The position numbers and the translations under genes are program-made. A stretch of 64,000 bases of DNA, taken from the IMG/VR virus record IMGVR_UViG_3300031760_000017. One strand, written 5' to 3'. A model generated the notes under the pieces. That model searched no databases, was not told the DNA's origin, and saw only the letters and a list, made by a program, of their open reading frames with translations. The stretch comes from a virus. Shown here piece by piece: positions 1-64,000 of this stretch (positions within the stretch are counted from its first letter, which is position 1; the number at the start of each line of letters is the position of its first letter).

Positions 1-252
1 GAGAAAAAAAGAATTGCTAATTCAAAAGTTAGGTCAACTCTGAAAAAATTAGACCATAATTTTTCTTCACATGGTGCATATAAAAAAATGTATGGACAAT
101 GGGAGATTTGTGATTGGTATTTCTTAGAATCTTGGAAAGAATATTGGGAATGTGAGAAAAGAGCATATAAAAGATTTCCTGAAGTTTATAAAAAACCTTT
201 AAATAAAAAAGAAGCTTATAGAGCTTGGTATAAAGACTATAAAATGAAATAA
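1..252 (+). CDS. hypothetical protein, C-terminal fragment (gene starts upstream of window)
   Basis: Frame 1 is open from base 1 to TAA at 250-252 (...AYRAWYKDYKMK*). No motif recognised. Confidence 0.4.
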   Translation, partial: EKKRIANSKVRSTLKKLDHNFSSHGAYKKMYGQWEICDWYFLESWKEYWECEKRAYKRFPEVYKKPLNKKEAYRAWYKDYKMK

Positions 253-262
253 AATATATATA

Positions 263-388
263 AAGGCATATACAGCAAATTCTCTTTAAGAGATGTGTTG
301 GTTCAAATCCAACATTTGCCGCATGGGCAGATTGGCGCAATGGTTGACGCAAGTGACTCGTAATCACTCTATCTTATTAATATGCCTT
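263..388 (+). ncRNA. circularly permuted tRNA-like RNA (T-arm and 3' acceptor strand lie upstream of 5' acceptor strand, D-arm and anticodon-like arm); Y-RNA/YrlA-like mimic or permuted tRNA-Thr(CGU)
   Basis: Terminal stem AAGGCATAT (263-271) / ATATGCCTT (380-388). T-arm GTTGG-TTCAAAT-CCAAC (297-313). ATTTGCC (314-320) pairs with GGCAGAT (326-332). Then come U8, a D-arm GCGC/AATGGTTGA/CGC containing GG, and an arm AGTGA-CTCGTAA-TCACT (352-368). Hand-folded. Confidence 0.5.
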
Positions 389-395
389 GTTTTAA

Positions 396-467
396 TGGGG
401 TGTCGCCAAGCGGTAAGGCATAGCACTTTGACTGCTACACACGTTGGTTCGATCCCAACCACCCCAG
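396..467 (+). tRNA. tRNA-Gln (anticodon UUG)
   Basis: Acceptor TGGGGTG/CACCCCA. D-arm GCCA-AGCGGTA-AGGC. Anticodon arm TAGCA-CTTTGAC-TGCTA. T-arm GTTGG-TTCGATC-CCAAC. 72 nt, hand-folded. Confidence 0.85.
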
Positions 468-489
468 CTAAAATTGAATGTAGTATAAT

Positions 490-945
490 GTGAATATAGA
501 CGGCGTGTGCGTGCCTAAGCTCTAAAATCGTCGTGAGGAGCCCTCATGGTAACTGCTTCTATAGCTGAAGGTGCCTACTACATCTATTACAATAAGGTCT
601 AGTCAGCCTGTACACAATGGTGAAATGATATATCCGTGTACCGTACTAAAACGTATTAGGTATTGTAATGGCGTTATGGTTCTACCAATACGTTAAATTG
701 GGGAAATGCAAATGGAACTATTTATTATTAGTTGATTCGTTTAACTTAATAAAATCAATCTTTTTTAAGCAATAGTGCATTATTGCTAATGAACGAATCG
801 TGTATAAAAAAGATTGGATTTTAGAACGATTATATGTTGATTGTTTATTAGAAGATGAGGTGCGGAAGCGGGGGCAACGCAGTACCCATAAATGAATGTC
901 TCGGCGTTGAGTAGTCAACTATTAAACAATAAATGTAGAAATCGT
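490..945 (+). ncRNA. long structured non-coding region of unknown class (ribozyme/intron-like or other large ncRNA)
   Basis: No plausible ORF with or without TAG=Gln. G+C is visibly higher than the flanks. Helices include GTACAC (610-615) / GTGTAC (636-641), AACGTATTaGGTA (650-662) / TACCAATACGTT (683-694), GATTCGTT/AACGAATC and AGCAATA/TATTGCT. A crossing pair AAAATCAATCTTTTTT / AAAAAAGATTgGATTTT gives pseudoknot topology. Confidence 0.3.
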
Positions 946-948
946 TTC

Positions 949-1020
949 GCGGGTATCGTATATCGGTTAGTATATTAGCCTTCCAAGCTAAGGGGGTGGG
1001 TTCGATTCCCATTACCCGCT
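949..1020 (+). tRNA. tRNA-Gly (anticodon UCC)
   Basis: Acceptor GCGGGTA/TACCCGC. D-arm GTAT-ATCGGTTA-GTAT. Anticodon arm TTAGC-CTTCCAA-GCTAA. T-arm GTGGG-TTCGATT-CCCAT. 72 nt. Confidence 0.85.
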
Positions 1021-1049
1021 TAACTCACAAAAGTGAGTAAAGATAAAAA

Positions 1050-1156
1050 TGTGCGGTGGTGGAATAAGTAGACACAGACTATATGAAAAGCGAGGTAGCA
1101 TCTGACTCACACAAATTCTCGCGGAGTCATGTGAGGTGTAAATCCTCACCCGCACA
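1050..1156 (+). ncRNA. 107-nt tRNA-like RNA: acceptor, class-II-like D-arm and T-arm, with a 54-nt insert in place of a normal anticodon arm
   Basis: Acceptor TGTGCGG/CCGCACA (7 bp) and U8. D-arm GTG-GAATAAGTAGA-CAC resembles tRNA-Leu. T-arm GTGAGG-TGTAAAT-CCTCAC has a non-canonical loop. In the insert, GCGAG/CTCGC and GACTC/GAGTC interleave, which predicts a pseudoknot. Confidence 0.35.
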
Positions 1157-1162
1157 TTCTTT

Positions 1163-1236
1163 ATACTTGTAGCTCAGACGGAGAGAGCATCGTCCTTCTA
1201 AGTCGAAAGTCGAGGGTTCGAGTCCCCCCAAGTATA
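1163..1236 (+). tRNA. tRNA-Arg (anticodon UCU)
   Basis: Acceptor ATACTTG/CAAGTAT. D-arm GCTC-AGACGGAGA-GAGC. Anticodon arm TCGTC-CTTCTAA-GTCGA (one U-U mismatch). T-arm GAGGG-TTCGAGT-CCCCC. 74 nt. Confidence 0.8.
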
Positions 1237-1239
1237 TAA

Positions 1240-1314
1240 TAGACATATACAGCAAATTTTTTCAAGAATAAGAAATAGACTTTTAATCTATAATTCTAAC
1301 TCAAAGTATGTCTA
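1240..1314 (+). ncRNA. small structured RNA, paralog of the terminal stem and 5' motif of the 263-388 element
   Basis: Stem TAGACATAT (1240-1248) / GTATGTCTA (1306-1314). It shares CATATACAGCAAATT with 267-281. Two stem positions differ from the first element by compensatory changes. An internal hairpin AGAAATAGA-CTTTTAA-TCTAT(AA)TTCT is present. No D-arm or T-arm, so it is not a tRNA. Confidence 0.35.
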
Positions 1315-1323
1315 GTTTTAATT

Positions 1324-1395
1324 GAGCCAATAGCCAAAGGGTTAAGGCAGAGGGCCGCAACCCCTCGATTATAAGTTCAAATCTTATTTGGCTCT
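1324..1395 (+). tRNA. tRNA with anticodon GCA (Cys), unusual C at position 33
   Basis: Acceptor GAGCCAA/TTGGCTC. D-arm GCCA-AAGGGTTA-AGGC. Anticodon arm GAGGG-CCGCAAC-CCCTC. T-arm ATAAG-TTCAAAT-CTTAT. Confidence 0.7.
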
Positions 1396-1397
1396 TA

Positions 1398-1426
1398 TTG
1401 ATTTTTTATAAAATTTTTAGTATAAT
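1398..1426 (+). promoter_or_regulatory. sigma70-type promoter (TTGATT-N17-TATAAT)
   Basis: -35 at 1398-1403 and -10 at 1421-1426, with exact 17-nt spacing. Same architecture as more than 15 other sites in the window. Confidence 0.6.
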
Positions 1427-1490
1427 ATATACATAAGGTTATGAAAATAACCTCAAACAAAGTTTGAAAAGAGATAAAAGGAGAACAATT

Positions 1491-3014
1491 ATGAATACTT
1501 TTCTTAATCAGATGGTAAGAGACAATAACATTACTCGTACAGAGAACGGTGGTGTAACTCGCAAGACAACAGAATCTAAGGTGCTTGATATGTTTGCGGT
1601 TGGCGGTGCTTATAGAAACCGTTCTGATGCAGATGTTATTCTTCTATTTAAGAACGCATTTGAGGAAAACCGTGAACTTGCTATGAAGTGTCTTTTCTAT
1701 CTTCGTGATGTTCGTGGTGGACAGGGTGAAAGACGTTTCTTCAGAACAGCTTTCCGCTGGCTTTGCGATAAGCATCCAGAAGTAGCAAAGAGAAATCTTA
1801 ATAATGTAAGTGAGTATGGTCGATGGGATGATCTTATTTATGTAGCTGAAGACACTAAGTGCCAGACTGCCGCATTTAATATCATTAAGCATCAGCTTGC
1901 TCTTGATGTTCAGTGCAAGACTCCATCTCTGCTTGCTAAGTGGCTGCCTTCTCAGAATGCTTCTAATAAAGATACTAAGCGTCTTGGTCATGTGCTTGCA
2001 AATTATCTTCATATGACAAACAAGGAATATCGTAAGACTCTTTCAGTACTGCGTGAGCGCATCAACGTTCTTGAACGCCTGATGAGTGCAAACCGTTGGG
2101 ATGAAATCGAGTTTGATAAGATTCCTTCAAGAGCTGGTATTATTTATCGTAATGCATTTGCTCGTCGCGACATTCTTGCCAAGAGATATGAAGCATTTGC
2201 TAAGAGTTCAGAAACCAAGGTAAATGCAGAAGCTCTGTACCCGCATGATATTGCACATAGAGCTTTTGATTATGGAATGAAGCGAGCTGACATTAATGCT
2301 CCTGAGCGTCTCATGCTTCAGAAGTATTGGGATAACCTTAAGGATTTCTATAATGGAAGAGAAGAGAATGGCATTGCGGTAGTTGATGTTTCTGGTTCTA
2401 TGAGTGGTATTCCTATGGAAGCCGCAGTTTCTATGGGAGCCTATATCGCAGATAAGGCTCACGGACCATTTGCTAATCACTTTATTACTTTCTCAGCTAA
2501 CCCTGAGCTAGTAAGATTTGAAGGTGTTGACATTGTTGATAAGTTCAATCGTTGTGTAAAGGCAAATTGGGGTATGAATACTAACGTTGCGGCGGTATTT
2601 GATATGCTTCTAAATACAGCTAAGAAGAAGCATGTAAAGGTTGAAGATATGCCTACTCGAATTTATATCTTCTCAGATATGGAATTTGATAAGTGCATGA
2701 CTCTTGATCCTAATTACCATGATGAATGGGGTTGGGGTTGGCATTCATGCAAGCATCCTTCTTCAACTAAGGAAGTAAATTCTGACCTTGAGAAGATCAA
2801 GAGAAAGTGGAGTGCTGCTGGTTATCAGATGCCTTCTGTAATCTTCTGGAATCTCAACGCTAGAAATAATCGTATTCCTGCTATCGGCGATGGTTTCAGT
2901 TATGTGAGTGGATTCTCTCCTTCCATGATTGATTCTATCCTTAGCGGTAAGGACGGTTATGACCTCATGCTTGATAAGCTCATGTCTAAGCGTTATGCGG
3001 CGGTTGTTGCATAA
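1491..3014 (+). CDS. Ro60-like protein: helical DUF2828/TROVE-like N-terminal region plus C-terminal vWA domain
   Basis: ATG at 1491 follows AAAGGAG; the track's 1464 start is an upstream TTG. N-terminal TENGGV...LDMFAVGGAYR. vWA MIDAS motif VVDVSGSM (DxSxS). FSDMEFD and C-terminal GFSPSMIDSIL parallel Ro60/Rsr features as I recall them. TAG-free and G+C-richer than neighbours. Confidence 0.55.
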   Translation: MNTFLNQMVRDNNITRTENGGVTRKTTESKVLDMFAVGGAYRNRSDADVILLFKNAFEENRELAMKCLFYLRDVRGGQGERRFFRTAFRWLCDKHPEVAKRNLNNVSEYGRWDDLIYVAEDTKCQTAAFNIIKHQLALDVQCKTPSLLAKWLPSQNASNKDTKRLGHVLANYLHMTNKEYRKTLSVLRERINVLERLMSANRWDEIEFDKIPSRAGIIYRNAFARRDILAKRYEAFAKSSETKVNAEALYPHDIAHRAFDYGMKRADINAPERLMLQKYWDNLKDFYNGREENGIAVVDVSGSMSGIPMEAAVSMGAYIADKAHGPFANHFITFSANPELVRFEGVDIVDKFNRCVKANWGMNTNVAAVFDMLLNTAKKKHVKVEDMPTRIYIFSDMEFDKCMTLDPNYHDEWGWGWHSCKHPSSTKEVNSDLEKIKRKWSAAGYQMPSVIFWNLNARNNRIPAIGDGFSYVSGFSPSMIDSILSGKDGYDLMLDKLMSKRYAAVVA

Positions 3015-3026
3015 CTTCTATATATA

Positions 3027-3059
3027 AGGCACGCAGAAATGCGTGCCTTTCTTTTTTTT
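3027..3059 (+). terminator. intrinsic terminator
   Basis: Hairpin AAGGCACGC-agaaat-GCGTGCCTT followed by a T-run. Confidence 0.75.
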
Positions 3060-3101
3060 ATATAAAGAAAAAATCTTAGAACCTGGTTAAATGGTTTTTT
3101 A

Positions 3102-3170
3102 AATGGCTCGGCACGCAGACACTCGTATCTCAGAAACGAAAAGCTGGTTTGGATTTTTTATTTTGCATTT
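3102..3170 (+). repeat. conserved ~68-nt element, copy A (second copy at 60203-60270)
   Basis: AATGGCTCGGCACGCAGACACTCGTA...TTTGGATTTTTTATTTTGCATTT aligns with copy B. There are scattered substitutions and one 1-nt indel. Confidence 0.6.
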
Positions 3171-3261
3171 CTTGGGCAGGAATAAATAAATTAATTTTTC
3201 TAATTTTAATATATAATTAGTGAAAAAATAATTTTTAGCAGGAGGAGCATTATAAAAAACT

Positions 3262-3747
3262 ATGGCAGTATTATTAGAACATTATTCTTTATCTGAAATT
3301 TTTATGTTTACTGTCCTTTTAGCTTTAGCTATAAAAAGTTTAGTATCTTTTTTTGATTGGGCCTATACTTATCTTAAAAAATTCTTTAACAAAGAATATA
3401 AAGAGACTGATGAAAAAAAGGACTTAGAAAAAAGATTACAACATGGCAGCTGGGTTATGACAACTTTACAAACAAATCAAGATATAACTGATCAATATTT
3501 AAAAGAGCTATCTGCAAAGATAGATATGTTAATAGATTCAGATAAAGATGCTATAAAATCTTACATAACAAGCAAGCATCATTACTTTTGTTATTAGGTT
3601 GGATGGATTGATGATTTTAGTTTAGATTGTTTAGAAAAACGTTATTTGCATTATGCAAAAGAAGGAGGAAACTCTTTTATTGAAGGTTTTATGAATGATT
3701 TAAGAAATTTACCAAAAAAACCGCCAACAAATAGTGATAAACATTAA
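3262..3747 (+). CDS. hypothetical membrane protein (N-terminal TM helix), 161 aa with TAG=Gln
   Basis: GGAGGAG RBS. Track ORF 3262-3597 continues in frame through TAG (3598-3600) to TAA at 3745-3747. Confidence 0.55.
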
Positions 3748-3778
3748 AAAATAAAAAGAGATAAAAGGAGTGTTATAA

Positions 3779-5752
3779 GTGGCTTATTTATCAGGTTTAT
3801 ATCCCCCAGTTATTCCAGATGGGTATCCAGCAATGTTACAATAGGGGGAAACAATAGATTCTAAAAAATATTATAAAATATATTTCTCAATACCCAAATT
3901 AAATTCAATTAATAGCATAGATTTAAGATTTATGCAAATATCAATTAGAAAACAATCTACAAATATTTCTGTTTTAGATAAAACTAAATATTTTTCTGAA
4001 ATATTATTAACAGAAGGTTTTTTAGATAATACTAAATCATCAAATGATTATAATTATTATATATTAGTTCCATTAACTGTTTTTGAAAATAATAAGCTTA
4101 ATATAAATTAGTTATATAAAATTCAATTAAGATTTTGTGCAAAAAATTCTAGTATTCAAGAACCAACTTCTTATAGCGGTTCTGCGCTCTCTGTTTGGTT
4201 AAATACATATAATAATAGATTTTCATAGTGGTCAAGAGTTAGCTTGATAAAAGTAATATCAAAACCTACTTTAAATATAAATGGATTAAATGCTGCTTCT
4301 AACTCTCGAATTACTACATCTTTATTTGAAGTTATTGGCTTATTAAGTTTTACTAATTCATCTGAAAGTGAAATTCTAAAAAGTTATCAAATATTTTTAA
4401 AAGATGCTAGTAAAAAAATAATTTTACATCAATCTGATATTATTTATTCAAATAATCTTAATAATCCTAATTAGATTAATTATGCTATTCCATATGAAAT
4501 GTCAGATAGATTAAATTATTATATTACTATACATTATACTACTAATAATCTATATGAAAATACTGTTAATTATCAAATTAATACATATTTTACAAACACT
4601 ACTATAAATCCTCTAAATGTATTTTCTGCAATAGGGAATGAAGAAGATGGATATATAAAACTTACTATAAAAAGCAAGGGCGTTAATTTATATTCTAACA
4701 ATAATATAAAACCATTAGAATTAATTATTAAAAGATCTTCTTCAAAAACTAATTTTACTATATGGGAAGATTGGAAGATTTTTTCTTATACTGAAAAGTA
4801 TATAGATAAATAGTTTTATGATATGACAATAGAAAGCGGAATTTGGTACAAATATGGCTTGCAAATGCGCGGGACTGATTCAAATGGGCGTATAGTAAGA
4901 ACTAATATGCAGTCAATGAACAAACCTGCAATGTGTATTTTTGACAATATGTATTTAACAACAAAAGATAAACAACTAAAAATAAAATTTAACCCCGCAA
5001 TTAGCCAATTAAAATATAATGTATTAGAATCTCAACAAAATACTTTAGGAAGTCAATTTCCATATATTACTAGAAATGGAAATAATTATTATAGAACTTT
5101 TTCTATTGGCGGAATTATATCTGCTTTATCTGAAATTTTACATGAAGATAACTTATATATTTAGACAAGTTTTGAAACTAAAAACTATTGGGAAAAACCT
5201 TATTCTGTTGCGGGAGTTCTTAATAAAAAAGATATGTGGGGCGCTCCTTAGGAAGATATAGATTATAAGAAAAATGGTAATTCTGCAATTATCTTAGAAG
5301 GAGATCTTAATCAAAATACTGAATCAATTTTTGATAGTGTAGGTTTAAATGAGGATGATAATTTAATTCATAATACATAGATTGCGGCAAGCAATAATAC
5401 TTAGATGTTTTCTACAAAAAATAAAAGATTATTTGCTACAGATTCAGAAATTTATAATTAGCAATAGGAATTATATGAAGAATATAATTCAGAACATGGT
5501 ATAAATAAATATCAAGATTTTATTTATGAAAGAGAATTTAGAAAATTAGTTTTTGATTTTTTAAATTCAAATGAAATTAAATTATTCCGTTCAACACAAG
5601 AAGGTAATATCTTAATCAGATTAATTGGAATAAATTTTGAACCAGTTGAAGGAACAAATAGATTAGTTTATTCATTTTCCGCAACCGCAGTTGAAATAGG
5701 GGAAGATACTATTAGTAATTATAAAAAATATAATATTTTAAAGGAGGATTAA
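3779..5752 (+). CDS. tail/baseplate structural protein, 657 aa with TAG=Gln
   Basis: GTG start 8 nt after AAAGGAG. Track ORFs 4244, 4499 and 4823 share its frame. Hand translation shows only TAG interruptions and ends at TAA 5750-5752. Confidence 0.6.
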
Positions 5753-5755
5753 TAT

Positions 5756-7672
5756 ATGAAACATAATTTTCCATATTTACAAGATTCCTCTTTTTTAAAA
5801 TAGTTTGATTAGTTACAATTAAAAGAAAAATTCGTTAAAATTATTGTTTTAAATTTTAAAGAATAGCCAATAGCAGAAATACAAGGGCGTGTAACTGGCG
5901 GCAGTATAAATGTAGATGGATCTTCTAGTATGCGGCGAACCGCAAATCTGTCTGCTATTGTTAAATAGTAGGATTATAATATTTTAGATGTAAGAAATTT
6001 ATTATCAATTAATAAGAAAATAGAAATATTAATTGGCTTTACAAATTTAACTAATAAATATTCTGACTTTCCAATTATTTGGTTCCCTGAGGGAGTATAT
6101 TTAATTTTTTCGCCAAATATTACTCAAAGTGAGACTGGAATTAATATCTCTTTAACTTTAAGGGATAAAATGACGTTATTGAATGGAGAATGCGGCGGTT
6201 CATTTCCCGCATCAGTTACTTTTCATTAGATTGAAGATATTGATGAAAATGGAAATGTAATTATTTCTAATCCAACTATATATCAAATTATTGTTGAATT
6301 AGTAAATCATTTTGGTGAAATCCCGCTGGATAAAATTATTATAAGTGATGTTGACACTAGAATTAAACAAACAGTTCAATGGATTGGTTCTTACCCAGTT
6401 TATTTTGCTAAACATAATAATGAGTTACAAGGTTAGTTTTCTACTAATTATTTTTAGCTCAGACAAACTTTTTCAGATAATGAAATCAAAACATATAATT
6501 ATGGAGATGCTGTTGGATATGTATTAACCGATTTTATTTATCCTGGTGAATTAATAGGAAATGCTGGAGAAAATGTTGTTACTATTTTAGATAAAATAAA
6601 AAATTTACTTGGTAATTTTGAATATTTTTTTGATACAGAAGGTAATTTTCATTTTCAAGAAGTTAAAAATTATCTAAATACAACTTATCCTACAACTTTA
6701 GAAAAAGATCGAGGAAATTTAGATAATTATCTAGTAGACTATGTTGATGGCGCATCTGTATATAGTTTTGAAGATAACAAAATTATTTCATCTATTTCAG
6801 TAGCCCCTTCTTATGAACAAATTAAAAATGATTTTATTGTGTGGGGTAAAAGAACTGAATTAACTGGTGCGGAAGTTCCAATAAGGTATCATTTAGCTAT
6901 TGATAAATGTCCACGAAACAATATATTGCATCAAGGTTTTTATGAATATGTTGATCCATAGGATGATTTAACTAAATATACAAAAAAAGTAATTACTGGA
7001 CAAAACTCAATTAATATTACTTCAAGAGATTATAGAACTGAATTATATTTACAAGGAGTTGAATCTGAAAATACAGCTACCGCAAGTAATTATTATTTTA
7101 TTGAATTAAAGAATTAGTGGCCGAAAATTTATAATATAAAATAGGGAACTTTTTTAGAAGAGTCTTTTGATAATTTAGATTATTTTTTAGATATTATAGA
7201 TACTTCCGCATAGATAGGAAAATTTAGTGTTTAGAATATTGGAAGACGGACAGTAGTTATAAACGATGATTCTATTAATTGTATTTTTGAACCATAGTAT
7301 CCAGAAGTTGTTTTTATAAAAACAGTGGATCAAGATGATCAAGAGTCAAATCCTATAAGAATTGAATGTGAAAATAAAAAAATAGATTATACACAGATAA
7401 AACCAGAAATGTTTAATTTTCTTTTTCAAGGAAATCCTTATAAGTCTGCCTATGAAGAAATAAGGACAGAATTATATCAATATACAACATATAATGAACA
7501 AATAAATTTATCTATTTTACCAATTTATTATTTTGAACCAAATACAAGAATTACTGTAAAGAACAATTAGATTGGGATAGGTGGAGATTATATGATTAAC
7601 AGTTTTTCAATACCTCTTGATATAAATGGCATAATGAATTTAACTTGTATAAAAACATTAGAAAGGATATAA
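5756..7672 (+). CDS. tail/baseplate structural protein, 638 aa with TAG=Gln
   Basis: ATG 5756 is preceded by AAGGAGG. It is in frame with track ORF 7325-7570. Contains QGRVTGGSINVDGSSSMRRTANLS, a phage minor-tail-like motif. Only TAG interrupts the frame, and TAA lies at 7670-7672. Confidence 0.6.
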
Positions 7673-7696
7673 GGTAAATGATTTTTCATTTACCTT
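7671..7696. terminator. bidirectional hairpin between convergent genes
   Basis: AAGGTAAATGA-tttt-TCATTTACCTT. It overlaps the stop codons of the plus-strand gene (7672) and the minus-strand integrase (7690). Confidence 0.55.
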
Positions 7697-8703
7697 ATAT
7701 ATTTTTGATGATCTTGTTTAACTTTTTCATTTGAAACATGTGCATAATGTAAAGTAGTTTCAAGCTAAGAATGTCCTAATACACTTTGAATAGATTCAAT
7801 TGGCATGCCTCTGTTTATCGCAGTTGTTGCCATAGTATATCTAAAACGATGTGGAATAATATCTTCAACACCGCTATTCTAAGTTAATTGATGCAATCTT
7901 TTTCTAACTCCTGAAGTACTTAATCTATTATAAGGGAATCTTAAAGACACAAAAAGAGCTTCATTATTATCTTTTCTTTCATTTATATAGTTTTTTATAC
8001 TAACTACAGTTTTTGCATCTATATAAACAGTTCTCCATTTTCCACCTTTTCCGCAAACAATAATTTCCCTCTTATTTAAATCAACATCTTTAATATTTAA
8101 ACCTACACATTCAGAAATTCTAATACCTGATGAAATTAGTAAATCTACAATAGCAATATCTCTATTTGTTTTACAAGCTCTTCTTATCTATTCTATATCT
8201 ATATCAGTGTACTATTGCCTTGGTTTTACATTAGACTTCTATCTTCTTATTCTTACTGAAGGATCTTTCTAAATATACTCTTCTTCATATAGCCATTTAA
8301 AAAAAGATCGTATAATACTTTTTCTTTGATTTAATGTTTCAGTACTTAATGGTTTACCAGTTTTTTTATTTTTAGATATATATTGAATATATAAACGAAG
8401 ATGATTAACAGTTATTTTTTCTAAAGGTAAACTTAAATAGTTTAACATATCCTATAAACACATTTTATATTGTTCTTTACTTTTTTCTGACATTCTACCC
8501 TATTGCTCTTTTGCCGCCATATAAATATAATAAGCTTCTGGTAATTGATAATTTTCATCTTTTAAATCTACAAAATTTGGTGTGATATTATAATTAAGAG
8601 AATAAGTATTTAATATATTTTTAATTTTATCTATATCCTATCTTTTAAAAAACGGCTATATTTTTAAACAAAATCCTTCAACAAAAGATAAGTTTGAAGA
8701 CAT
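7690..8703 (-). CDS. tyrosine recombinase/integrase (XerC/D-like), 337 aa with TAG=Gln
   Basis: Hand translation gives ...SSGIRISE..., HRFRYTMATT, LGHS-TAG-LETTLHYAHV (catalytic R, HxxR, H and Y). About 10 in-frame TAGs, with no TAA/TGA until 7692-7690. Confidence 0.8.
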
Positions 8704-8734
8704 TAATTAATTCTCCTTTTTTTTAATATTAAAA

Positions 8735-8770
8735 AAAGGAGGACTATATTTAAATATATAGTCCTCCTTT
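8735..8770 (-). terminator. 15-bp perfect hairpin after the tail-fibre operon
   Basis: AAAGGAGGACTATAT-ttaaat-ATATAGTCCTCCTTT, flanked by A/T runs. Confidence 0.6.
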
Positions 8771-8912
8771 ACTCTTTATTTAATTTTATTTTAATTCCAT
8801 AAATAGATAACTTAAATAAAATACTATTTTATTTTTTATTTATTCACTATAATTTCATATCTTCTGTGCTTAATTAAAGTTTTTATTTAAGATCTCTAAA
8901 TGGGCGTTTAGT

Positions 8913-10181
8913 TTACTCACCTAAGATTGTGCCATCGACATACTCAAGACGTTTTACAACAAAATCACGTATCTGCAAAATGTTGTTGTCCGTCTTTCCG
9001 GGGATCGTAATAAAAGCCCCGTCTGCTGTTGTCTCTGCATAATCCTCGGCATAAAGATATGGCGGAATCTGGCTTATGAACTTGTCGAACTCTCCGAGAA
9101 TATTTCCGGCAGAAAGTACGGTTTCTCTAAGTTCCTGATACCTTGCTATTACATCGCTCTGGAAAAGATTCCAAATACGATAATGCAGGTAGTTGTCCTC
9201 TTGAAACTGCGTATATCCGTTATAATTCTCTTGGAAGATTGTGTTATAAGGACGCCATGTTACTTCTTCCTGTCGCACAAGTCCGGTCATTCCCCACGTA
9301 GAATCCAAATCGTACAAACCTGTGTACCACTGTTCTGCATCATACGTAAAAAATGTCTGATTCTTTGCGATCAGGTCAATGGCACATATAGCCCTTACGA
9401 ATATATGCATATCAATGAGCGATTGCAGGTCAATCTTTGAATCTATCCCGGCTATAAACTGCGCATCTGTTGAATTACATATAAACGCCAGTACGGAAGT
9501 CCAACTATCGGCAATGACTGTTGGCATTTCATCGTGAAGTTCATCAGACCATTTTCCATTCATTGTCGGCTGTCTGAAAAACATCGTGTTATCATCAGCA
9601 AGCCCATCTGTCTGAATAATGCAGTTTGTTTCCTCGTCAGAATCCACACCGTACATACCGTCTTTCGGTAAATTCCATGTATAAAGACCATAGTATACAC
9701 CGTTGTGGTAGACCTTGACCGGGAATCCATCAATCGCAAGATTGCTCTTTCTCAGCGTAGCAGGTAGGGATGCAAAATTACTCCTTGACCTGACTGCCTG
9801 TGACCAAAGACGGGCATTAACAATATTTCTTGCATGGCTGTGGTCTATCCAGTTTGCTTTAAGGACAAACTTATTTCTAGGTTTATCCCAATCTCTGAAA
9901 AGACGTTTGCTCTTTGATTTTCTTGCGCTGTCTGTAAAAAGATTTATCGTGTAATTTTTCTTTGGATAGTAGGCAGATGAATCTCCTTGTACTTTAGCTG
10001 TAGCGTAATCCGTGAATGATTCCGTTGCGCTCTTGTATGTTATCTTAATGTTGCTCTTGCCTTCTGTCTTTGTCGCATACAGTTCACCCTCGATGGACAC
10101 AACTGGAATATCACCGTCATTGGGTTCATATCCGCCTACGTTTACAATATTTCCATGATAATCATAAATATAAGCCATCAT
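8913..10181 (-). CDS. CotH-family (kinase-like) protein, probable tail-fibre or receptor-binding accessory
   Basis: Intact 422-aa ORF in the standard code. LKANWIDHSHARNIVNARLW and the following segments resemble CotH. G+C-richer and TAG-free. Confidence 0.6.
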   Translation of the reverse strand: MMAYIYDYHGNIVNVGGYEPNDGDIPVVSIEGELYATKTEGKSNIKITYKSATESFTDYATAKVQGDSSAYYPKKNYTINLFTDSARKSKSKRLFRDWDKPRNKFVLKANWIDHSHARNIVNARLWSQAVRSRSNFASLPATLRKSNLAIDGFPVKVYHNGVYYGLYTWNLPKDGMYGVDSDEETNCIIQTDGLADDNTMFFRQPTMNGKWSDELHDEMPTVIADSWTSVLAFICNSTDAQFIAGIDSKIDLQSLIDMHIFVRAICAIDLIAKNQTFFTYDAEQWYTGLYDLDSTWGMTGLVRQEEVTWRPYNTIFQENYNGYTQFQEDNYLHYRIWNLFQSDVIARYQELRETVLSAGNILGEFDKFISQIPPYLYAEDYAETTADGAFITIPGKTDNNILQIRDFVVKRLEYVDGTILGE

Positions 10182-10189
10182 ATCACCCC

Positions 10190-11014
10190 TTAAACAGTAA
10201 TATTCGTTCCGACAAGTTCATTGATTTCCTGATTGGATAATGCAACTTTATAGATTTTATAGAAATCTATTGTGCCTGACCACGGTTTAACTGTGCCACT
10301 TTCAACTATGCCAATCTTATAATTACCTACAGCGTCAGCGGTACTCGTTATAATGTCCTCTAAAGAGTAAACAAGGTCATCATCAACATAACTATGTATC
10401 AATAAGTGCTTTGAAAAGTTTCTTACTACGATAATTATATCGTGCGCAACATCCATACTAAAAGGTGTAGAGTTACCTCCAAGGTTTTTAAATGTTGTCC
10501 GTGTCATAATTTGTTCATTAGATACGGTTGTTGCAATTCTCAAGCCTGTAACGACACTTCCATTTAATCTGGATTTTGCGCTTGCGTCCAGTAGGAATGA
10601 AGCCTCAGTGGTAGGCTCCCACGTCCCCTTTATCAGGATCGTAAAATCCTCGTTATCCATATCATTTCTTGCAGGTACTCCGGTATCGACTGTAAATGCA
10701 CTCATATCTGTTCCATACGGCAACTCATAAATAACCCGGCTGTCTACACTCATGCTGAACAATGCATCTTTCAGGGCTTTGCCGTACTTCTCACCGTCCT
10801 CGGTATCCCAATATACATGCTCAAAACAGTCTATAAGGGCTGTCTTTACATTATCCGGCATAATGCTATATGCGGGAATTACAAGACCGTCTGAGCCGAT
10901 AGCAAGCACCCTCCCGGCATTTATAGCTCCCTGCTGTTTGTCAACTTTCTGACCATTTGAAATAGCTTCAATAAGTGCGTCAACCTTTGCACCTTCCCAA
11001 ATATTAACTGCCAT
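10190..11014 (-). CDS. LamG/concanavalin-like domain tail protein
   Basis: Intact 274-aa ORF. The C-terminal ...IDFYKIYKVALSNQEINEL is typical of Laminin_G_3-type domains. G+C-richer and TAG-free. Confidence 0.5.
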   Translation of the reverse strand: MAVNIWEGAKVDALIEAISNGQKVDKQQGAINAGRVLAIGSDGLVIPAYSIMPDNVKTALIDCFEHVYWDTEDGEKYGKALKDALFSMSVDSRVIYELPYGTDMSAFTVDTGVPARNDMDNEDFTILIKGTWEPTTEASFLLDASAKSRLNGSVVTGLRIATTVSNEQIMTRTTFKNLGGNSTPFSMDVAHDIIIVVRNFSKHLLIHSYVDDDLVYSLEDIITSTADAVGNYKIGIVESGTVKPWSGTIDFYKIYKVALSNQEINELVGTNITV

Positions 11015-12087
11015 TATACACCTCCGTTATATGTAACCGTTGTTTCGAGTGTTGTAAGATTGGTTACGATTGTCAGTGATTCTCCTGTGTTCAGCGTTCG
11101 GACTTCTGTTATTGTTCCAGTACCATAAGTAAAAGCGTCCGTTCTTATAGCTACCGAATTACGACTGTGAGTAACCTGAGAAACCTTCCCATCGGTGAAC
11201 GTATATGCCTGAGTTGTATCAGGAACATCATCACTAAGAAGCATTAACTTATGTGTTAAATCCCCGGTAGTGCTGACCCATGCATTCCATGTAGAAGTAA
11301 ATGCACTATATGTTCTAACCCATACTTCTATGCTTGTTCTTCCCGACTTGTAAGTATAGGTCAACCGCTGAAACGTCCTACCTACATTGTTTCCAAAAAC
11401 TTCATGCCAAACTTCCAAAATTCCATGCTCACTATCGGCAGTAGGTTTGTGAAGATATGAATTATCAGTGTGAAGCATATACACACCGGGAGTCAATACG
11501 GTATTCAAGTCCGTTCCGTCAGCAAGCCTTTGAGGTTCTGTTAATGCACCTAAATCAGCCTTTATTTCCGTAAACTCATCTCCAACAGCTTTCGCATCAG
11601 CTGCAGTTCCAGTTATAGAAAGCGTATCATCTACTTCAATTTGTTTAGCATCAATAGCAGCATTTACTTCGGCTTTCGTATAAGTATTTGATGCGTTTGC
11701 TTTCTTATTTAACTCTGTTTTAACTGCCAACGCATCTGCAGCGGCACCTTCAATAGTTAAAGTTTTATCAACAATAACCGCACTTCCTACAGGATTTACA
11801 TTATCATCTAACCAATCAGTAGTATCCGCACTAATTTGTTTTCTTAAAAAATCATTTAATCTTGAATTAAATTCATTAGTGCTAATTTTATCTCCATCCA
11901 ATTCATCAATCTGATGTTGGAGATTTCCTTTTCCAGAAGAAGAAATATCGACACTTCCTAAAGCATCTAATAAAGTATGATTATTTTCATCCCACTAAAC
12001 ATTTTGGACATTCACACTAATAGGAATTTCTCCAGTATAAGTGCCATTCTTTTGCTTTATTTTTATAGCCTTTATTTTATCAGCCAT
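11014..12087 (-). CDS. tail fibre protein (mosaic: AT-rich N-terminus with one TAG, G+C-richer TAG-free C-terminus)
   Basis: ATG 12087 follows AAGGAGG and is in frame with track ORF 11014-11901 (offset 186). TAG at 11997-11995 (NV-Q-WDENNH). Repeated G(A/T)AADA(L/K)AV fibre motifs. Confidence 0.7.
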
Positions 12088-12106
12088 AAAACTTCTTCCT
12101 CCTTTC

Positions 12107-12424
12107 TTAAACATAATTTTCTAATTTATTAAAAATTTTATTAGTCACATATATAATTTCATCTCTATAAGTTGAAATTAAATCCGCAACTAACTCCTAT
12201 TGTTCAATAGTAAGATTTACATTATAAGAAAACATTGCAGCATGTGTAATTTCATGACATAAAACTTTCCTTAATAGTTTACCAGTTAGCGTCTCATTTA
12301 TGTATATAGTTCTAGTCAAATTATCACATGCACCTATTGAAAAATCTCCAGACTTTCTTCTTAAAAGAGGAAAGTCTGGAGATACAAAAGCAAGTTTCCA
12401 ATATGTGTTATTTATTAAAAACAT
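12107..12424 (-). CDS. HExxH zinc-metalloprotease-like protein (ImmA/IrrE- or SprT-like)
   Basis: LCHEITHAAMF motif. Track ORF 12197-12424 continues through TAG to TAA at 12109-12107. Confidence 0.45.
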
Positions 12425-12449
12425 TAAGAAATTTTGTTTGCTAGCGTTG

Positions 12450-12611
12450 TCATTTTTTGACGTAAGGTTTATTACCCATATAATTATTATATGGGGTGTT
12501 GCTCAATAACATGTTATTGCTCCCATAAGGAAATTGTACTTGCGGTTGCCCCATCATTCCGCTCATAAGCTGAGGCTGTTGCAAATAGTTAGAATTATTG
12601 TAATTTGCCAT
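12450..12611 (-). CDS. small Q/N/P-rich protein (53 aa)
   Basis: GGAGG RBS, then MANYNNSNYLQQPQLMSGMMGQPQVQFPYG..., ending with TGA at 12452-12450. Confidence 0.4.
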   Translation of the reverse strand: MANYNNSNYLQQPQLMSGMMGQPQVQFPYGSNNMLLSNTPYNNYMGNKPYVKK

Positions 12612-12757
12612 TACTTTCCTCCAATCGAGATCTCTTTTTACTTTTTGAATTATTTAACAGTTACTAAATTTTCGCGAAAAAAGAAAGAGTTTTTTCTTTC
12701 CACATATATATAAAAATTTCTACTATTAAATTAATTACATTTGACCAAAAAATTGAG

Positions 12758-12786
12758 TTGACAAAAATAAAAATTTTTTGTATAAT
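12758..12786 (+). promoter_or_regulatory. sigma70-type promoter (TTGACA-N17-TATAAT)
   Basis: -35 at 12758-12763 and -10 at 12781-12786, with TG immediately upstream of the -10. Confidence 0.65.
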
Positions 12787-12810
12787 ACAGATAAGAAAGA
12801 GGTGTAATTT

Positions 12811-13299
12811 ATGAAAATATTATCATTAGATTTATCAACAAAATCTTCTGGTTGGTGTGTAGGAGAAGATGGAGTTATAAAATCTCACGGATGCATTACC
12901 GCATCATCAAAAGATGTGATTCAAAGAATTATAAAGATGCGGAGTTAGTTATCTGCAATTATATAGAAAAATAAAATAGATAAAATTGTTATGGAATAGG
13001 TACGACCTGACTTTAATTCACATACGAGTAAGGTATTAATGTGGCTTCAAGCAGCAATTGCAATTGCCGCACACTAGATTAATCCGAAGATTTAGTTTTA
13101 GTTCATCGGACCTAGTGAATGGCGTGCCGCATTAAAATTTAAGCAAGGTCGCGGAGTAAAAAGAGATAATTTAAAATCACAAGATATACAATATGTTAAA
13201 GATAAATATAGCACAGATGTAAATGATGACTAGGCAGACGCAATATGTCTTTTTGACGCTTATTCAGAAAAATTTGATAATGAAATAAATTGGGAATAA
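12811..13299 (+). CDS. RuvC-like Holliday-junction resolvase, 162 aa with TAG=Gln
   Basis: ILSLDLSTKSSGW, VME-TAG-VRP and DD-TAG-ADAICLFDAY match the RuvC acidic tetrad context. Seven in-frame TAGs. Ends at TAA 13297-13299. Confidence 0.7.
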
Positions 13300-13331
13300 A
13301 AAAGACTAATCTTATTCAAGATTAGTCTTTT
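13300..13331. terminator. bidirectional intrinsic terminator
   Basis: AAAAGACTAATCTT-attc-AAGATTAGTCTTTT lies between convergent genes. Confidence 0.7.
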
Positions 13332-13339
13332 TTATTTTA

Positions 13340-13576
13340 TTATTCTTCTTCTTTTTTATCCTATTCTTTTAAATCATCTAAAGGAATCTTATTAACCTTT
13401 CTAGATTTCATAGATTGAACAGTATAATCATTCTAAATCTTCTGTTTTTTTACTATTTTCCAAATCTATTGAAATAAAAAGAATTTAATTAAAAAAGGAA
13501 GCTATGATTTATTAAACTCCTAAATAATTTTCTATTGAAAATTATAACACATTAAATTATAATCATTTTCATTCAT
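13340..13576 (-). CDS. hypothetical protein, 78 aa with TAG=Gln
   Basis: AAGAGG RBS, then MNENDYNLMCYNF..., six in-frame TAGs, and TAA at 13342-13340. Confidence 0.4.
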
Positions 13577-13603
13577 TTTTAATACCTCTTATCTATAATT
13601 ATA

Positions 13604-16600
13604 TCAATCTATATAACCAACCCATCCTCTATACGGACTACCATATGAATGTCCATCATACCATCTTCCAAGAGCATAACCCCATTCAAAATAAAGAATC
13701 CGAGGAGAACTTGAATCATTTGGATCTGCATGCTCGATCCATATATCTGTAACAATCTGTCCCCAAGAAACTTTTTGATTATCATAAGTAAAATAATCAG
13801 CTTCTAATTCTTCAGTTGAAAGATAATCTGATCTAATTTGTGAAGCAGTCAAATAATCTGATCTAATTTGTGAAGCAGTTAGATAATTTGCATTAAGAGT
13901 TTGAGTAGAAACATAATTTGCTTTAACTTGATTAAATTCTGCTTTATCAGCATATAATGTATCACATTTTATAATCATCTTATCAGTCAAACTTCCAGAA
14001 TAATAACTGTTGGTCATATCACTAGCCATAACAGTATTAGGATCTAACCAAGAGTCACCTGAGCCTCCTATAGTAAAACCATATCCATTTAAGGACTGTC
14101 CACTCATAACCTATCCATAAATTTTCCCAAAATAAGCATCTCCATTTGCGCTAATAGACCAAGAAGGACCAGATATACTACCCTCATAATCAAGAGAAAG
14201 ATTACCAGCTTTTAAATCATAAGTATTAATATTCCATCCGCCTATCTGTCCGGAGCTTGCATTTATCTCGCCTGATAAATTTACATTAGATGCTGTTAGA
14301 TTACCATTATTATCAACAGAAAATCTAGAACCAAGAGCAATTTCATCAGTTCCAATATAAACGCTTCTATTATTTCCTTTTGTTCCAAAAGAAATTGAAC
14401 TTAAATTAGCTGTAAAATCTCCTTTAATAGTCCAATGATTTCCAGATAAATACCCCATTTCTAAAGTCGCAGGTTTTATTGTTCCATTATCTGAATATCT
14501 ATTAGTAAATCTAAAAGAATTTCCTAAAGATAAGCCAAGAGGAGATAAATGAAAACCATCAGCTGTATTAGTTAATTCTGTTTTATTTCCACTATAAATA
14601 CGACTACGATCAGCTTCTAAAGTAATTTTTTGACTATTTAAAGAATTACTTTCAGTACCAATTAATTTAGTACCATTTATAGTCCAACCGCCAATTTGAC
14701 CAGATGTTGCGGTAATTTTCCCACTTAAATCTGTATTAGTAGCAACTAAATTTCCATTAGAATCTACTTTAAAACGTCCTGAACCATATCTTATTTCAGG
14801 TTTTGTTAAATCAATTAATAAACCTTGACCTTTTTCATTACTAGATGTATAATTAGATGGTAAGCCATTTTCATTATAATTTTTCCAAAAATTACCACTA
14901 TATAATAAAGCATGACTAGTACTTGGATCTATTACAATTTGCCCATTGTTAGCTTTTCCAAATAACGCAGAACCATTTTCACTATTTAAAAAGAAAGTTC
15001 TATCACCTTTATTATATCCTAATAATCCAATGTCAGGAGCAGTCTTATCTGGATTTTTAACTTCACCCATTAAAACTCCAGTAAAACTATTATCATTTTC
15101 TTTTTTACCTGCGCCCATTTGCGGAGCTAAGATATAACCACCCTTATCATCTAATTGAATACTGTTGCCATCCCAAGCGTTAATATGAGCTAATCCATAT
15201 TTATTTAATAAGAAATGAATAGGAATATGAATTCTAGCAATAACCTAATTATTATTAACACTTTTAACAGTACATACTAAAGCATTATTAACACACTAGC
15301 CGCTATACCTTGAAGCTGGTCGACATATGCATTGATTCTTTTGTAAATTTTTAGTATAATAACTCTAAGTTAATAACTCTAAATCATGAGAATCGTTATT
15401 ATAAGGAAACTAATCATACTAACCTACTTCAATCTAATGTGTCTGTATTATATTTATAACATCACCATTAACTGAATAACTAAAATTAACTGCATGACTT
15501 CCAGAAACTAATGATATATCTTCCCATTTATTATTTATTTTTTCTTTAATAATAAATTCAAAAGGTTTAGAATTGTCATATTGAGGAGATAAACCATCAG
15601 AACTATACATGACATATCTAAATCCAGTATAATCTTTTAATTCAATTCTATAATTATCATTTTTAACCCATGCAGTTGCAATAGGCAATGTACTATAATA
15701 TGAGTGCTGATTATAAGTTATTGTGCATTTTAGAATATCTGCTAATGTTTGCGTAAAAGTAGTGTCTATTGGATGTGCTGTTGTATTCACATATGAAATA
15801 AGTCCAGTATTAGCATTTACAATATTAAAAGAACTTTCATCAGTAAAATTTGTTTTATAAAAATTCTTTAACATGTTCCAAGTTACAGAACTAGGACTAG
15901 TTACACCATCTTTTGGATTTGCGGCAGTTGAAGTTCCTTCCCAAATCAAATCTCCACTTTGCCATAGCTGAGCTTTAAATAAGGTTTTTCCAACATTAAA
16001 TCCTGCAGTTTGCTACTATCCAGTTCCGCTTGCCGCAAAATTAATAATATAAGAATTAGAATCTCCTATTGCTGTTAAAGTAGGGTAAATAGGTAATATT
16101 TTTGCTGTACTATTTGGAACAATTTTCACAATATATTGGGTCCCATTTGTACCAGGTTCTCCCTATTTTACAAAAGTAAAGTTAGTTTTTGCAACTAAAT
16201 TAATCTACTTATAAGTTACAAATAATTCAATCTGATTATTTAATTTTTTTACATCATATTTTTGTGCAATATCATAAACTAAAGTATCTAAATTTGAATA
16301 ATATCTATAACCTTCCTATTCAACTGCCCATGTTTTATTGTTTTTGTCAACTAATAAAGTATTTTCAATAGGAATTTTCCAAGTAACTTGTCTTTTCTTT
16401 ATATCATCAGTAATATCATTCCCTAAATTATCATATACCTTAAAAGTTAAAGCTAAAATCTATTGCGGATCATCTAAACTTTTACTATTAGGCGCAATAC
16501 CATTCTAATTATATTTATATGATGCAGAGCCATTTTCAATAATTAGTGAATATATATTTTCCGCCTATAAAGAATTACTTAAAGTAATTGAAGCTGTTCC

Positions 16601-18295
16601 TATATAATTATGATTTAAATCTTCTACCGTACATTTAAATATAGCAAATCCATCTATTGCATTAACTTGTAAATCATAAATTTTATTTTTACTTACTCTT
16701 TGTGTATATTTAAAATTAGAAAGAGTAGTTTCATAATTATTTAGTTCTTGTTGTGCTTCATTTTTAAATCTAGTTCCAGCTTGAATACTATTTTTTAATG
16801 ACTGCAAAGCATTATAAGTAGTTGTATAGTTATTATTTAATTCAGTCGTTGTTTCTAAAGCTTCTAATCCACAGTTATTATTTTGCCAAGCCCAATAGTA
16901 ATTATAATTTTGTATATTTTCAACTCCATTTACTTTACAAGTTAATGTTGGATGTCCAATATCATAATAAAATTGAGTGCCACTATCTGACTATATTATA
17001 ATATCTGCCGCATTAGCTTGTAAATTTTGAATTGTGATTTCCTTAGAAATAACTGTATTATCATATAAAACCGCAACTTTTAATTTATTTTCTCTTGCAG
17101 TTGCATCTTCTCGATAAACTATATAAGTACTATCTCCAGGCACCCATTCTATTTGAGGAGCTTGAGTTGCAGTTCCAGGTGAAATAATATTTTTTTCATT
17201 TACACATTTCCAACCGCGTCCTAAATGTTGATTATAATACTAACTATTTGCAAAAATACCAACATTTTCTTTTCCCCAATAGAAAGATAAATTTTGAGAA
17301 TCTGATACTAATTTTCCTTTTATTCTTACCTGTGCGGTAACTATTAATTCTTCTTTTGGAGAAGGATTTGTAGCTTGTTTAAAGAAAATACCTTTTGGAG
17401 TATAAAATGAAATAGATATTCCATTATTTTCTTCATCGCTTTTTCTTATAGCACCTAAAATTTCAACAGAAGAAATAAAGATATTTACTCCATTATCTGT
17501 TGATCTTAAAGGATAATGCTAAGGTGTCCCGGATGCTGAATTAGGAAAATCCTAGCAAAAGATTTCAATAGAATCAATTCTAACAAAGTTTTCTCCATCT
17601 ATTTCAAAAATCTAATATTGTCTAGTATTATGTTCAAATCTATAAGGATTACCTGTCATATTATCTTCATCAAGCGTATAGCTTTTAATTATCTATTTAG
17701 AATTTCCATTAGATTCTAAATTAGAATTATCATTAAATACTAAATTAAAAGTTATACCATAATGACCTTGATATTGTTCCTATAATGGAATAGTATTTCT
17801 TATAGTCATTCCTGCAATTAAAGAAGATGCTTTTTTAATATATTGATTTAAAGCATCATTATCTAATTTTAGCGGTGATGAGCTAACTCCATATTTATAA
17901 ATAACATAACTATATTTCTTATATTTTGTAGCTAAATAATAAATGCCGCTTGTTGTAACGCAATTCTTACCTAATATATCATATGCCTACTATCCAACCG
18001 CTTCAGAAACATAGTTAATTCCAAGTTTCTAAGTTGTACCAAGAATAGTTTTATCTTTGCTCATATCATTTCCTGGAACTAAAATATAAACATATGCACC
18101 TTTAGAATAAGTAATATCTGCCGAACCCGCATACGCAAAAAAAGTTGTATCTTGATAACGACATTTATATTTTCCTATTGTCGCATCTTCACAAGAAATA
18201 ATTTGAGCTTGAATAGTTTTATCATATCCAGCTTTTTTTATTGAATTATTAGTTAATAATTCAATCGCGTCTAAAATTTTCTAATTAACGCCCAT
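13604..18295 (-). CDS. giant tail hub/fibre protein, 1563 aa with TAG=Gln
   Basis: Track ORFs at 16807, 15949, 15118 and 14107 all share the frame of ATG 18295. Hand translation of 15118-15434 and other stretches shows only TAG interruptions. The N-terminus is OB-fold-like (GAYVYILVPGNDMSKDKTILG). The C-terminus has repeated SGQIGGW(T/N)IN motifs. Confidence 0.65.
13823..13890 (-). repeat. 30-nt tandem repeat (about 2.3 copies) inside the giant tail gene
   Basis: ATAATCTGATCTAATTTGTGAAGCAGT(C/T)A(A/G) occurs twice plus a partial copy. It encodes YLTASQIRSD repeats. Confidence 0.8.
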
Positions 18296-18383
18296 CTTTT
18301 ATCTCCTTATATCTCTTGTCTTTTATATTATAACATAAATTTTTTATTTCTTCAAACCAGTTTAAAGAATATTATGTTAAATT

Positions 18384-18548
18384 TCATATTTTTCTTGTTT
18401 TTAGAACTCCATCATAATTATATCTAGTTATCTAAAAAAAATCTTGTTTTGAAATTTTTTCTTCTTTAACTAAATTTATCATATCTATGAGTTCATAAGC
18501 TCCACAATTCCATTTTTCTTGAATTTTAATTAAATTAAATTCTTTCAT
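18384..18548 (-). CDS. hypothetical small protein (54 aa)
   Basis: GGAGAAATAA then ATG. MKEFNLIKIQEKWNCGAYELIDM..., with one TAG, ending at TGA 18386-18384. Confidence 0.4.
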
Positions 18549-18611
18549 TTATTTCTCCTTTTAAACAATAAAATAAGGAAATAGTATTAAAATACTATTT
18601 CCTTATTATTT

Positions 18612-21600
18612 TTATTTTCTTCTCATAGCACGTTGAGCCGCTAAATTAACTAAATCATTTAAAGCTTCTTCAATCTATTGTTTACTATTTACAGCAGGGA
18701 AAGATGCTGAAATCTGAACTTTTTGATCAATAACATCACTAAGAGTTGAAGCTGAATTTAAAGAAAATCTATCAGTAGAGATTTTCCCAATTTTATTTAA
18801 TAAAGATGTTCCTATATTTTTTGTAATAGATCTTAAAATAGAAACACTATTTAAAATATTTCTAGTATCTTCTGAATTTAAAACTAATTCTTTTTCATCC
18901 AATATTGCTAAACGACCTTGTTTTGAATTCCAACTTCCTGTATATCCACCTGTATCATATCTTTTTATTTTTCTATTATAAAGTCCAACAGGATCATTTA
19001 TATTCATATGAAGAACGTCATGATTATCTAAATGTCTAAGATCTCCAACTCTATTGCTATTATAATCATAGACTCCATTATCAGCTCCTCTTCCCCATCT
19101 ATAATGATTTTCTGAGCCATTAGGATAATATGTTTCAGATTCAGGCTCTTCATAAGAAACAGTATCTTGCATTCTGTTTAAAGCATCTTGATAGCGGTCA
19201 GCAGCAGACTACATTCTACTAGCATTAGCTTCTGCATTACTTGCTAAAGCATCTAAAGCCGCTTGAGCTTCATTACTATAATCCCAATCAGCATCCGCCA
19301 TTCGAATCCTCATATCTTCATAAGTCTGCGCAGTTGCCTAAGCTGATGCGGCAGCCTATTGCTAAGCTTGAACGAAATCATATAATTGAGTAACTGCATT
19401 TGCCGCAGCTGTATAAACAGAATCATAATCATAAACAAGAGCTTGAGCAGCATCTCTTAAATCTTGAATAGCAGATAATTCATCAGCCATTCTATTGATT
19501 AAATCATCATTAACTTCAATTAATCCAGTAAATTCATCTATTAAATTATCTACTCCATTTTGAACATCATTTAAATCTATACCAGCAGTATTAGCTAAAC
19601 TATCAAGTTCTTGCTAATAATTAAAAGTAGCCTCATGAATCTCTTCAAAAGCTTCTTGACAAGATGGTATAAAACCGCCCTATCCCGCAACTTTATCAGA
19701 CATCTATTGAATACCGCTATTCCATGCTGGAACTAAATCGCCCATTAGAATACCTTTTTCATCATCTGTCATCTTTTGATAATTTGCAACATCTATGTTA
19801 TAAATTGCGGCAATCTCATTAAAAGCAGATTCAGTTAGATTTTTTCTAATATCAGAATTTTGTTGAGCTTTATTATTAATATATTCTCCATATTGCTCTT
19901 TTAATAAAGCTAGCTATCTAACTCTTTCTTCTTCTGTTAAAGAAGTATCAGTAACTATATCTTTATATTTCTATTGGAAATCTCTCCAAGCAGAAAGCAT
20001 TTCCTATAAATTATTTTGATAACGCTATTTATCAAAATTATATAATTCATTTTGAGCACTAATTAATCCTTGTTCAGCATCAAAAATACCATTTTGATCA
20101 GCAACATATTGATAAGAATAGTTACCTTGTGAATCACGTTTTAATCTTAAAGAAGTTTTACTTGCTCTTATATCTTCTAAAGCAATTCGTGCTTGTTCAA
20201 TTTGAAGCATCTTCTACGCTCTATCTACATCATATTGAGTAATCTTCTATTTATTCTTTAAATTATCTAATTGCTCATCCATAACTTTCTTTAAAGCTTG
20301 TTGATGTTTCAATTGATTTGGATTATTTAATGATTTTTGGAACTTATTTTGTAAATCCTGAAGAGCAAAAGCAGCATTAATTGTATCTAAGTATTCATCC
20401 GCATTTTTATTCATTAAATCCCATTCATCACTTAAATAATCAGTACCTTTTCCGTCTGTAATTTTCTTATCTAGCTAATCAAAAATTTTATCAATAGCAT
20501 TACTGTATTTTTCACTGATTGTTTTTGCGGAAGTTTCTATTAAAGAATTGATTTCCTTAATAGCGTTTTTATAATTTTCTTCAAATTGTTTTGCCGCATT
20601 AGTATCTCCCGCTAATAAAGCTTGCTACCATTCTTGTTTCCAAAAAGCAATCTATTTTCTTAAAGCATCTATTTGATTATTTTGATTTTTTTCTAATTCA
20701 GCATAATAATTTTCCATAGCTTCATAATTTTCATCACCATAAAGCAATTTTAATAAATCCATATCATGCTAAATTAAATCATTAATAAAATCATAATCAT
20801 CTTGTTGTTTCTCAAATTGTTTAGAAATATCATCAATAGTATCTAAATAAGCTTTATCAATATCCGCAATTAAATCTTCAATATCCTACATTTGTTTCAT
20901 TAATTCGGATAAATCACTTTTTAAATCCGCCATAGCTTGTGCTTTATTATTACCATAAATTGCGGAAGTTCCTTTTTTATCTATATCTTCTATTTCTTTA
21001 CGAGTATTTAATAATTGCTATGTTAATTTTTGAACAGTACCTATTGAACCATTTATATTAAAGAAAGAATCTAAATCCATAACATTTTTAGTAGCATCTT
21101 TAAAAATCTTATCGAAATCAGTATCTTTCATAAAATCAGTTTTATTAATTACATTTCTTACAAACTAATTCCAATCTTTTGCAGCTTCGCCCATCTATAA
21201 TCGAATTTCAAGCTACATTCTAAATTTTTTAATATTAATTTCAATCTACTTTTGGGCAATCTATTCAATCTAATCTACTATATCTTCCATGCTATTTCTT
21301 AAAGAATCATAATCTTTAATTTTAGCTTGAGTATTTTTTAAATCTTCTTGAGCAGATTGCACAGCTTTATCATAAGCTGAAATTTGTTTATCTAATCCTT
21401 CTTTATAAGTTTTATCAGTAGAAGCATTATAAGATTCAATTAAACTATTCTATTCATTTATTAATCTATTAACCGCATCTTGTTTAGCTTGTAATATAGA
21501 CATATAATCATTTATATTTCCATATTCATCAAAAGTAACTCCTAATGAATTTAGAATTTGCTGTTGATTAGCTAAATCTTGTCTTTGAAGCTATTGCTTT

Positions 21601-24600
21601 TCTTTTAATTTTCTTTTTTGAGCTTCTAATATTGCGGTTTGTTTATTTAAATTATCAAGTAATTGTTTACCATATAATTTATCTTGAATTTTTTGAGTTC
21701 GCTCTAAATCACGATTAATTTTCTTTATTTCAATGTCAATATCGTGATATAAATCTTTCTCTTGCTCTATTGGCTTTTTAGTATTTTTAGTAGAAGTATT
21801 AGTATTATCTTTTGCAGTTTTATCTGCTGCTTTTTGAGCTTTTTCAGCCTCAGCTTTTCTCCTTGCTTGACCCTTTGCTCCAGCGCCATTAGCAGATTTT
21901 TTATATTTAAAACCACCACCAGAAGTTTTATGTGCGGAAACAACTTTTAAAGCAAATGCAGTATGCTATTTAGTTTCCGTATCATCCGCAGGAACTGTTT
22001 TATAACGAATAGTAGGCACTCTATATGTTACCTAACTTCCATCTATGGGGTTTACACCAGTAACTTCTCTATTTGTAACTTCAGCTTCTGCGCCAGTGTA
22101 CTGAACTGTATCTTGCGCAGTTGTTTTTTGCTAGATGATTTCAGCATCTACACCCATAGAAGCTAAATAATCTGTTGCTTGTTTTGCTGTCATATTGGCA
22201 GCATTTACCATATTACTTAATTCTTTTAAGAATCCTTCATTATCCAATGAAGCTCCGATTTTTAAATCCTATAAATTTTTACCCTAATAATATAATTCCA
22301 TTATATCATCAAAGTCTTTCTTAAAAGCTTCTGTATCTAAATGAATTTGGGTAGCAATATCTTGTCCAGCTAATTGCATTAATTGATCATAAGCTTCTAC
22401 ATTACCATCAATTGCCGCCTTCATTAATTTTAAATTCTCAACATTTGTTAAGAAATTATTAGATAATGACTAACCATCTAAATCAAGTAAATCAGCATAA
22501 GCATCTCTTAATCCAGAAATTGCCTATGATTGTTCTTGCCAAGAGCCACTTTGTAAAGCTCCTAGCCAAGTATCATAATTATCAACAACATCTTGAATAG
22601 CATTATCAAATCTTAAAATTGATTCAGCAAGTTCTTCCGCACCTTCACGATCCTATTTTAAAACTTTTGATAATTCTTCACTTTGCTATGATAAACTTTG
22701 AATATCTTTAGTAAGATTTGCATAAGCTGTCTCATCAACATCCGAATCTGTTGGAAACATAGCATCATGTAACTGATGAGCAAGTTTTTCTTCTTCCTAT
22801 TTTAACTAAGCAGTCCTATCACTTAAATCTTTAGTTTGATCACCTACTTTAGCAACAGCATCATAAATCTACTTTACTATACCTGGAAACTCCTAAAGCC
22901 ATTCTTTTGATTTTTGTTGCTTTTCAATAATAGCTGTCCATTCATTTATAATAGGCTAAGTGGCTCCATCTGTATCTTTTAAATATTCAATTTGTTTCTT
23001 TAATAAATCAAAATCAGCATGATTATTTTGAAGAGCTCTATTATCTAATTCATCATAATCATACTGTTTCTAAGATAATAATTGAACTCTATTTAATTCA
23101 GATTCAATCTAGAATAAAGTATTTTTAAATCCTTCTAATTTTAAATTATTAATAAGTGTATAGAACTATTCTGCATCTTCAGTCATTTTATATGACCCAT
23201 TAGCCATCATAGTAAAGAAAGATTGAATCTAAGGAGCTAAATCTCCAAATTCAGTTTTTGAAACGCTCTTTCCACTTCTAACTTGATCTTCAAGAGACTG
23301 ATAAAAAGCATAATTCTCTGCAGCGTCTCCCTGCATAGCAGAAATTTCTTTTATATTAGAAAAATCTGCATGTGAGATATTATCAACAACATTACCTAAA
23401 GTATCCCAGTTAGAAAATATTGATGGAGAAAGTTCAAAAGCTTTAAATAATTCCTCTAAATGTTGTTCATCTAATTCAGATAAATTTTTAATTATTTTAT
23501 CCGGAATTATTCCTGATGCTTTTTCTTGAATTTTATCAATAATTTTACCAATTTCATTATATTGATTATAAAGTTGAGACTATTCAGTAAGAAGATATGA
23601 ATCAGCTAATTCTTTTGCAGTTGTATCTCCTACAAATTCACCCTGCTATTCTAAAGCTGCTTGTAATTTTTGTCTTTGTTGTAAAAATTCTCCAGCATTT
23701 GTTACATTAGAAAAATCAAGGACGCCATGAGCTTCTTTTGATAATCCTATAAAAGCTGCTTGATTTTCATTAACATCTTTCGAAGCGTTGTCAAAAGCTT
23801 CCATCTATTCTGCTGAATCTGCAACCCATTGTGTTAAATCTTTATACCATTGAGATTGTCTCTATTGTTCGCTTAAAGTTTTGCTTAAATCTTCAACAGC
23901 TTTTTTAACTCTAGGATACATTATTAACAAGGACTATAAATTATAATCAACTTTATATTCAATAGTTCCATTATCTTGTTGGCGAAAACCATTTTCACTT
24001 AATATCTCTTTAGCTTCATCGCTCATTCTATTGCTACCAAAAGATAAAGCATAATCAATTTGATTGTCTTCACCAAGTGAACCTTTTACACCACGTTTTC
24101 CTTGAAGTTCAAAAGAGCTCCATAGGTTTTGTTTTGCTGCTTCATACTATTCTTTACTGGAATTATATTTTTTCTAAGCTTCTTCAGCTTTTAATTCTTT
24201 TAAAGTTTGAATTAAATTATCATAATTATTACGTAATCTATCTGCCGCATCGCCTTCAAGACCATATTGATTAATTAAATCTTCTATTCCTGATTTTAAA
24301 TCAGATCTTGTAATCTAGCCTTCTTTATATTTTTGATTTAGCTCTTCAATAGATTTATATAATTCTTGATTTCTACTTAATTGTTCTTGAAGTGTATTTG
24401 CTTCCTAAATAACTGATTCATTATGTTCAATTTGTGCTTTTCTAGCCTATTTACTTTTATTTATTAAAAAACCGAGTGCTGTTACAGCAGCTAATGCAGC
24501 TGTAATAAAAGCTCCTAATGGAGTAATTGTAATAACACTATTAAGAAATTGAATTTGAAAACCTGCTTCTGTTGCAGCAGCACCTATAGCACCAAATGAA

Positions 24601-27263
24601 ACGGCCTTAGCTCCATTAGAAGTAATAACAGCTGCCGCTTCTGCTGTACTCTTTCTAAATTGATAATTTAAAAGATTAGTTGCTTTTCCAACAGCCCCAA
24701 TTCCTTTAATTAACATTGGTAATGAAAAAGATAAATTTGTAACAATTTGAAGTATTCTTTGTCCAGTAGATAAATCCTGATTTTTCCAAACACTTCCTAA
24801 ATGTTGAATTTGTTGAATAGAAGACCCAATTCGAGCAAGACCTGCAGCAGCTTTTGCATATTCCTCAATTCTAACAGCTCTGTCTTTATTTGACATCTCC
24901 CCATTAAAATCGTTTTGTTTTGCATTCATTTGACCGCGCAATTTCTACAATTCAGGAACAATTTTTGGATCATTATAAACCTATTTAAAAATTTTTTCTA
25001 TTTTTGTTTTAATTTCATTACCACTAGTTTCTGTTATTTCTGCTAATTTATCAAAAAAATCTTTAAATTTTTGAAAAGTTTCTTCATTTACACTTTTAGA
25101 AAATCTTTTAGGTAAATCTTCATATAATTGACCAATCTCTTCAATAGCTTTTTGAGTTTCTTTAGAAAACTATTGATTACTAGTCATTTCATCAAAAACT
25201 TCTTTAAGATCTTTTGCTCCTAATCGTAAAGTAGTAAAAAAACTTCTTATGCCATCTTGCCCTACTTTATCAAATATATTTAAAAACTTTTCAGTTGATT
25301 GAGAAACAGACTCAGTTGATTCTTGAAATTCATCATATTCTTGCTAACATTTTTCTAGCATATTTAATATTTCATCAATTTTTTCAGGCTTTCCAACAAT
25401 ATTTTCTAATTTTGTCGTACCTAACTCTTGTCCTGAAATTCTATCTATTAACTATTCTAAAGGTTGTTTTTGTTTAACTAAAGTTTGAATCTAATTTCCA
25501 ATATTAGTAATATCATTTAATAATTTTTGTGCTCCTTGAAATTCTTCTGGAGACATCATTCTTGATAGTTCTAATAAATGTTCTCTATCTTTTAATAAGC
25601 TTTTACTTACTTCATCTAATTCAGGAATTCCTTGCCAATCTTTTGTTGCTTGTAAGGCATTATCAAATTCTCTAGCATTACTATTTGCAATCTCAAGGTT
25701 AGTAATAGTTGTATTTATTCCTTTAGCAATTTGTTCACTAAAAACAGCAACCCCAATAGCTCCAAGAGATTGTAATAATGCCTTACCTCCGCCTAAGCCA
25801 TCAATAAAGTTTGCAACAAAAACTGCAACACCCGATAATGCATCAGTTATACTCTTTATAGAATCAACATCAATTAAACTATCATATACATCTTCAACGG
25901 AAGCTTTTAATTGCTTTAAATGCGCGGCAGTTGAATCCATATATATATCTTGTTGCTTTTGTAAGGTACCTGCTGCATTTTGCGCTGTATTTAATGCTTC
26001 ATTATATTCTTCAAAATTATCAAATAAAGCAAGTAAATTATTATATTGTCTTTGACCAGCCATTGTTTGAGCTAAATAAATTTGCTGTTCACGAGTTAAA
26101 TCATCCCAACGACCGCCAATTTCTTCCATAACTTCGCCCATATCACGAAGATTTCCATTCATGTCAAGAACATTAAAACCAAGTTGTGCCATTTGACTAG
26201 AATATCTACCAAGAGTAACTCCATCTTCATCAATTCCAGCTTTAATATCACTAATACGAGCATAAACAGTTCTTAAAGCTGTACCAACACTCTAAGGAGC
26301 TTGTCTTGTTGCAGAAATAATAGTTGATAACTGTGCAGCTAATTGCTATTCACTAACACCCATTGTGGCGGCCGTACTTGCAACTTTACCCATACCTTTA
26401 CTTAATTCTTCAAGATCTGATGCGGTTGTTGCAGCAACAGCAGCTAATCTATCAATATATATCTAAGCCTAATCCGCATTAACCTTATAACCATTCCAAA
26501 CGGCAGTTAACTGTTCAGAAACGTCTGCTGTTGATTGATTTGTAACATTTGCTGTTTTTAATGTAATTGCGGTTCTAGCCTAAATTTCTTTATCTGATAA
26601 ACCCTGTTGAGCATAAATTAAAGCAGCATTAGTGTAATCTACTGTTGTAGTGCCTAGTTGTTTGGCTGCATTATTGGCTTGCTCTGCAAATCTTCCCATT
26701 TCATCAGCAGTCTTACTAGTAACGATTCTAATATCATTTAATGAAGTATCTAATGATTTAACATATCCAACTGCTTGTTGAATAGTACTAGTGAAACCAC
26801 GAAATACAGTATTAGCTAAATTATATTTTGCAACATTAACAAAAGTCTAAGCAAATTTATCAAGCACTTGATGAGTTTGCTTTAATTCTGCATTAACACT
26901 TAATACATGAGACGATAAATTTCTAAAAGCATTCTCACCAACAGCACCGCTCTTAGAAAAACTTTGATAGACTTTTTCTATTGAAGTTCCAGATTCATTT
27001 AATGACTTATTAAAACTTTCAACATTTGTAGTATTTAATTTTGCATTAAAAGCAGCTCTTAATGCTTTCTATACATTTCCAGCCTATTTCTGAATTGCTA
27101 TTAAATCGGTTTTAGCTGTATCAAAATCAGAATTATTTATTTTCATCATATCTTTTATAGTTAAATTTTGAATCTCTTTTAAAGATTTTTTTAACTAATT
27201 TAAACTCTGTTTTTGAATGTCAAAACCAATAGAATAGATAATATCTCCACCCTTTTTTGCCAT
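18612..27263 (-). CDS. tail tape measure protein (TP901-family N-terminal domain), about 2883 aa with TAG=Gln
   Basis: ATG 27263 follows AAAAGGAG. Track ORFs starting at 26192, 24941, 20210 and 19172 are all in its frame. The N-terminal region matches the TMP pattern (…GMGKVASTAATMGVS…LGFNVLDMNGNLR…). TM segments lie at about 24450-24700. The C-terminus is typical (DTGGYTG…LAILDEKELVLN). Spot checks found no in-frame TAA/TGA. Confidence 0.7.
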
Positions 27264-27375
27264 CCTTTTATCTCCTTTTTATATATTTAAAATCATGTGA
27301 TAAAAAATCTTCTTCTATATATAATATAAAAAAATGACATTTTTGATTATCATAACTCGACCATATACTTTTTTC

Positions 27376-27404
27376 TTGATGAATTATAAAAATTTTGATA
27401 TAAT
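27376..27404 (+). promoter_or_regulatory. sigma70-type promoter (TTGATG-N17-TATAAT)
   Basis: -35 at 27376-27381 and -10 at 27399-27404, in the divergent region between the TMP gene and the plus-strand block. Confidence 0.55.
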
Positions 27405-27463
27405 TTTAATATGAAATGTAAGAAAGAATATTTAAAGTTTATAAATAATATAAGGAGGAAGAT

Positions 27464-28210
27464 ATGAGTACATATGTATTTTCAGATTTACACGCTCAAT
27501 ATAATCTTTGGAAGCAAATAAAAGATTATATTAAACCAGACGACATTGTATTTTGTCTTGGTGACTGTGTAGATAGAGGTCCAGTAGGACTTGAAATTTT
27601 ATATGAAGTAATGGAAACTCCTAATATTACTTTACTACGCGGAAATCACGAAGATTTTATTGCCACTATTGGCGAAAAGATTTTAAAATGTAAATCAGAA
27701 GAAGATGTATATTGGGAGTATCCAGATGAAATATATATATGGAAAGCTAATGGCGCTTCAAATACTATTGAAGCTTTTCAAAATTTAAGTAGAAAAGAAA
27801 AAGAAGAGTTAATAAATAAAATTAAAAAATTGCCCACTTGGGCAATATATGAAAACAAAGATAATAAATTTTATCTTTGCCATGCGGGAAGACAGCCGCA
27901 AACAACAGAACATTTAATTGAAGGACGTAGCGCAATTATTCCAATGAACAATTATATTTGGGATAGAAGTCATATTTCGGATATAGTGTGGCGAGGAGAA
28001 AAAAATGAATTTTGTATTCATGGGCATACTCCAGTATTAGCCATAGACCATTATATAAATAGATATGAATTTTTACCTAAAAAAACAGATGAAATATATA
28101 TTTATTGTAATGGTCATAAAATAGATATAGACTTAGGTTCTTTTATCACTCATCGCGTATGTCTATTTAATCTTGATACTTTTAAACCAATTTATTTTGA
28201 AGATAAATAA
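27464..28210 (+). CDS. PPP-family Ser/Thr phosphatase / metallophosphoesterase
   Basis: Motifs SDLHA, GDCVDRGP and RGNHE. AAGGAGG RBS. Confidence 0.8.
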   Translation: MSTYVFSDLHAQYNLWKQIKDYIKPDDIVFCLGDCVDRGPVGLEILYEVMETPNITLLRGNHEDFIATIGEKILKCKSEEDVYWEYPDEIYIWKANGASNTIEAFQNLSRKEKEELINKIKKLPTWAIYENKDNKFYLCHAGRQPQTTEHLIEGRSAIIPMNNYIWDRSHISDIVWRGEKNEFCIHGHTPVLAIDHYINRYEFLPKKTDEIYIYCNGHKIDIDLGSFITHRVCLFNLDTFKPIYFEDK

Positions 28211-28276
28211 TTAAAATTATTTATATAAGCACATTGAAAACTAAATATTATATTTTATTAAAAAAGGAGAAAAAAG

Positions 28277-29851
28277 ATGATTTAGAAAATTGTAACTACT
28301 GTAATTCCAATTTTAGTACCTATTGTAATAATCGCTCTCTTATGCCTTGCAATTACCTTAATTGGTAAAGCTATGTATAAGAAATCTCCGCCAAATATGG
28401 CAATGGTTGTAACTGGACCTTTTGGAAATAAAACAATTATTGGTAAAGGTTGTTTTGTAATTCCTATTCTTGAAAGAGTAGACTTCCTTTCTCTTGAAAA
28501 TATGCAATCAGACTTTACATCTAAAGATGACATTCCTACAAAAGATGCCATCAATATTTTAGTAGATGCAGTTGCTAACTTTGCAATTTCAACTGATCCG
28601 AAGACTCTTCCAAAGGCTGCTGCAAAATTCTTAGGTAAGAAACCAAAGCAAATTGAGGAAATTGTAAGACCGGTTCTTGAAGGTAATATCCGAGAAATTA
28701 TTTCTCAAACAACTTTAAAAGAACTTATTCAAGGTGATAAAAAGAAACTTGCAGAAAGAATTATTGAAAATGTTACTCCCAATCTTCAAGATATGGGTCT
28801 TGAATTAACAACTTTTAATATTCAGAATTTCAAAGATAAAAATGGAGTAATTGATAACTTAGGTCTTCAAAACACAGTCCAAATTAGTAAAGATGCTGCT
28901 ATTTCTAAAGCAAAAGCTGAACAGGAAATTGCAGTTGCGGAAGCTAATGCGCGAAAAGCTGCTAATGAAGCTCAAATTGCTGCGGAAACTGAAATTGCAG
29001 AAAGAGAAAATAAGCTTACAATTAAAAGATCTGAATTAAAAAAGCAGGAAGATATTAAGAAAGCAGAAGCTGATGCTGCTTATGAAATTCAGCAACAGGA
29101 ACAGCAAAAAATAATCGAAATTGCAACTGCCGATGCAAAACTTGCAAGACAAGAAAAAGAAATTGATTTGCAAGAACGTGAAGTTAGTATTAGAGAGCGT
29201 AAACTTGAAGCTGAAGTTAAGAAAACGGCAGAAGCTAGAAAATACGCTGCTCAACAGGAATCTGATGCAAATCTTTATGCAACTCAAAAGAGTTCTGAAG
29301 CTGATTTATTTGAAAGACAAAAGAAAGCTGAAGCTGAACAGTATGAAGCAGAACGACGTGCGGAGGCTCAAAAAGCTAAAGCTGAGGCTGAAAAATTTGC
29401 AAAAATTCAGGAAGCAGAAGCTATTAAAGAAACTGGTACTGCGGAAGCTGAAGCTATTAAAGCTAAAGGTACCGCAGAAGCTGAGGCTATTAGAGCTAAG
29501 GCGACCGCTGAAGCTGAAGGTTTGTTAAAGAAAGCTGAAGCTATGGAAAGATATGGTGAAGCAGCTCGTGAACAGCAAAAACTTGACGCGTTAAAGATTT
29601 ACTTTGAACAGCTACCCGCAATTGCTGAAGCTATCGGTTCAGGCTATGCAAATGTTGAAAAGATGGTTATGTTCGGAGATGATTCTTCAAAATTAAGTGG
29701 TAATATCATTAATAATATTACTCAAGTTTCTGAGGGTCTTAATGAATCACTTGGTATTGATTTAAAATCTTTAATGTCTGCTTTTATCGGTGGAAAGATT
29801 GTTGATGCAAATCATACTGAAGTAACTGAAGTAACTAAAGAAGAAGAATAA
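28277..29851 (+). CDS. flotillin / SPFH (band-7) family membrane protein, 524 aa, TAG at codon 3
   Basis: AAGGAG RBS, then ATG 28277, ATT, TAG. The N-terminal TM helix IVTTVIPILVPIVIIALLCLAI is followed by an SPFH core and a long A/E/K-rich coiled coil. The track's ATG at 28373 lacks an RBS and would drop the TM helix. Confidence 0.75.
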
Positions 29852-29861
29852 TAATTTATGA

Positions 29862-29913
29862 CAAGGAGAATATAAAAATTCTCCTTGTTTTTTTTATAAA
29901 TTTTTATTATAAT
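29862..29913 (+). promoter_or_regulatory. fused terminator-promoter cassette
   Basis: Hairpin CAAGGAGAAT-ataaaa-ATTCTCCTTG. Its terminal TTG starts the -35 TTGTTT (29885-29890). The T-run forms the 17-nt spacer. TATAAT at 29908-29913. Confidence 0.65.
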
Positions 29914-29945
29914 ATATTTATAAAAATGAAAAGGAAATAAAAAAT

Positions 29946-30371
29946 ATGTTATCAGATAAAGCAATGTTAGAACTATGTCGATTGTACTATGATGAAGAGA
30001 CTTTCGAACATGTAAAAAGAGTCGCTGAATATGCTAAGGATATTTATAAACTTTATGATTATTATAAAGCAGGTGAGGAAAGATCTATTTATCATTTAGC
30101 CTTAGCTCACGACTTATATGAAGATACCGATATTTCACAAAATACTTGGTTTGATAATAATTTTGAAGCCAATCTTCAATTATTAACGAAAGACGAAGAT
30201 ATATCATACAACGATTATATTGCTAAAATTCGCAAAGAAGCAGTGATACCTACTTATAAACCTGCTTATATTGTAAAATTAGCAGACATGAAAGATCATC
30301 TTTCTCAAACTGAAACTTTAACAGAAGAACTTAAAAATAAATATATTTCTGCTATGAAATATTTACTTTAA
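29946..30371 (+). CDS. HD-domain protein, small alarmone ((p)ppGpp) hydrolase-like
   Basis: FEHVKRVA, LALAHDLYEDT and VKLADMKDHL match the HD_4 / RelA-SpoT hydrolase pattern (H...HDxxED...D). Confidence 0.6.
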   Translation: MLSDKAMLELCRLYYDEETFEHVKRVAEYAKDIYKLYDYYKAGEERSIYHLALAHDLYEDTDISQNTWFDNNFEANLQLLTKDEDISYNDYIAKIRKEAVIPTYKPAYIVKLADMKDHLSQTETLTEELKNKYISAMKYLL

Positions 30372-30386
30372 AAAAGGAAAATAAAA

Positions 30387-30527
30387 ATGGGAATACTTGA
30401 TGTTATTCTAATTATAAATATTGTACTTAAACTTTTAAATTTAATTACCTGGAGCTGGTGGGCAGTCCTCTGGCCGCTTTGGGTAATTTTAATAATTGCT
30501 TGTCTTCTTATTTTTGGAGATGATTAA
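30387..30527 (+). CDS. small membrane peptide (46 aa), paralog 1
   Basis: AAGGAAAATAAAA then ATG. MGILDVILIINIVLKLLNLITWSWWAVLWPLWVILIIACLLIFGDD. Confidence 0.55.
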   Translation: MGILDVILIINIVLKLLNLITWSWWAVLWPLWVILIIACLLIFGDD

Positions 30528-30553
30528 TATTATAAATAAAGGAGAAATAAAAA

Positions 30554-30700
30554 ATGCTTGAAACGATTTTAATTGTAAATATTATACTTAAATTTTTTAA
30601 CTTAATTAATTGGAGTTGGAGCGCAACTCTTTGGCCGCTATGGGCGGAATTAATAATTATAGCTATTTTTTGGCTCAGTGGAAATCTTGATAAAATTTAA
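30554..30700 (+). CDS. small membrane peptide (48 aa), paralog 2
   Basis: AAGGAGAAATAAAA then ATG. MLETILIVNIILKFFNLINWSWSATLWPLWAELIIIAIFWLSGNLDKI. Shares the NLIxWSW..LWPLW core with paralog 1. Confidence 0.55.
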   Translation: MLETILIVNIILKFFNLINWSWSATLWPLWAELIIIAIFWLSGNLDKI

Positions 30701-30706
30701 AATTAA

Positions 30707-30735
30707 TTGATTTTTTATAAAATTTTTAATATAAT
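30707..30735 (+). promoter_or_regulatory. sigma70-type promoter (TTGATT-N17-TATAAT)
   Basis: -35 at 30707-30712 and -10 at 30730-30735. Confidence 0.6.
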
Positions 30736-30773
30736 TATAATATAAGTTATTAAAGAAAAAAGAGGTAAAAAAT

Positions 30774-40058: not shown

Positions 40059-40856
40059 ATGAAATATATATTAAAAAATGGTTAGTAGATAGAGTCCATT
40101 GATATTGGAAAGGCTAATATCAAAATAGGGCAAAGAAATAATCGACTTACTATTTGTGATAGAGCGCCTAATACAAAATCAAAAAAAGCACGTATAATTT
40201 GTTTATGTGATTGTGGACAATACACAGTTATAAATCATCAAGATTTTAAAAATGGACAAGTTAAAAGTTGTGGATGCTATGCAAAAGAAATACATGCTGA
40301 AATAGGAAGAAAAACTGCTATAGATTTCACTCAATCATAGTACAATAATAATCCATTTTATGAATATATTGAACCTACAGATGTTAGATTTAATTGGAGT
40401 AAACAAGTAGTATGGAAGGTTAAATGTAGAAAATGTAATAAAGAATATTTAGCAATTCCTAAAGAATTAATTTCTATAAATAATAATAAGCGTATGAATC
40501 CTTGTAATTGTTGGAAAACTTATAGTATTGGAGTTCAACGTATTATTGCAATATTAGAAAAAAATAATATTTCTTATGAATTAGAAAAAAAATTTGATAC
40601 ATGTATTTCACCAAAAGGAAATTGTTTACCTTTTGATTTCTATCTTCCTGATTATAAGATTTTAATAGAATATGATGGACAACAACATTTTAATATAGCA
40701 TTTGGTCAAAATGAAAATAAATTGATTCAACAAAAAAAATATGATAAAATAAAAAATGAATGGTGTAAAAATAATAATATTCATTTAATTAGGATACCTT
40801 ATTATCAAAAAGAAATTACAATTTAGAATTTAATAGGAGAAAAAATTAATGGGTAA
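40059..40856 (+). CDS. PD-(D/E)XK-type endonuclease (free-standing homing-endonuclease-like), 265 aa with TAG=Gln
   Basis: The N-terminal Cys-rich region is followed by FDFYLPDYKILIEYDGQQH...NIHLIRIPY. TAG TAG at codons 9-10. The frame continues through TAG 40824-40826 to TAA 40854-40856, overlapping the gyrB start. Confidence 0.55.
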
Positions 40857-42562
40857 ATTATATACAGAAGACTCGATAGAAAGCTTATCTCCTCTCGAAT
40901 TTACACGACTTAGACCTGGTGTATATTGTGGAGACACTAATTACTCTACTCAATTATTAATTGAAATATTTTCAAATGCAGTAGATGAATACCGTAATGG
41001 ATTTGGAAATAGAATTGATGTAACTATTCTCCCTGACATGATTTCGGTTAGAGATTATGGGCAAGGATTTATTCCAAATTCATATCGGGACGATGGAAAA
41101 ACAATTCTTGAAGCGGCATTTAGTGTTTTAAATACATCTGGAAAATATCGAGATGATGGAACCTATGAAGGAACTTCTTTAGGTTCTTTTGGTATCGGTT
41201 CAAAAATTACGACTTTCCTTTCTCATTGGTTAAGAGTTAAAACTATGAGAGATTCAGAGTGGGAAGAAATATATTTTAAAGAGGGCGTATTTCAATACCG
41301 AACAAGCGGTGCTGGAGGAGTTACTGGAACTCTTGTTGAATGGCAACCTTCAGAAGAATTTTTTACTCATCCAGAAGTAGAAATTAAAAAGGTCGTAGAT
41401 TTATTTAAAACTATTACATGTCTTTGCCCTGGTCTAACAATTAATCTATATGACCATGGAAAACATACTGTTTTTGTTTCTGATAATGGAATTAATGATT
41501 TAATTGATGAAGCTGTAAAAGACACAGAGCTTATTAATAATCGTTTTTCAATGAACTTTTCAGAAGGCAAAAATAAATTTGATATGGTTCTTACTTATGC
41601 AGGCAATTATTCTTTAACAATGGTCCCATATGTAAACACTGGACTTACAGAATCTGGACCTCATATTACTCAAATCAAAACCGTTATCACAAGAGAATTT
41701 AATAAATTCTTTAAAGAAAAAAAATGGTTAAAAGATAAAGATTCTAACTTAACTGGTGATGATATTCAAGAGGGTATGTATGTAATATTTAATCTTACTG
41801 CTCCCAATGTTGGTTATGACGCTCAAGTCAAGAGTAGAATCACAAAGATTGACATGAGTCCTTTTACTTCTGCATTAAGTACAAATTTAAACATTTGGCT
41901 TAATAATAATGAAAAAGAAATAAAAATTATTTTTGAAAAAGCAACAGCCGCCCGTAAGGCAAGAGATGCCGCAAAGAAAGCAAGAGATAAAGCAAGAGAG
42001 CAAAATAAAAAGAAACAGAAAGCTCTTAAATTCGATAGTAAACTTGCAGATTGTAATTCAAAAGATAGAAGTAAATGTGAAATTTATATTACTGAGGGAG
42101 ATAGTGCATCTGGTAATTTAAAGCTTGCTCGTGATAATGAAACACAGGCGGTTATGCCAGTTAGAGGTAAAATTTTAAATACTCAAAAAGCTACTTTTGC
42201 ACAGATTCAAAAAAATGCAGAAATTATGACAATGTGTGATGCCTTCTTTGGACCTGGAGACTGGTCTATTGACCCTAAGACTCTTAAAGTAACTTATAGT
42301 CAAGTAAGATATGGCAAAATAATCATTATGTCAGATGCTGATTGTGATGGAGCGCATATTAAAAATCTTTTTTACACCTTTATATGGAATTTCTGTCCTG
42401 ATCTAGTTCAAAAAGGGTATGTTTATGCTGGGGTTCCCCCGCTTTATAAAATTACTCTTCCTGCAAATAAAGGATATAAATATTTAAAAAATGATGAAGC
42501 ATTAAATGAATTTAAAAGCAAGAATAAAGATAAAAAATATCAGATCGGACGCATGAAAGGGT
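40849..42562 (+). CDS. gyrB: type IIA topoisomerase subunit B (GyrB/ParE-like), exon 1
   Basis: GHKL ATPase and Toprim motifs (EIYITEGDSASG, IIIMSDADCDGAHI). The conserved ...QIGRMKG is followed in the standard frame by unrelated residues, and joining at T42562 restores KGLGEM. Confidence 0.8.
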
Positions 42563-43595
42563 ACGAGTTAGTCTGGCCCTTAGCTACTTTTCCGCGGATC
42601 GGCGGGGTTGCCTAAAATAGGCAGCTAACGAGGTAGTCTTCTATTTAAAATTTTGGACATTTTAGGATAATCTGAAATGTGAAATTTTTATAATATATAG
42701 AAGATAATCTCGTGGGAAAAAATTACGATATTATCTCCAAAAAAATTAAAGGAGATAAAATAATGATAGGAATTTATAAAATTACAAATTTACTAAATGG
42801 TCATAGTTATATTGGATTATCTACTCATATTGAAGATAGATGGGAATATCATAAAAATCCATATAACTGGAATAGAGAAAAGAATAAATCTTTATACAAA
42901 GCAATTTTAAAATATGGTATCGAAAATTTTTCTTTTGAAATACTTGAATAGTGCTTACCAGAACAGTTAAGTGAAAAAGAAAAATACTATATTGAAAAAT
43001 ATAATACATATCATGCTGGTTATAATATGACTGCCGGCGGTGAAGATAATCAAGGTGAAAGTCATCCAAGACACAAATTAACAAAAGAAGATGTGATAGA
43101 TATTAGAACTAGATATGACAATCTTGAAAGAAAAAAAGATGTGTATTAGTTATATAAAGATAGAATTGGAGAAAGTGGTTTTTCTAAAATTTGGAAGGGC
43201 AACACTTGGACTTCTATAATGATGGAAGTTTACACTCCTTAGAATAAAAAATATCATTTACATGATACGGCAAATAAAGGCTCTCAAAATGGAAGAGCTA
43301 GATTAACTGAATAGGATGTAAGAGCTATTCGATTAAGAAGAAAGAACGGCGAAAAATTATCTGATGTATATGCAAATTATAAACATCTTTTAACCAAAGG
43401 GTCTTTTACGAATATTTGGTCGTATCAAAATTGGAAAAATATCGTAGTTTAAACCTGTATCGACTATCCCCTTTGTCGGGGAGTACATCTCTTATTGATA
43501 CAGAGATGGAAACAGTAGCGCCCTATGACTACAGTAAATGCGTTAGTACGAGGGCAAGAAATAGTCAGTGCCATTGGTAACAATGGATTAACACG
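42563..43595 (+). mobile_element. group I intron (1033 nt) carrying a GIY-YIG homing endonuclease gene
   Basis: The 5' exon ends in U (42562) and the intron ends in G (43595). Exon AAGGGU (42557-42562) pairs with intron GCCCUU (42576-42581), giving the U-G wobble at the splice site (P1). Both intron ends are G+C-rich and structured. Splicing restores frame and motif. Confidence 0.75.
42763..43452 (+). CDS. GIY-YIG homing endonuclease (intron-encoded), 229 aa with TAG=Gln
   Basis: AAAGGAG RBS. GIYKITNLLNGHSYIGLS...R...H...YGIENFSFEILE-TAG-C. Four in-frame TAGs. TAA at 43450-43452. Confidence 0.75.
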
Positions 43596-43786
43596 TAGGT
43601 GAAATGAGCATCGAAGAGACAGAAGAAACTTTAACTAATCCAAATAATAGAATCATTAAACAAATTACTGTTGAAGATGTTGCGGCGGCTGATAAACTTT
43701 TTAATGATTTAATGGGAAATACAGTTATTCCTAGAAAAAGGTATATTAAAGAGCATAGTGCGGAGGCTACTTACAATGCAGAATAA
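43596..43786 (+). CDS. gyrB: type IIA topoisomerase subunit B, exon 2
   Basis: (L)GEMSIEETEETL...ITVEDVAAADKLFNDLMGNTVIPRKRYIKEH matches the GyrB C-terminal tail. Spliced length is 1905 nt, or 634 aa. Confidence 0.75.
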
Positions 43787-44003
43787 TGAATGTGAATGTT
43801 TATATGGAATATATGATTGGGAACTATTTTTAAATAGTAAAAAACAATTTTTAAATAAAAGGTTATGTATCGTTCATATTCCAAAAGATAATTTTCATAA
43901 AGATAAATATTGTCTTTATTACGTCTGTAAAGAGAATCCTTTTGAAGAGGGAGTTAAAGCATATATTAATTTTTGTCCGTATTGTGGAAGAAAACTTTTA
44001 TAA
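43776..44003 (+). CDS. small Cys-rich (zinc-ribbon) protein
   Basis: MQNNECECLYG...CPYCGRKLL. ATG 43776 overlaps the gyrB stop region. Confidence 0.45.
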   Translation: MQNNECECLYGIYDWELFLNSKKQFLNKRLCIVHIPKDNFHKDKYCLYYVCKENPFEEGVKAYINFCPYCGRKLL

Positions 44004-44020
44004 TAAGGAGACTACATATA

Positions 44021-44272
44021 ATGCAAAATAAAGAAAAAATTATACAAATTTTAACAAATGATTTAAATTATTGTTATTGTGATAATTGTAAATATGGTGA
44101 TTATGAAACATATGAAGATAGATTTTGTGAAGGATGTTATAGAAAATATTCAAATTGGGCATTATCATCAATAACAGCAAAGGAAATAGCTGATAAAATA
44201 ATTCAATTAGGTGAAATTTTTCCTATATCAAAAGAAGAACTAGAAGGGGCTATGAATAAAAATGCAAAATGA
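44021..44272 (+). CDS. small Cys-rich protein
   Basis: AAGGAG RBS. MQNKEKIIQILTNDLNYCYCDNCKYGD...CEGC. Confidence 0.45.
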   Translation: MQNKEKIIQILTNDLNYCYCDNCKYGDYETYEDRFCEGCYRKYSNWALSSITAKEIADKIIQLGEIFPISKEELEGAMNKNAK

Positions 44273-46604
44273 TTTAACAAAAGAATTAGGAACAAATTTT
44301 ATAGAATATGCGGTTGCAGTGAATACTGACCGTGCCATACCTAATGCTAAAGATGGTCTTAAACCTGTTGCTAAACGTATCCTTTGGGGAGCTGAAGATA
44401 AAACTAAATGTGTATCTAGTAAACCACATATAAAAGCCGCAAAACTTGTGGGTGATATTATGGGTACATATCATCCACATGGTGATAGCTCTATTTATGG
44501 CGCTCTTGTACGTCTTTCTCAAAATTGGGTTATGCGTTATCCATTAATTGATTTTCATGGTAATAATGGTAATATTATTGGTGACGGTCCCGCACATATG
44601 CGCTATACTGAATGTCGACTAAGTAAATTAGCAGAAGATGGCTTACTTCAAGGAATAAAGAAAAATAATGTTGATTTTATTGACAACTACGATGAAACAA
44701 CAGAAGAGCCAGTATCTCTTCCAAGCATTTTTCCAAATCTTCTTTGTAATCCTAATAGCGGGATTGGTGTTGCTATGGCTTGCTCTTGGGCACCACACAA
44801 TTTTAGTGAAGTAGCTACGGCAATTAACCAATATTTATCTGGAGAAGAACCAATGTTACCTGGTCCAGATTTCCCAACAGGTGGAATTATTATTAACTCA
44901 AAAGATATTCCAAATATTATGAGAACTGGTCACGGTAGTGTTAAAGTTCGCGGAAGATATGAAATTGATAATCAAAAAATTATTTTTACTGAAATTCCAT
45001 ATGGCACTTCTGTAGAAGGTTTAGTAGCGGAAATTGGGAAAGCTTCAGATGAAAAAGAGATTGAAGGTATTGATAACATTCGTGATGAATCTAATAAGAA
45101 AGGAATTAGAATTGTTATTGAATGTGACAAAGGAATTAATCCTACAAGTATTGTAAAAAAATTATTTTCAAAAACAAATCTTCAAAGCTCTTTTAGTTAT
45201 AATCAAGTTGCTCTTATTGACAAAGTTCCAACAGAGTTAAATCTAAAAGATTGTATTAAGATTTATGTTGATCATAATATTGATTGTCTTATAAGAGAAA
45301 CTAAATTTGATTTAGATAAAGCAACTAATAGACTTGAAATTGTTAATGGTTTATTGCGGGCACTAGAAGATATTGACAATATCATAGCGCTGATTAAAGG
45401 TTCTGAAAATGCAACCGCCGCAAAAGAATCATTAATTAAAAAATATCAATTTACAGAAAATCAAGCTAAAGCAATTTTAGCTATGAGACTTTCTTCTCTT
45501 GCAAAACTTGAAAAAGTAGAACTTAATAAAGAAGCAGAAGATTTAGAAAATAAAATTTTTATGTTAAATCAAATTTTAGATAGTCGAGATAATCAAATTG
45601 ATATTTTAAAAGTTCGATTAAATGGATTAGTTAAAAAATATGGGGATGCCCGTCGTACAGAACTTACTAATATTGAAATAAAACCTGAAGAGAAAATCAT
45701 TGAGGAAGTTGTCCCAGAAGATTGTGTTGTAATTTTATCTCAATCTGGAAATATTAAAAGAATCGCTCAGAAGTCTTTTAAAGTTCAACGTAGAAATGGT
45801 AAAGGTGTAAAAACAAAAGATGATGTTATAATGTCTACCATCTCAACAAATACGATTGATAATTTACTTCTATTTACTAAAGAAGGTAAAATGTTTAAGA
45901 TTATTGTAGATGAAATACCAGTCGGTACTAATGCATCAAAAGGCGTACATGTTGGAAATTTAATTAACATGGGAATTAATGATGAAGTAATTGCAATTAC
46001 TTCTCTTGCTAGAAGTAATACTGCAAAATATGTTGTTTTCTTTACTAAGAAAGGTTTAATAAAAAAGACTTATTTAGAAGAATATACAAAAGTAAAACGT
46101 AGTACCGGAATTGCGGCAATTAAAATTAATGAGGGAGATTCTATTGCTAATGTAGAATTCATTAATGAGGAAGATATTCTTGTAATTACTAAGAATGGAA
46201 TGTCAATTCATTTTGAAAGCAAAAATATTAATCCTATAGGTAGAATCGCCGCAGGTGTTAAAACAATTAAGCTAGATGAAAATGATGAAGTTGTTGTAGG
46301 ACTACCAATTCATTCAGAGAAAGATATAATTGCTATCTTTTCAACAAAAGGATATGGTAAAAAGACTTCTATCAAAGAATTTAATTTACAAGGTAGAGGC
46401 GGCAAGGGTCTTGTAATTTATAGACCAAGCGCAATATATGGAGAGATTGCGGGAGCTGTAGTTGTGTCAGATAAAGACACGATTTTACTTACCGGTCAGC
46501 CAAATTCTATATGTATTGCCGCAACTGATTTGCCTTTGTTAACTAGAACAAGCTTTGGTAATATTATGATAAAATCAAACATTTCATCTATTGTAAAATT
46601 TTAA
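44262..46604 (+). CDS. gyrA: type IIA topoisomerase subunit A (GyrA/ParC-like)
   Basis: DGLKPVAKRILW, YHPHGDSSIYGALVRLSQ and RYTECRL (catalytic Tyr region), with C-terminal beta-pinwheel repeats. Confidence 0.85.
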   Translation: MQNDLTKELGTNFIEYAVAVNTDRAIPNAKDGLKPVAKRILWGAEDKTKCVSSKPHIKAAKLVGDIMGTYHPHGDSSIYGALVRLSQNWVMRYPLIDFHGNNGNIIGDGPAHMRYTECRLSKLAEDGLLQGIKKNNVDFIDNYDETTEEPVSLPSIFPNLLCNPNSGIGVAMACSWAPHNFSEVATAINQYLSGEEPMLPGPDFPTGGIIINSKDIPNIMRTGHGSVKVRGRYEIDNQKIIFTEIPYGTSVEGLVAEIGKASDEKEIEGIDNIRDESNKKGIRIVIECDKGINPTSIVKKLFSKTNLQSSFSYNQVALIDKVPTELNLKDCIKIYVDHNIDCLIRETKFDLDKATNRLEIVNGLLRALEDIDNIIALIKGSENATAAKESLIKKYQFTENQAKAILAMRLSSLAKLEKVELNKEAEDLENKIFMLNQILDSRDNQIDILKVRLNGLVKKYGDARRTELTNIEIKPEEKIIEEVVPEDCVVILSQSGNIKRIAQKSFKVQRRNGKGVKTKDDVIMSTISTNTIDNLLLFTKEGKMFKIIVDEIPVGTNASKGVHVGNLINMGINDEVIAITSLARSNTAKYVVFFTKKGLIKKTYLEEYTKVKRSTGIAAIKINEGDSIANVEFINEEDILVITKNGMSIHFESKNINPIGRIAAGVKTIKLDENDEVVVGLPIHSEKDIIAIFSTKGYGKKTSIKEFNLQGRGGKGLVIYRPSAIYGEIAGAVVVSDKDTILLTGQPNSICIAATDLPLLTRTSFGNIMIKSNISSIVKF

Positions 46605-46655
46605 GTGAAGAATATTTATTCTTCACTTGTTTTTTATAAAAAATTATATTATAAT
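46603..46655 (+). promoter_or_regulatory. fused terminator-promoter cassette
   Basis: Hairpin AAGTGAAGAATA-ttt-ATTCTTCACTT. -35 TTGTTT at 46627-46632 and TATAAT at 46650-46655. Confidence 0.65.
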
Positions 46656-46684
46656 ATTATTATAATATAAAAAGGATTAAAAAT

Positions 46685-48691
46685 ATGAAAAGCAAAATAG
46701 ATATTGGTATTTTAATTAAAAAACTTAATAAAGCTACTAAAGCCTATGATGCAGGGCATCCTATTATGACAGATAGAGAATGGGATGACCTTTATTTTGA
46801 GCTAGTCGAATGGGAAAGACAAACTGGTATTATTTTTGCAGATTCTCCAACCCAAAAAATTCATTTTGAAAAAGTTTCTGAATTAAAAAAAGTGAAACAT
46901 AATCATCTTATGCTTTCTCTTAATAAAACAAAAGATATTAAAGAAGTGTTAGATTTTGTAAAAAATAATCCTTGGATTGCTATGGCAAAAATGGATGGTT
47001 TAACATGTTCGCTTAGATACCTTCATGGAGAACTTGTTTCTGCAGAAACTCGCGGGGATGGTCTTATTGGTGAAGATGTCACCCATAATGCAAAGGTTAT
47101 TTCATCTATCCCTCAAAAAATTAATTACACTGATGAATTAATTGTTGATGGAGAAATCATTTGTACTTATGAAGATTTTAAACCATTTGAAAGAACTTAT
47201 AAAAATCCTAGAAATTTTGCAAGTGGAAGTATTAGATTATTAGATTCAAAAGAATGTCAAAAAAGACATCTTACTTTTGTTGCCTGGGATTCTTTTTGTG
47301 ATAATAAAATTTATGATGAGTATTTAAATATTCCTTATAATATTCAGATTACATTGTCTTTAAAATTACAAGTTCTTCAAGATTTAGGTTTTACAGTGGT
47401 TCCTCATTTGGTTGATGTAGAGGAATGGTCTGTTGAAGACGCTATATCAATAATTAGAGACAAATATCATACTATCTATCCTATTGATGGCGTTGTAATT
47501 AAATACAATGATATAGATGATTATAATGCGGCTGGCCGCACAGAACACCATTTTAAAGGCGGTTTAGCATATAAGTTTTATGATGAACTTTATGATACTC
47601 GTTTAAAATATATTCAGTGGACAATGGGAAGAACAGGCGTCCTTACTCCAGTGGCAGTTTTTGACCCCATTGATATTGATGGTTCAACAGTAGAAAGAGC
47701 GTCACTTCATAATGTTAGTGTTATGAGAGAGATTCTCGGTGATTGTGCTTATCGCGGTGAACCGTTAAAAATTGCTAAAATGAATCAAATTATTCCACAG
47801 GTCATAGAAGCTGGTCCAAAATATGATTATGGATATGTAATAAGTCATGGTGGAGTTTCCGCAAATGATGTTATTGAAAGATGTCCAATTTGTTATGGAG
47901 AGGTTGAATATAAAGAAAGTTCGGAAGGGGTCATAAATGCATACTGCACAAATCCAAAGTGTGAAGGAAAACTAGTTAATAGACTTGATCACTTTTGTGG
48001 GAAAAAAGGATTAGACATTAAAGGGATTTCAAAAGCAACTCTTGGAAAATTTATTGAATGGGGCTGGGTAGAAAACATAGAAGATTTATATTACATTTCC
48101 GAAAAATTTAGGTCGGACTTCTTACTTAAACCTGGCTTCGGAGTTAAATCAGTTATTAAAATTTTAAATGCAATAGAAGAAAGTAAACATACAACACTTG
48201 ATGCTTTTATTTCTGCTATTGGTATCCCTCTTATTGGACGAGCAGTTGCTAAAGATTTAACTAATTATTTTGAAACTTATGAAGATTTCCGTGATGCTGT
48301 AAAAGATAATTCATATCATTTCTATGATTTAGATAACTTTGGTATAGAAATGGAAAATAGTATTAAGAATTTTGATTACGCGGAAGCTGATAGACTTTCT
48401 AAAATTTTATATATTGAAGCCCCAGTTGTAAGCAACAATCAAATAAATAATAGTCTTTCAGGAAAAACTATAGTCATTACGGGAAAACTTACAAAATTTA
48501 AGAATAGAGCTGAATTGAAATCAGTTATTGAAAAACATGGCGGGAAAGTTACAGACTCAATTTCCGCAAAAACAGATATGTTAATAAACAACGATATAAA
48601 TAGCACATCATCTAAAAATAAAGCCGCAAAAGCACGCAATATACCAATTATAACAGAAACTGATTTTATACAGCTTTATATTGAAAATTAA
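46685..48691 (+). CDS. ligA: NAD-dependent DNA ligase
   Basis: Adenylation motif AKMDGLT, a four-Cys Zn finger CPICYG...CTNPKCEG, HhH repeats and a C-terminal BRCT domain (GKTIVITGKL). Confidence 0.85.
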   Translation: MKSKIDIGILIKKLNKATKAYDAGHPIMTDREWDDLYFELVEWERQTGIIFADSPTQKIHFEKVSELKKVKHNHLMLSLNKTKDIKEVLDFVKNNPWIAMAKMDGLTCSLRYLHGELVSAETRGDGLIGEDVTHNAKVISSIPQKINYTDELIVDGEIICTYEDFKPFERTYKNPRNFASGSIRLLDSKECQKRHLTFVAWDSFCDNKIYDEYLNIPYNIQITLSLKLQVLQDLGFTVVPHLVDVEEWSVEDAISIIRDKYHTIYPIDGVVIKYNDIDDYNAAGRTEHHFKGGLAYKFYDELYDTRLKYIQWTMGRTGVLTPVAVFDPIDIDGSTVERASLHNVSVMREILGDCAYRGEPLKIAKMNQIIPQVIEAGPKYDYGYVISHGGVSANDVIERCPICYGEVEYKESSEGVINAYCTNPKCEGKLVNRLDHFCGKKGLDIKGISKATLGKFIEWGWVENIEDLYYISEKFRSDFLLKPGFGVKSVIKILNAIEESKHTTLDAFISAIGIPLIGRAVAKDLTNYFETYEDFRDAVKDNSYHFYDLDNFGIEMENSIKNFDYAEADRLSKILYIEAPVVSNNQINNSLSGKTIVITGKLTKFKNRAELKSVIEKHGGKVTDSISAKTDMLINNDINSTSSKNKAAKARNIPIITETDFIQLYIEN

Positions 48692-48791
48692 AAAAATTTT
48701 TAATATAATAAGAATAGATGATAAATGAAATAAAATTTATCTTTTATATAAATACATTATAATAAATACATAATTTAAAGGAGAAAAAAAT

Positions 48792-49079
48792 ATGTTAAAG
48801 GACAATAGTAAACTTGTTTTCAATTTTGTTAAGTAGCACGATGGAGAAGATTTTACAGCACAGGATATTGCTGATGCAACTGGTCTTGGAGTAAGACAGG
48901 TCAATGGTATTATTACATCAGCTTTCCAGCGTTATAAGGATAAAGATAAGAATGAAATTCCGCTAATGCAACGTGTTGTAGCTGAAATTGTAGATCCTGA
49001 GACAGGACTTCATAAACCGGTTAAATTCATTCAGCTTACTGATGAAGGTAGAGAATTCGATCCAGATGCAGAGGATTGA
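48792..49079 (+). CDS. small winged-helix-like protein (95 aa), TAG at codon 15
   Basis: AAAGGAG RBS. ...FTAQDIADATGLGVRQVNGIITSAF... Ends at TGA 49077-49079. G+C-richer. Confidence 0.45.
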
Positions 49080-49096
49080 TAATTAAGAAAATTGGG

Positions 49097-49130
49097 AGAG
49101 CTAGATATAAAAATATCTAGCTCTTTTATT
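49097..49130 (+). terminator. intrinsic terminator
   Basis: AGAGCTAGATAT-aaaa-ATATCTAGCTCT followed by a T-run. Confidence 0.75.
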
Positions 49131-49146
49131 TTATCAGGAGATAAAA

Positions 49147-50091
49147 ATGGTTGTATTAACAATAATAGATATTATTATTTTTTGTGTTGCGATAGTATTA
49201 ATTCATAAAGCTGATTTAAAAAAAGTTAATATCGCTAAATAGCAATAGAAGAAACAACAGTTAATCAATTAGATTAAATAGTTATCTGATACATACAATG
49301 ATTATAATTTAAAAATACAAAACATCCTTCAAGAAACTCAAATTGTTAAAGCTAGAGCTGAAGAAACAACAGCTAATTATATTGCTAATCAAAAACAAAT
49401 AGCACTCGATTATATTAATAATCAATAGCAATTAGCAGAACAAAAAATTAAAGAAATAAATGCTAATACTTAGCAAGAAATTGCGGCAATTCATGAAGAT
49501 CTTCAAAATATTAGGTGTTCTGCCGCACAATAGAAAGAACAAATTCAAAACGAGCTTAATAAACTAAAAGCCTCTTTGAGTGCGGGCGTAGAAGCCCGCC
49601 TTCGCGAACAATAGAAAAAAGATAAAATTAATTTTTATAAACTTTCTATTAGTGATGCGGATTTAGCTGATGTTAAAATGCTAGAAAATTTAAAAGCATC
49701 TTTCCATAAACCTGTTGTTTTAAGTAAACTTATTTGGACTCAATATTTTCAAAAGCAAATGACTGAATTGTGTGATAGAGTACTTGGTAAAAAAACTGTT
49801 TGCGGCATTTATAAAATTACCAATTTATTAACAGAACAATGTTATATTGGTCAAAGTGTTAATATTAGTGATAGATGGAAACAACATTGTAAATGCGGCC
49901 TTGGTATAGAAGCATCAGCTACCAATATTTTATATAATTCAATGCAAAAAGATAAAGTTTGGAATTTTACTTTTGAATTATTATAGGAGTGCCCGCGTAA
50001 TTTACTAAATGAAAAGGAAGCTTTTTGGATTGATACTTATAGTAGTAATATATATGGATTAAATACTATGAAAGGAATTAATAAAAAATGA
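49147..50091 (+). CDS. DUF4041-like coiled-coil protein with C-terminal GIY-YIG/T5orf172-type nuclease domain, 314 aa with TAG=Gln
   Basis: N-terminal TM helix and coiled coil with many TAGs. C-terminal CGIYKITNLLTEQCYIGQSVNISDRWKQH...FELL-TAG-ECPRNLLNEKEAFWI. In frame with track ORF 49678. TGA at 50089-50091. Confidence 0.6.
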
Positions 50092-50942
50092 AATTTTAGA
50101 ATACAGATGTCTGGGGATTTTAGCATGCAATCAGGGGTATGAGAAATCCTAAAAATAGCTGGAATAAAAGTGATAGTCTTTTTGAAATTGCTTATATCGA
50201 ACAAATGGAGGCTGATTGGGAAGTCGCTTCAAGTTATGTCGATGCAAATGAAAAATATGATTTTTAGAGTGAATATGATAAATATTATGAAGCACAAGAA
50301 AAATATGCGGATTGGCTTCTTAAAAATGGTGTTTTAAAAGATCAAAATGAATGTTTTAGTTATGCTTTTATTGGACCAAATGATATGAAACTGGCTCAAA
50401 CTCTTATTAAAGCTGGTCCTGAACACCGAAAATTTCTACGCCAAATCTTTGTATCTGTTGATATTACTGCACCACTTTATTGGTGGAAATAGATGGATCA
50501 ATATAAAATTGGGACAGTCACAGATAGCACATCAACTATGCATAAACTAACGAGTAAACCTATTACTCTTGAAAGTTTTGAAATTGATGATTTTAATCCA
50601 GAAATTGTATATTACGAAATTCTTGATGCTCAAAATGATATTGGTATGCTTGCGGATTTTATAATTGAACAACTTGAATTTCTTCGTCAAAAATATCTTG
50701 AAACAAAAGACAAAAGATATTGGAAAGAATTAGTACGATGGTTGCCTGAAAGCTGGTTACAAAAAAGAACATGGACTGCAAATTATGAAGTTCTTTATTC
50801 TATAGTTTTACAAAGAGGGCATCATAAATTAGAAACAGAATGGGATAAAGGTTTTATACATTGGTGCGCCTCATTGCCATATGCAAAGGATTTGATTTTT
50901 TATGGAGAAGAACGAGAAAAAATATATAATTTATATGCATAA
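50088..50942 (+). CDS. ThyX-like (flavin-dependent thymidylate synthase fold) protein with divergent active-site motif, 284 aa with TAG=Gln
   Basis: ATG overlaps the upstream stop (ATGA). ITAPLYWWK-TAG-MDQYKIGTVTDSTSTMHKL aligns by eye with ThyX ...[25 protein letters not shown], but RHR and SxR are not conserved. A later WTANYEVLYSIVLQRGHH resembles the ThyX C-terminal helix. Confidence 0.4.
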
Positions 50943-51528
50943 AAATAAAATTAATAATAAAATGTATATAGGACAAACTTGCCAAAATCCACCATCAAAA
51001 AGATGGAAACCTTGTAATTATAAAGGATCTTCAAGATTTTATAATGCTATTTTAAAATATGGTTGGATTAATTTTGAACATATTATTTTAAAAAAATGTT
51101 CTTCACTATAGGAAGCAAATTAGTAGGAAAGAAATTTTATTAGTCAATATCAAACTACAAATCCAGAATTTGGATATAATATTATGCCGGGTGGCTCTAA
51201 TAAAGAAATTCCTTTATAGGTTCGAGAAAAAATGTCTAAAAATCATAGAGATGTTAAGGGGAAAAATAATTATTTTTACGGAAAACATTTTAAAGGTAAA
51301 GAACATCCATTTTATGGACAACATCATTCGGATGAAACTAAACAAAAATTAAAAAAATCTTTATTAAATAAAAATGGAAAAGCAGTAAAATGCATTGAAG
51401 AAAATAAAAATTTTCCTTCCGCAAGAGAAGCTGCAAGATATTATAATATGAAAACTTCTAGTCACATTTCTGCATGTTGCAATGGCAAAAGACAAACTGC
51501 TAATAAATTTCATTGGGAATATATTTAA
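50902..51528 (+). CDS. GIY-YIG homing endonuclease (Seg/I-TevI-like, free-standing), 208 aa with TAG=Gln
   Basis: YIIYMHKNKINNKMYIGQT...YNAILKYGWINFEHIIL, then NUMOD3-like repeats (GKHFKGKEHPFYGQHHSDETKQK) and a C-terminal helix-turn-helix-like NFPSAREAARYYN. Its start overlaps the ThyX-like 3' end. Confidence 0.7.
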
Positions 51529-51556
51529 TTTTTGATGATGATGAATTTATTTTTAA

Positions 51557-51585
51557 TTGAAAAATAAAAAATAAAATGTTATAAT
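51557..51585 (+). promoter_or_regulatory. sigma70-type promoter with extended -10 (TTGAAA-N17-TATAAT, TGT upstream)
   Basis: -35 at 51557-51562 and -10 at 51580-51585. Confidence 0.6.
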
Positions 51586-51626
51586 ATAATTATAAAATGA
51601 AAATTATATTATAAGGGAGACCAAAA

Positions 51627-51788
51627 ATGAAGCTTGAAGGAAATAGAAAAGAAAAGTTTATACAAATGCTTGAAAAAGAAATCTTCAATGATGAGAGTGC
51701 TTTTATAGAAAACTATGAAGAAGATTGGTATGATTTAGTAATTTTTTTTGAAGATTTAAAAAATGGTCAAATTGTAATTGCATATTAA
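51627..51788 (+). CDS. hypothetical small acidic protein (53 aa)
   Basis: AAGGGAG RBS. MKLEGNRKEKFIQMLEKEIFNDESAF... Confidence 0.4.
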   Translation: MKLEGNRKEKFIQMLEKEIFNDESAFIENYEEDWYDLVIFFEDLKNGQIVIAY

Positions 51789-51800
51789 GAGGAATAAGAA

Positions 51801-52181
51801 ATGACTAAAAAAGAAAGATTTATTGAATTTGTTAATGAACTCATGGAAATGGTAGATATAAACGAATGGGATGAGGATGAAAAAAAAGATTGGAAAGATG
51901 CTTTTGATTTTTTTGAAGAACTTAAAAATAATAAAGTAAAAACCGCAAAAGAAATGACTGAAAACGGTACCAAACTTCTTTCTTGGATGCAAGAGAATAA
52001 AGAAAAAATGTCAAATGTCTTTACATCTAAGGAAGCTGCGGAAGGACTTTTCACAAGCGGCCGCTCTATTGCAGGAACCATGAGAAAGTTAGTAAATGAT
52101 GGTTATGTAAAGAAAACTGGTAAAGACCCTGTTCAGTATTCTTTAACTGAAGCTGGAGAAAATTATCAGTTTGACAATTAA
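51801..52181 (+). CDS. winged-helix (MarR-like) DNA-binding protein
   Basis: C-terminal ...FTSKEAAEGLFTSGRSIAGTMRKLVNDGYVKKTG. Confidence 0.45.
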   Translation: MTKKERFIEFVNELMEMVDINEWDEDEKKDWKDAFDFFEELKNNKVKTAKEMTENGTKLLSWMQENKEKMSNVFTSKEAAEGLFTSGRSIAGTMRKLVNDGYVKKTGKDPVQYSLTEAGENYQFDN

Positions 52182-52199
52182 AAAATTTTTTGTTATAAT
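52171..52199 (+). promoter_or_regulatory. sigma70-type promoter (TTGACA-N17-TATAAT)
   Basis: -35 at 52171-52176 (inside the end of the upstream CDS) and -10 at 52194-52199. Confidence 0.6.
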
Positions 52200-52236
52200 A
52201 TAAAAGTAAAGTTGATTTAATTTAAGGAGAAAATTA

Positions 52237-53238
52237 ATGAAAAAGAACGCAAGATTTATTAACACAGAACGAATTGAAGGATATGTTTATAGTACAGGTA
52301 GTAATTTTAATCAGCTTTCTGAAAGAACGACAGGAGAGAATTCTAAACATCCTGGAACAAAGTATATTGCAGGAGACCTCGATATTGCTGTAGATGAAGA
52401 GGGTCTAAATGTAATTACTATTCATTATACATATGCAACACCGACATATGGTAGTGGTCAAGTAAATAATACATATACAGCTCTTAAAAGAATTATTGAT
52501 AATCCAGATAGAACTTGGATTAATGGCGGTAAAGAAAATGCCTTTAAGGTTCAGTGTACTGGAGTTTCTATTGCAATCAATGATTTTATTGGAGCAGATG
52601 GAAAATTCGTTGCCGCAATTAGAAATGAAGGTGGATTTTGTTCTATCGTAAATGAACTTGGTCCAGAAGCAAATAGAAATACTTTCTCTGCTGATATGCT
52701 TATTACAAAAGTTACTCATATTGATGCAGATCCAGATAAGAATATTGAAAATGATTTCACAACAGTTAGTGGAGCAATCTTTGGATATGGAAAAACAATT
52801 CCTGTTCTTCTTCCTGCTTCATTTACAGTTCGTAGCGAAGGTGGTATGAAGTACTTTGAAAATCTTGATGCTACACCTTCAGACCCCATTTTTACAAAAG
52901 TTTGGGGACGTATTAATTGTATGACTATTAAGGTAAAGAAAACTGAAGAATCAGCTTTTGGTGGTGATTATGTTCAGGAGTCTGAGCGTAAAAGCCGTGA
53001 GTACCTTATTACAGGAACAGCAAAAGTACCATATGATTTTGGTGATGAGGAAGTTCTTACTGCTAATGATGTAAGTACAATGAATCAGAATCGTCAGATT
53101 ATGCTTGCAGAAGTTGAAAGCAGACATAAGGAGCGCCAGGCAGAAAAGGCTGCAAATGGAGTAAGCTTTGAAGCTACTACAAAAGCTCCTTCCGCAACAA
53201 AAGCGGCAGGCGTACCTGAGGGTGGATTTGTATTTTAA
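52237..53238 (+). CDS. hypothetical protein (333 aa); its position suggests a ssDNA-binding or recombination partner of the adjacent ATPase
   Basis: Intact G+C-richer ORF with AAGGAG RBS. No motif recognised. Confidence 0.3.
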   Translation: MKKNARFINTERIEGYVYSTGSNFNQLSERTTGENSKHPGTKYIAGDLDIAVDEEGLNVITIHYTYATPTYGSGQVNNTYTALKRIIDNPDRTWINGGKENAFKVQCTGVSIAINDFIGADGKFVAAIRNEGGFCSIVNELGPEANRNTFSADMLITKVTHIDADPDKNIENDFTTVSGAIFGYGKTIPVLLPASFTVRSEGGMKYFENLDATPSDPIFTKVWGRINCMTIKVKKTEESAFGGDYVQESERKSREYLITGTAKVPYDFGDEEVLTANDVSTMNQNRQIMLAEVESRHKERQAEKAANGVSFEATTKAPSATKAAGVPEGGFVF

Positions 53239-53254
53239 TGAGAGGTAATAAATA

Positions 53255-54295
53255 ATGGCAGATATTAATATTTTTAACATCTAGCCGCATCAGGTTAGCC
53301 GTAATTTAAGAGGATATTCAATCTTCTTTTACGGCTAGCCAAAAAGTGGCAAAACAACAACCGCATCTAAGTTTGAAAAGAATCTTCTTTTAGCTTTTGA
53401 AAAAGGTTATAACGCAATTCCAGGAGTTATGGCACAGCCAATTAATAACTGGGCAGAATTTAGAAAAGTTCTTCGTCAGTTAAAAGACCCAAAAGCTAAA
53501 GATATGTTCTATACTATCACTATTGATACTTGTGATATTGCATATGATTATTGCACAAAGTATATTTGTGATAACGCCTTGAGACCTGATGGCGGTTATG
53601 GTGTAGATAGTATTAGTGATATTCCTTTTGGAAAAGGATATAGTCTTGTATCAAAAGAATTTGACGAATGTCTTAGATCTATTGTCATGATGGACTATGG
53701 TCTAATTCTTATCTCGCACGCAACTGATAAAGTTTTTAAAGACGAAGCTGGAAATGAATATAATAAAATCGTTCCAACCTTAGACAAACGAGCCAATAAT
53801 ATTGTTGCGCGAATGGCAGATATTATTGGATACTCAAGAATCGTTACTGATAAAGAAGGTAATAACTTAACAAAACTTTTTATGCGTGGTACACCGAGAT
53901 ATGAAGCTGGTTCTAGATTTAAATATACACCAAATTATATTGATTTTTCTTATGATAATCTTGTTTCCGCCATAAGTGATGCTATTGATAAACAGGCGCA
54001 AGAAGATGGAAAAGAATTTTTCACGGATAAGAAAAACAATCTTTATGAAGATACAACTAAAGACCTTAATTTTGATGAACTTATGAAAAATTGTAATGAT
54101 TTGATTAAGGGAATGATTGATAATAATTCTGAAGAAGTGTTTAAAGAGTTCTATCAACCTCGTATTGTTCAAATTACTGATCGTTATTTGGGCAGAGGTC
54201 AAAAGATGAGTCAGTGTTCAAGAGAACAAGTTGAAGCTTTGTCTTTAATTTATGATGATCTTCTCTTACTTTCCAAAGAGCCTGCTTCAGAATAA
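53255..54295 (+). CDS. AAA_24 / Sak4-like RecA-type ATPase, 346 aa with TAG=Gln
   Basis: AGAGG RBS and ATG 53255, in frame with track ORF 53429. Walker A FFYG-TAG-PKSGKTT. ITIDTCD (Walker B-like). TAGs only at codons 10 and 28. Confidence 0.65.
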
Positions 54296-54309
54296 TTATA
54301 TATTAAAGG

Positions 54310-54357
54310 CTTGTCAAAGTCCGTTCCTTTGACAAGTCTTTTTTTTTATGTTATAAT
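54310..54357 (+). promoter_or_regulatory. fused terminator-promoter cassette
   Basis: Hairpin CTTGTCAAAG-tccgttc-CTTTGACAAG. -35 TTGACA (54329-54334) lies in the 3' arm. 17-nt spacer. TATAAT at 54352-54357. Confidence 0.7.
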
Positions 54358-54387
54358 ATAATAAGAAATTTTTTAAGGAGATTTTTT

Positions 54388-54900
54388 ATGGCTCATAAAG
54401 TAAAATGTTTGTATTGCGGCGAGCAATTTGATCGAGATATTGAACCAACAAAACAAGTCTCCACACGTAGATATGCTCATTTAAAATGCTGGGAAGAACA
54501 TCTTGCAAATATGTCGCAAGAAGAAAAAGACATAGCAGCATTTTATGATTATACTCGACAATTATTTGGAGAAGATTATAATTATGTTTTAACTAAAAAG
54601 TTAGCTGAAAGATATGTAAAAGAAAATCAATATACATATAGTGGAATGTTAAAAACTCTTAAATGGTATTATGAAAAAGAAGGTCATTCACTTGATAAAA
54701 GTAATGGAAGTATTGGTATTATTCCTTATATATATAAACAAGCATTAAATTATTATTATGCACTTTATCAAGCTCAATTAATAAATAAAGAGAAAGATAT
54801 TTCAAACTTTATATTACCAAAAGAAAGAATTATAGAAATAGAATCTCCACGAGTGTATGTACGTCCGCCGCATTTGTGGCTAGAAGAGGAGGATGAATGA
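54388..54900 (+). CDS. hypothetical protein with N-terminal zinc-finger-like motif
   Basis: CLYCGEQF...HLKCWEEH. Intact ORF. Confidence 0.4.
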   Translation: MAHKVKCLYCGEQFDRDIEPTKQVSTRRYAHLKCWEEHLANMSQEEKDIAAFYDYTRQLFGEDYNYVLTKKLAERYVKENQYTYSGMLKTLKWYYEKEGHSLDKSNGSIGIIPYIYKQALNYYYALYQAQLINKEKDISNFILPKERIIEIESPRVYVRPPHLWLEEEDE

Positions 54901-56441
54901 GTTCAAAATATGTAGACGTATCTGCGAATATGCAGGTAATTGGAGATGTTTTTATAAATCCATCTTTATTAGATTTAGAAGATAAATATAAATTCAATGA
55001 ACAAGATTTTCCTCAAGAATTTCATAGAATTTTATTTGGTTCAATTTATAATCTCCATCAATTAGGAGTAAAACAAATTTCAATTGAAGATATAGAAAAA
55101 TATTTAGAACAACGTCCAAAGAAATACGCAATTTATAAAATGAATAAAGGTTCTGAATATTTAGAGAATATTAAACAAATGTGTCAATTGGCGGCATTTG
55201 ATTATTATTATAATCGAATGAAAAAGATGACTCTATTAAGAATGTATAATAAAACCGTTGGAATGAATTTATCTTGGCTTTATGATCCAGATAATATTTT
55301 AGATGTAAAAAAGAAAGAAGCTCAAGAAACATGGTTTGACAATACCCCTATTAATGAAATTGCTAATCTTATTAATGATAAGATAGAAGAAATAAAATCT
55401 AAATATGTTGATAACTCGGAAGATGAAATCATTCAAGCTGGTGATGGTGCATTAGCTCTGCTTGAAAGATTAAGAAAAAATCCTGAAGTCGGTTATCCTT
55501 TATATGGAAGATTAGTTAATACTATTCATCGCGGGGCTAGATTAAAAAAATTTTATTTGCGGTCAGCCGCAACTGGCGTTGGAAAAACTCGTTCCATGAT
55601 TGCAGACGCTTGTTTTATTGCTTGCAATAAACTTTATAATCTTGAGACTAGACAGTGGGAAGATAATGGAACTCGTGAACCAACTGTATTTATTACAACA
55701 GAACAAGAAGAAGATGAGATTCAAACTATGATGATGGCGTTTTTAGCTAATGTAAACGAGTCTCATATTCTTGAAAATACATATGTTGGAGATGAATGGG
55801 AGCGCGTAACCGAGGCTGCAGAAATTCTTGAAAAAAGTCCATTATATATCAAAAAATTACCAGACTTTTCATTACAAGATATTGAAAATACAATTAAAAG
55901 TAATATCCGCAATCATGGAGTAAGATATGTATTCATGGATTATATTCATTCAAGTATGAAAATTCTTAGTGAGATTAGTTCAAAAGCAGGAGTTAAAGGA
56001 TTAAGAGAAGATAATATTCTTTTTATGATAAGTGTAAGAATTAAAGATTTATGTAATCAATATGGTGTATTTGTAATGTCTGCAACGCAGTTAAATTCTG
56101 ACTATGTAACAGCTCAGCAGTACGATCAGAATCTTCTTCGTGGTGCTAAAGCTATTGCTGATAAAATAGATTGTGGCATGATTATGTTACAGACAAGCCA
56201 AGACGACAGAGAATCTTTAAAAAATATTGTTAATTCAATGGGTATCGAAATGCCTGATATAAAAATGTCTGTCTATAAAAATAGACGTGCTAGATATAAA
56301 GATATATTACTCTGGTGTAAATCAGAACGAGGAACCTGTCGTATTAATCCATTATTTGTAACTAATTATAACTATGAATTAATAGATATAGAAGATTTAA
56401 AAATTACAGTAACACCTAAAATAGAAGCAAGCGCATTTTAA
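54897..56441 (+). CDS. DnaB-like replicative DNA helicase
   Basis: Walker A SAATGVGKT, Walker B VFMDYIH and a RecA-like C-terminal domain. Its size and position next to the primase fit this call. Confidence 0.7.
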   Translation: MSSKYVDVSANMQVIGDVFINPSLLDLEDKYKFNEQDFPQEFHRILFGSIYNLHQLGVKQISIEDIEKYLEQRPKKYAIYKMNKGSEYLENIKQMCQLAAFDYYYNRMKKMTLLRMYNKTVGMNLSWLYDPDNILDVKKKEAQETWFDNTPINEIANLINDKIEEIKSKYVDNSEDEIIQAGDGALALLERLRKNPEVGYPLYGRLVNTIHRGARLKKFYLRSAATGVGKTRSMIADACFIACNKLYNLETRQWEDNGTREPTVFITTEQEEDEIQTMMMAFLANVNESHILENTYVGDEWERVTEAAEILEKSPLYIKKLPDFSLQDIENTIKSNIRNHGVRYVFMDYIHSSMKILSEISSKAGVKGLREDNILFMISVRIKDLCNQYGVFVMSATQLNSDYVTAQQYDQNLLRGAKAIADKIDCGMIMLQTSQDDRESLKNIVNSMGIEMPDIKMSVYKNRRARYKDILLWCKSERGTCRINPLFVTNYNYELIDIEDLKITVTPKIEASAF

Positions 56442-56452
56442 GGAGGATATAT

Positions 56453-56650
56453 ATGCAATATGGTAAGTGTTATAAATGTGCCCATAATGGAATTTGCAGA
56501 ATTTTAATGGCAGAAGCCATATCTTTATTAGGATAGTTTGAACGGCTTTTTAATCAAGCACAAACCAGAAAAACAGATAGTAAATGTATTTTACAAATAG
56601 ATTATACTTGTGAAAATTTTGTAGAAAAGAATAGTAATGAAGATGTATAA
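56453..56650 (+). CDS. small Cys-rich protein (65 aa), one TAG
   Basis: AAGGAGG RBS. MQYGKCYKCAHNGICR...LLG-TAG-FERLF... TAA at 56648-56650 overlaps the primase start. Confidence 0.4.
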
Positions 56651-57737
56651 ATATGATAAAGATACTTTAAAAGAAAATTTATCAATAGAAGAAGTATTTG
56701 ATTTAGTTAGTGAATTGGGCGGTGAACCAATTATGGGCAATGGATTGTTCACCGCTCGTACTATCTGTCATGGCGGCGATAGTCACAAACTTTATTATTA
56801 TGAAAATACTCATTTATTTCATTGTTATACAGGATGCGGGGATGCATCATTTGATATATATGATTTAGTTTTAAGAGTAAATAAAACTGCAGGAATTGAA
56901 GGTTTTTCTCTTTCTAGAGCAATATCATTTGTAGCCAGATATTTTGGATATACAGCTGAAATATTTGATTTTGAAGATAATCAAGATGCTAGTGAAGATT
57001 GGAAAATTATTAATAATTTTAAAAGAAATAAAGAAAAATCTCAACCGCAAATTGTTGAATTAAAAACTTATGATGATAAAATATTAAAATATCTACCTCA
57101 TCCCCACATCTTACCGTGGGAACAAGAAGATATAACATTTGATGTAATGGAATCAAGAGGTATATGTTATAATCCAATAAGCGAAGGAATTGTTATTCCA
57201 CATTATGATATAGATAATAGGTTAATTGGAATTCGAGAAAGAACTCTTATAAAAGAAAATGAGATATATGGGAAATATCGTCCTGCTTATATAAAAGGAA
57301 AACTTTATAATCATCCTCTTGGTTTTAATCTATATAATTTAAACAATAGTAAAAAGACTATTTCTATATTTCAAAAGGCAATTGTTTTTGAAGGTGAAAA
57401 AAGTTGTCTTAAATACGCTTCTTATTTTGGTAAAGATTCAGATATTAGTGTAGCATGTTGCGGCAGTAATTTAATTAATTATCAAGTTAAATTATTAATG
57501 TCTTTAGGAGTAAAAGAAATTATAATTGCTTTTGATAAGCAGTTTCAAAAAATTAGAGATAAGGAATGGGAAAAATGGGTTATTAAATTACAAACATTAT
57601 ATAACAAATACGGAAGTTATGTAAGTATTAGTTACATGTTCGATAAAGATAATTTATTAGGGTATAAAGACTCTCCTATTGATTGCGGTAAAGATACTTT
57701 TATACAATTATTTAATGAAAGGATAAGAATAGAATAA
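56637..57737 (+). CDS. DNA primase (zinc-finger plus TOPRIM)
   Basis: CHGGDSHKLYYYENTHLFHCYTGCG (CHC2-type finger). TOPRIM-like VFEGEKSCLK ... IIAFDKQ. Confidence 0.7.
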   Translation: MKMYKYDKDTLKENLSIEEVFDLVSELGGEPIMGNGLFTARTICHGGDSHKLYYYENTHLFHCYTGCGDASFDIYDLVLRVNKTAGIEGFSLSRAISFVARYFGYTAEIFDFEDNQDASEDWKIINNFKRNKEKSQPQIVELKTYDDKILKYLPHPHILPWEQEDITFDVMESRGICYNPISEGIVIPHYDIDNRLIGIRERTLIKENEIYGKYRPAYIKGKLYNHPLGFNLYNLNNSKKTISIFQKAIVFEGEKSCLKYASYFGKDSDISVACCGSNLINYQVKLLMSLGVKEIIIAFDKQFQKIRDKEWEKWVIKLQTLYNKYGSYVSISYMFDKDNLLGYKDSPIDCGKDTFIQLFNERIRIE

Positions 57738-58135
57738 TGAATATAAAAATTTTTATTTTAATAACGATGATTTTTTGTCATATTGTTGATGATTATTATT
57801 TACAAGGTTGGCTAGCTTCAGGAAAACAAAAATCTTGGTGGGATAAAAACGTACCTAATAAAAATGATTATAATGAATTGTATAAAAATGATTATTTAAT
57901 GGCATTATTTTGTCATAGCTTTAGTTGGTCTTTTATGATTCAGTTACCAATTTTTATTTATAGTTTTTGTTATATGAAAACCTTTTTATGGTCTATTCCA
58001 TTATTTATAATAAATTTAATAATTCATATGTATGTAGATGATTTAAAAGCTAATCAGTTAAAAATTAATTTGATTCAAGATCAAATAATTCATTTTATTC
58101 AAATTATTATAACTTGGATAATTTTATTATATTAA
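57737..58135 (+). CDS. polytopic membrane protein (DUF3307-like)
   Basis: Several TM helices. HIVDDYYLQGW motif. Confidence 0.4.
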   Translation: MNIKIFILITMIFCHIVDDYYLQGWLASGKQKSWWDKNVPNKNDYNELYKNDYLMALFCHSFSWSFMIQLPIFIYSFCYMKTFLWSIPLFIINLIIHMYVDDLKANQLKINLIQDQIIHFIQIIITWIILLY

Positions 58136-58140
58136 ATTAT

Positions 58141-58182
58141 AAGAAGAATTGATTTGACAATTCTTCTTTTTTTTGTTATAAT
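58141..58182 (+). promoter_or_regulatory. fused terminator-promoter cassette
   Basis: Hairpin AAGAAGAATTG-atttgac-AATTCTTCTT. -35 TTGACA at 58154-58159 lies in the loop and 3' arm. TATAAT at 58177-58182. Confidence 0.6.
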
Positions 58183-58216
58183 TATAATGGAATATTATAT
58201 TAAAGGAGATTAAAAA

Positions 58217-58426
58217 ATGAACGCTATTGATTTTAATTATCAAAGACTTATGAATCATATTGAAGGATATATGGCTACATATAATATGACACAGCCACCG
58301 ATTTTATTAATGAGTAATGATACATATAAAATTTTTACTGAAAAAAAATTAACATGTTTTGATTATGATTGTAGAGTTGCAATTGATAATTCACTTCCTT
58401 TTAGGGAGGTTGATTTAGTATCATGA
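58217..58426 (+). CDS. hypothetical protein (69 aa)
   Basis: AAAGGAG RBS and an intact ORF. Confidence 0.45.
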   Translation: MNAIDFNYQRLMNHIEGYMATYNMTQPPILLMSNDTYKIFTEKKLTCFDYDCRVAIDNSLPFREVDLVS

Positions 58427-60204
58427 GATATTAGTTAATAAACAAACCAAATGAAAATTTTTCAACAATACAACAAATATTATATAATAGAGGAATTGCA
58501 GAAAATAAAATTTCACATTATATAAATTTATCAGATTAGGATATTAATTCATTTTTATTATTAGGAGAAGAAAATTTGAAAGAAGCCTTATCTCGTATTT
58601 TACATGCAATTACTCTTAAGAAAAAGACTTTAATAATTGTAGACTGCGATTGTGATGGTTATACATCTGCCGCATTATTAATTAATTATTTATATAAAAT
58701 ATTTCCAACTTGGGTTGAAAGCTATGTAGACTGGTATATGCATGATAGTAAACAACATGGATTAAGTGATTGTATTGATTTTATTTTAGAAAGACAATAT
58801 GAATTAATACTTTGTCCCGATTCAAGTAGTAATGATTATGATAAACATCAATTATTAGCTGAAAATAATATTGATGTTGTTGTTTTAGACCATCATTTAG
58901 CTGATCATATTAGTCCAAATGCGGTAATTGTTAATAATCAACTTTCTGATTATCCAAATAAAGAATTATCAGGAGTTGGAATAGTATGGCAATTTTGTCG
59001 ATATATAGATTCAATATTAGAAGTTAATTATGCAGATGATTTTCTCGATCTTGTTGCTCTTGGAAATTGCGGTGATATGATGTCATTACGGTCTTTTGAA
59101 ACTCGTTATCTAATTACAAAAGGATTCAAAAAATAGAATATTAAAAATCCTTTTATTGACTACATGATTGATAAGAACTCATTTCCTTTATCAAAAGCAG
59201 ATTATGTATCATCAAATCCTGATATGGGATGCACATCTATGGGCGCCGCATTTTTTATTGTGCCATTTGTTAATGCTATTACTAGAAGTGGAACAATAGA
59301 ATAGAAAAACTTACTTTTTAATTCTATGTTAAATCATAAAGCTTTTACAGAAGTTATTTCAAACAAGCGTGGACATAAATTAGGTTAGAAAGAAAAATTA
59401 ATTCTACAAGCAATTAGAACAGTTACGAATGTTAAAAATAGACAAACAAGAGCAGAAGATGCAGGATTAACTATGTTAGAAAAAATGATTGAAACTAACC
59501 ATATGCTTAATCATAAAATTCTTTTATTTTTGTTAGAACCTAATAAAATTGATCCTGAAATTCGTGGTTTAATTGCAAATAAATTTATGGCAAAATATCA
59601 AAGACCTTGTTGTTTATTAACTAAAACTAATAGAAATGGTAAAGAAACTTATGAAGGTTCTATGCGTGGATATACAAAAACTGGGATTGATAGTTTTAAA
59701 GAAGTACTTGAACAATGTCCAGGAGTTTTATATGTAGAAGGACATGACAATGCGGCAGGACTTGGTATAGAAGCAAATCATGTAAGTGATTTTCTTTATA
59801 AAATTGATTAGCTTCTTGAAGATGTCTCTGTTGAACCTATTTATAGGATTGATTATAATTTTAATGAAAAAGAAAATAACAATCAGCGCATTTTAGATAT
59901 TGCAGATATGAATGACTATTGGGGTCAAGATGTAGATAGAGCTTATGTAAATATTAATTTCAAAGTTACTGATTCTAATTTTAAAGTTATGAAAAGTAAT
60001 ACTTTAAAATTTAGTTTACCTAACGGATTATCTATTATTAAATTTAATGGAACTGAAGAAGAAATTACTAGATTTACAACAACAGGGTATCTAGAAGTAA
60101 ACGCTATTTGTAAATGCAATAAAAATTAGTGGAATGGTTGCGTCTATCCGCAACTTATTATGTAGGATTTTGAAATTGTGGATTCTGCTAAATACTACTT
60201 TTAA
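58423..60204 (+). CDS. DHH/DHHA1 phosphoesterase (RecJ-like exonuclease), 593 aa with TAG=Gln
   Basis: The ATG overlaps the upstream TGA (ATGA). Track ORFs 58576, 59473 and 59908 share its frame. Motifs IIVDCDCDG, LILCPDSS, VVLDHHL and EGHDNAAG. TAG at codon 4. TAA at 60202-60204. Confidence 0.7.
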
Positions 60205-60270
60205 TGGCTCGGCGCGCAAACACCCGTACCCAGGAAGCAAAAATGCATTTGGATTTTTTTATTTGCATTT
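60203..60270 (+). repeat. conserved ~68-nt element, copy B
   Basis: AATGGCTCGGCGCGCAAACACCCGTA...TTTGGATTTTTTTATTTGCATTT aligns with 3102-3170. Confidence 0.6.
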
Positions 60271-60277
60271 TTGCTTT

Positions 60278-60306
60278 TTGATTTTTTTATAAAAATTTGT
60301 TATAAT
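60278..60306 (+). promoter_or_regulatory. sigma70-type promoter (TTGATT-N17-TATAAT)
   Basis: -35 at 60278-60283 and -10 at 60301-60306. Confidence 0.6.
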
Positions 60307-60336
60307 ATATATGAATAAAATATTAGGAGAATAAAT

Positions 60337-64000: not shown

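Follow-up and report, generated by a model that had tools for sequence, protein, structure and literature searches.

The 64,000-nt window of viral DNA analysed here, the whole stretch taken from IMG/VR virus record IMGVR_UViG_3300031760_000017, carries two copies of a conserved non-coding motif that belongs to a group of uncultured gut and rumen phages and marks the boundaries of their gene blocks. The motif is previously undescribed; its general kind is familiar. It is conserved, does not encode protein, keeps its position and orientation, and has no RNA structure in the clade of the window. The best explanation for it, which we put forward tentatively, is a binding site for a regulator that is read at the level of DNA and lies upstream of promoters.

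Both copies lie on the plus strand about 57 kb apart, at 3102-3170 (copy A) and 60203-60270 (copy B), as an earlier note on this DNA had placed them. The 26-nt 5' core AATGGCTCGGCRCGCARACACYCGTA matched only 3102-3127 and 60203-60228 when up to three mismatches were allowed on both strands of the window, and none of 100 dinucleotide-preserving shuffles contained a match. The copies are identical at 23 of the 26 core positions and at 75% of the 40 nt of their 3' parts (3131-3170 versus 60231-60270). Their pairwise alignment contains the single-nucleotide indel that had been described, located after GAAGC, together with a T6A/T7A swap, and the bases downstream of the indel are conserved, also as described. 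Zero-mismatch matches to AAAA-N5-TTTGGA-N-TTTTT were found at the two copies only in the window. Profile and motif searches of the window revealed no third copy, nor was an inverted partner copy found there. The G+C content of the genome is about 30%, and the 21-nt GC box of the element is conspicuous against it. The parts of the two copies and the neighbouring signals are as follows.

3026..3059, plus strand: intrinsic terminator of the DUF2828 gene (terminator scan; gene by Pfam), context and not part of the repeat.
3074..3170, plus strand: copy A, whole element with upstream block, GC box, spacer and A/T tracts (nhmmer 3075-3167, E 9.5e-22; covariance model (CM) 3090-3166, 75 bits; alignment of relatives).
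3074..3101, plus strand: upstream block of copy A, TCTTAGAACCTGGTTAAATGGTTTTTTA, conserved in A-type relatives with the consensus TAGAACCTGATnAATAGATCT.
3105..3125, plus strand: GC box of copy A, GGCTCGGCACGCAGACACTCG (CGG..CG....CA..CG invariant among 16 aligned sequences).
3134..3159, plus strand: A-tract, TTTGGA and T6 tract of copy A (invariant A45-46, A50-53, T60, T65-70).
3171..3217, plus strand: late-type promoter-like block CTTGGGCAGGAATAAATAA...TAATTTTAATATATAAT downstream of copy A, conserved in A-type relatives.
60177..60270, plus strand: copy B, whole element (nhmmer 60177-60264, E 5.4e-19; CM 60191-60267, 80 bits).
60206..60226, plus strand: GC box of copy B, GGCTCGGCGCGCAAACACCCG (core match and alignment).
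60237..60279, plus strand: A/U-rich hairpin of copy B, GCAAAAATGCA ... TGCATTTTTGC, then T5 (MFE -22.5 kcal/mol, z -2.6; z -5.2).
60278..60306, plus strand: sigma70-like promoter TTGATT-17-TATAAT with TG, downstream of copy B and not part of the repeat.

In the clade of the window, the consensus consists of five parts: the upstream block, the GC box, a spacer, AA-N2-AAAA, and TTTrGA followed by T6-7. No sigma70-like promoter was recognised in the upstream block of copy A, and the first ~27 nt of copy B are the 3' end of the RecJ-like ORF. The 21-nt GC box follows G(G/A)CTCGGnnCGCAGACACyCG and contains CNCGYA twice, 10 nt (about one helical turn) apart. The lag-10 self-similarity of the element is weak (0.34 versus 0.27 in shuffles), and that at lag 2 is stronger. 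The window copies show neither dyad symmetry nor iterons; partial dyads of the form TCTGCG-N5-CGCAGA are present in the relatives L033 and L120 only. The spacer of 8-9 nt is variable in sequence and fixed in length. In more distant members, the start reads ATCTGC(T/C)(C/T)GG and the 3' half is retained.

When 148 fetched loci were searched by profile, and viral and metagenome contigs by pattern, about 35 distinct family members were obtained, each in the orientation of the gene upstream of it. Their hosts are related phage contigs of ~140 kb with in-frame TAG codons, and the nearest relatives are IMG/VR contigs of ~133-148 kb; one of these, contig 3300021400_001206 of 139,781 bp, has copy B at about 10.6 kb and copy A at about 91 kb. 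Near-invariant positions persist across lineages in which a flanking protein is only 50-60% identical. The earlier note had named absence of the element from any relative as one result that would speak against it; the element is, on the contrary, widely conserved. By the pattern used, no copy was found among 185,579 bacterial genome representatives, Rfam gave no family match at the gathering score or at E <= 10, and GenBank phages contain no close annotated relative. The best DUF2828 hits among GenBank phages, at ~41% identity, are in Bacillus Tsamsa-like siphophages, and there the element is absent.

Copy A lies 56 nt downstream of the terminator of the DUF2828 gene, formed by AAGGCACGCAGAAATGCGTGCCTT and a T-run at 3026-3049. 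The earlier placement of the copy after this terminator is confirmed; the gene, called Ro60-like in the earlier note, matches Pfam DUF2828 and DUF7788 and not TROVE. The A-type position, 10-55 nt after the terminator of the DUF2828 gene, is found directly after that gene in more than 15 lineages; some A-type lineages have an HNH gene inserted behind the DUF2828 gene, and the element then follows the HNH gene. Many DUF2828 loci have no element. Within the copy A box, GGCACGCAGA (3110-3119) is identical over 10 nt to the 5' arm of the terminator (3029-3038). The repetition that had been pointed out is thus real, but it is confined to the closest clade (L003, L141, L036) and absent in other clades, and we rejected a functional tie between box and terminator arm as clade-specific. 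Downstream of the A-type element come CTTGGkCAnnAATAAATAA-N~20-TTTTAATATATAAT, then a Shine-Dalgarno sequence, then the gene that opens a tail-type operon. We regard the late-type block at 3171..3217 as a separate unit because it recurs at 36670-36712, before a holin-like ORF (36764-37036), without a GC box. The motif common to both sites reads CTTGGrCAnnAwTAAATAAATTAwTwTTTCnAATTTTtAATAT and is a candidate late-promoter class. In one clade, a c-di-GMP-I riboswitch takes the place of the element after the DUF2828 gene (L024 7559-7632, 61.6 bits).

Copy B starts at the TAA of the RecJ-like ORF (58414-60204, TAATG), a DHH/DHHA1/RecJ_OB protein by Pfam, 52 nt ahead of TTGATT-17-TATAAT at 60278-60306, and is followed by genes for a gp30.3-family protein and an AAA_30/UvrD_C_2 helicase (Pfam). 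The overlap with the RecJ-like stop codon ahead of a promoter, reported previously, was thereby reproduced. This promoter does not belong to the repeat, since it is one of at least 15 of its kind in the window. The hairpin at 60237..60279 carries TTTGGAT7 in its loop and is the only structure behind the RecJ-like gene that looks like a terminator. Three lineages have the element in the B-type position, where it coincides with the RecJ-like stop and a sigma70-like promoter follows; in L087 and L090, it is more diverged and lies in front of the gp30.3 gene. The L120/L137 lineage has it between a tRNA array and a tail-fibre-like gene, and a ROOL RNA (L120 5569-6169, 273 bits) is embedded in this array, which comprises more than 20 genes. 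The element directly follows a terminator or stop codon, and in almost all lineages a co-oriented promoter-like site lies 50-100 bp downstream, the exceptions being L064 and L056, with a convergent gene downstream, and L033, with a divergent gene upstream. The centre of the box is ~100 bp from the next TATAAT in copy A and ~88 bp in copy B.

Based on these findings, we infer that the element is read as DNA, that a protein binds it and that binding may affect the promoters. It would serve as a cis-acting non-coding regulatory module at operon boundaries and be read mainly as double-stranded DNA. The GC box would be bound by a sequence-specific phage or host protein, the fixed-length spacer and the A5/TTTrGA/T6 tract would connect the box to the next promoter, and occupancy would co-regulate two units, namely the TAG-rich tail/baseplate-type operon after copy A and the gp30.3-like/helicase block after copy B. 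Supporting a function of the DNA itself, the invariant columns are the CG-containing positions (CGG-N2-CG-N4-CA-N2-CG), and the element is constant in its placement between the preceding terminator or stop and the promoter-like site that follows. Two further observations argue against an independent transcript: the element has no recognised promoter of its own, and in most cases there is a strong terminator 10-55 nt upstream. However, the promoters downstream of A and B differ in class, and at least 15 similar sigma70-like promoters as well as the late-type block at 36670 lack the box. In L064 and L056, the convergent gene downstream leaves nothing there to regulate. No candidate protein that binds the box was identified. 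A sigma70, sigma54 or ECF-type promoter within the element and a T7/Syn5-type phage-polymerase promoter were rejected, as no consensus fits, and no phage RNA polymerase was seen in the window.

In its role, the element appears to resemble upstream regulator sites, attenuators or PeSL cassettes. Among upstream regulator sites, the lambda CII sites are direct repeats TTGC-N6-TTGC, and the Ogr/Delta sites are located at the late promoters of P2. The likeness to them consists in a short upstream box at few promoters per genome, in half-sites about one helical turn apart and in a fixed orientation. In contrast to such sites, the box of the element does not overlap -35 to -55 but lies ~90-100 bp upstream, serves two promoter classes and has no known cognate protein.

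The main rival to binding as DNA, possible and only somewhat less favoured, is that the element functions as an RNA signal on a plus-strand transcript, which would be the tail of the upstream unit or arise by read-through of the terminator. The unpaired GC box would then be a platform for a protein or another RNA, and the A-tract, TTTrGA and U-tract would form a weak terminator hairpin; the outcome would be factor-dependent termination or antitermination as in an attenuator, 3'-end formation, or a ~70-nt 3'-UTR-derived sRNA with a GC-rich seed. Indeed, a hairpin and U-tract end the element in several subfamilies whose stem sequences differ (copy B with L085 and L109, L087 with GACCAAGA/TCTTGGTC, L090, L041 and L064), and the B-type hairpin shows a compensatory change from ATGCA/TGCAT to ATGCG/CGCAT in L085 and L109. 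In copy B, the stem of 12-17 bp is A/U-rich, is followed by T5 and reaches -22 to -30 kcal/mol; it failed the G-C criterion of the terminator scan. No stable stem precedes the T6 of copy A, which in this respect differs from a classical intrinsic terminator. Across the alignment, the putative U-tract terminator helix was no better than in column shuffles, its 3' arm being conserved while its 5' arm simply varies.

A closing helix around the box was also considered. It is paired to 75%, slid controls to 24-47%, and its covariation score is attained in only 3 of 500 shuffles, a statistic that gives weak support because the helix was derived from the same, related sequences. In the A-type clade the helix covaries (TTAGA/TCTAA versus TCAGA/TCTGA, with a G:U in L142), and AAAC...GTTTGGA of copy A becomes AAAT...ATTTGGA in L003. 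In the A-type copies, L009 and the second copy of L148, the 3' arm of the closing helix can instead pair with TTTrGA, so that the two pairings are mutually exclusive. According to these predicted folds, such alternative pairing before a U tract could be an attenuator-like arrangement, in which the helix of copy A would be very weak. Diverged 5' domains fold as clean hairpins (L148 8891-8983, L033, L074 and L063; z -2.5 to -3.4), that of L148 reading UCUUGA-GCGGCC-UGGAUUC-GGUCGC-AUU-UCAAGA; however, the hairpins of diverged members score about equally on both strands. Retention of the element in L064 and L056, where no co-directional gene lies downstream, would also fit an RNA signal.

Other structural tests spoke against a folded RNA. 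RNAalifold predicted no pairs for 16 sequences, the whole-element z of A-type copies ranged from 0 to +1.8, and copy A folded worse than shuffles (z +1.7 to +2.2). For the 5' domain, z was +2.2 in copy A, +0.7 in copy B and +0.58 on average in the clade, and neither a structure of the copy A GC box nor a stable aptamer-like fold in the element was predicted. A covariance model with helices brought no consistent gain over a sequence-only model for the most diverged members (30.1 versus 33.2 bits for L041, 31.0 versus 34.5 for L064). In addition, there is no promoter upstream, and most lineages have a strong terminator just upstream. No conserved complementary target was found: an sRNA with a target in the window was rejected, as the best duplex (497-525, -27 to -28 kcal/mol) maps to a variable loop, and L003, the nearest relative, differs there.

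A more specific version of an RNA function, which we consider improbable, is a factor-dependent gate in which a multimeric phage protein on the nascent RNA picks between the closing helix and the U-tract hairpin. In this improbable scheme, the protein would recognise the unpaired GC box with its CG-containing motifs every ~5-10 nt and control read-through from a standard-code "RNA island" into the late genes with in-frame TAG; the island, with the same low probability, would comprise the tRNA array, ROOL-type RNAs and the DUF2828/Ro60-like gene. If true, late transcription would be coupled to the genetic-code switch. Among known systems, lambda nut and HK022 put sites occur twice per phage genome. 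The element is like these and other attenuators or antiterminators (BglG/SacY RAT, PyrR, TRAP) in its length of ~70 nt, its two copies heading transcription units, its unpaired recognition sequence and the possible alternative pairings that overlap the U-tract hairpin. It differs from them in that it has no upstream promoter, that promoters lie downstream instead, that the candidate terminator helix is very weak in copy A and that it contains no boxA/boxB or RAT consensus.

Several known RNA families were compared with the element and rejected. Bacterial and phage Y RNAs (YrlA, Yrl1/2) are encoded beside Ro60 genes, and their hallmarks are a GNCGAA or CGAA motif and a tRNA-like domain (PMC4201824, PMC12135203), besides a long stem of the 5' and 3' ends around an internal loop. 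The element, too, is small and non-coding and in many lineages adjoins a gene that has been called Ro60-like, although that gene matches DUF2828 and not TROVE. It has no terminal stem, conserved CGAA/GNCGAA motif or tRNA-like domain. MFE folds of both copies and 24 relatives contain no 5'-3' terminal stem, CGAA, present in copy A and L085 only, does not form a conserved column, and Rfam gave no Y RNA or YrlA hit at E <= 10. Copies also occur away from the gene, since B-type and L120-type copies are not beside a DUF2828 gene. The box of diverged members, AUCUGCUCGGAGCGCAG, presumably resembles the 5' strand of animal Y RNAs. A better-folding candidate than the element lies upstream, at 1036-1162 between tRNA-Gly and tRNA-Arg, where a long 5'-3' stem encloses an internal domain (-33.8 kcal/mol, z -2.8); on the strength of this predicted fold, the region upstream of the DUF2828 gene could encode a tRNA-like or Y-RNA-like RNA. 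The Bacillus phages Thrax3 and BcoS-136 have a common short element of their own 3' of the DUF2828 gene (L145 3290-3345; L147 3050-3110), which reads GGTGGTCGGGAAG...AAGTCAAGGGCATAyGC..TTGGCTTATT and closes with a terminator-like hairpin; at the 5' end it is reminiscent of the Ro60-binding motif GGUCCGA, and by this analogy it could be a Y-like RNA. An HDV-like theta ribozyme, which folds as a nested double pseudoknot with its cleavage site abutting a tRNA 3' end (PMC10879173), was rejected because inspection revealed neither a downstream complement to the 5' part of the box nor P1/P2 complementarity, no tRNA adjoins and no HDV-type Rfam hit was obtained. A tRNA or tmRNA fragment was rejected as well, ARAGORN finding only four tRNAs, at 396-1395.

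We consider it unlikely that the cassette is mainly a homology patch or preferred breakpoint between exchangeable modules, with regulation secondary, although such a recombination linker would be compatible with the other explanations. PeSL cassettes of T4-type phages, which combine an early promoter with a stem-loop and occur in many copies, offer a precedent (PMC2839356, PMC4122927). The likeness consists in a repeated, conserved intergenic cassette at transcription boundaries and module-swap junctions (PMC2839356, PMC4122927), and by analogy with PeSL we read the breakpoints in the box as a mosaic junction. In L068, L075 and L148, the element breaks off after GCAGACACC; in place of the operon that usually follows, there is a reversed tail-fibre module of higher G+C content. 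The contigs of L129 and L130, products of different assemblies, share exactly the same first base, the C of CGG in the box, and the ends of four further contigs lie within 200 nt of the box; however, contig ends may reflect strain heterogeneity or the nearby tRNA array. The junction shared by the three truncated loci, which lie on two contigs, is 15 nt beyond this contig-start base (L068 8797, L075 5760, L148 2725). In L074, a different 5' half is joined to a typical 3' half, and the neighbours of the element vary by lineage: upstream there may be DUF2828, RecJ, an HNH insert or a tRNA array, and the genes on the downstream side are diverse. Unlike PeSLs, the element has an extra GC box, its adjacent promoters are outside the repeat, and there are only two copies in 64 kb, whereas PeSLs are present many times per genome. 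Furthermore, homology alone leaves the near-invariant positions unexplained, given flanking proteins that are only 50-60% identical. The split or inverted right half of the truncated element was looked for in the L068 contig and not found; a diverged full second copy is located 6 kb downstream. We also rejected a tyrosine-recombinase core (att/dif), which has inverted binding arms around an overlap region of 6-8 bp, as the window copies have no dyad and no inverted partner, and a prophage att site, as the bacterial genome representatives contain no copy.

Another type of DNA transaction site is improbable as well, be it a replication origin with an initiator box and an A/T-rich unwinding region, present twice per genome as oriL/oriR of SPP1, or a recognition and cleavage site for terminase. 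The GC-rich box adjoins an A/T-rich region, and copy B lies among replication genes, with the RecJ-like DHH/DHHA1 gene upstream and the AAA_30/UvrD_C_2 helicase downstream; an origin is nevertheless at odds with the lack of iterons and with copy A, which is not near replication or terminase genes. Two contigs starting at the same nucleotide of the box, together with a junction 15 nt on, are as expected for staggered cuts. Two co-oriented cos/pac sites 57 kb apart would, however, cut the genome into pieces, and a left-side scan revealed no viral contig that ends at GGCT.

Two small proteins of 25-28 aa are the least credible reading and very improbable. The ORFs noticed earlier in the copies are present (MARHADTRISETKSWFGFFILHFLGRNK, 28 aa, beginning MARHADTR; MARRANTRTQEAKMHLDFFICIFAF, 25 aa, beginning MARRANTR), the frame is open for at least 18 codons in most copies, and a CAG of copy B in the window is TAG in L001, which would be synonymous if TAG encoded Gln; we treat this difference as coincidence. 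We rejected a micropeptide because only 4 of 23 distinct copies have ATG at the start (ACG in 10, GCG in 4, ACT in 3 and ACA in 2), codon periodicity is lacking (0.51, 0.69 and 0.65 bits at codon positions 1, 2 and 3), and 1-nt indels, both between the window copies and in L085/L109, shift the frame while the bases downstream are still conserved. ACG or ACA stands in place of ATG even in the copies closest to A (L003, L141) and to B (L085, L109), and copies without ATG offer no in-frame start with a ribosome-binding site. No Shine-Dalgarno sequence precedes copy A, though genuine genes in the window have strong ones. The relatives therefore bear out the earlier preference for a function at the RNA or DNA level, with ATG lost in 19 of 23 copies. 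Its broad list of a regulator binding site, a processing or antitermination signal and a recombination site could be narrowed only in part, with a regulator site on DNA at its head.

The element sits where the tRNA/DUF2828 region gives way to the late genes. Since the long ORFs of the window are intact only with TAG read-through, TAG serves as an amino-acid codon. In-frame TAG codons number 11 and 15 in the two ORFs after copy A and 71 in an ORF of 2888 aa on the minus strand; the TAG-bearing ORFs span 3256-7672, 7690-27278 (minus strand) and 37086-60204. Every gene of the window with in-frame TAG lies between copies A and B, and none is found in the DUF2828 gene left of A or in the genes right of B. 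Judged by eye from the translations, the 2888-aa ORF resembles a tape-measure protein and a 1564-aa ORF a tail protein. TAG-recoding phages are thought to time late genes by code change, and none of these phages has been cultured. The element is among the few strongly conserved non-coding sequences in this large TAG-reading clade. Should it prove to be a regulator site or an RNA gate, it would provide a handle on late-gene timing, a search motif and a bait for the binding factor; it also marks the sites at which tail-fibre and other modules are exchanged between these genomes. Should it be no more than a boundary or homology cassette, it would be an ordinary feature that is still useful for annotation.

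Further features of the window were recorded alongside. At least 15 near-consensus sigma70-like promoters (TTGAyw-17-TGnTATAAT) are located at 1397, 15331, 29884, 30706, 33306, 35047, 46627, 48680, 51556, 52170, 54328, 58153, 60278, 63104 and 63296, and this promoter family implies that host RNA polymerase transcribes most units. The probable packaging and head genes start near 27.4 kb. A tyrosine recombinase gene with Phage_integrase and SAM-like N-terminal domains and 10 in-frame TAG codons (7690-8706, minus strand) sits between the plus-strand tail-type operon and the minus-strand tail genes. A ~420-nt non-coding insert of higher G+C content (497-915), which directly follows a TATAAT within the tRNA cluster, is absent in L036, has a variable hairpin loop in L003 and gives a weak, sub-threshold fluoride-riboswitch hit in Rfam; it could be a non-coding RNA or a mobile insert. 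Sub-threshold tRNA-like hits were obtained at 274-321 and 326-387. Finally, an 84-nt repeat (42769-42852 and 49804-49887, 73% identical) falls in two ORFs that have, by eye, the common motif GIYKITNLLNG...YIG...R-W, and from this motif they are probably two GIY-YIG homing-endonuclease genes.

Follow-up and report, generated by a model that had tools for sequence, protein, structure and literature searches.

A TAG-recoded Xer-like tyrosine recombinase and its candidate role in the exchange of a phage tail-fibre cassette

What use would a phage have for an "integrase" gene that it can translate only when TAG is read as a sense codon? The question is raised by a 64,000-nucleotide stretch of viral DNA (hereafter, the window), in which a Xer-like tyrosine recombinase of 337 aa is encoded on the minus strand at 7690..8703, with TAA as its stop and ten in-frame TAG codons that are read as sense, probably Gln. 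Both Pfam and PHROG name the product an integrase. A first-pass annotation, made from the sequence alone, had put the number of in-frame TAGs at about ten, had reasoned that the protein can be made only with TAG decoded, and had called this unusual timing for a lysogeny integrase. All three points hold: the count is exactly 10, the gene is recoded to the same degree as the structural genes, and the integrases of published temperate TAG-recoded phages avoid in-frame TAG (bioRxiv 10.1101/2021.08.26.457843).

The ten TAG codons occupy positions 16, 22, 68, 84, 145, 155, 164, 172, 275 and 313 of the 337-codon ORF (reverse-strand translation of 7690-8703), a density of 2.97 per 100 codons that is the second-highest in the window. 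Under the standard code the gene is split into 11 pieces, and it could be argued that it is a dead integrase, with TAGs that are genuine stops in a decaying remnant. Such decay, however, is difficult to reconcile with an ORF that has no internal TAA or TGA: the chance of 337 codons without either, calculated from base composition (~25% GC, with TAA or TGA making up ~7% of random codons), is ~1e-11. Likewise, none of the catalytic positions is TAG, and R195, K219/K222, H285, R288, H311 and Y320 are invariant in an alignment of 40 family members. The density of TAG is that of the structural genes, its positions align with E/D/Q columns of standard-code homologues, and the Gln-type codons of the gene consist of ten CAA, ten TAG and no CAG. 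Finally, dN/dS is 0.06-0.18 in comparisons with L006, L008 and L009, the four recoded lineages carrying 10, 10, 6 and 8 TAGs in this gene. The recombinase is intact and under purifying selection; the pseudogene reading has a negligible probability, effectively refuted by the codon and TAG alignment together with dN/dS.

Recoding extends over the whole window. Once TAG is read as sense, the tape-measure protein becomes a single ORF of 2883 aa with 71 TAG, a tail protein of 1563 aa has 26 and the lysin has 14. TAG is absent from most of the replication genes, which in these 64 kb include gyrase, ligase, DnaB and primase. The window, which is part of a 107-kb contig, holds no suppressor tRNA, its only tRNAs being Gln-TTG, Gly, Arg and Cys.

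The protein belongs to the tyrosine recombinase superfamily (PF00589): Pfam finds the Phage_integrase domain (2.8e-37) together with an N-terminal SAM-like core-binding domain, and the R-K-H-R-H/W-Y residues are present. No arm-binding domain was detected by Pfam, only SAM-like core-binding domains; nor was the catalytic domain of serine recombinases (resolvases), only tyrosine-recombinase domains being found. By its best sequence matches, which in the PDB are XerC-like, XerD and XerA proteins, it is a simple Xer-type enzyme, with the same two domains as XerC, XerD and XerA (SAM-like core-binding and catalytic) and, as in those proteins, none for arm binding. It differs from these resolvases in falling below the NCBIfam cutoffs (XerA_Arch 215.2 vs 220; XerC 174 vs 335; XerD 151 vs 330; likewise XerS, 114 vs 267), in an extra N-terminal region of ~60 aa, in being encoded in a phage fibre locus, and in the absence here of a dif-like 11+6+11 site. 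The one conserved site beside the gene has arms of 5-7 bp, as against the ~11-bp arms and 6-8-bp spacer of the dif type. Among 50,697 phage records, tblastn with the recombinase gave at most 39% identity, save on one short contig with a partial match at 50%, and megablast with 3000-14000 gave no match.

The first-pass annotation had placed the gene where plus-strand baseplate-type genes (3262-7672) meet a minus-strand block, directly downstream of a compositionally foreign fibre cassette, and the gene map and base composition agree. The converging plus-strand genes (3262..7672) are recoded baseplate/tail genes of 161, 657 and 638 aa with 1, 11 and 15 TAG, respectively, and the last of them shares with the recombinase a bidirectional intrinsic terminator at 7667..7700. 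A second, strong intrinsic terminator (8735..8770, minus strand), with a 15-bp stem and then a T run, lies ~30 nt upstream of the recombinase start; its hairpin is kept as a structure in L006, L008, L009 and L113. The ribosome-binding site, GGAG, is at ~8713-8716. With such a terminator just upstream, expression of the recombinase probably needs read-through from the fibre operon. The genes directly upstream, at 8913-12114, are GC-rich (0.37-0.41) and almost TAG-free. They include an exchangeable host-range cassette (8914..11548, minus strand; GC ~0.41, no TAG), made up of a CotH-domain gene (8913-10181), a gene for a 274-aa protein (10190-11014) and the part of the fibre gene that encodes its C-terminal domain (11014-11548), all on the minus strand. 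The constant N-terminal part of the fibre gene (11566..12087, minus strand; 1 TAG) begins with ATG 12087 (MADKIK...), the start also seen in homologues P0129-P0136, and relatives with other cassettes match it at 94-97% identity. Directly upstream of the fibre gene is a small gene with an M78/SprT-like metalloprotease motif (HEITH; 12107..12424, minus strand), which is kept in the relative L113. Searches for related loci with the 1563-aa tail protein found nothing, and those with the baseplate protein found L005 alone, a distant relative with no recombinase match in the 20 kb of it examined.

The cassette is bracketed by two related 16-bp sites of the form CTAAA-N6-TTTAG, with 5-bp inverted arms. 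Site R, AACTAAACGCCCATTTAG (8896..8913, minus strand), forms the right junction, takes in the final base of the CotH stop codon and lies ~190 nt upstream of the recombinase. Site L, ATAAAGGCTGATTTAGG (11549..11565, minus strand), forms the left junction within the fibre ORF, where it encodes I-K-A-D-L-G just as the constant N-terminus gives way to the variable C-terminus. No second copy of site R was found in the window at up to three mismatches or with the loose CTAAA-N6-TTTAG pattern, and a look-alike at 4897 was dismissed for having more than three mismatches. Another candidate for the left border, at the GC shift near 11830 with a degenerate site at 11859, was discarded, as protein and DNA comparisons put the junction at 11549-11565.

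These junctions come from comparisons of assembled contigs, each a single assembly, among which no inverted isomer, excised circle or hybrid site turned up. The window and L006 are 95% identical from 3417 to 8913 and break at the CotH stop, i.e., at site R. Fibre proteins of the window's clade are 88-97% identical as far as ...KADL and diverge beyond it; conversely, P0126 has an unrelated N-terminus and a near-identical C-terminus that starts at LKADLG. At the DNA level, homology to the standard-code phage L195 begins at window position 11569, which is site L, and a scan with the fibre C-terminus found only L195 and L196, both partial relatives. A further example is seen in L017, L033, L034 and L020, standard-code phages that are 94-96% identical and carry four unrelated cassettes, with a left break directly after ...CTA(AA/TC)GGCTGATTTAG and a right break at AACTAAACGCCC. 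As these four belong to a single clade, only a modest number of the junction events are independent. The variable unit is a multi-gene segment of 1.4-3.8 kb that holds the fibre C-terminus and enzymes, examples being CotH, NAGPA, GDSL esterase or metallophosphatase. Judged from these alignments, unrelated cassettes have replaced each other exactly at L and R, both in the window's clade and in L017/L033/L034/L020. A junction at the conserved peptide KADLG could instead reflect selection for functional chimeras after homologous recombination. In L113, a 95% identical relative, the recombinase is deleted and L, R and a different cassette are kept, and this simple deletion indicates that the gene is dispensable. 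The suggestion in the first-pass annotation that the recombinase might be a remnant of the cassette's acquisition is thus borne out in part, the cassette being exchangeable and the gene dispensable; but a gene under purifying selection is not a relic.

Site R is not confined to the window. It occurs, exact or with one mismatch, 100-770 nt upstream of the recombinase in ~20 of 32 IMG/VR family loci and in 19 of 27 metagenome loci, in genomes that range (both sets) from 28% to 53% GC. The phage family apparently comes from rumen or gut samples, going by the names of metagenomes and MAGs. Conversely, 12 of the ~22 evaluable R-bearing IMG/VR contigs have a same-strand tyrosine recombinase that starts 100-950 nt downstream, and ~10 of the 22 viral contigs, such as L195, have no adjacent recombinase. 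With about half of the R-bearing contigs free of recombinase, R could be a fibre-operon element in its own right. It always lies 0-8 nt past a stop codon, and a terminator or the next gene's ribosome-binding site often comes after it. On such grounds, and given that the recombinase can be lost by simple deletion, the enzyme might be unrelated to both sites: selfish or accessory, its gene would by chance have settled where the fibre operon ends, L would be no more than a conserved peptide motif of the fibre, and R would act in the operon at the level of RNA or transcription. Against this, R (like the leader) has no Rfam match at E <= 1, it forms no hairpin of its own in the predicted fold of the region, and 12 of 22 R sites have a same-strand recombinase less than 1 kb away.

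The relationship between the two sites also argues against that view. Their spacers pair in 16 of 16 loci, L GGCTGA occurring with R CGCCCA and L TGG(A/T)TC with R CGGGCA; four of the 16 (L003, L010, L022 and L031) were found only after the pairing rule had been formulated. The spacer types do not track recombinase phylogeny. At site L there is, moreover, a constraint on DNA as well as on peptide: its codons include TTA and also CTA, which most of these genomes use less than any other Leu codon; for the two together, the joint expectation is 0.3-3% per lineage. Going by their common arms, co-varying spacers and codon constraint, L and R appear to act as one system, which the assumption of an unrelated gene would not predict; that assumption also leaves aside the classic invertase architecture of L018 and L121, and is regarded as quite unlikely. 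Arms of 5 bp and spacers that differ between L and R would nevertheless be short for the core site of a tyrosine recombinase, and this counts against a role as its substrate.

The loci L018, L121 and L122 have an L-type site inverted beside the recombinase. Both copies of the site are visible in L018 and L121, where they flank two convergent fibre cassettes and form the outer edge (CTAAA-N6-TTTAG) of 116-nt inverted repeats. In L018 the repeats enclose two convergent fibre/CotH cassettes, only one of which has a proper start. The segment that could invert measures 5.8-7.2 kb in phages of the L018, L121 and L122 type. The distance from the recombinase to the proximal site in loci of this type, ~215 nt, is the spacing of R in many other GC-rich family loci. 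By its sequence layout, then, the L018/L121 arrangement is an invertible one, Mu-G-like or Rin-like. The window itself is built differently: no significant inverted repeat flanks either gene block within 1-14000, and the inverted or direct repeats around the recombinase in that interval are AT-rich chance matches only. With one cassette, L and R in direct orientation and differing spacers, inversion is impossible there. The first-pass annotation had seen no inverted repeats and had therefore rated a switching role as weak; the first half of this is correct for the window, whereas the 116-nt repeats of L018/L121 and the swapped cassettes bracketed by L and R raise the standing of the idea.

Could the enzyme nonetheless be a conventional lysogeny integrase, as the first-pass annotation had allowed, with site R as the attP core and the cassette as attP-adjacent cargo? 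On integration, the two prophage ends would then carry the recombinase and the fibre cassette, respectively. The Pfam and PHROG calls fit such an enzyme, a conserved core beside int is typical of attP, and attP often has variable genes alongside. The family context, however, points elsewhere. Homologues that are 52-66% identical follow the last tail-fibre gene and precede the holin/lysin genes in standard-code temperate phages, and in L001, L003, L010/L011 and L013 the order is fibre gene, site R (in L013, a diverged, R-like sequence), recombinase, lysis genes (holin and endolysin where identified) and an opposite-strand second integrase. A separate, canonical integrase is thus present in 4 of 4 annotated family loci, and L010 also has a repressor-type HTH gene. 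In the window, no repressor or excisionase module adjoins the recombinase, the neighbours being baseplate and fibre genes, and the 64 kb resembles a large phage with its own replication genes. A scan of 596 Gb of bacterial genomes, blind to an attB with a shorter common core, returned 53 scattered exact matches to the R motif, at or below a rough chance estimate, with no taxon enriched and none beside a recombinase. Taken together with ten TAGs where recoded temperate phages' integrases avoid them, and with a Xer-type protein in which no arm-binding domain was detected, the late position between fibre and lysis genes makes the lysogeny reading very unlikely.

The Xer-like character of the protein suggests another possibility, namely an enzyme in the manner of Cre/loxP or Xer/dif, a resolvase or cyclase with R beside its own gene as its one site, where it would resolve multimers of the replicated genome or circularise incoming DNA. 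Homologous or illegitimate recombination plus selection would then account for the cassette junctions at L and R, and R would be only a seeming hot spot, at which any genomes in co-infection recombine. The scores (XerA_Arch 215 bits, XerC 174, XerD 151) and the PDB matches are closest to enzymes of this type; each genome has a single site, placed just upstream of the gene in the manner of loxP and cre; heavy recoding is seen in the neighbouring RuvC resolvase too (7 TAG); and the recombinase gene is dispensable. Such a role would leave unexplained the related site L at the other cassette border, the 16-of-16 pairing of spacer types between L and R, the double-cassette inverted-repeat loci with an L-type recombinase-proximal site, and the R sites in phages that have no adjacent recombinase. 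It also sits uneasily with a family found constantly at the fibre locus and not in a replication or partition module. The resolvase is accordingly deemed unlikely, if the best placed of the alternatives.

The reading preferred here, held with moderate confidence, is that the recombinase probably serves the swappable or invertible host-range (tail-fibre) cassette at L and R and is not part of a lysogeny module. The enzyme would be made at a low level, since its gene follows the strong terminator that closes the late fibre operon, and only after amber decoding starts, owing to its 10 TAGs. Its likely substrates are the 16-bp CTAAA-N6-TTTAG sites L and R, at which catalysis is presumed, and the likely activity in the window is site-specific exchange of the cassette, either by two crossovers, L x L and R x R, or by way of an excised circle. 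Partners could be co-infecting phages or resident prophages with the same sites. Standard-code phages may be among them, which would explain a GC-rich cassette that is free of TAG.

In prophages of Bifidobacterium, the tyrosine invertase Rin varies the C-terminus of a receptor-binding protein (Mavrich et al. 2018, PMC6109161), and by analogy this shufflon is the closest precedent for the system in the window. In both, a phage tyrosine recombinase with no arm-binding domain lies directly beside the receptor-binding-protein locus (here, the fibre locus, in the window and in the family loci examined), and a constant N-terminal coding part is joined to variable C-terminal parts through short crossover sites at the border, a place that site L would hold here. 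The site in L018 (TTCCCTAAAG...) even has TTCCCTAA in common with the 11-bp rix site TTCCCTAACCC. Rin, however, acts on several variable segments, and its inversion isomers appear in reads; the window has one cassette, direct sites and no inverted repeat, and inverted sites that enclose alternative segments are seen in its relatives L018 and L121. Furthermore, the unit here, of 1.4-3.8 kb and several genes, is replaced between genomes and not shuffled within one, the host lineage is another, and the gene is TAG-recoded. The likeness drawn here is one of layout.

Other known systems share some features. The Gin/G segment of Mu, the Cin/C segment of P1 and Min of p15B resemble L018/L121 in their constant 5' fibre part, inverted repeats, two convergent sets and adjacent recombinase, but they rely on serine invertases, gix or cix sites and a Fis-bound enhancer, as opposed to a tyrosine recombinase, and most family members here, the window included, have one cassette. 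In the R64 shufflon (Rci, with sfx sites in pilV), a tyrosine recombinase likewise lies just downstream of an adhesin's variable 3' ends, with sites in coding sequence at the constant/variable junction that have one well-conserved arm plus spacer; this, however, is a plasmid pilus adhesin with multiple inverted sfx sites, an array that the window does not have, and here too the likeness is by layout. Integrons (IntI, attI, attC) also set a recombinase beside a position where promoter-less cassettes of foreign composition are swapped, with a short imperfect-palindromic site right after the cassette stop codon, as in attC. In contrast to integrons, the cassettes here precede the recombinase and point the same way, the left site is within an ORF and makes a protein fusion, the sites are 16 bp long vs the folded 57-141 bp of attC, and the protein is far below the cutoffs of the NCBIfam integron-integrase models (TIGR02249, 77 bits vs 265; NF011946, 45 vs 435). 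Finally, in laboratory Cre/lox cassette exchange, two sites with common arms and different spacers flank a replaceable segment. That heterospecific layout permits exchange and disfavours deletion; it is engineered, and a natural phage equivalent here is hypothetical.

It is tempting to suggest, more tentatively than for the single locus, that there is a widespread phage family in which a Xer-like recombinase and a heterospecific pair of 16-bp sites constitute natural recombinase-mediated cassette exchange across genetic codes, inverting where there are two cassettes and swapping where there is one, so that an amber-recoded phage could take up GC-rich fibre cassettes free of TAG from standard-code phages. 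If so, the heavily recoded "integrase" would be a late enzyme of the host-range locus and not of lysogeny, and what looks like an exception to the view that lysogeny and lytic genes are set apart by recoding would disappear. Control of receptor-binding proteins by tyrosine recombinases would extend past Bifidobacterium prophages to a large group of uncultured phages, with a new mode in which whole multi-gene cassettes are exchanged at two defined joints of 16 bp. Such joints would mark the exact borders of host-range modules in metagenomic phages, predict which phages are able to exchange receptors, there being two compatibility types so far, and offer a ready-made docking site for the engineering of phage host range. 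The cassettes common to standard-code and recoded phages suggest that both may meet in the same host cells.

The recombinase gene (window 7690-8703, minus strand) is an open reading frame of 337 codons that ends at TAA, contains exactly 10 in-frame TAG codons, and is free of internal TAA and TGA. Its product matches the Phage_integrase catalytic domain of Pfam (2.8e-37) together with an N-terminal SAM-like core-binding domain. Its TAG density, 2.97 per 100 codons, is exceeded in the window only by that of RuvC, and its codon use comprises 10 CAA, no CAG, and 10 TAG. When aligned with standard-code homologues, the 10 TAG positions match variable E/D/Q columns and spare the invariant catalytic residues R195, K219/K222, H285, R288, H311, and Y320. 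The frame has remained open in four recoded lineages (10 TAG codons in the window, 10 in the related loci L006/L007, 6 in L008, and 8 in L009), with a pairwise dN/dS of 0.06-0.18 among them, and on these comparative grounds the gene is functional, with TAG read as an amino acid, probably glutamine; that it is a pseudogene is hardly credible. The gene layout reported for its surroundings by the first-pass annotation, in which oppositely oriented tail-gene blocks converge on the recombinase, is correct.

The whole window is seen to be amber-recoded when TAG is taken as sense. For example, the tape-measure gene becomes a single ORF of 2883 aa with 71 TAG codons, the main tail protein (1563 aa) has 26, two baseplate-type genes have 11 and 15, and the lysin has 14. 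TAG is absent from most replication genes (GyrA, GyrB, ligase, DnaB, and RecD-like). Several GIY-YIG/homing-endonuclease-like ORFs with 4-9 TAG codons each (window 40059-43452 and 49147-51528) are interspersed among these TAG-free genes, in the gyrB-gyrA interval and around thyX, and recoding therefore extends beyond structural and lysis genes; other TAG-bearing genes encode RuvC (12811-13299; 7 codons), a RecJ-like protein (58423-60204; 8), and ThyX (4). A tRNA cluster in a GC-richer patch (window 396-1395) specifies Gln-TTG, Gly-TCC, Arg-TCT, and Cys-GCA. No suppressor tRNA with a CTA anticodon was found within the 64 kb, so that amber decoding must be provided by the rest of the 107-kb contig or from elsewhere.

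According to one preprint, the integrases of temperate TAG-recoded phages avoid in-frame TAG (bioRxiv 10.1101/2021.08.26.457843); the window recombinase, with its 10 codons, is the reverse. In a large protein database, its close recoded relatives are 96, 82, and 79% identical, and many further homologues are found at about 45-67% identity, those with loci examined coming from standard-code phages of 32-53% GC. In these phages, the recombinase gene has a fixed address, after the last tail-fibre gene and before the holin and endolysin, and a second, more distant tyrosine integrase lies on the opposite strand. For example, L003 encodes a GDSL-esterase fibre, the recombinase, a holin, an endolysin, and, on the other strand, a 369-aa integrase. 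L010/L011 encode a metallophosphatase fibre protein, the recombinase, a holin, a CHAP lysin, several further genes, the integrase, and an HTH repressor (in L010, this repressor-type gene follows the second integrase); gene order in L013 and L001 is similar. The recombinase itself is the one tyrosine recombinase in the 64-kb window. Its NCBIfam scores make it a simple enzyme of the Xer type (XerA_Arch, 215 bits, cutoff 220; XerC, 174; XerD, 151; integron integrase, 77, cutoff 265), and its closest solved structures are XerC-like, XerD, and XerA. The TAG codons, the fibre-to-lysis address, and the separate integrase of annotated relatives argue against the conventional integrase that the first-pass annotation had listed among possible roles. 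In L013, the recombinase sits between two genes, of 121 aa upstream and 1247 aa downstream, with a common 280-nt 5' region (7036-7316 and 11065-11344; 68% identical), and the 121-aa gene precedes a 646-aa pectinesterase-like protein; this is a further arrangement within the family.

The host-range cassette of the window (8914-11548) encodes a fibre C-terminal domain, a 274-aa protein, and CotH. The window and L006 are 95% identical over 3417-8913, and this homology ends exactly at the CotH stop codon, past which L006 carries a different gene with an NAGPA domain, likewise GC-rich and TAG-free; at the same place, L008 and L009 have other genes (a partial ORF, 849 aa or longer, and a GDSL/SGNH esterase). 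The sequence at the break, AACTAAACG(CC/GG)CATTTAG, is common to all four and constitutes site R, present in the window as a single copy (8913-8896, minus strand). R precedes the recombinase gene by 100-770 nt in about 20 of the 32 family loci from IMG/VR and in 19 of the 27 from metagenomes, in genomes spanning 28% to 53% GC where other flanking intergenic DNA is unalignable, and it almost always starts 0-8 nt past a stop codon. An exact-match scan of IMG/VR returned 33 contigs, about 22 of them with enough downstream sequence to be judged; in 12, the start of a tyrosine recombinase follows on the same strand at a distance of 100-950 nt, and about 10 others, that of the standard-code phage L195 included, have none. 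PHROGs labels the recombinase an integrase; a true lysogeny integrase with R as its attP is, in our estimation, very unlikely. R was also considered as a conserved host attB and rejected, since its exact matches in 596 Gb of bacterial genomes are few (53), scattered across unrelated phyla, and never beside a recombinase homologue. No Rfam family matches R. Two forms exist, CTAAAC-GCCC-ATTTAG and CTAAAC-GGGC-ATTTAG, whose central 4 bp are exact reverse complements within unchanged, slightly asymmetric arms; a variant in L002 and L117, CTAAACACCTGTTTAG, is a perfect palindrome. In L003 (9208-9332), a half R (AATAAACTAAACGCC) and a full R in direct orientation surround a 29-codon hydrophobic mini-ORF, which looks like a tiny cassette in site-cassette-site format.

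The other end of the cassette is marked within the fibre gene. Within the clade of the window, the N-terminal halves of fibre proteins P0129-P0132 match that of the window's fibre at 88-97% identity up to ...TE(I/V)KADL, beyond which the proteins are unrelated, and P0126 has an unrelated N-terminus joined to nearly the window's C-terminus (about five differences in roughly 179 residues, by eye), starting exactly at LKADLG|ALTEPQ. DNA homology between the window cassette and L195 begins at window 11569 (GAAATAAAGGCTGATTTAG), upstream of which the two fibre genes are unrelated. This places the left junction at site L (ATAAAGGCTGATTTAGG, window 11565-11549). The most clear-cut example comes from four standard-code phages (L017, L033, L034, and L020) that are 94-96% identical and yet differ completely in their cassettes, which measure 1.4-3.8 kb, are unrelated to one another, and in two cases are clearly GC-richer than the backbone; the phages diverge directly past CTA(AA/TC)GGCTGATTTAG on the left, and divergence ends on the right exactly at AACTAAACGCCC, 131 nt ahead of the recombinase start. 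L and R have the arms CTAAA...TTTAG in common. L encodes leucine by CTA and TTA, and CTA is the rarest leucine codon in most of these genomes. The spacers are paired: GGCTGA (or GACTGA) in L occurs with CGCCCA in R, and TGG(A/T)TC with CGGGCA, in all 16 loci, four of which (L003, L010, L022, and L031) were found after the rule was set. Spacer type does not track recombinase phylogeny, as the recombinases of the window and L008/L009 are 79-82% identical and their loci differ in type. Pseudo-frame translation gives similar peptides, L-N-(A/G)-H-L for R and L-(K/N)-(A/G)-(D/S)-L for L, which makes R look like a copy of L kept where the cassette ends, in a site-cassette-site layout. The fibre N-terminal region (window 11731-11566) contains two copies of a GAAADA(K/L)AV... 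unit; in L113 (10344-10399), the intervening stretch of about 56 aa is missing, apparently lost when the repeats recombined, and site L of L113 consequently follows the first unit in degenerate form (GTAAGGACTGATTTAA).

In the window, L and R point the same way and differ in their spacers, so the cassette cannot be flipped by the recombinase, and the lack of obvious inverted repeats noted from the first holds there. The reading we lean towards, with a confidence a little above even, is that the enzyme would act on L/R-type sites and, in single-cassette genomes, exchange the cassette with other genomes having matching sites. Such exchange would account for the exact junctions at L and R, the co-variation of their spacers, and the foreign composition and lack of TAG of the cassette. 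Standard-code phages do have matching sites, and for L195, the single case that was traced, homology of the cassette starts at L. The main rival, a Cre/lox-like single-site resolvase, we regard as unlikely. In L113/L114 (a 131-kb contig; a 95% identical relative), about 1 kb of the recombinase has been cleanly deleted; R, the leader, and the terminator remain, as do the initial ~27 nt of the gene, and the cassette is a different one. The recombinase is thus dispensable, and cassettes could be exchanged in trans or by another route. Further caveats are that the L/R arms are short and that R occurs in some phages, such as L195, with no adjacent recombinase; that recombinase and sites are functionally unlinked is, in our view, distinctly improbable. 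The junction at a conserved peptide may be partly due to selection on chimeric fibres.

Invertible layouts occur in 3 of about 60 family loci (L018, L121, and L122), most others, the window included, having a single cassette. In L018, inverted repeats of 116 nt (3736-3851 and 9691-9806; 91% matching) flank two gene sets that converge on each other, both made up of a fibre gene and a CotH gene; about 215 nt separate the right repeat from the recombinase. Both repeats have TTCC(C/T)TAAAGAGCAATTTAGG at their outer edge; the left copy supplies an ATG and a 20-aa constant N-terminus, and the right lacks a proper start. This layout is that of Sc/Sv in the G segment of Mu, except that the enzyme is a tyrosine recombinase. 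L121 has the same architecture with a different interior, and L122 has the same recombinase-proximal site and repeat on a contig that ends before where the distal partner would be. The three have in common the repeats and a central 100 nt with inverted half-R motifs (AAACTAAACGCCC) on either side; this centre is 98% identical and in opposite orientation between L018 and L122.

Among known systems, the nearest is the Rin shufflon of Bifidobacterium prophages, in which the C-terminus of the RBP is varied through 11-bp rix sites; Rin is described as the first tyrosine-family invertase to be encoded by a phage (PMC6109161). Enzyme type, position, and logic are alike in the two systems. The family considered here differs in that most loci have a single cassette, a second, non-coding site lies past the cassette, and multi-gene cassettes are replaced in full between genomes; the window's enzyme is, in addition, amber-recoded. 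Our literature search found no description of this recombinase family or of the L/R sites.

The recombinase starts about 30 nt behind a terminator with a 15-bp stem (window 8770-8735), and no promoter-like site was found on its strand of the window, which suggests low-level expression by read-through of the late fibre operon, further gated by the 10 TAG codons. Such tight, low expression is consistent with a DNA-rearranging enzyme. In GC-rich relatives, the gene is preceded by promoter-like -35/-10 elements of its own (by eye, in alignment). Below these lies a conserved leader of about 130 nt with two hairpins (L001:9850-10000, L003:9425-9572, L010:9855-10005, and 12 other family loci; alignment A6), in which 9 of 14 predicted pairs have compensatory changes and the Shine-Dalgarno sequence appears to be masked by the 3' hairpin. 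The leader has no Rfam match and may be a new cis-regulatory RNA; the recoded clade has a plain terminator hairpin in its place.

Several neighbouring features were also recorded. The DUF2828/DUF7788 gene (window 1464-3014, plus strand; PHROG "RNA-binding protein") is GC-rich (0.41) and TAG-free and looks as compositionally foreign as the fibre cassette; L005 (71% aa identity) and L113 have it in the corresponding position, and it is therefore a stable resident and not a recent import. Between RuvC and an M78-like gene, L113 (7208-9619) has an extra 2.4 kb with about five small genes that the window lacks (12465-12468), which makes this interval a second hot spot for indels next to the fibre locus. 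Directly upstream of the fibre gene start, and conserved in L113, is a gene for a 105-aa protein (window 12107-12424, minus strand) with a HEITH zinc-metalloprotease motif and weak M78/SprT matches. Finally, a block almost without TAG (window 27464-35017; 0-1 per gene) encodes putative metallophosphatase-like, SPFH/flotillin-like, and RNA-ligase-like products and an 829-aa, possibly major-vault-protein-like protein, all assigned by eye.

Follow-up and report, generated by a model that had tools for sequence, protein, structure and literature searches.

A TAG-free tail-fibre tip cassette in a TAG-recoded phage, probably acquired from standard-code phages

The fibre locus described here lies in a window of 64,000 nucleotides (nt), the whole stretch that was analysed, which forms part of a 107-kb contig. 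Read on the minus strand, a short HExxH gene is followed by a tail-fibre gene, a gene for a lectin-like protein, a CotH-family gene and, past a terminator-like hairpin, a tyrosine recombinase (integrase) gene (Table 1). The HExxH protein has weak Pfam matches to Peptidase_M78 and SprT, is 98% identical at the amino acid level in the related contigs L001 and L005, and has its TAG at codon 76 kept there. The hairpin was found by a terminator scan as a 15-bp stem with a T-run after it on either strand, and it is conserved in relatives.

Table 1. Features of the variable fibre locus, from its 5' flank to the integrase gene
Feature	Coordinates	Strand	Remarks
105-aa HExxH (M78/SprT-like) gene	12107..12424	-	Precedes the fibre gene directly; backbone flank on the 5' side of the variable locus
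Native tail-fibre part, codons 1-181	11547..12087	-	N-terminal anchor and helical Ala-rich shaft with two AADA-type repeats
Proposed left crossover patch, ~30 nt encoding (E)FTEIKADLG	11547..11576	-	Common to recipient-like backbones and donor-like L070
Distal fibre half, codons 182-357	11014..11546	-	Probably imported; beta-rich head domain and widely shared C-terminal domain of ~75 aa
274-aa protein with C-terminal ConA/LamG-like lectin jelly roll	10190..11014	-	Probably imported; no TAG
422-aa CotH-family protein	8913..10181	-	Probably imported; Pfam CotH E = 5.9e-28; TAA stop; no TAG
Proposed right crossover patch and conserved 24-nt element AGTAAACTAAACGCCCATTTAGAG	8894..8917	-	Overlaps the CotH stop codon; candidate att-like site
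Intrinsic-terminator-like hairpin and T-run	8735..8770	-	Closes the M78-like/fibre/lectin/CotH transcription unit
Tyrosine recombinase (integrase)	7690..8703	-	Directly downstream of the cassette; native composition; 10 in-frame TAGs

The window most likely belongs to a large AT-rich phage (~29% GC) that reads TAG as sense, probably Gln, in its late genes. Long essential genes are intact only with TAG readthrough: the longest open reading frame grows from 2349 to 8667 nt, tail genes of 2883 and 1563 aa hold 71 and 26 TAGs, respectively, and the tape-measure genes of relatives are called at 2876-2883 aa. TAG positions are conserved among relatives at 129 of 142 sites, and the commonest pairing at the variable ones is with CAG or CAA (6/13). 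The Gln-type codons of late genes are divided into CAA (.62), CAG (.07) and TAG (.32), compared to CAA (.59) and CAG (.40) in TAG-free genes, while the TAG sites of the integrase align with Q, E, D or N in its homologues. A suppressor tRNA(CUA) was sought in the 64-kb window and not found there, the tRNAs being tRNA-Gln(UUG), Gly, Arg and Cys.

Between the middle of the fibre gene and the end of the CotH gene, the composition changes. GC in 1-kb windows is 0.38-0.42 over positions 9001-12000 and 0.24-0.31 in the flanks, and a 200-nt profile steps from 0.17-0.28 to 0.44 at ~8900 and declines, with rising coordinates, from 0.40 to 0.29 across ~11600-11900. At third codon positions (GC3), the cassette (8913-11546, minus strand) has values of 0.32-0.41 (0.410 for the CotH gene, 0.365 for the LamG-like gene and 0.324 for fibre codons 182-357) versus 0.12-0.18 in the backbone, which leaves a gap of 0.2-0.27 to its flanks; native late genes have a GC3 of 0.141, and that of native TAG-free genes is still 0.18. 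Leu codons differ strongly between the cassette and native genes (chi2 = 142, p = 8e-29), with TTA making up 7-21% and 42-71% of them, respectively, and so do Arg codons (p = 3e-6) and Gln codons, the cassette being rich in CAG. These results bear out an earlier reading of the sequence alone (the sequence-only reading), which had described the region as richer in G+C with other Leu and Arg codons; the uniform composition that it had named as contrary evidence is not what we observe, as sliding-window GC and GC3 both show a sharp contrast. Its further statement that the region has no TAG at all holds in frame, where none occurs in 872 codons and ~17 would be expected at the late-gene rate of 1.95% (P(0) = 3.6e-8, or 6.5e-5 when conditioned on the 25 Gln-type codons of the cassette), but not out of frame, where the coding strand contains 27 TAG trinucleotides. 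With a synonymous-site composition unlike that of the host genome, the cassette has the character of a horizontally acquired island.

Within the fibre gene, the ATG at 12087 and an in-frame TAG at 11997-11995 (codon 31) are both confirmed, and this TAG is kept in all relatives. Codons 1-181 have a backbone-like GC3 of 0.166, are 99-99.9% identical to those of L005 and L066, and are 96% identical to those of L001, L002 and L006 in a match that reaches 11731; the change point by likelihood lies just past codon 186 (nt 11529). The AT-rich native start with its TAG and a join inside the fibre, both proposed from the sequence alone, are thus retained, but the native part spans ~181 codons rather than ~60, the foreign part is the distal half (codons 182-357, by GC3 and the change point) rather than two thirds of the gene, and the join falls at codon ~181, right after ...AADAKAVGDEFTEIKADL. 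The gradual compositional shift that had been noted is not a property of foreign DNA: the rise in total GC from ~11900 stems from GC1 and GC2 of the Ala-rich shaft repeats, which are native. At least five cassette types come after the shared motif ...AADAKAVGDEFTEIKADL, and all of the alternative cassettes diverge immediately past ...GATTTAG. The distal half is 93-96% identical to L070 at the nucleotide level, and its homology is modular, with residues 164-275 and 276-357 recurring separately in many other proteins. A predicted model of the fibre has pLDDT values of 80-95 across the C-terminal 170 residues, and a structural search with the fibre model gave no convincing neighbours (top match, the phage NF5 RBP, E = 0.013). 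A search for long, high-identity inverted repeats around positions 7000-13600 found none, and the locus holds no second fibre C-terminus, so the locus does not have the layout of invertible or shufflon-type switching (Gin/Cin, Rci).

The LamG-like protein, 92% identical to its counterpart in L070, falls under the Pfam cut-off for Laminin_G_3 (PF13385; E = 0.002, 18.8 bits with a cut-off of 27.6), and its close homologues carry PF13385 among precomputed matches. Its AF2 model exceeds a pLDDT of 90 for residues 120-260, and Foldseek matched it 261 times in the PDB at E<=1e-3, with the lectin domains of pentraxins, CBM40 and sialidases at the top (E ~1e-7); the predicted fold supports a ConA-like lectin despite the sub-threshold Pfam score. 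The CotH protein is 97% identical to that of L070 and matches PF08757 at 98.7 bits (cut-off 23.8) over profile positions 2-322 of 322, with the invariant Asp, Lys and Asn columns present in the alignment; a sequence-profile search for a solved structure returned none. CotH is described as an atypical protein kinase of Bacillus spore coats, with D228 and D251 as kinase residues in B. subtilis, in a paper that cites Nguyen et al. 2016 (PF08757; PMC7821199). The phage protein appears, from its strong family match, to be a relative of these kinases, but it is encoded in a tail-fibre operon and is sometimes fused to a fibre, rather than being part of a spore coat. In siphoviruses, the CotH gene follows those for TMP, Dit and Tal and precedes the lysis genes, and in L068, a distant relative, the CotH domain is fused to a 795-aa fibre. 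The gene stays at ~40% GC (GC3 ~0.40) across genomes of 29%, 47% and 53-56% GC. Together, the fibre head and C-terminal domain, the lectin and CotH presumably form a carbohydrate-recognising fibre end with a putative function in receptor binding. Indirect pointers to such a role are that the genes lie in the tail operon, that one product has a lectin fold, that CotH and fibre are fused in L068 and that alternative cassettes encode carbohydrate-active domains.

When the window is compared to its closest relatives, the backbone is conserved and the cassette is absent. Contigs L005, L066 and L069 are 96-99.9% identical to the window up to 11547 and again from 8917, with unrelated genes in between: an SGNH-esterase fibre and a 213-aa protein in L005 and L066, and another fibre tip with a GH16/Big_2 protein in L069. 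The short contig L067, which covers the left flank only (92% nt identity), diverges at the same left junction (11550) into a 641-aa fibre, while L006 carries a fibre and a GDSL lipase. Absence from the closest relatives with precise boundaries is again what is seen of islands, and the fibre locus is modular, with a conserved N-terminal anchor and alternative distal modules at one locus. The unrelated genes of L005, L066 and L069 between ~11547 and ~8917 agree with the recent replacement of the module that had been suggested.

Four independent assemblies (L001, L002, L003 and L004) have the same fibre/lectin/CotH order on the window's backbone. The homologous cassettes of L001 and L002, 58-83% identical to the window's in amino acids, contain 1-2 TAGs each, one of them in L001 at a site that is CAG in both the window and L070. 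TAG codons in relatives' copies of the same cassette were a result that the sequence-only reading had set against itself; taken literally, this occurs in L001 and L002, but these copies have diverged and fit a gain of TAG after import. Since homologous cassettes do carry TAG, for example at a CAG site of the window, the paucity of TAG reflects history, and TAG/(TAG+CAG) is at most 0.18 in all seven cassette versions of the clade and 0.82 in native late genes. Along with the L001 site, this ratio qualitatively sustains the idea that TAG density dates residency, but ~40% of native-composition codons sit in TAG-free genes, and the trend with GC3 is not monotonic. The paucity of TAG is a coarse clock only, and the absence of TAG from many native genes has other causes.

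A close copy of the cassette is found on a different backbone. L070, a 4.4-kb contig, and L071, an independent assembly, carry it at 92% nucleotide identity over window positions 11576-8901 (2,689 nt), and both have 43-44% GC and a GC3 that is uniform at 0.38-0.47, while none of their genes contains an in-frame TAG. The composition of the cassette matches its own neighbours in L070, L071 and L073, contigs whose standard code is deduced from zero in-frame TAG in ~2,000-3,000 codons. The proposal of a standard-code donor is thus strengthened by a TAG-free copy that is compositionally native to L070 and L071, and the 8% nucleotide divergence from L070 indicates that the true donor is unsampled. 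Where the two copies differ, there is a slight AT-ward drift in that of the window (109 vs 73 sites, p = 0.009). More distant CotH homologues (71-77% identity) sit in standard-code siphovirus-like contigs. In a neighbour-joining tree of CotH, the window and L001 (99.5% bootstrap) are sister to standard-code L033, L035, L008 and L037 (85-88%), while L002 groups with standard-code L009 and L011 (98-100%). The gene tree is thus incongruent with the backbone, placing recoded-clade CotH in two positions among standard-code phages, and on this topology, CotH appears to have been exchanged across codes more than once. In standard-code phages of 47-56% GC, CotH is a low-GC island, so these phages would not be the source. 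The direction of transfer, from standard-code to recoded phages, is suggested by composition only.

The account that we favour with considerable confidence is that a fixed anchor and shaft received a tip cassette imported from standard-code phages, followed by swapping of cassettes within the clade. The fixed part would comprise the M78-like gene and fibre codons 1-181, and the exchangeable part would be the distal tip cassette, namely the fibre head with its C-terminal domain, the ConA-like lectin and the CotH-family protein. The 2.6-kb cassette would have entered from standard-code Bacillota phages of ~40-44% GC, of the L070/L073 type, and the mechanism that we infer is recombination. Crossovers would have occurred in two short shared patches: ~30 nt on the left at the end of the shaft motif (...FTEIKADLG), where identity with L005 stops at 11547 and that with L070 starts at 11576, and ~17 nt on the right, at the CotH stop codon and within the 24-nt element that precedes the integrase gene, where identity with L005 and L069 begins at 8917 and that with L070 ends at 8901. 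Shared patches of 17-30 nt are very short for classical homologous recombination. Inside the clade, cassettes would be swapped by ordinary homologous recombination via the long conserved flanks, which would account for how backbones of 92-99.9% identity come to carry four or more unrelated cassettes between the very same junctions. An import that is young relative to the backbone would explain why the donor GC3 and the donor's Leu, Arg and CAG-rich Gln codons are kept and no TAG is present, while older copies in relatives would have begun converting CAG to TAG.

An alternative that we consider possible, though on balance improbable, is that the integrase assists the exchange. The 24-nt element, with inverted arms CTAAA/TTTAG around the 6-nt spacer CGCCCA, would serve the neighbouring tyrosine recombinase as its core site and make the right junction, and a crossover in the fibre motif would complete the swap, either attP x attP in co-infection or between a superinfecting phage and a resident prophage. 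Except for position 4, the element is the same in six contexts with unrelated flanks (the window, L005, L069, L073, L074 and L075), in every case with the last RBP gene on one side and a homologous integrase on the other; integrases with 53-63% amino acid identity adjoin it in standard-code contigs. In L070, L075, L077, L079 and L080, variants keep a fixed distance of 190-240 nt to the int gene, on its upstream side (210-240 nt for L077, L079 and L080), with perfect 7-nt inverted arms and a 6-nt spacer in L077, and the homology to L070 ends exactly past the spacer CGCCCA. The integrase gene is missing from L001, L002 and L006, and in L001 and L002 the element has decayed (4 substitutions each in 24 positions) while the surrounding intergenic DNA is conserved. 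That standard-code phages share both the element and the integrase family is a hint that an att-like site may be involved; a search for the 24-nt core in fetched bacterial loci found none. A similar TAAA-N6-TTTAG occurs at the left junction, but it encodes the conserved IKADL, is conserved no better than adjacent codons, and belongs to a loose pattern that is not enriched in the window (7 found vs 4.4 expected). Integrase assistance is further weakened by the different cassettes of the integrase-less L001, L002 and L006, by the lack of the element at three integrase-homologue loci and by no attB or recombination product being seen. The window integrase (Pfam Phage_integrase E = 2.8e-37; GC3 0.12) would also be made only once suppression is active, given its 10 TAG codons, of which 10/10 are conserved in L005.

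In a broader version of this idea, to which we give similarly modest credence, standard-code temperate Bacillota phages (43-49% GC) and the recoded clade would share a portable platform for exchange, made up of the cassette, the 24-nt element and the tyrosine integrase, with the genetic code as a one-way valve. The integrase would act on an att-like core at the 3' cassette boundary, late because it is full of TAG codons, and a second crossover in the shaft motif would complete the swap with co-infecting or resident phages of whatever genetic code. TAG-free cassettes could enter recoded phages and, after conversion of CAG to TAG, could not leave.

The reverse direction, in which the cassette would have its origin in the recoded clade and have passed to standard-code phages while still TAG-free, is unlikely. 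TAG-free genes with a TAA stop function in either code, clade members L001 and L002 have the same cassette type, and most standard-code hosts likewise have CotH as an outlier. However, the cassette departs in GC3 from its flanks in the window and matches its neighbours in L070, L071 and L073, the nearest backbone relatives (L005, L066 and L069) are without it, the window copy is the AT-shifted one, and in the CotH tree, the clade is polyphyletic, with its genes split among standard-code lineages. An assembly chimera, in which reads of two co-occurring phages were joined at short shared sequences, is very improbable: the 17-30-nt patches are common to phages in similar samples and assemblers can cross there, but both cassette flanks come from one backbone, so that two compensating mis-joins would be required, the reading frame is preserved with the fibre intact, L001, L002, L003 and L004 share the gene order on this backbone, and the 8% difference means that these are not simply L070 reads. 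We give least weight of all to an old resident cassette whose GC and lack of TAG were kept by selection on amino acid composition or pre-switch expression, for while TAG-free native genes do indicate regulatory TAG avoidance in this genome, published work documents recoding that is limited to late genes (PMC7886860; bioRxiv 10.1101/2021.08.26.457843) and the native shaft has raised GC1 and GC2 as well, the difference is at synonymous sites and native TAG-free genes reach a GC3 of only 0.18, the TAG in the native fibre N-terminus (codon 31) makes the fibre dependent on suppression regardless, so that TAG avoidance downstream cannot serve its standard-code expression, and the comparative data already contradict this reading, with TAG tolerated in relatives' homologous cassettes, other cassettes on sister backbones and a 92%-identity copy on a foreign one.

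Modular exchange of fibres and receptor-binding proteins (RBPs) is known from T-even gp37/gp38, lambdoid stf/tfa and the RBP head swaps of lactococcal P335/936 phages, as well as from Streptococcus thermophilus phages, where the variable regions are flanked by collagen-like repeats. Like these, the locus described here combines a conserved N-terminal anchor with variable distal domains, accessory genes that travel with the distal part, junctions at conserved motif-coding DNA, and unrelated cassettes at one locus in close relatives. It differs in that the partners use different genetic codes and lie 14-27 GC points apart, that the cassette includes a CotH-family protein, which is no characterised RBP component, and that the cassette is bounded on its 3' side by a discrete 24-nt element beside an integrase, not by a coding motif. 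Cassette exchange is thus known in kind, and here it comes with a donor-like copy, mapped junctions, alternative cassettes, a distinct composition and CotH polyphyly; we know of no earlier demonstration that such cassettes pass between genetic codes. The concept of compositional genomic islands and their amelioration is reportedly that of Lawrence and Ochman, and the cassette resembles such islands in its atypical GC3 and codons, sharp boundaries, absence from sisters and slow drift to the recipient's composition; CAG to TAG conversion is an extra, discrete character that is possible only in a recoded recipient. Alteromonas phages of different families have likewise been found to share a host-recognition module (PMC10579305). 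Gut phages with TAG recoding (code 15) restrict it to their late, structural and lysis genes (bioRxiv 10.1101/2021.08.26.457843; PMC7886860; PMC9523058; PMC10607447), and the window phage is similar in being AT-rich, with sense TAG concentrated in structural genes, TAG-free early genes and mostly TAA stops. Whereas those studies read the TAG distribution as regulation, we read the TAG-free late block here as a probable recent import, and the window integrase is TAG-rich, unlike those of Garnet and Topaz, which avoid TAG. Phass-1 is not close to the window phage, sharing only DNA matches of 66-135 nt and having 44.5% GC.

If our favoured account is correct, the locus would be a clean natural case of gene flow over a genetic-code boundary, with recipient-like and donor-like sequences at hand and both junctions placed within 30 nt. 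Imports of this kind would be recognisable by a double signature of GC3 and the CAG/TAG ratio, and annotators should expect TAG-free, standard-looking islands within recoded late regions. Predicting the hosts of recoded phages could draw on the tip cassette and its standard-code relatives, which here point to Bacillota of ruminant or gut samples, as judged from record names. The TAG-rich integrase beside an att-like element calls into question the view that recoded phages need an integrase that reads in the standard code. Because a cassette bearing TAG no longer works in a standard-code phage, conversion of CAG to TAG would make an import non-exportable, and the code barrier should be asymmetric. 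Stop-codon recoding would not cut these phages off from the general pool of host-range modules.

In agreement with the sequence-only reading, the CotH gene, the lectin (LamG-like) gene and the distal fibre gene are G+C-richer than the native backbone, with a GC of 0.38-0.42 over 9-12 kb versus 0.24-0.31 in the flanks. The contrast is also seen at third codon positions (GC3), with values of 0.41 for the CotH gene, 0.365 for the lectin gene and 0.324 for the distal fibre gene, compared to 0.14 and 0.18 for native late and native TAG-free genes, respectively. The proposed differences in Leu and Arg codon usage are likewise recovered (p=8e-29 and p=3e-6), and none of the 872 cassette codons is an in-frame TAG, where ~17 would be expected at the late-gene rate (P=3.6e-8, or P=6.5e-5 when conditioned on the 25 Gln-type codons). 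Membership of the CotH family is solid (98.7 bits). The 274-aa protein scores under the Pfam LamG threshold but is predicted to adopt a ConA-like jelly roll matching pentraxin, CBM40 and sialidase lectin domains, and a lectin fold is well supported by this model.

Coordinates of the cassette genes, the integrase gene and the boundary element with its copies (in the window unless a contig is named)
Feature	Coordinates	Strand	Remarks
Fibre gene	ATG at 12087, stop at 11014	-	357 codons
Lectin (LamG-like) gene	10190-11014	-	274 aa
CotH gene	8913-10181	-	422 aa
Tyrosine integrase gene	7690-8703	-	native AT-rich composition; 10 in-frame TAGs
24-nt dyad element	8917-8894	-	AGTAAACTAAACGCCCATTTAGAG (= AGTNAACTAAACGCCCATTTAGAG); contains the right junction
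Element copy in L005	2459
Element copy in L069	2353
Element copy in L073	3730
Element copy in L074	603
Element copy in L075	4847

The TAG at 11997-11995 is indeed in frame, as fibre codon 31. A junction inside the fibre shaft also holds, though not at the ~60 codons first suggested: codons 1-181 have a native GC3 of 0.166, and a likelihood change point is placed after codon 186. The gradual shift described from ~11900 is real for total GC, where it results from Ala-rich shaft repeats acting through first and second codon positions, but it is not a composition boundary, as GC3 remains native to codon 181. Within the distal part, the last ~75 residues of the fibre (residues ~276-357; 11014-11240, minus strand) form a separately mobile module that is 60-87% identical in more than 100 proteins of otherwise different architecture, including some with BppU_N or CBM_5_12 domains. 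It may serve the downstream lectin protein as a docking or chaperone-like domain.

Relatives in the recoded clade, reached through look-ups of homologues, carry alternative cassettes at the same junctions, which is the comparison that had been proposed. The window is 99.0% identical to L005 and 99.9% to L066 over 12426-11547, and 98.4% identical to L005 over 8917-4418, while the DNA between the junctions in both relatives specifies a fibre tip carrying an SGNH esterase domain, along with an unrelated protein of 213 aa. L069 (96% identical over 11784-11547 and 99.6% over 8917-8451) holds another tip with a GH16/Big_2 protein, L067 departs from the window at 11550 and continues as a 641-aa fibre, and L006 has a further tip with a GDSL lipase. 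Fibre/lectin/CotH cassettes of the window type are found in L001 and L002, with cassette proteins 39-83% identical to those of the window, versus 93-98% for flanking genes. In all versions, the cassette starts directly past the shaft motif ...AADAKAVGDEFTEIKADL and ends at the stop codon of the last gene, and GC3 is higher (0.25-0.40) and TAG scarcer than in the backbone. Switching by inversion, as in a shufflon, was rejected, as the genome has neither convincing inverted repeats nor alternative fibre ends.

Other features of the clade deserve mention. In the fibre gene of L069 (334-1275), the penultimate codon is TAG, with a single codon between it and TGA. The gene may have been imported with this TAG as its stop, which is now read through, adding one residue. 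A second variable spot lies directly upstream of the fibre operon (window 12424-12811 versus L001 4023-7503, L002 and L006), where the relatives have ~2.4-3.5 kb of extra genes, missing from the window, between RuvC-like and M78-like genes. These genes, moderately raised in GC and poor in TAG, encode a 245-aa GIY-YIG protein and further proteins of 160, 78, 258, 151 and 193 aa. No GenBank phage gave a megablast match to window 3000-19000. A distant search with a 638-aa gene matched Phass-1 and one uncultured phage over just 66-135 nt, and Phass-1, with a GC of 44.5%, was rejected as a close relative. IMG/VR required an alignment query instead of a single-protein query; single-protein scans there with CotH and with the fibre N-terminus found no match, and the recoded clade seems absent from the collection searched.

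A donor-like copy of the cassette lies in L070, a contig with a different backbone that was reached, along with L071 and L072 from two other assemblies, via the lectin homologue P0242. L070 has a GC of 43% and an even GC3 (0.38-0.47), none of its genes contains an in-frame TAG, and it is 92% identical to window 11576-8901 over 2,689 nt (CotH 97% and lectin 92% identical as proteins). Its backbone includes other upstream genes, a 213-aa fibre with a 28-residue N-terminus, and an integrase 56% identical to that of the window. At the left junction, the window follows L005 down to 11547 and L070 from 11576, and at the right one it follows L070 down to 8901 and L005 from 8917. These overlapping limits of identity confine both crossovers to shared patches of ~30 and ~17 nt. 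Among sites that differ between the window and L070, A/T is found in the window at 109 versus 73 in the reverse direction (p=0.009), suggesting that the window copy has drifted slightly towards the composition of its recipient; substitutions polarised with L001 as outgroup give a weak, mixed signal. With this TAG-free copy and with unrelated cassettes on sister backbones, the proposed import from a standard-code donor, joined within the shaft, is largely supported.

The CotH gene also circulates more widely. CotH proteins 71-77% identical to that of the window occur in siphovirus-like contigs that read well in the standard code, between tape-measure/Dit/Tal genes and holin/endolysin genes. There, CotH has ~40% GC and a GC3 of 0.39-0.41 in genomes of 47-56% GC with neighbour GC3 up to 0.85, making it a low-GC island in these contigs and a high-GC island in the window. 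In a neighbour-joining tree (200 bootstraps), the window and L001 group together (99.5%) beside standard-code L033, L035, L008 and L037 (85-88%), while L002 groups with standard-code L009 and L011 (98-100%). These two separate placements indicate at least two exchanges of CotH between the recoded clade and standard-code phages. Among bacterial genomes, CotH homologues were found in Bacillota MAGs, with a rumen Lachnospiraceae MAG as the nearest (53% identity), and record names suggest that the samples come from ruminant and other guts.

Recoding of the backbone itself is evident from the longest ORF, which increases from 2,349 to 8,667 nt once TAG is taken as sense. Tail genes of 2,883 and 1,563 aa, with 71 and 26 in-frame TAGs, respectively, are intact under readthrough, and the same giant genes are called in related contigs. 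Among relatives, TAG is kept at 129/142 sites compared, and its commonest partners at variable sites are CAG or CAA. In this genome of ~29% GC, Gln-type positions are 62% CAA, 7% CAG and 32% TAG in TAG-bearing late genes versus 59%, 40% and 1% in TAG-free genes, so TAG has specifically taken the place of CAG in one gene class. Over the whole-window gene sets, this replacement is almost complete and confined to one expression class, a partition that agrees with published code-15 phages, in which recoding is limited to late genes (PMC7886860; bioRxiv 10.1101/2021.08.26.457843). No suppressor tRNA was found within the 64-kb window. A second GC-rich, TAG-free gene (1464-3014, plus strand; GC 0.41, GC3 0.33) encodes a DUF2828/DUF7788 protein (phrog_850 'RNA-binding protein', vWA/TROVE-like) and adjoins four tRNA genes at 396-1395 (Gln-UUG, Gly, Arg and Cys). 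Its position is kept in relatives, and it could represent either a gene imported longer ago or one that is expressed early and at a high level.

The scarcity of TAG in the cassette could in principle allow expression under the standard code. However, suppression is already required at fibre codon 31, so the downstream absence of TAG is not such a device, and history is the better explanation. The idea that TAG density dates residency is favoured by TAG/(TAG+CAG) values of 0-0.18 across cassettes versus 0.82 in native late genes, but the signal is usable only as a coarse clock because numbers are small, the relation to GC3 is non-monotonic and TAG-free native genes exist. In fact, genes that lack TAG for unrelated, presumably regulatory, reasons account for ~40% of native-composition codons. 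Relatives with the same cassette had been expected to lack TAG, yet L001 and L002 do carry it in their diverged versions: CotH codon 241 is TAG in L001 and CAG in the window and L070, the L001 lectin gene has TAG at a site that is CAG in L073, and single TAGs occur in the fibre tip and in CotH of L002.

The right junction lies within a 24-nt element with inverted arms CTAAA/TTTAG around a 6-nt spacer, CGCCCA. Except at position 4, it is identical in the window, L005, L069, L073, L074 and L075, although L073-L075 have 44-48% GC and the DNA on either side is unrelated to that of the window. The element is thus shared by recoded and standard-code phages. Wherever there is enough sequence, the element follows the last fibre/RBP gene and precedes a homologous integrase (53-63% identical to that of the window) by 190-240 nt, or 769 nt in L074. 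A variant in L077 has perfect 7-nt inverted arms, while integrase-less L001 and L002 have four substitutions in the element within conserved spacer DNA. The element was not found at three integrase-homologue loci, and an Rfam scan of 8600-9000 gave nothing near any gathering score. From this distribution, we infer that the element is probably the core site of the integrase family, with AACTAAACGCCCATTTAGAG as the candidate att core. It may contribute to cassette exchange, although relatives in which the integrase has been lost likewise vary in their cassettes. The left junction is not relied on as a second recombinase site: TAAA-N6-TTTAG is not enriched in the window (7 versus 4.4 expected), and the likeness there (TAAAGGCTGATTTAG) has its simplest explanation in the conserved peptide encoded.

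All 10 in-frame TAGs of the integrase are conserved in L005, the opposite of recoded temperate phages, whose integrases are reported to be TAG-free (bioRxiv 10.1101/2021.08.26.457843). With 10 TAGs, the enzyme would be made only after the code switch and thus may not act in establishing lysogeny. In the distant relative L068 (2410-6133), a 795-aa fibre with internal tandem repeats, a CotH domain fused to the fibre itself and 52% identity at its N-terminus is accompanied at the same position by a 138-aa integrase remnant with 3 TAGs, which makes the link between fibre and integrase old in this lineage.

The cassette products presumably form a carbohydrate-recognising fibre tip, and alternative cassettes carry an SGNH/GDSL esterase or GH16 domain. 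A fold search with the fibre, modelled as a monomer although probably trimeric, gave no convincing neighbour, with the phage NF5 RBP as its best match (E=0.013). PDB sequence searches with CotH, the fibre and a CotH profile yielded no meaningful match, and a literature search on CotH in phage tails found nothing specific. Bacillus relatives of this family are described as protein kinases (PMC7821199); the likeness of the window protein to them is one of sequence family.

Horizontal replacement of the fibre tip from a standard-code pool is thus essentially right, with the junction moved to codon ~181, TAG density taken only as a coarse clock and TAG present in the cassettes of relatives. Modular fibre-tip exchange is already known, and the system itself is not new. 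What appears to be new is a resolved cross-code transfer with repeated exchange with standard-code phages, a CotH module of constant composition across genomes of 29-56% GC, and, at the cassette boundary, an att-like element together with a TAG-rich integrase.

Follow-up and report, generated by a model that had tools for sequence, protein, structure and literature searches.

Amber recoding and gene classes

The window, the whole 64-kb stretch of viral DNA analysed here, is part of a phage genome of ~140 kb in which TAG is read as an amino acid; no DNA-level relatives were found among GenBank phages. Called genes contain 208 in-frame TAGs, among them 71 in a 2883-codon ORF and 14 in the endolysin, and reading through TAG lifted the total coding ORF length in the window from 15.5k to 23.2k codons. 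Since the TAGs fall within conserved full-length genes, the phage was classed as amber-recoded. A tRNA search of the window recovered the 3′ end of a phage tRNA array (Table 1) and no tRNA(CUA). The near-identical genome L037 (DNA 94.8% identical to the window) carries a tRNA(CUA) at L037:4904-4977 (Rfam tRNA, 62.8 bits) in a 24-tRNA array, and by synteny the suppressor tRNA would be expected just outside the window, ~3.6 kb before its first position.

TAG most likely encodes glutamate rather than glutamine in this phage. In substitution profiles E scored above Q, by 33 nats for the window and by 210 nats for the family, the endolysin codon 36 TAG (37203-37205) aligns with the GH73 catalytic Glu (FlgJ ‘ALETGWG’), a position occupied by E in 111/112 distant homologs, and integrase TAG columns are acidic (D/E). 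On these three grounds genetic code 15 (TAG = Gln) was rejected.

Three gene classes are kept across relatives: TAG-free genes (gyrase, ligases, DnaB, primase, MVP), TAG-dense genes with evenly spread TAGs (virion proteins, endolysin, homing endonucleases) and TAG-sparse genes with few TAGs, within the first ~15 codons. Gyrase, ligase, DnaB and primase families contain 0-0.3 TAG per 1000 codons across relatives and, as the original prediction had it, most right-arm genes of the window (24/36) have no TAG, so that a subset of genes is kept in the standard code. The genes singled out in that prediction for early TAGs do carry them, and all quoted positions were correct on recheck; TAG-bearing right-arm genes left off its list were the endolysin, two GIY-YIG endonucleases (9 and 4 TAGs), 50902-51528 (4 TAGs) and 36764-37036 (1 TAG). 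Its description of the early-TAG genes as otherwise TAG-free holds for flotillin, the ‘wHTH’ protein and AAA_24, and likewise for MVP apart from its single TAG, and fails for the endonuclease, phrog_6721 and RecJ-like genes, which have further TAGs.

Table 1. Features of the window (window coordinates)
Feature	Position	Strand	TAG codons	Basis
3′ end of phage tRNA array (Gln-UUG, Gly-UCC, Arg-UCU, Cys-GCA)	396..1395	+		tRNA search of window
Flotillin/SPFH	28277..29851	+	3 (28283-28285)	Pfam Band_7 1e-21
Major-vault-protein (MVP) homolog	30774..33263	+	656 (32739-32741)	Pfam MVP_shoulder 5e-23
Endolysin (GH73 glucosaminidase, Amidase_2, two PG_binding_1, SH3)	37098..39383	+	14 TAGs, first at 3 and 8	Pfam
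Homing-endonuclease-like	40059..40856	+	TAG-TAG at 9-10 (40083-40088); 94, 256	PHROG 559, 9084 (HNH/homing endonuclease)
Small conserved protein (‘wHTH’, label unverified)	48792..49079	+	15 (48834-48836)	
phrog_6721 protein (‘ThyX-like’)	50088..50942	+	4 (50097-50099), 12 (50121-50123), 60, 135	PHROG, family with no assigned function
Predicted AAA_24 two-gene unit	52171..54341	+		Promoter and terminator motifs
AAA_24 ATPase	53255-54295	+	10 (53282-53284), 28 (53336-53338)	Pfam
Predicted RecJ-like unit	58154..60204	+		Perfect sigma70-like promoter 58154-58182
RecJ-like DHH exonuclease	58423-60204	+	4 (58432-58434), 39 and six more	Pfam DHH/RecJ

Genes with early TAG codons

The flotillin/SPFH, MVP shoulder, AAA_24 and DHH/RecJ annotations were borne out by Pfam. 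The gene first labelled a PD-(D/E)XK nuclease instead matched HNH/homing-endonuclease families in PHROG, the supposed ThyX-like protein matched phrog_6721 and nothing in Pfam or PDB, and the ‘wHTH’ protein had no match in Pfam, PHROG or PDB searches.

Every early-TAG gene begins with an ATG 7-13 nt downstream of an AAGGAG- or GAGG-type Shine-Dalgarno sequence (SD), orthologs that begin at the same start align over the N-terminal peptide and its TAG column, and no SD-preceded downstream start that clears all TAGs was found in any of these genes; the RecJ-like TTG codon 52 has an AGGAG SD, yet six TAGs lie beyond it. The early TAGs therefore lie inside well-defined genes. The flotillin TAG, as first described, precedes the N-terminal TM helix, with an AAGGAG SD 7 nt upstream of the gene and no SD at the next ATG (28373).

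AAA_24, RecJ-like and ‘wHTH’ genes lie in units with predicted host-type sigma70-like promoters, and flotillin probably does too. Three of the early-TAG genes follow a TAG-free first cistron: flotillin follows a phosphoesterase (27464-28210) and is trailed by a terminator-like hairpin (29860-29889); AAA_24 follows 52237-53238 in a unit with a perfect TTGACA-17-TATAAT promoter (52171-52199) and a terminator (54305-54341); and RecJ-like follows a 69-codon ORF (58217-58426) whose stop overlaps the RecJ-like start (ATGA). The ‘wHTH’ gene is a predicted monocistronic unit (promoter 48681-48709, terminator 49093-49128). No sigma70-like promoter was found upstream of the endolysin by motif scan. In the MVP homolog, which has a predicted promoter (TTGATT-17-TATAAT at 30707), the TAG is the one sparse TAG of the window not located early; its column is R/K/Q in 50 orthologs, and the family is almost TAG-free (0.1 TAG per 1000 codons). 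The homing-endonuclease gene, a mobile element, is inserted between those for RNase H and gyrB and is missing from the nearest genomes (L001, L117, L118, L007); L003 has the same TAG doublet and L024 one TAG, at codon 9.

Among orthologs, early-TAG presence is sporadic. Single TAGs occur in 6/23 ‘wHTH’ orthologs (codon 15, 19, 20, 28 or 55), and in 3/6 flotillin orthologs (codon 3 in L117 and L140, codon 6 in L155), the remaining orthologs in both families having none; for DnaB, early TAGs occur in 3/20. Gain and loss are fast, even between genomes 91-95% identical. RecJ-like orthologs have TAGs at codons 4, 8, 11, 17 and 19. Early TAGs are kept over deep divergence in phrog_6721 (11/21), at codon 6 of the 3262-family (10/12) and in AAA_24 (15/20, at codons 9-10, 28 or 47-49), both families neighbouring AAA_24 being TAG-free. 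Overall, 60% of TAG columns are variable, and so are the majority of the window’s early ones. TAG interchanges with conserved Glu at endolysin codon 3 and at codons 4 and 12 of phrog_6721. The phrog_6721 N-terminus MKF-E-NT..F-E is conserved, with Glu and TAG alternating at codons 4, 7 and 12. Sporadic presence fits TAGs that are tolerated because cheap as well as TAGs selected as a timer.

Position of TAG within genes

TAG positions were compared with a shuffled expectation, and TAGs proved enriched near 5′ ends, as the original prediction anticipated. By within-gene permutation in the right arm, codons 2-15 held 10 TAGs against 2.2 expected under uniform placement or 3.0 among Glu codons (p about 2-4e-4). 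In recoded relatives, the share of TAGs in the first decile was 42% in genes with one TAG, 28% with 2-3, 14% with 4-7 and 10% with at least 8, the last being the uniform expectation; TAG-sparse genes had 34-42% of their TAGs there. Decile shares were unchanged when genes with an alternative SD start were removed and when an SD of at least 5 nt was required. At the event level (80 families, 183 events), 32 events fell within 15 codons against 10.3 expected (KS p = 8e-10), and the median TAG position was in the first half of the gene in 56/80 families (p = 4.5e-4). With the window’s clade left out, sparse genes still gave 14 vs 3.9 and 15 vs 5.5 expected, and TAG-dense genes showed no 5′ excess. 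The 5′ skew is limited to genes with few TAGs, and it turns up independently in ~80 protein families of related recoded phages.

Compared with its synonymous pool, TAG had the highest 5′ enrichment of all codons (1.86; next 1.26). In alignment columns of the 34 families anchored in the window, codons 2-15 taken by themselves showed no significant excess (OR 1.4, p = 0.24); enrichment there extends over about the first 60 codons and persists in variable and in conserved columns. Genes with at least two TAGs inside 20 codons numbered 28 (11.2 expected). TAG-C, the weakest termination context, made up 27.6% of early and 15.2% of later TAGs, which suggests selection for efficient read-through over a tight block.

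Proposed suppressor-dependent translation and known systems

The reading we lean towards, with little more than even confidence, is that an early TAG gates or attenuates translation inside an operon, cheaply and in dependence on the suppressor, and that selection against long truncated products has kept it near the start. The phage tRNA(CUA) would decode TAG in competition with the host’s UAG-specific release factor. TAG-sparse genes would share host-type promoters with TAG-free genes, often on one mRNA behind a TAG-free cistron; given such promoters and first cistrons, their mRNAs are probably present while suppression is still limiting. An early TAG would then tie protein output proportionally to suppressor activity: at low suppression ribosomes would let go after only 2-27 residues, with hardly any cost, and full-length protein would follow as the tRNA accumulates. 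The 5′ placement itself would be best accounted for if selection disfavours truncated products that are long, wasteful or dominant-negative. Codon positions, gene starts, positional statistics, conservation of the gene classes, promoter and terminator motifs and the location of TAG at Glu positions are observations; transcription timing, release-factor competition and the importance of the delay or attenuation to the phage are what we infer here. Counting against the gate are the sporadic early TAGs, their TAG-C context, the non-significant column-level excess in codons 2-15, the late MVP TAG and the promoter family that the tRNA array shares with these genes, by which suppression may be available as soon as their mRNAs appear.

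An adaptive timer function is plausible. As a timer, early TAGs would make a small regulator, a membrane scaffold and genes of recombination and nucleotide metabolism depend on the phage suppressor tRNA although co-transcribed from host-type promoters with standard-code replication genes. What stands of the original timer proposal is a genuine and recurrent skew peculiar to TAG-sparse genes, together with the host-type promoters and the TAG-free first cistrons; it is weakened by the sporadic early TAGs, the TAG-C context and the predicted promoters of the tRNA array and the early-TAG genes, which form one sigma70-like family, so that any delay may be short or graded rather than a switch. The fuller proposal, that an amber-to-Glu code undescribed in phages and bacteria is combined with N-terminal TAGs evolved as deliberate gates, a timer inside operons, is doubtful.

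Among alternatives, it is somewhat unlikely that early TAGs are tolerated and not used, the suppressor being always present and TAG a slightly costly Glu synonym that purifying selection purges from most positions of sensitive genes and spares where failed read-through is cheapest, with no effect on regulation. The same three weaknesses of the timer, and the mostly variable early columns, would be expected of tolerated codons; the retention of early TAGs across deep divergence in phrog_6721, the 3262-family and AAA_24, and the excess of genes with clustered TAGs along with the TAG-TAG doublet, would not. Tolerated TAGs still imply suppressor-dependent output and differ from a gate only in whether the effect matters.

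Improbable is a relaxation of constraint by which young, post-recoding TAGs gather at fast-evolving sites such as N-terminal tails. The variability of TAG columns accords with it, but there is no C-terminal counterpart in recoded loci (last decile 3% in single-TAG genes), enrichment holds within conserved as well as variable columns, TAG swaps with conserved Glu, and TAG-dense genes show no skew. More improbable still is an initiation-region effect, in which unstructured sequence, rich in A/T and poor in G, is favoured in codons 2-15 and with it TAG over GAG or GAA: G- and C-ending codons are indeed depleted there (GAG 0.72, GCC 0.61) and A-ending codons mildly enriched, but GAA equals TAG in A/T-richness, no other codon approaches the enrichment of TAG, and TAG-dense genes with like starts show no 5′ excess. 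A codon ramp or low-structure start region common to all genes was rejected on the last two of these observations, and programmed stop-codon read-through of the Q-beta A1 or MuLV gag-pol type, with one leaky stop between a complete ORF and an extension domain, because the TAGs lie 2-27 codons from the start, inside the first domain. That the real starts lie downstream, each early TAG being an upstream in-frame stop, is hardly credible: such an artefact is present in raw family data, where relatives not (shown to be) recoded have 22% of single TAGs in the first decile and 42%, genuine TAG stops, in the last, but the called ATGs have strong SDs and no SD-preceded downstream start clears all TAGs, orthologs with a sense codon in place of the TAG conserve the peptide leading up to and spanning that site, a downstream start would cost flotillin its TM helix and AAA_24 its Walker A motif, within which codon 28 falls, and the family result stays when alternative-start genes are removed.

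UAG is read as glutamate in the nuclear code of peritrich ciliates (NCBI table 30, TAA/TAG = Glu), as proposed for this phage; theirs is a eukaryotic, genome-wide reassignment without a competing standard-code host. No report of TAG = Glu in phages was found in the literature. For crAss-like and Lak phages, metaproteomics has validated genetic code 15, TAG -> Gln (PMC9523058; PMC8346664). Common to them and this phage are amber reassignment and a host taken to follow the standard code, and probably also the phage suppressor tRNA, expected here by synteny; in Lak alignments TAG stands mostly against Q and sometimes E, whereas here E dominates, including the invariant catalytic Glu. If TAG is Glu here, table 15 translations in databases place Gln at catalytic Glu positions, and natural amber reassignments in bacteria and phages are more diverse than reported.

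Stop-codon recoding has been proposed to regulate the timing of late or lytic gene translation in phages, the recoded groups named alongside being crAss-like, Lak, Jade, Sapphire and Garnet (bioRxiv 10.1101/2021.08.26.457843). As in the phages of Borges et al., genes for virion proteins, lysis and homing endonucleases have in-frame TAGs here while replication genes mostly keep the standard code; a phage tRNA(CUA), in this phage expected by synteny, is a further likeness, as is the idea that recoded-stop proteins are not made before the code change. For phages differing from the host code only TAG -> Gln and TGA -> Trp are given, and integrases avoid recoding; in this phage TAG lies at Glu positions and the tyrosine recombinase has 10 TAGs. 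The idea of recoding as timing has so far been based on the set of genes with recoded codons, which is what that study treats, within-gene positional bias being unmentioned (10.1101/2021.08.26.457843). A positional rule, with sparse codons at the gene start and dense codons anywhere, makes regulation testable by reporter fusions. Gene callers that restart ORFs past an early TAG would systematically shorten these proteins.

A 5′ bias is published for the bldA-dependent UUA codons of Streptomyces (PMC10732093). Both systems have a rare codon and the same cost-of-truncation logic, the functional tRNA being conditionally available in Streptomyces as it would be in the phage, and TAG here is likewise rare, found in a minority of genes and 5′ biased. 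They differ in that ribosomes stall at UUA, a sense codon, whereas a stop codon leads to release-factor-mediated peptide release, and in that bldA acts in bacterial development, not phage infection, with tRNA maturation besides transcription setting the timing. The positional rule connects phage recoding to bldA, the only well-studied codon-level developmental control.

Placement of in-frame TAG codons

In-frame TAG codons crowd near gene starts, and this crowding is real and a property of the whole phage family, because tests on the right arm of the window (genes from 27464 on), on the family, on independent events and without the window's own clade agree. In the null model, the TAG count of each gene was fixed and TAGs were placed at random, either uniformly or among the gene's Glu or Glu+Gln codons. 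In the right arm, where 12 of 36 genes bear TAG, codons 2–15 held 10 TAGs against 2.2–3.0 expected (p = 2–4e-4); by the same randomization, the TAG-rich left arm had no excess in codons 2–15.

The family set comprised 162 related loci (2.9 Mb), with genes called as in the window and duplicates removed. TAG was enriched 1.5–1.8-fold in codons 2–15, 1.3–1.6-fold in codons 16–30 and ~1.3-fold in codons 31–60, and the enrichment in genes with at most two TAGs was 2.2–2.6-fold. A U-shaped profile was rejected, as its 3′ pile-up came from genuine TAG stops in relatives for which recoding was not shown. The pile-up vanished in the 104 recoded loci, in which single-TAG genes of at least 150 codons gave decile counts of 33, 14, 5, 5, 6, 3, 2, 3, 6 and 2. 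Collapsed to 183 family-by-position events in 80 protein families, taken as independent, the data had 32 events in the first 15 codons (10.3 expected; KS p = 8e-10), and the median TAG position was in the first half in 56 of the 80 families (p = 4.5e-4). The 5′ pattern persisted when the window's own clade was removed. A column-level test of codons 2–15 in 34 window-anchored families was underpowered (OR 1.4, p = 0.24).

The original prediction described isolated early TAGs in otherwise TAG-free genes. Its TAG positions are all correct and lie inside genes, and the enrichment stands, but "otherwise TAG-free" fails for the homing endonuclease at 40059 (TAG at codons 9, 10, 94 and 256), the phrog_6721 "ThyX-like" protein (codons 4, 12, 60 and 135; a PDB search returned no match) and the RecJ-like gene (eight TAGs). 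The endolysin (14), two GIY-YIG endonucleases (9 and 4) and two more genes are further right-arm carriers. Each ATG upstream of an early TAG has a strong Shine-Dalgarno (SD) motif, and orthologs, aligned from that start, match the N-terminal peptide on both sides of the TAG. The next in-frame starts have no SD, except for a TTG at RecJ codon 52, beyond which six TAGs still lie. For the window, SD evidence and N-terminal conservation thus ruled out a start-site artefact; for the family, it was controlled for by dropping genes with alternative SD starts, which left the result unchanged. Starts in the window are unusually easy to call, since an AAGGAG-type SD lies 5–13 nt upstream of nearly every gene.

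Probable amino acid identity of TAG

Alignments and tRNA features indicate that this family probably reads TAG as glutamate rather than glutamine. In the TAG columns of 34 ortholog alignments, Glu dominates among the other members (columns with at least a 60% majority: E 108, Q 28, K 25, D 19), and many columns are a pure TAG/E alternation. Substitution-profile likelihood favored E over Q by 33 nats for the 97 TAGs of the window and by 210 nats for all 1077. Endolysin codon 36 aligns to the GH73 catalytic Glu, which FlgJ reads within "ALETGWG" and which is Ala in the mutant of PDB 3k3t; of 112 distant homologs, 111 have E in this column, and E stands at codons 3, 60 and 221 in 84, 89 and 87 of them, respectively. 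The TAG columns of the tyrosine recombinase are acidic (D82/E29, E66/D23 and E59/E19). Close relatives in the public protein database have Q at these positions, as translation with table 15 would give by convention.

The suppressor tRNA(CUA), with C1-G72, G2-U71, C3-5:G68-70 and a large D-loop, resembles phage tRNA-Glu and is unlike phage tRNA-Gln (U1-A72, G2-5:C68-71); its Glu-like features are limited to the G2-U71 and C3-5:G68-70 pairs of the acceptor stem and to the size of the D-loop. Overall similarity to phage tRNAs was discarded as a guide to isotype, because identity was 0.68–0.75 to many isotypes. Many Firmicutes have no GlnRS and use a non-discriminating GluRS and GatCAB instead. 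As GatCAB requires U1-A72, a CUA tRNA with C1-G72 might be glutamylated and never transamidated. A search near the suppressor tRNA for theta or HDV-like ribozymes and other Rfam families found none. For TAG, published surveys of such phages report reassignment to Gln only (PMC9523058; PMC8346664; 10.1101/2021.08.26.457843), and a literature search turned up no phage in which amber was reported to mean Glu.

Among the related loci, some of them distant, L072, L077, L083, L086, L108, L115 and L161 carry a tRNA(CUA) of 88–97 nt whose long variable arm gives it a Ser/Leu/Tyr-like architecture. Ochre or opal suppressors turn up occasionally, as tRNAs with UUA (L044, L079) or UCA (L144) anticodons. 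The relatives' suppressor tRNAs are of several unrelated kinds, so within this one phage family lineages may not all assign TAG the same amino acid, or even recode the same codon.

Gene content and predicted transcription units

The window has a G+C content of 30%. With TAG read through, ORFs of 100 codons or more added up to 23.2k codons instead of 15.5k, and ORFs of 1564 and 2888 codons appeared. Megablast against GenBank phages gave no match to the window at the DNA level. IMG/VR holds a large family of 130–200-kb contigs, of which the nearest relative, IMGVR_UViG_3300021400_001206 (139.8 kb, with ~76 kb outside the sampled sequence), is 91–95% identical to the window. The left part contains the tail of a tRNA array, TAG-rich virion-type genes, the tyrosine recombinase and a RuvC-like gene. 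From 27464 onward, genes are on the + strand only and encode phosphoesterase, flotillin, a major-vault-protein (MVP) homolog, RNA ligase and kinase, endolysin, RNase H, gyrase B and A, NAD-dependent DNA ligase, AAA_24 ATPase, DnaB, a primase-like protein, a RecJ-like protein and an SF1 helicase.

Coordinates of features in the window
Feature	Position	Strand	Remark
Promoters, perfect TTGACA-17-TATAAT	12758, 52171, 54329, 58154, 63105	+	
Promoters, TTGATT or TTGAAA	1398, 30707, 39436, 48681, 51557, 60278	+	intergenic, 25–240 nt 5′ of a + strand gene
Predicted unit	P52171 to T54305	+	52237 gene (TAG-free), then AAA_24 (TAG 10 and 28)
Predicted unit	from P58154	+	TAG-free 69-codon ORF, its stop overlapping the next ATG, then RecJ-like
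Predicted unit	P48681 to T49093	+	wHTH
Predicted unit	divergent promoter region to T29860	+	phosphoesterase (TAG-free), then flotillin (TAG 3)
DUF2828/DUF7788 protein	1491–3014		adjoins the tRNA array
XerC/D-like tyrosine recombinase	7690–8703	-	10 in-frame TAGs
Two adjacent TAG-free genes	8913–11026	-	inside TAG-rich virion region; markedly G+C-richer, ~39% against 30%
RNA-repair-like gene set	27464–28210, 33779–35017, 35646–36146, 36146–36667	+	all TAG-free
Flotillin/SPFH protein	28277–29851	+	
MVP homolog	30774–33263	+	829 aa; MVP shoulder and vault repeat
Endolysin codon 36	37203–37205	+	
Homing endonuclease, HNH/PD-(D/E)XK-like	40059–40856	+	with TAGs
Segment missing from closest genomes	42562–43997		
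Homing endonucleases, GIY-YIG	42763–43452, 49147–50091	+	both with TAGs

Among GenBank phages, the MVP homolog matched only the unannotated huge-phage records LR756500, LR756501 and LR756503 (42–44% identity). The RNA-repair-like set comprises two metallophosphoesterases, an RNA ligase that has an OB domain and a P-loop protein resembling polynucleotide kinase; in combination with the 24-tRNA array, it resembles a means of countering host defences that cleave tRNAs. The three homing-endonuclease genes are interspersed among RNase H, gyrase and ligase genes. The HNH/PD-(D/E)XK-like gene and the segment around the first GIY-YIG gene are, judged by their absence from the closest genomes, recent mobile insertions. 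The recombinase is presumably not an early lysogeny integrase, given its TAG load, whereas Borges et al. (10.1101/2021.08.26.457843) report that, in other clades of recoded phages, integrases avoid such codons. The TAG-free gene pair in the virion region had only weak PHROG matches (lectin-like or unknown-function), and orthologs were absent from the fetched relatives; the pair could be a receptor-binding module gained recently from a donor that uses the standard code.

Motif matches defined a recurrent promoter family, TTGAnn, an A/T-rich spacer (ttttataaaaatttt), TATAAT and then atata. Copies with a perfect -35 precede the DnaB/primase, AAA_24, RecJ and RuvC units; TTGATT copies occur across the tRNA array (825–9936 in L037, a near-identical genome) and before the MVP and DUF2828 genes. 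The units end in strong terminator-like hairpins. The motif was absent from the endolysin, GIY-YIG/phrog_6721 and virion (TAG-dense) units, which suggests that TAG-dense units are under a separate late transcription system. In the near-identical genome, the motif occurs eight times inside the tRNA array, with one copy 700 nt upstream of tRNA(CUA), which lies at 4904–4977 of L037. The early-TAG genes are probably transcribed together with standard-code replication genes, and the suppressor tRNA probably from similar promoters. This shared promoter type argues for a graded lag or attenuation over a late switch.

TAG density, translational timing and tolerance

The explanations are told apart chiefly by how the 5′ skew depends on TAG density. 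In recoded loci, the first-decile share of TAGs was 42% in genes with one TAG, 28% with 2–3, 14% with 4–7 and 10% with 8 or more, and was the same after removal of genes with any alternative SD start. Selection would scale with the amount of termination at TAG during a gene's translation. In late genes with efficient suppression, TAG would be neutral and evenly placed; under limiting suppression, it would persist only at sites where termination releases no more than a few residues. A steep 5′ profile, as opposed to a flat sparse one, would mean that lost protein output is tolerated or useful and that long truncated fragments are not tolerated, a combination that could well hold for oligomeric ATPases, scaffolds and nucleases.

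The proposal that early TAGs act as a translational timer is supported in part, by the 5′ enrichment, recurrent gains, early clusters and operon context; its strongest rival is that they are merely tolerated, with no selected timer. TAG usage is gene-family specific and kept over deep divergence, from 0–0.3 per 1000 codons (DUF2828, MVP, RNA ligase, gyrB, gyrA, DNA ligase, DnaB, primase) to 4.7 in AAA_24, 10 in RecJ-like, 11.5 in phrog_6721, 19 in endolysin and 37.7 in GIY-YIG. Against mere tolerance, TAG is gained recurrently in the same sparse families, where it shifts position yet remains early: codons 9–10, 28 or 47–49 in AAA_24, 4, 7 or 12 in phrog_6721, 3 or 6 in flotillin, 8 or 16 in the 52237 family, 24 in DnaB, and codon 6 in 10 of 12 orthologs of the 3262 family. 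Clusters of at least two TAGs in the first 20 codons occurred in 28 genes against 11.2 expected, and the operon context also speaks against tolerance. In favor of tolerance, early TAGs are sporadic (wHTH 6/23, flotillin 3/6), varying even between genomes 91–95% identical, and the tRNA array and the gated genes have a common promoter type. The codon context is also prone to read-through: the base after real TAA/TGA stops is T in 46% and C in 4–8%, whereas C follows 15% of in-frame TAGs in recoded loci (15.2% of later TAGs) and 27.6% of those within the first 30 codons. The preference of early TAGs for TAG-C, the weakest termination context, points to selection for their being read through efficiently when the tRNA is available.

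Relaxed constraint at protein termini would enrich both ends, but C-termini were not enriched in recoded loci. Start-region composition, a codon ramp or an A/T-rich start is too weak an explanation, as TAG was the strongest 5′ outlier of all codons against synonymous pools (1.86; next AGT, 1.26) and TAG-dense genes, which should show the effect too, had no 5′ excess.

The finding adds a rule on where sparse recoded stops sit within genes, in a phage family that seems to read amber as glutamate. The idea of recoding as a regulator of translation in phages is already published (10.1101/2021.08.26.457843). The same truncated-product logic has been used to explain the 5′ bias of bldA-dependent UUA codons in Streptomyces (PMC10732093).

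Follow-up and report, generated by a model that had tools for sequence, protein, structure and literature searches.

Short composite motifs that combine a sigma70 promoter with a terminator are known from T4-like myoviruses as promoter-early stem-loops, or PeSLs (Arbiol et al. 2010, PMC2839356; Comeau et al. 2014, PMC4122927). In a PeSL the stem-loop may overlap the -35 or the -10 element, and reporter assays demonstrate both that the stem-loops terminate transcription and that the promoters fire (PMC2839356). PeSLs additionally mark sites of gene exchange (PMC2839356, PMC4122927). Here we describe nine cassettes, in a 64,000-nt stretch of phage DNA analysed as a whole (the window), whose design closely resembles that of PeSLs; it is not new in kind and is unsurprising to specialists in phage transcription. 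In these cassettes, one set of nucleotides forms both the 3' arm and U-tract of the terminator and the -35 element and spacer of the promoter. We read them, with a probability of about 0.8, as intrinsic terminators fused to SigA/sigma70-type promoters, each of which would end one transcription unit and restart the next.

Like a PeSL, the cassette is a short intergenic motif that pairs a near-consensus TTGACA-N17-TATAAT promoter with a stem-loop placed to end upstream transcription. It is likewise repeated across the genome, is followed by a Shine-Dalgarno sequence and a start codon, and, at several sites, has neighbours that differ between close relatives. The two nevertheless differ in several respects. 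PeSLs are about 100 bp long, whereas the cassette repeats (families D1, D3 and D5, each with 4-5 copies at 66-91% identity) span 32-67 nt. The PeSL stem-loop lies mostly between the -35 and -10 elements or over the -10, often in the form G(n)-loop-C(n), whereas in the cassettes the stem either precedes or covers the -35, and the spacer is taken up by a canonical U-tract. Mini-circles and reporter activity have been demonstrated for PeSLs, whereas the cassettes are described from their sequence. PeSLs belong to T4-like phages that infect Gram-negative hosts, where they sit in hyperplastic ORFan regions, whereas the cassettes reside in an SPbeta-like, TAG-recoded phage and also flank the core genes gyrA, ligase and DnaB. 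PeSLs in the narrow sense are those of the hyperplastic regions of T4-like myoviruses (Tevenvirinae); with an SPbeta-like replication module, the stem position just described and core-gene flanks, the cassettes are analogues of PeSLs and lie outside that phage-specific group.

The window has a GC content of 30% and covers 64 kb of an approximately 140-kb genome. Megablast of 20 kb found no near-identical GenBank phage, and tblastn with GyrA returned only matches of at most 40% identity in unannotated records, with no annotated close relative that could be used. A block of genes on the + strand at 27-64 kb encodes an SPFH/flotillin protein, an MVP-shoulder protein, an RNA ligase with kinase and phosphoesterase, a holin, an endolysin, RNase H, GyrB, GyrA (so that the phage encodes its own gyrase), an NAD-dependent DNA ligase, a Sak4-like ATPase, DnaB, a primase, a RecJ-like exonuclease and a Dda-like helicase. 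The holin belongs to Phage_holin_1 (PF04531), and the endolysin carries amidase, glucosaminidase and SH3 domains. All 125 of the 125 DnaB matches from cultured phages come from phages of Firmicutes, at about 40% identity. Many genes form long open reading frames solely when TAG is read as an amino acid, and the Pfam domains of the endolysin and of the RecJ-like protein align across TAG positions; the phage is therefore TAG-recoded, as are phages surveyed elsewhere (bioRxiv 10.1101/2021.08.26.457843, PMC10607447). The reassignment is TAG to Gln.

The order of the Sak4-like, yorH-like, DnaB, primase and RecJ-like genes is that of Bacillus phage SPbeta (SPBc2), whose replication module is both homologous and syntenic. 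SPbeta has an annotated stem-loop at the yorG-yorH junction, the position of cassette 5 in the window, yet there the ribosome-binding site (RBS) follows directly, without a fused promoter, and a 41-kb stretch of SPbeta contains one strict promoter match (TTG-N20-TATAAT, that is, TTGNNN-N17-TATAAT). The fused design thus characterises this uncultivated family and is not general among SPbeta-like phages. An ordinary tandem arrangement of terminator and SigA promoter, as found in Firmicutes and their phages, also places a hairpin and U-tract past the stop codon, followed by a -35, 17 nt, a TGn and a -10. In contrast to that arrangement, the cassettes share nucleotides between the two signals in a preferred register, and this sharing weakens the -35 to TTGTTT.

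The initial annotation had described seven sites of one design, in which the 3' arm or loop of a hairpin supplies the -35, a T-run serves as the spacer, and TATAAT follows at exactly 17 nt. Its coordinates and description are accurate: 7/7 sites consist of a stable hairpin, a T-run, TTGxxx and TATAAT, all seven match TTGNNN-N17-TATAAT on the + strand, and the double use of hairpin and T-run is seen in each of them. Two further cassettes, absent from that list, bring the following set:

Cassette 1, 29860..29913, + strand: hairpin 29860-29889 (-15.9 kcal/mol, z -5.1), -35 TTGTTT 29885-29890, T-run in the spacer, -10 TATAAT 29908-29913; upstream stop codon ends at 29851, next ATG at 29946.
Cassette 2, 33280..33335, + strand: hairpin 33280-33310 (-18.7 kcal/mol, z -6.0), -35 TTGTTT 33307-33312, -10 33330-33335; upstream stop codon ends at 33263, next ATG at 33369.
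Cassette 3, 35024..35075, + strand: hairpin 35024-35048 (-14.0 kcal/mol, z -5.1), -35 TTGTTT 35047-35052, extended -10 TGT-TATAAT ending at 35075; lies 3' of the RNA ligase gene, next ATG at 35111.
Cassette 4, 46602..46655, + strand: hairpin 46602-46629 (-12.9 kcal/mol, z -7.1), -35 TTGTTT 46627-46632, -10 46650-46655; lies at the junction of gyrA and the NAD-ligase gene with the gyrA stop codon inside the hairpin, next ATG at 46685.
Cassette 5, 54305..54357, + strand: hairpin 54305-54341 (-18.6 kcal/mol, z -7.4), -35 TTGACA 54329-54334 in the 3' arm, T9, TGT-TATAAT ending at 54357; lies 5' of the yorH-like/DnaB/primase operon, next ATG at 54388.
Cassette 6, 58141..58182, + strand: hairpin 58141-58168 (-11.5 kcal/mol, z -4.7), -35 TTGACA 58154-58159 in loop and 3' arm, T8, TGT-TATAAT ending at 58182; next ATG at 58217.
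Cassette 7, 63276..63324, + strand: hairpin 63276-63301 (-18.1 kcal/mol, z -6.5), -35 TTGACT 63296-63301 in the 3' arm, -10 63319-63324; next ATG at 63358, and the terminator would also form the 3' end of a small RNA from promoter 63105.
Eighth cassette, 39398..39464, + strand: hairpin 39398-39428, T-run leading into -35 TTGAAA 39436-39441, -10 39459-39464; next ATG, that of the RNase H gene, at 39491.
Ninth cassette, 60234..60306, + strand: imperfect hairpin 60234-60277 (-20.1 kcal/mol) adjoining -35 TTGATT 60278-60283, T7, TGT-TATAAT ending at 60306; next ATG at 60337; a member of repeat family D1.

All nine sites combine a TTG, a 17-nt spacer and an exact TATAAT, and cassettes 1-4 have TTGTTT as their -35. 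Hairpin energies at the seven first-listed sites range from -11.5 to -18.7 kcal/mol (z -4.7 to -7.4), and 0 of 200 shuffles fold as well. In cassettes 1, 2 and 4 the stem ends in a paired TTG; in cassette 3 the TT lies inside the stem and the G just after it. The whole -35 hexamer lies within the 3' arm in cassettes 5 and 7 and spans the loop and 3' arm in cassette 6. In cassettes 1-7 a T-run of 6-9 directly follows the stem, inside the 17-nt spacer. The inverted repeats of cassettes 1-7 are perfect or nearly so, and the stems contain 3-6 G-C pairs each, several being AT-rich with just 3-4. With respect to the flanking genes, the hairpin begins 5-16 nt past the stop codon in cassettes 1, 2, 3, 5 and 6, and the -10 ends 29-35 nt 5' of the ATG, with the RBS in between. 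Cassettes 3, 5 and 6 carry the extended form TGT-TATAAT, as do promoters 60278 (that of the ninth cassette) and 52171. The cassettes thus display the hallmarks of an intrinsic terminator, namely a G-C-containing stem-loop, a U-tract on the coding strand and covariation (see below), together with those of a SigA-type promoter, namely the hexamers and their spacing, a TGn extended -10, and position and orientation relative to the gene start.

Dinucleotide-preserving shuffles yield 3.81 +/- 1.94 matches to the strict pattern TTG-N20-TATAAT, whereas the window contains 27. Of these 27 matches, 24 are on the + strand and 3 on the minus strand, and 17 belong to the + strand block of genes (27-64 kb). 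The spacing is equally specific: on the + strand, a spacer of 17 gives 24 matches and spacers of 14-16 and 18-21 give 1-4 each. A promoter scan with a loose consensus finds 120 sites where 108.6 are expected and 133 where 126 are expected, which is no enrichment in such AT-rich DNA, and the strict pattern alone is therefore informative. Within the + strand block there are 11 intergenic terminator-like sites, and 8 of them have a -35 at the stem end, counted as such when the -35 starts between -14 and +9 nt from where the stem stops. When 16 promoters are placed at random in the 2532 intergenic nt, the mean number of such coincidences is 1.56 and the maximum 7, eight being reached in 0 of 20,000 trials. 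The fusion is therefore not explained by the confinement of both signals to intergenic DNA. The intergenic spaces, at 80-105 nt, do force terminator and promoter close together, and the overlap itself spares merely some 10-20 nt. We reject chance or AT-richness as the cause of the pattern on the strict-pattern, spacer, shuffle and placement counts.

The design persists in relatives, which we sampled as 162 loci from three IMG/VR scans, many of them on contigs of 130-145 kb. At orthologous junctions the stems vary in sequence and stay complementary, and the TTG, T-run and TATAAT are fixed. At the gyrA-ligase junction, at least 10 relatives carry the succession of hairpin, TTG, T-run, 17 nt and TATAAT with unrelated stems. 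Among 24 distinct relatives with 66-97% protein identity, 23 have a hairpin ending at TTGTTT downstream of the RNA ligase gene, and these hairpins (-12.6 to -20.3 kcal/mol) are followed by a nearly invariant promoter. The design is found 5' of the DnaB operon, at the position of cassette 5, in 48 of 51 distinct contexts, where the downstream protein is as little as 34% identical.

Conventional alignment with MAFFT and RNAalifold of 18 orthologous cassettes yields zero pairs, because stems and loops differ in length and the 5' arms therefore fail to line up. We therefore took, without alignment, the 7 nt 5' of the promoter TTG and sought their complement upstream, both in the same cassette and across sequences. 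A perfect complement is present in 11 of 16 cassettes in their own sequence and in 1 of 238 cross-sequence comparisons (mean 6.56 versus 4.32 of 7 positions), and the 16 cassettes contain 15 different heptamers. The stem of cassette 7 additionally shows 4 compensatory pairs in RNAalifold with 11 relatives. This comparison of orthologous sequences shows selection on the pairing, the TTG, the T-run, the 17-nt spacing and the TATAAT alike.

The same data bear on the idea that the inverted repeats work at the DNA level, either as operators for a phage regulator or as cruciforms that hide the -35 and switch the promoter. The repeat does overlap the -35, the phage encodes a gyrase, many spacers contain a T(n)ATA A(n) palindrome, and the distant relative SPbeta has a repeated promoter-proximal operator, SPBRE, the sequence-conserved 15-bp site of the repressor MrpR (PMC10516654). 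A protein operator would hold its sequence, however, whereas with 15 heptamers in 16 cassettes the complementarity alone is kept; unlike SPBRE, the cassette stems are variable and have no shared operator motif. Moreover, a T-run follows every repeat, on the coding strand only, and the hairpins start 5-16 nt past the stop codon (or overlap it, in cassette 4), which is terminator geometry. With stem sequences that differ both between sites and between orthologues, we reject the operator or cruciform reading as highly improbable.

Among 732 distinct strict promoters in the window and relatives, 145 combine a T-run with a hairpin of at least -8 kcal/mol in stability whose end falls at the -35; shuffling the 45 nt upstream leaves 14. 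Among promoters followed by an RBS and ATG, 104 of 354 in the window and relatives are of the fused type. Seen from the terminators, 61 of 206 terminator-like sites are followed at 9-43 nt by a strict promoter, most often at 21 nt, where promoter density predicts about 2. The -10 starts most commonly 21 nt past the stem end, so that the G of TTG is the last paired base. TTGTTT, a weak -35 with 3/6 consensus matches, occurs in the window and relatives at 48 fused and 14 other sites; it is nearly confined to the former, as overlap with a U-tract would lead one to expect. Additionally, the first spacer positions hold more information in fused than in stand-alone sites, and a TG is part of the family consensus in both sets. 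These are signs that the overlap is a real constraint with a measurable cost, the degradation of the -35 to TTGTTT.

As to the polymerase, the initial annotation took the promoters as evidence of host sigma70/SigA-type transcription of the early and middle genes. The first part agrees with the hexamers, the spacing and the TGn; from these features, the 17-nt spacer, the Firmicutes relatives of DnaB and the holin we reasonably infer that a SigA-type polymerase of the host is used. A TGn extended -10 (-16 region) is typical of Firmicutes, and a Bacteroidetes host would use another promoter consensus; the cassettes favour a host whose polymerase is of the SigA type over a Bacteroidetes host. The host is probably a Firmicute, as judged from these sequence features together with the SPbeta-like synteny of the replication genes and the domains of the holin and endolysin. 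As to timing, the same promoter type also precedes TAG-rich, probably late genes (12758, + strand; 18355, minus strand), and the early/middle assignment is thus not established. The promoters might instead be read by a sigma factor or polymerase encoded by the phage, which could have its gene elsewhere, as 64 kb of about 140 kb is visible, and the spacer sequences are unusually conserved. We consider this unlikely, given that the hexamers, the 17-nt spacing and the TGn are exactly the consensus of a primary sigma factor and that the window proteins scanned include no sigma factor or RNA polymerase domain.

Besides the fused promoters, the window contains stand-alone promoters of the same form. 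The initial annotation had counted about ten, and we likewise find 10-11 upstream of an RBS and ATG, among them the following:

27376..27404, + strand: stand-alone promoter TTGATG-N17-TATAAT.
30707..30735, + strand: stand-alone promoter TTGATT-N17-TATAAT with a T-rich spacer of the fused class, without a hairpin.
40000..40028, + strand: stand-alone promoter TTGTTA-N17-TATAAT.
48681..48709, + strand: stand-alone promoter TTGAAA-N17-TATAAT, overlapping the end of the ligase gene.
51557..51585, + strand: stand-alone promoter TTGAAA-N17-TATAAT with a TG-extended -10.
52171..52199, + strand: stand-alone consensus promoter TTGACA-N17-TGT-TATAAT.
63105..63133, + strand: stand-alone consensus promoter TTGACA-N17-TATAAT, 5' of a conserved small RNA.

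From the sequence, a conserved non-coding RNA some 143 nt long is predicted to be driven by the promoter at 63105 and to stop at the cassette 7 terminator; the RNA at 63134-63276 matched no Rfam family. Promoters with T-rich spacers exist without a hairpin, at 30707 and at 1398, and the T-run is therefore partly a trait of the promoter family. This suggests a plausible origin of the fused design, in which a hairpin set before a T-rich-spacer promoter makes a terminator at once.

Terminators without a promoter are also present in the + strand block, in each case directly 5' of a gene:

36707..36748, + strand: terminator without promoter, directly 5' of the RBS and ATG (36764) of the holin gene.
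37039..37082, + strand: terminator without promoter, directly 5' of the TAG-rich endolysin gene (37098-39383), which has 14 in-frame TAG codons.
49093..49135, + strand: terminator without promoter, directly 5' of a TAG-rich gene (49147-50091).

The arrangement 5' of the holin gene is kept in 21 distinct relatives. A conserved TTGGACAAAA box 5' of the holin terminator was examined as a possible repeated late promoter: the window contains 1 exact copy, and with 2 mismatches 37 copies are found where 44 are expected, which is no enrichment.

Since holin and endolysin have to be expressed, terminators of this kind must be read through at some stage, which keeps alive a different view of the cassettes, as leaky attenuators and boosters rather than insulators. 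The hairpins would then stabilise mRNA 3' ends and terminate in part, and the promoters would add to a polycistronic message. The stems are indeed of moderate stability (-11.5 to -18.7 kcal/mol), and PeSL stem-loops have been termed 'terminator/attenuator' (PMC2839356). The cassettes nevertheless have unbroken U-tracts of 6-9 right after perfect stems, and the terminators before standard-code replication genes are nearly always accompanied by their own promoter (9/12), which suggests that read-through alone is insufficient. A perfect stem with an unbroken U-tract directly 3' is the configuration of a strong terminator. Overall, we regard leaky attenuation as a rather doubtful account of the cassettes.

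Termination, initiation, the use of the host polymerase, the timing and the division into insulated, re-initiating units are what we infer from this organisation, and we propose that a fused terminator-promoter would work as follows. A polymerase arriving from the upstream gene would transcribe the hairpin and be released in the T-run, before the -10. A new SigA holoenzyme would start about 7 nt past the TATAAT, and the resulting leader of 22-28 nt would carry the RBS alone. The upstream mRNA would thereby acquire a 3' hairpin, and the downstream promoter would be guarded from occlusion by read-through. In this way, the replication and nucleotide-metabolism region would be cut into short units, with the promoter strength set for each. 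A holoenzyme bound at the promoter would also cover the terminator DNA and could alter termination.

The cassettes may also serve gene exchange. By analogy with PeSLs, a second and non-exclusive role of the promoter half as a homology patch for the exchange of flanking genes is likely. A stronger version of this idea holds that the cassettes are in the first place recombination modules in the manner of PeSLs, the promoter half providing homology for swapping the flanking genes, with regulation secondary. Several observations fit it: the repeat families of 32-67 nt at 66-91% identity; the near-identical 29-nt promoter after the RNA ligase gene, which precedes at least 4 unrelated gene families in different relatives; breakpoints against close relatives at the ATG past cassettes 1, 2 and 6 and at promoters 40000 and 63105; and the gyrA-ligase junction, where two relatives (L004 and L005) are the same from the TTG onward and unrelated upstream, and a third (L003) has no cassette. 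Insertions and deletions of whole genes, however, break between genes anyway, and about 28% of gene boundaries carry a promoter, so the enrichment at breakpoints, with about 12 breakpoints a small sample, is weak. The homology is also short and of low complexity, and the position of cassette 5 is syntenically stable across the 48 of 51 contexts noted above. Recombination as the primary function is thus possible, and we do not favour it over transcriptional punctuation. The morons of lambdoid phages offer a further parallel, in that one or a few genes are bracketed by their own promoter and terminator and are gained or lost as units; they differ in being scattered insertions in late operons, with unfused signals and no repeated conserved motif.

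More broadly, the cassettes may form half of a two-tier programme. At every terminator, the fused SigA promoters would re-initiate transcription of the standard-code replication genes, and lysis would need both read-through of terminators, by an antiterminator, and suppression of TAG. We put forward only tentatively, as a combined claim, that the cassettes are Gram-positive counterparts of PeSLs, mobile modules that both punctuate transcription and shuffle genes, and that they constitute half of such a programme. The contrast between the fused cassettes and the promoter-less terminators of the holin and endolysin genes suggests a link between read-through, stop-codon recoding and the timing of lysis. 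As compact natural parts of 45-55 nt, the cassettes could insulate synthetic operons in Firmicutes. Their presence here means that a composite promoter/terminator design arose, or was kept, in a lineage unrelated to T4-like phages and with probably Gram-positive hosts, and it provides a predicted transcription map, with unit boundaries, promoter classes and leader lengths, for a large TAG-recoded phage family of about 130-145 kb that is known from metagenomes only.

In the window, TAG appears to serve as a sense codon, as in a code 15-like genetic code, and only when TAG is read as sense do long open reading frames emerge, for example one of 2883 aa with 71 TAGs and another of 1563 aa with 26 TAGs. 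The stretches that appear recoded are as follows.

3833-7672 (+), TAG-recoded stretch
7690-8703 (-), TAG-recoded stretch
13604-27263 (-), TAG-recoded stretch
37098-39383, 49147-51528, 58423-60204 (+), TAG-recoded stretches

In the endolysin and a RecJ-like protein, TAG positions are spanned by Pfam domain alignments. Genes free of TAG alternate with TAG-rich genes, including inside a single operon. The window carries four tRNAs (Gln-TTG, Gly, Arg and Cys), and no suppressor tRNA was found within it. Two giant minus-strand ORFs are separated by a bidirectional terminator-like element, with a SigA-type promoter at 18355-18327 (-), approximately 220 nt beyond it.

18574-18605, perfect 16-bp hairpin with T-runs on both strands

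The promoters of the window display two spacer classes. In the first, T(5-7)-ATA-A(4-6) follows TTGaTT/TTGTTT, as in promoters 30707, 33307, 46627 and 60278; in the second, A(6-7)T(5-6) follows TTGACA/TTGAAA, as in promoters 12758, 48681, 52171 and 63105. Repeat analysis splits them into distinct families, D1/D5 versus D3, and they could represent two promoter classes, regulatory or temporal, or binding sites within the spacer. One of these promoters drives a candidate phage small RNA.

63105-63133, consensus promoter of the candidate small RNA (within 63105-63301)

The stretch of approximately 143 nt behind this promoter, whose 3' end is the terminator of cassette 7 (a fused terminator-promoter unit, 63276-63324 (+)), contains no conserved ORF, the ATG being lost in the related locus L041. 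The RNA is 74-99% identical across at least 12 related loci, carries two copies of a GGTAC..TCCAATGG repeat and folds with z = -4.6; a comparison with Rfam matched no family.

TAG-containing genes for GIY-YIG and other endonuclease-like proteins are found in the neighbourhood of gyrB and gyrA and also close to thyX.

40059-40856, endonuclease-like gene
42763-43452, endonuclease-like gene
43777-43997, endonuclease-like gene
49147-50091, endonuclease-like gene

These look like mobile homing-endonuclease insertions, and the closest relative (loci L105/L001) precisely lacks segments 40068-40858 and 42560-43598. Elsewhere, an SPFH/flotillin protein adjoins one that carries the repeat and shoulder domains of Major Vault Protein (28373-29851 and 30774-33263), an unusual pairing for a phage. 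An RNA-repair-like module at 33779-36667, comprising an RNA ligase (Rnl, PHA02142-type), a P-loop kinase (AAA_33) and a metallophosphoesterase, fits a role in counter-defence against host nucleases that cleave tRNA.

In front of each of the two lysis genes stands a strong terminator that lacks a promoter, its T-run being followed only by a ribosome-binding site.

36764, start of the holin gene (within 36668-37097)
37098-39383, endolysin gene with 14 TAGs

The holin-side arrangement is kept in 21 distinct relatives, in which the stems covary, and the hairpin there has a conserved TTGGACAAAA(T/A)T... box immediately on its 5' side. Taken together, the promoter-less terminators before the holin gene and the 14-TAG endolysin gene suggest a gate on lysis that consists of terminator read-through (antitermination) together with TAG suppression.

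Follow-up and report, generated by a model that had tools for sequence, protein, structure and literature searches.

[quoted passage not shown] A core of the td type self-splices in vitro, and the ribosome-binding site (RBS) of I-TevI is sequestered in a hairpin. A second relevant case is the type II topoisomerase of T4, in which the split of genes 39 and 60 is accompanied by a mobA cassette and a 50-nt bypass (PMC2988022; 10.1101/2022.08.31.505936). A third comes from the TGA-recoded "Agate" phages of the gut: a group I intron endonuclease is reported in an early gene, and the endonuclease ORF contains in-frame recoded stops that the host gene avoids. Its authors propose that the recoded stops delay the endonuclease until late infection (Borges et al., 10.1101/2021.08.26.457843). 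Finally, an account that covers IA introns of the Bastillevirinae indicates that endonuclease loops split matches of the RF00028 type and that existing models can miss phage variants (PMC11878797).

Here, we describe a locus in a 64,000-nt stretch of viral DNA (IMG/VR record IMGVR_UViG_3300031760_000017; hereafter the window) in which a gene for a GyrB-like type II topoisomerase B subunit is interrupted. The interrupting segment, 42563-43595, is very probably a mobile intron of group I, subgroup IA (the phage type), similar to T4 td and inserted in the Leu codon of the KGLGEM motif. All features given below lie on the + strand.

Like td, the window intron is found in a DNA-metabolism gene of a phage, and its 3′ elements follow the same order, P7, P7.1, P7.2, P3′, P8, J8/7, P7′ and P9 with a GNRA loop. 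The P4 strands are ACGAGG/UCUCGU in the window and ACGGGG/CCCGU in td. The ORF is placed in the P6/P6a loop, its product shares the catalytic domain with I-TevI, and its RBS is likewise held in a hairpin. The two differ in several respects. The window intron occupies KG^LGEM of topoisomerase B, not thymidylate synthase. Its RNA lacks P2, has two covarying hairpins after the P3 5′ strand and before J3/4, extends P5 into a long arm and is without the P9.1/P9.2 extensions. Its endonuclease shows no relationship to the DNA-binding domain of I-TevI in the C-terminal half, and the ORF carries recoded TAG codons. As in T4 39/60, a mobile endonuclease-associated element interrupts the large-subunit gene of a phage type II topoisomerase; however, T4 makes two polypeptides and uses a ribosomal hop without any ribozyme, and its split lies before the Toprim DxD motif, at a site different from that in the window. 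The Agate case involves TGA (Trp) instead of TAG, it comes with no RNA structure or insertion site, and its host gene is described only as "an early gene". With the RF00028-type introns of the Bastillevirinae (PMC11878797) the locus shares the core logic, and its J8/7-P7′-P9 stretch aligns to the RF00028 consensus, whereas the family to which it belongs is missed by this model even without an ORF.

The interrupted topoisomerase gene

The GyrB-like ORF as it stands (40849-42615, 588 aa) reads in translation ...KYQIGRMKG, then YELVWPLATFPRIGGVA and a stop. A preliminary description of the locus held that the ORF leaves the family consensus after QIGRMKG and that the missing tail follows 1 kb on, which proves correct to the base. 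Exon 1 (40849-42562), recognized by translation, Pfam and homologues, comprises 571 codons and the first base of a Leu codon. Exon 2 (43596-43786), recognized by the Pfam family DNA_gyraseB_C and contiguous with exon 1 in the related loci L162 and L001, supplies the last two bases of that codon and continues as GEMSIEETEE... to the stop, a tail of 62 codons. The insert between them is 1,033 nt long. After the Gly codon at 42559-61, T42562, T43596 and A43597 together make up the codon TTA (Leu); GGT GAA ATG comes next, and the motif KGLGEM is restored. The insert thus separates the first base of the Leu codon from the second. The spliced-exon junction is expected to read ...ATGAAAGGGT joined directly to TAGGTGAAATG.... 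The predicted spliced product of 634 aa matches Pfam DNA_gyraseB (E 7e-28), Toprim and DNA_gyraseB_C, and the last match (residues 562-623) spans the junction at 571/572, which bears out the earlier proposal that this join recovers the codon, the motif, the reading frame and a full-length protein.

Exon 1 has more than 100 homologues with 76-95% identity. Uninterrupted alleles are common (633-640 aa, up to 95% identity), and the comparison with intron-less gyrB genes that had been suggested yields a base-for-base alignment through the junction. L162 has the nearest host allele that was found (91.6% nt identity), and this allele is intron-less. GyrB homologues naturally split at this point, which would speak against splicing, were looked for and not found: L001, a candidate for such a split, in fact has an in-frame TAG within an uninterrupted gene, so that its split is only apparent.

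Structure of the intron RNA

The boundaries of the intron are given by the intron-less alleles, P1, P9.0 and the terminal G, and its structure by covariation; when the ORF is deleted, the intron folds with z = -8.6 against shuffles. The evidence supports a full group I anatomy at exactly the boundaries originally proposed. The 5′ exon ends in U (42562) and the insert ends in G (43595), both as claimed. The 5′ strand of P1, AAGGGU, consists of the last six exon bases (42557-42562), with U42562 as the 5′ splice-site U, and pairs with GCCCUU (42576-81) in the internal guide sequence (42573-42581), of which the remaining CUG (42573-75) can pair with UAG, the first bases of exon 2, to form P10. P1 is 98-99% paired, with the splice-site U-G in 28/28 and 44/44 sequences in two alignments, and two of its pairs show compensatory changes. 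In relatives, GGG/CCC becomes GGA/UCC or GGC/GCC and A-U becomes G-C, the guide sequence tracking synonymous changes in the exon; these exon/intron compensations confirm the P1 put forward in the preliminary description. P10, of 3 bp, is 95% paired with little covariation.

P2 is absent, and the P3 5′ strand, GCUACU with a UUU extension (42583-42591), comes straight after P1 and makes a long-range pairing with 43510-19 (5/6 pairs compensatory). Two hairpins, both in the minimum-energy fold, follow it before J3/4: "P3.1", CCGC/GCGG (42592-42605; 100% paired, 3/4 pairs compensatory), and "P3.2", UGCCUA/UAGGCA (42609-42623; 5/5 scored pairs compensatory). The next segment (42624-42633), conserved GCUAA including J3/4 and then the P4 5′ strand ACGAGG (42628-33), is invariant in all relatives and resembles T4 td UAAACGGGG...CCCGU; P4 is completed by UCUCGU (42708-13). 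P5 and its extension (42638-42703) are also part of the minimum-energy fold, with P5 at 42638-44/42697-703 and a distal helix at 42657-65/42672-80. This region differs in length among relatives and is poorly aligned, 65-70% of the cells being paired, and the base of P5 covaries by eye. J5/4 (AUAA), the P4 3′ strand and the P6 5′ strand GGG (42714-16), which pairs with CCU at 43454-56, occupy 42704-42716; AAUCUCGUGGG in this region is invariant in 28 aligned relatives and kept within 2 substitutions family-wide. Since P4 and P6 are fully paired but never vary, covariation is uninformative about them. The P6a 5′ strand (42720-42732) pairs with 43438-50 over 13 bp, as is also seen by eye, and closes the loop that holds the endonuclease ORF, with 7/7 scored pairs compensatory and 90 double-change cells. 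Among the candidates rejected, a P2 formed by UUAGCU/AGCUAA is broken without compensation in relatives such as L008 and L009, and a P4 formed by GGGG/UCUC clashes with the covarying hairpin at 42592-605, while ACGAGG/UCUCGU fits and agrees with td.

In the 3′ half, where the elements were placed by covariation, the P6a 3′ strand (43438-50), made of the last ORF codons and the first base of the stop codon, and the P6 3′ strand together cover 43438-43456. The P7 5′ strand GACUA (43462-43466) pairs with UAGUC (43562-66) and is 100% paired; U-A is replaced by C-G in 3 sequences, and the locus L020 (GGCCA/UGGUC) fixes P7 at these positions. The exact placement of P7.1 and P7.2 is a hallmark of subgroup IA, and here P7.1 (43467-71/43478-82) and P7.2 (43487-92/43502-07) occupy 43467-43507, between P7 and the P3 3′ strand as in T4 td, with 11/11 pairs compensatory and 99-100% paired. 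Helices of the P7.1/P7.2 type mark subclass features of group I introns (PMC3984707). The P3 3′ strand, AAA-C-AGUAGC (43510-43519), is followed by P8 (43520-43555), with GCCCU 43520-24 paired with AGGGC 43551-55 and a distal helix at 43530-32/43546-48. This majority register of P8 is 91-96% paired, with 3/3 scored pairs compensatory; the register derived from the window reached only 36%, owing to a one-column shift of the window sequence in the MAFFT alignment. J8/7 (AAGAAA) and the P7 3′ strand (43556-43566) are invariant across the family and read AAGAAAUAGUC, against the RF00028 consensus AAGAUAUAGUC. The intron ends (43568-43595) with P9.0 (GUG 43568-70/CAC 43592-94; 98% paired, 2/3 pairs compensatory), P9 (43571-76/43581-86; 99% paired, 5/6 pairs compensatory) and the terminal G43595; the P9 loop, GUAA in the window, is GNRA in nearly all relatives. 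G43595 is conserved in 64/64 same-site constructs, a count that follows a locating pattern for the 3′ splice site which itself requires G; the independent evidence for the 3′ end is therefore P9.0 and the intron-less alleles. Other candidates fail on a U-to-C change in L002/L004: it breaks both GGUAGUC/GACUAC as P3 and GCCCU/AGGGC or UGACUA/UAGUCA as P7, and GCCCU/AGGGC is P8.

Over the whole intron, aligned for 28 sequences, 97.8% of the cells are paired and 37/58 pairs are compensatory, values that 0/500 shuffles attain on any measure. For the 3′ half, with 44 sequences, 97.2% of the cells are paired, as compared with 77% after shuffling and 33-41% with slid partners, and 24 of the 31 pairs are compensatory. 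The compensatory pairs include the exon-intron P1, the long-range P3, P7, P9.0 and P9, and the 44-sequence script analysis is concordant. In the conserved core, P3, P7, P8 and P6a are backed by compensatory changes, the shuffle and slide controls being far lower.

Detection by RNA-family models

The preliminary description had proposed an Rfam group I scan as a check, and here the expected support was not obtained, no significant match being returned on the window, the region or the intron halves. RF00028 gave no match on the intron at the gathering score (50 bits) or at E<=10; on the 3′ half alone, with the window, the region and each half scanned, it gave only a partial match of 9 bits (E 4.9). 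On the ORF-less relatives it found nothing for this intron family at the gathering score or E<=1. It does find other group I introns in the same contigs, at 85-99 bits (98.7 bits in L114 and 85.3 bits in L062), and as a control T4 td itself scores 40.3 bits, under the cutoff of 50. As RF00028 misses the intron, covariation and similarity to T4 td are the grounds on which it is identified. A covariance model built from the 3′ half (R1) matches T4 td (L059:1399-1516) over the full model length with 31.1 bits and E 2.6e-7, an E-value that is rough owing to a shortened calibration, and also matches two Rfam-verified group I introns with 33 bits each.

The endonuclease ORF and TAG recoding

The ORF in the P6a loop (42763-43452) has 229 codons, with the stop TAA at 43450-52. 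Its four in-frame TAG codons were counted as claimed, and there is no in-frame TAA or TGA ahead of the stop. That it encodes a GIY-YIG homing endonuclease, as first suggested, is well founded on homology: it matches Pfam GIY-YIG PF01541 with 31.4 bits and E 2.3e-7 (cutoff 22.6) and PHROG 7168 "homing endonuclease" over its full length with E 1.7e-37, and it is 29% identical to I-TevI over the catalytic domain (BLAST, E 6e-11). The motifs GIY and YIG are at residues 3-5 and 16-18, and R26, a Glu and the Asn of GYN align by BLAST with the catalytic R, E and N of I-TevI, which we take to be R27, E75 and N90.

The ORF was said to have its own RBS. GGAG is indeed present at 42751-54, 8 nt before the ATG, but it is contained in a hairpin (42731-42758) in which UUAUCUCC (42731-38) pairs with GGAGAUAA (42751-58). 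The hairpin is conserved in the ORF-bearing relatives, and an Rfam sRNA match due to chance also scores this segment as a hairpin; the hairpin would sequester the RBS of the ORF.

Reading TAG as sense brings the coverage by ORFs of at least 100 aa up to 90%, compared with 63% otherwise, and opens reading frames of 1,564 and 2,888 aa. The exons contain 0 TAG and the intron ORF 16 per 1000 codons; avoidance of TAG is seen in the topoisomerase gene and also in the replication genes next to it. Related intron ORFs contain 0-12 TAG codons, varying by contig. At the positions aligned with TAG, members of the endonuclease family mostly have E, Q or K, with Q roughly 5-fold over background by estimate and not as a computed ratio. 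It is plausible that the homing endonuclease is adapted to the recoded genome. Since the RBS lies in a hairpin and the ORF has four TAG codons, which this phage reads as sense but which the topoisomerase gene and its neighbours avoid, synthesis of the endonuclease is probably restricted.

Distribution and mobility

A search with the DNA pattern of the core identified 103 loci with related introns in viral contigs; about 80 of these introns interrupt KG^LGE as in the window, and about 20 lack an ORF. Relatives of the endonuclease, from 94% down to 40% identity, are found within related introns at the same site. The site is polymorphic for presence and absence of the intron, and introns and exons are discordant: the introns of L002 and L004 share 95-96% identity with that of the window, against 80-81% for exon 1. 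Over the 60 exon bases that directly precede the intron, L002 and the window agree completely (100% identity), as in a co-conversion tract. Intron/exon discordance and this tract document an active lateral spread of the intron, as read from sequence comparison. A blastn search of the whole locus against the deposited phage collection returned only a 63-nt, chance-level match to Staphylococcus phages, and a literature search of incomplete coverage turned up no phage gyrB or topoisomerase gene described as carrying a group I intron.

Proposed mechanism and alternative explanations

An outline of the expected process, which follows the steps standard for group I introns, is as follows. In the pre-mRNA, the exon end AAGGGU would pair with the guide GCCCUU to form P1 with U-G at the splice site, and an external guanosine bound in P7 would attack after U42562. 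G43595 would then be brought into the same site by P9.0 and P10, and the freed exon end would attack after G43595 to join the exons in frame, giving the 634-aa protein. In co-infecting relatives, intron-less alleles are the expected target of cleavage by the GIY-YIG product, and their repair would copy the intron in (homing). Synthesis of the endonuclease would probably be limited to a phase or conditions in which TAG is decoded.

The alternative with the best standing, still an unlikely one, is that the intron needs a protein helper, which would be an RNA chaperone of host or phage or else its own encoded protein in the role of a maturase. Dependence on protein cofactors in vivo is common among group I introns, the family has no P2, and in some relatives such as L019 P5 is cut to a short hairpin. 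However, the core is similar to the T4 td type, which splices by itself in the test tube, and the same core is retained in the ORF-less relatives, so that the encoded protein is not an obligatory cis-encoded maturase.

Much less probable is a decayed relic that no longer splices, the topoisomerase being a pseudogene or a functional truncated protein of 588 aa. The failure of Rfam to recognize the RNA would agree with decay, but the window copy has standard base pairs throughout its core, and the covariance model of the 3′ half finds one match in the window, which with 151 bits is the best of all matches. Nothing but TAG, a codon decoded in this genome, interrupts the endonuclease ORF, exon 2 is in frame and conserved, and the changes in the family are compensatory rather than random.

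Another reading, to which we give very little weight, dispenses with splicing: a free-standing endonuclease cassette would have split the gene into two polypeptides that assemble. Split phage genes of this type, T4 gp39/gp60 and Aeh1 NrdA, are documented (PMC2988022, PMC3045599), and the ATG at 43604, the Met of GEM, opens a 60-aa ORF that gene callers report as a separate gene in relatives. Yet exon 1 runs on in frame into the insert for 17 unrelated codons, and the AGGUGA that precedes this ATG by only about 2 nt is merely the conserved LGE coding sequence. Nor can a nuclease cassette explain the ORF-less inserts of about 260-330 nt at the same site. A covarying, ribozyme-like structure is formed by 200 nt 5′ and 140 nt 3′ of the ORF. 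As for a group II intron, an intein or a translational bypass, nothing specific favours any of them and their chance is negligible: the scans found no group II match and no reverse-transcriptase ORF, stops in the host frame of the insert and an ORF out of that frame mean that it cannot be an intein, and 1,033 nt far exceeds any known bypass.

Implications

Taken as a group I intron, the element belongs to a familiar kind of selfish DNA, and the understanding of group I introns is unchanged; what is new is the site and a form that is missed by the standard RNA-family search. Gene callers see an essential gene as a truncated GyrB and a 60-aa orphan while Rfam remains silent; with the family alignment and model, more than 100 cases of this kind come to light in viral contigs, and the phenomenon is probably wider. 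The type II topoisomerase subunit joins the phage DNA-metabolism genes that have been colonized by group I introns. The locus also provides a second, TAG-based case of an intron endonuclease with recoded stops inside a stop-free host gene, and it fits the published idea that recoding times the translation of late genes.

A broader proposal, which we favour somewhat less than its negation, is that these introns form a large unmodelled phage IA lineage, without P2, with two hairpins between P3 and P4, homing mainly to KG^LGE of topoisomerase B and invisible to RF00028 even when ORF-less, in which TAG codons acquired by the endonuclease and the RBS hairpin act as a timing gate in TAG-recoded hosts. 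In that case the phage would have to switch on TAG decoding before any endonuclease could be made, whereas the host gene, which has no TAG, would be expressed early. If both parts of this proposal are true, intron loads in gut-phage metagenomes would be systematically under-counted, and, given such a gate, code switching would serve a selfish element in addition to the phage.

Interruption of the topoisomerase gene

On the plus strand, an ORF at 40849-42615 encodes a GyrB-like protein as far as ...KYQIGRMKG, which is followed by 17 unrelated codons and TAA. The Gly codon ends at 42561, and when the 1,033 nt of 42563-43595 are removed, T42562, T43596 and A43597 form TTA (Leu), after which the frame continues as GEMSIEETEE...LFNDLMG... 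until it stops at 43786. Once joined, the product has 634 aa and matches Pfam DNA_gyraseB, Toprim and DNA_gyraseB_C, the last at residues 562-623, across the junction at 571/572. Thus, translation and the junction-spanning match bear out the join of T42562 to T43596 in the preliminary description, with its Leu codon and its KGLGEM motif. With the joined sequence as query, a search of proteins found over 100 full-coverage matches (628-646 aa, 76-95% identity), together with a few shortened forms (576-603 aa). Intron-less gyrB alleles, with which comparison had been proposed, exist and fix the boundaries of the insert: the closest uninterrupted allele found (viral-contig locus L162; 91.6% nucleotide identity over the coding sequence) is continuous through the junction (...ATGAAAGGACTTGGTGAAATG...).

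Is GyrB instead naturally made here as two polypeptides? Among the protein-search relatives, no homologue naturally split at KGLGEM was found, and the shortened forms in loci L002-L004 carry this insert at an identical position. The 39/60 topoisomerase of T4 is split in another way, involving two polypeptides and a ribosomal hop. Locus L001, considered as a two-gene split, was rejected as such: it is an uninterrupted, intron-less gene with an in-frame TAG (2304-2306) where KGLGEM has its conserved Glu (KGLG*M), so that gene callers split it exactly at the intron site of other phages. This TAG is relevant to the amino acid encoded by TAG.

The intron family

Viral contigs contain a graded series of relatives of the insert's endonuclease, at 94% to 40% identity, and those down to about 45% are flanked by homologues of the insert's two non-coding halves (97% down to 70% identity). 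A DNA pattern consisting of invariant core segments, CTGTATCGRCYA and AAGAAATRGTCAG separated by 64-94 nt, matched 103 loci, about 80 of which have the same 3′ exon (TAGGNGARATG..., encoding LGEM), the remainder being in other genes. About 20 of the 103 lack the ORF and are only ~260-330 nt long; such copies at the same site are not explicable by insertion of a free-standing nuclease gene.

Several group I introns lie close together in some relatives: L114 (2145-2369 and 2595-2845), L062 (6369-6595) and L120, where two family copies (2607-2704 and 3087-3187) are ~480 nt apart. In L114, an intron detectable by the Rfam group I model RF00028 (98.7 bits) ends ~210 nt before the family intron begins, and the two apparently share a gene.

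RNA structure and covariation

Comparison of the intron relatives gives the following order of elements: P1 (exon AAGGGU with guide GCCCUU) and, immediately after it, the 5′ strand of P3; two hairpins, named P3.1 and P3.2 here; GCUAA and P4; P5 with an extension; P4′ and P6; P6a, which closes the ORF loop and whose 3′ strand is the final ORF codons; P6′ and J6/7; P7, P7.1 and P7.2; P3′ and P8; J8/7 (AAGAAA) and P7′; and P9.0 around P9 (GNRA loop), leading to the terminal G. Three initial structure guesses were dropped because relatives break them without compensation. The ORF-deleted intron folds at -114 kcal/mol versus -74 ± 4.7 for shuffles (z = -8.6), and the predicted fold includes P3.1, P3.2, P4, P5, P6, P6a, P7.1, P7.2, P8 and P9.

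Covariation was scored in a 3′-half alignment of 44 sequences less than 93% identical and in a whole-intron alignment of 28 sequences, 15 of them ORF-less and taken directly from loci and 13 with the ORF loop excised. In the former, 97.2% of cells are paired, versus 77.2% after shuffling and 33-41% with slid partners, and 24 of 31 pairs are compensatory; in the latter, the corresponding values are 97.8%, 78.9% and 38-45%, with 37 of 58 pairs compensatory. In either alignment, no shuffle out of 500 came up to the observed value by any measure.

The U-G pair of P1 is invariant and two P1 pairs are compensatory: the guide tracks synonymous Gly-codon changes (GGG/CCC, GGA/UCC, GGC/GCC) and also an A-to-G substitution in the Lys codon. 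These exon/guide changes substantiate the P1 pairing with its U-G wobble as originally proposed. Compensatory pairs number five of six in P3, over ~900 nt, three of four in P3.1, five of five in P3.2, all 11 in P7.1 and P7.2 together, two of three in P9.0 and five of six in P9, as well as all scored pairs of P8 (three) and, in a script analysis of the 44 sequences, of P6a (seven). P7 is 100% paired, with U-A replaced by C-G in three sequences. P4 and P6 are always paired but invariant, so that covariation cannot speak to them, and P5 aligns poorly, its length being too variable.

P3.1 is an optional pairing in the group I list of PMC3873408, which gives the hairpins after P3 a precedent. In L138, a relative in a different gene, both are absent and P3 adjoins J3/4; this viral contig also has, at Rfam gathering score, a Hammerhead_II (4965-5029, minus strand; 40.6 bits) and a FuFi-1 RNA (5463-5733, plus strand; 65.3 bits). 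The P7.2 loop (43493-43501, UAUUGAUAC) is nearly invariant in the family, and the P8 loop (43533-43545, CAGUUAAUNCGUUAG type) is kept in many members. Neither loop showed a pairing partner, and both probably make tertiary contacts.

Relation to known group I introns

The scan with Rfam group I models, proposed as a check, did not recognise the insert: RF00028 gave no match in the window at its gathering score (50 bits) and none in 42300-43900 at E<=10. Against the 3′ half alone it scored 9 bits (E 4.9), aligning AAGAAAUAGUC with the consensus AAGAUAUAGUC and the next GNRA hairpin with P9. ORF-less family copies were missed as well, and RF00028 finds different group I introns in their loci at 85-99 bits. 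The T4 td intron, used as a control, itself scored 40.3 bits, below the cutoff, with its 5′ part misplaced into the I-TevI ORF. Thus, for ORF-bearing phage introns, the lack of an Rfam match carries little weight, a point also made in PMC11878797.

R1, a covariance model of the intron 3′ half whose shortened calibration makes E-values rough, has one match in the window (43453-43601, 151 bits) and reveals no second copy of this half in the 64 kb. It matches the T4 td 3′ half over the whole model at 31.1 bits (rough E 2.6e-7) and the RF00028-verified introns of L062 and L114 at 33 bits apiece. The window intron and td share the order GACUA, P7.1, GUA, P7.2, GAAAC, P3′, P8, J8/7, UAGUC and P9 (loop GUGA in td), and their P4 helices are similar. 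Unlike td, the window intron lacks P2 and P9.1/P9.2, carries the pair of hairpins between P3 and J3/4, and has a long P5. We consider it very probable that 42563-43595 is a group I intron, which presumably splices unaided.

The intron endonuclease

The intron ORF (42763-43452) has 229 codons, four of them in-frame TAG, and lacks TAA and TGA. It exceeds the curated cutoff of Pfam GIY-YIG, and its whole length matches PHROG 7168 'homing endonuclease' (E 1.7e-37); these matches and the translation uphold the GIY-YIG endonuclease with four TAGs of the preliminary description, and its own ribosome-binding site is seen as GGAG 8 nt upstream of the ATG. The N-terminal part (115 residues) shows 29% identity to I-TevI (E 6e-11), with both motifs, GIY and YIG, and the positions of Arg, Glu and Asn lining up, whereas the C-terminal halves are unrelated. 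The enzyme is presumably active. The ribosome-binding site GGAGAUAA (42751-58) is complementary to UUAUCUCC (42731-38), a pairing kept in ORF-bearing relatives; by analogy with td/I-TevI, this hairpin would limit endonuclease translation. The anti-RBS segment AUUAUC (42730-42735) may alternatively pair with GAUAAU of the conserved core (42703-42708; P5 3′ end into J5/4), which, if formed, would compete with ribozyme folding and might tie endonuclease translation to splicing.

TAG recoding

The window is recoded at TAG: when TAG is read as sense, ORFs of 100 aa or more cover 90% of it instead of 63%, and ORFs of 1,564 and 2,888 aa open up. TAG usage is bimodal: none in the topoisomerase B exons, the GyrA-like gene (44262-46604), NAD-ligase (46685-48691) or RNase H (39491-39994), and 14 in the endolysin (37098-39383) and 26 and 71 in two giant ORFs (13604-18295 and 18612-27263, minus strand). 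The intron ORF, with 16 TAG per 1000 codons, is a TAG user within a TAG-free gene. Among related intron ORFs, the TAG count varies by contig from 0 to 12, and the residues aligned with TAG are mostly E, Q and K, with Q roughly estimated at ~5-fold above background. The four tRNAs at 396-1395 include none with a CUA anticodon. Also in the window, an 829-aa ORF (30774-33263, plus strand) matches Pfam MVP_shoulder (E 5e-23) and Vault_3 (E 2e-7), major-vault-protein domains that are unusual in phage.

Borges et al. describe recoded Agate phages with an intron endonuclease containing in-frame TGA and propose that in-frame stops delay endonuclease synthesis. With this precedent, it is reasonable to suggest from the codon usage that the present endonuclease is adapted to the recoded genome; the concept is not new.

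Mobility and significance

Intron identity to the window is 95.8% in L002 and 94.9% in L004, versus 81.0% and 80.4% for exon 1 and 87.4% and 86.9% for exon 2. In L002, the 60 exon nt adjoining the intron on its upstream side show 100% identity to the window and the rest of exon 1 shows 80%; co-conversion would be expected to leave such a tract. Together with the closest host allele found (L162) being without the intron, the discordance and the tract are what homing would predict.

A 265-codon ORF with four in-frame TAG (40059-40856, plus strand) ends just within the topoisomerase gene start. It matches the PHROG homing endonucleases phrog_559 (E 9e-38) and phrog_9084 (E 1e-29) and phrog_7140 'intron encoded nuclease', has no Pfam match, and may be a second homing endonuclease, free-standing and adjoining the gene. 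Gene calls upstream of the intron-less L162 and L163 alleles include its C-terminal 110 aa as well. In L017 and L018 (~1400-1500), a ~52%-identical relative of the intron endonuclease is free-standing just past the topoisomerase B stop and not within an intron; GGTCTAGGTGAAATG, in front of it, resembles a copied GLGEM-coding target site.

GIY-YIG-bearing group I introns in phage DNA-metabolism genes are classical, as in T4 td (PMC3984707, PMC2988022). A literature search of incomplete coverage found no report of a group I intron in a phage gyrB/topoisomerase gene. What is new here is the insertion site, the unusual peripheral layout and a family missed by current Rfam models.
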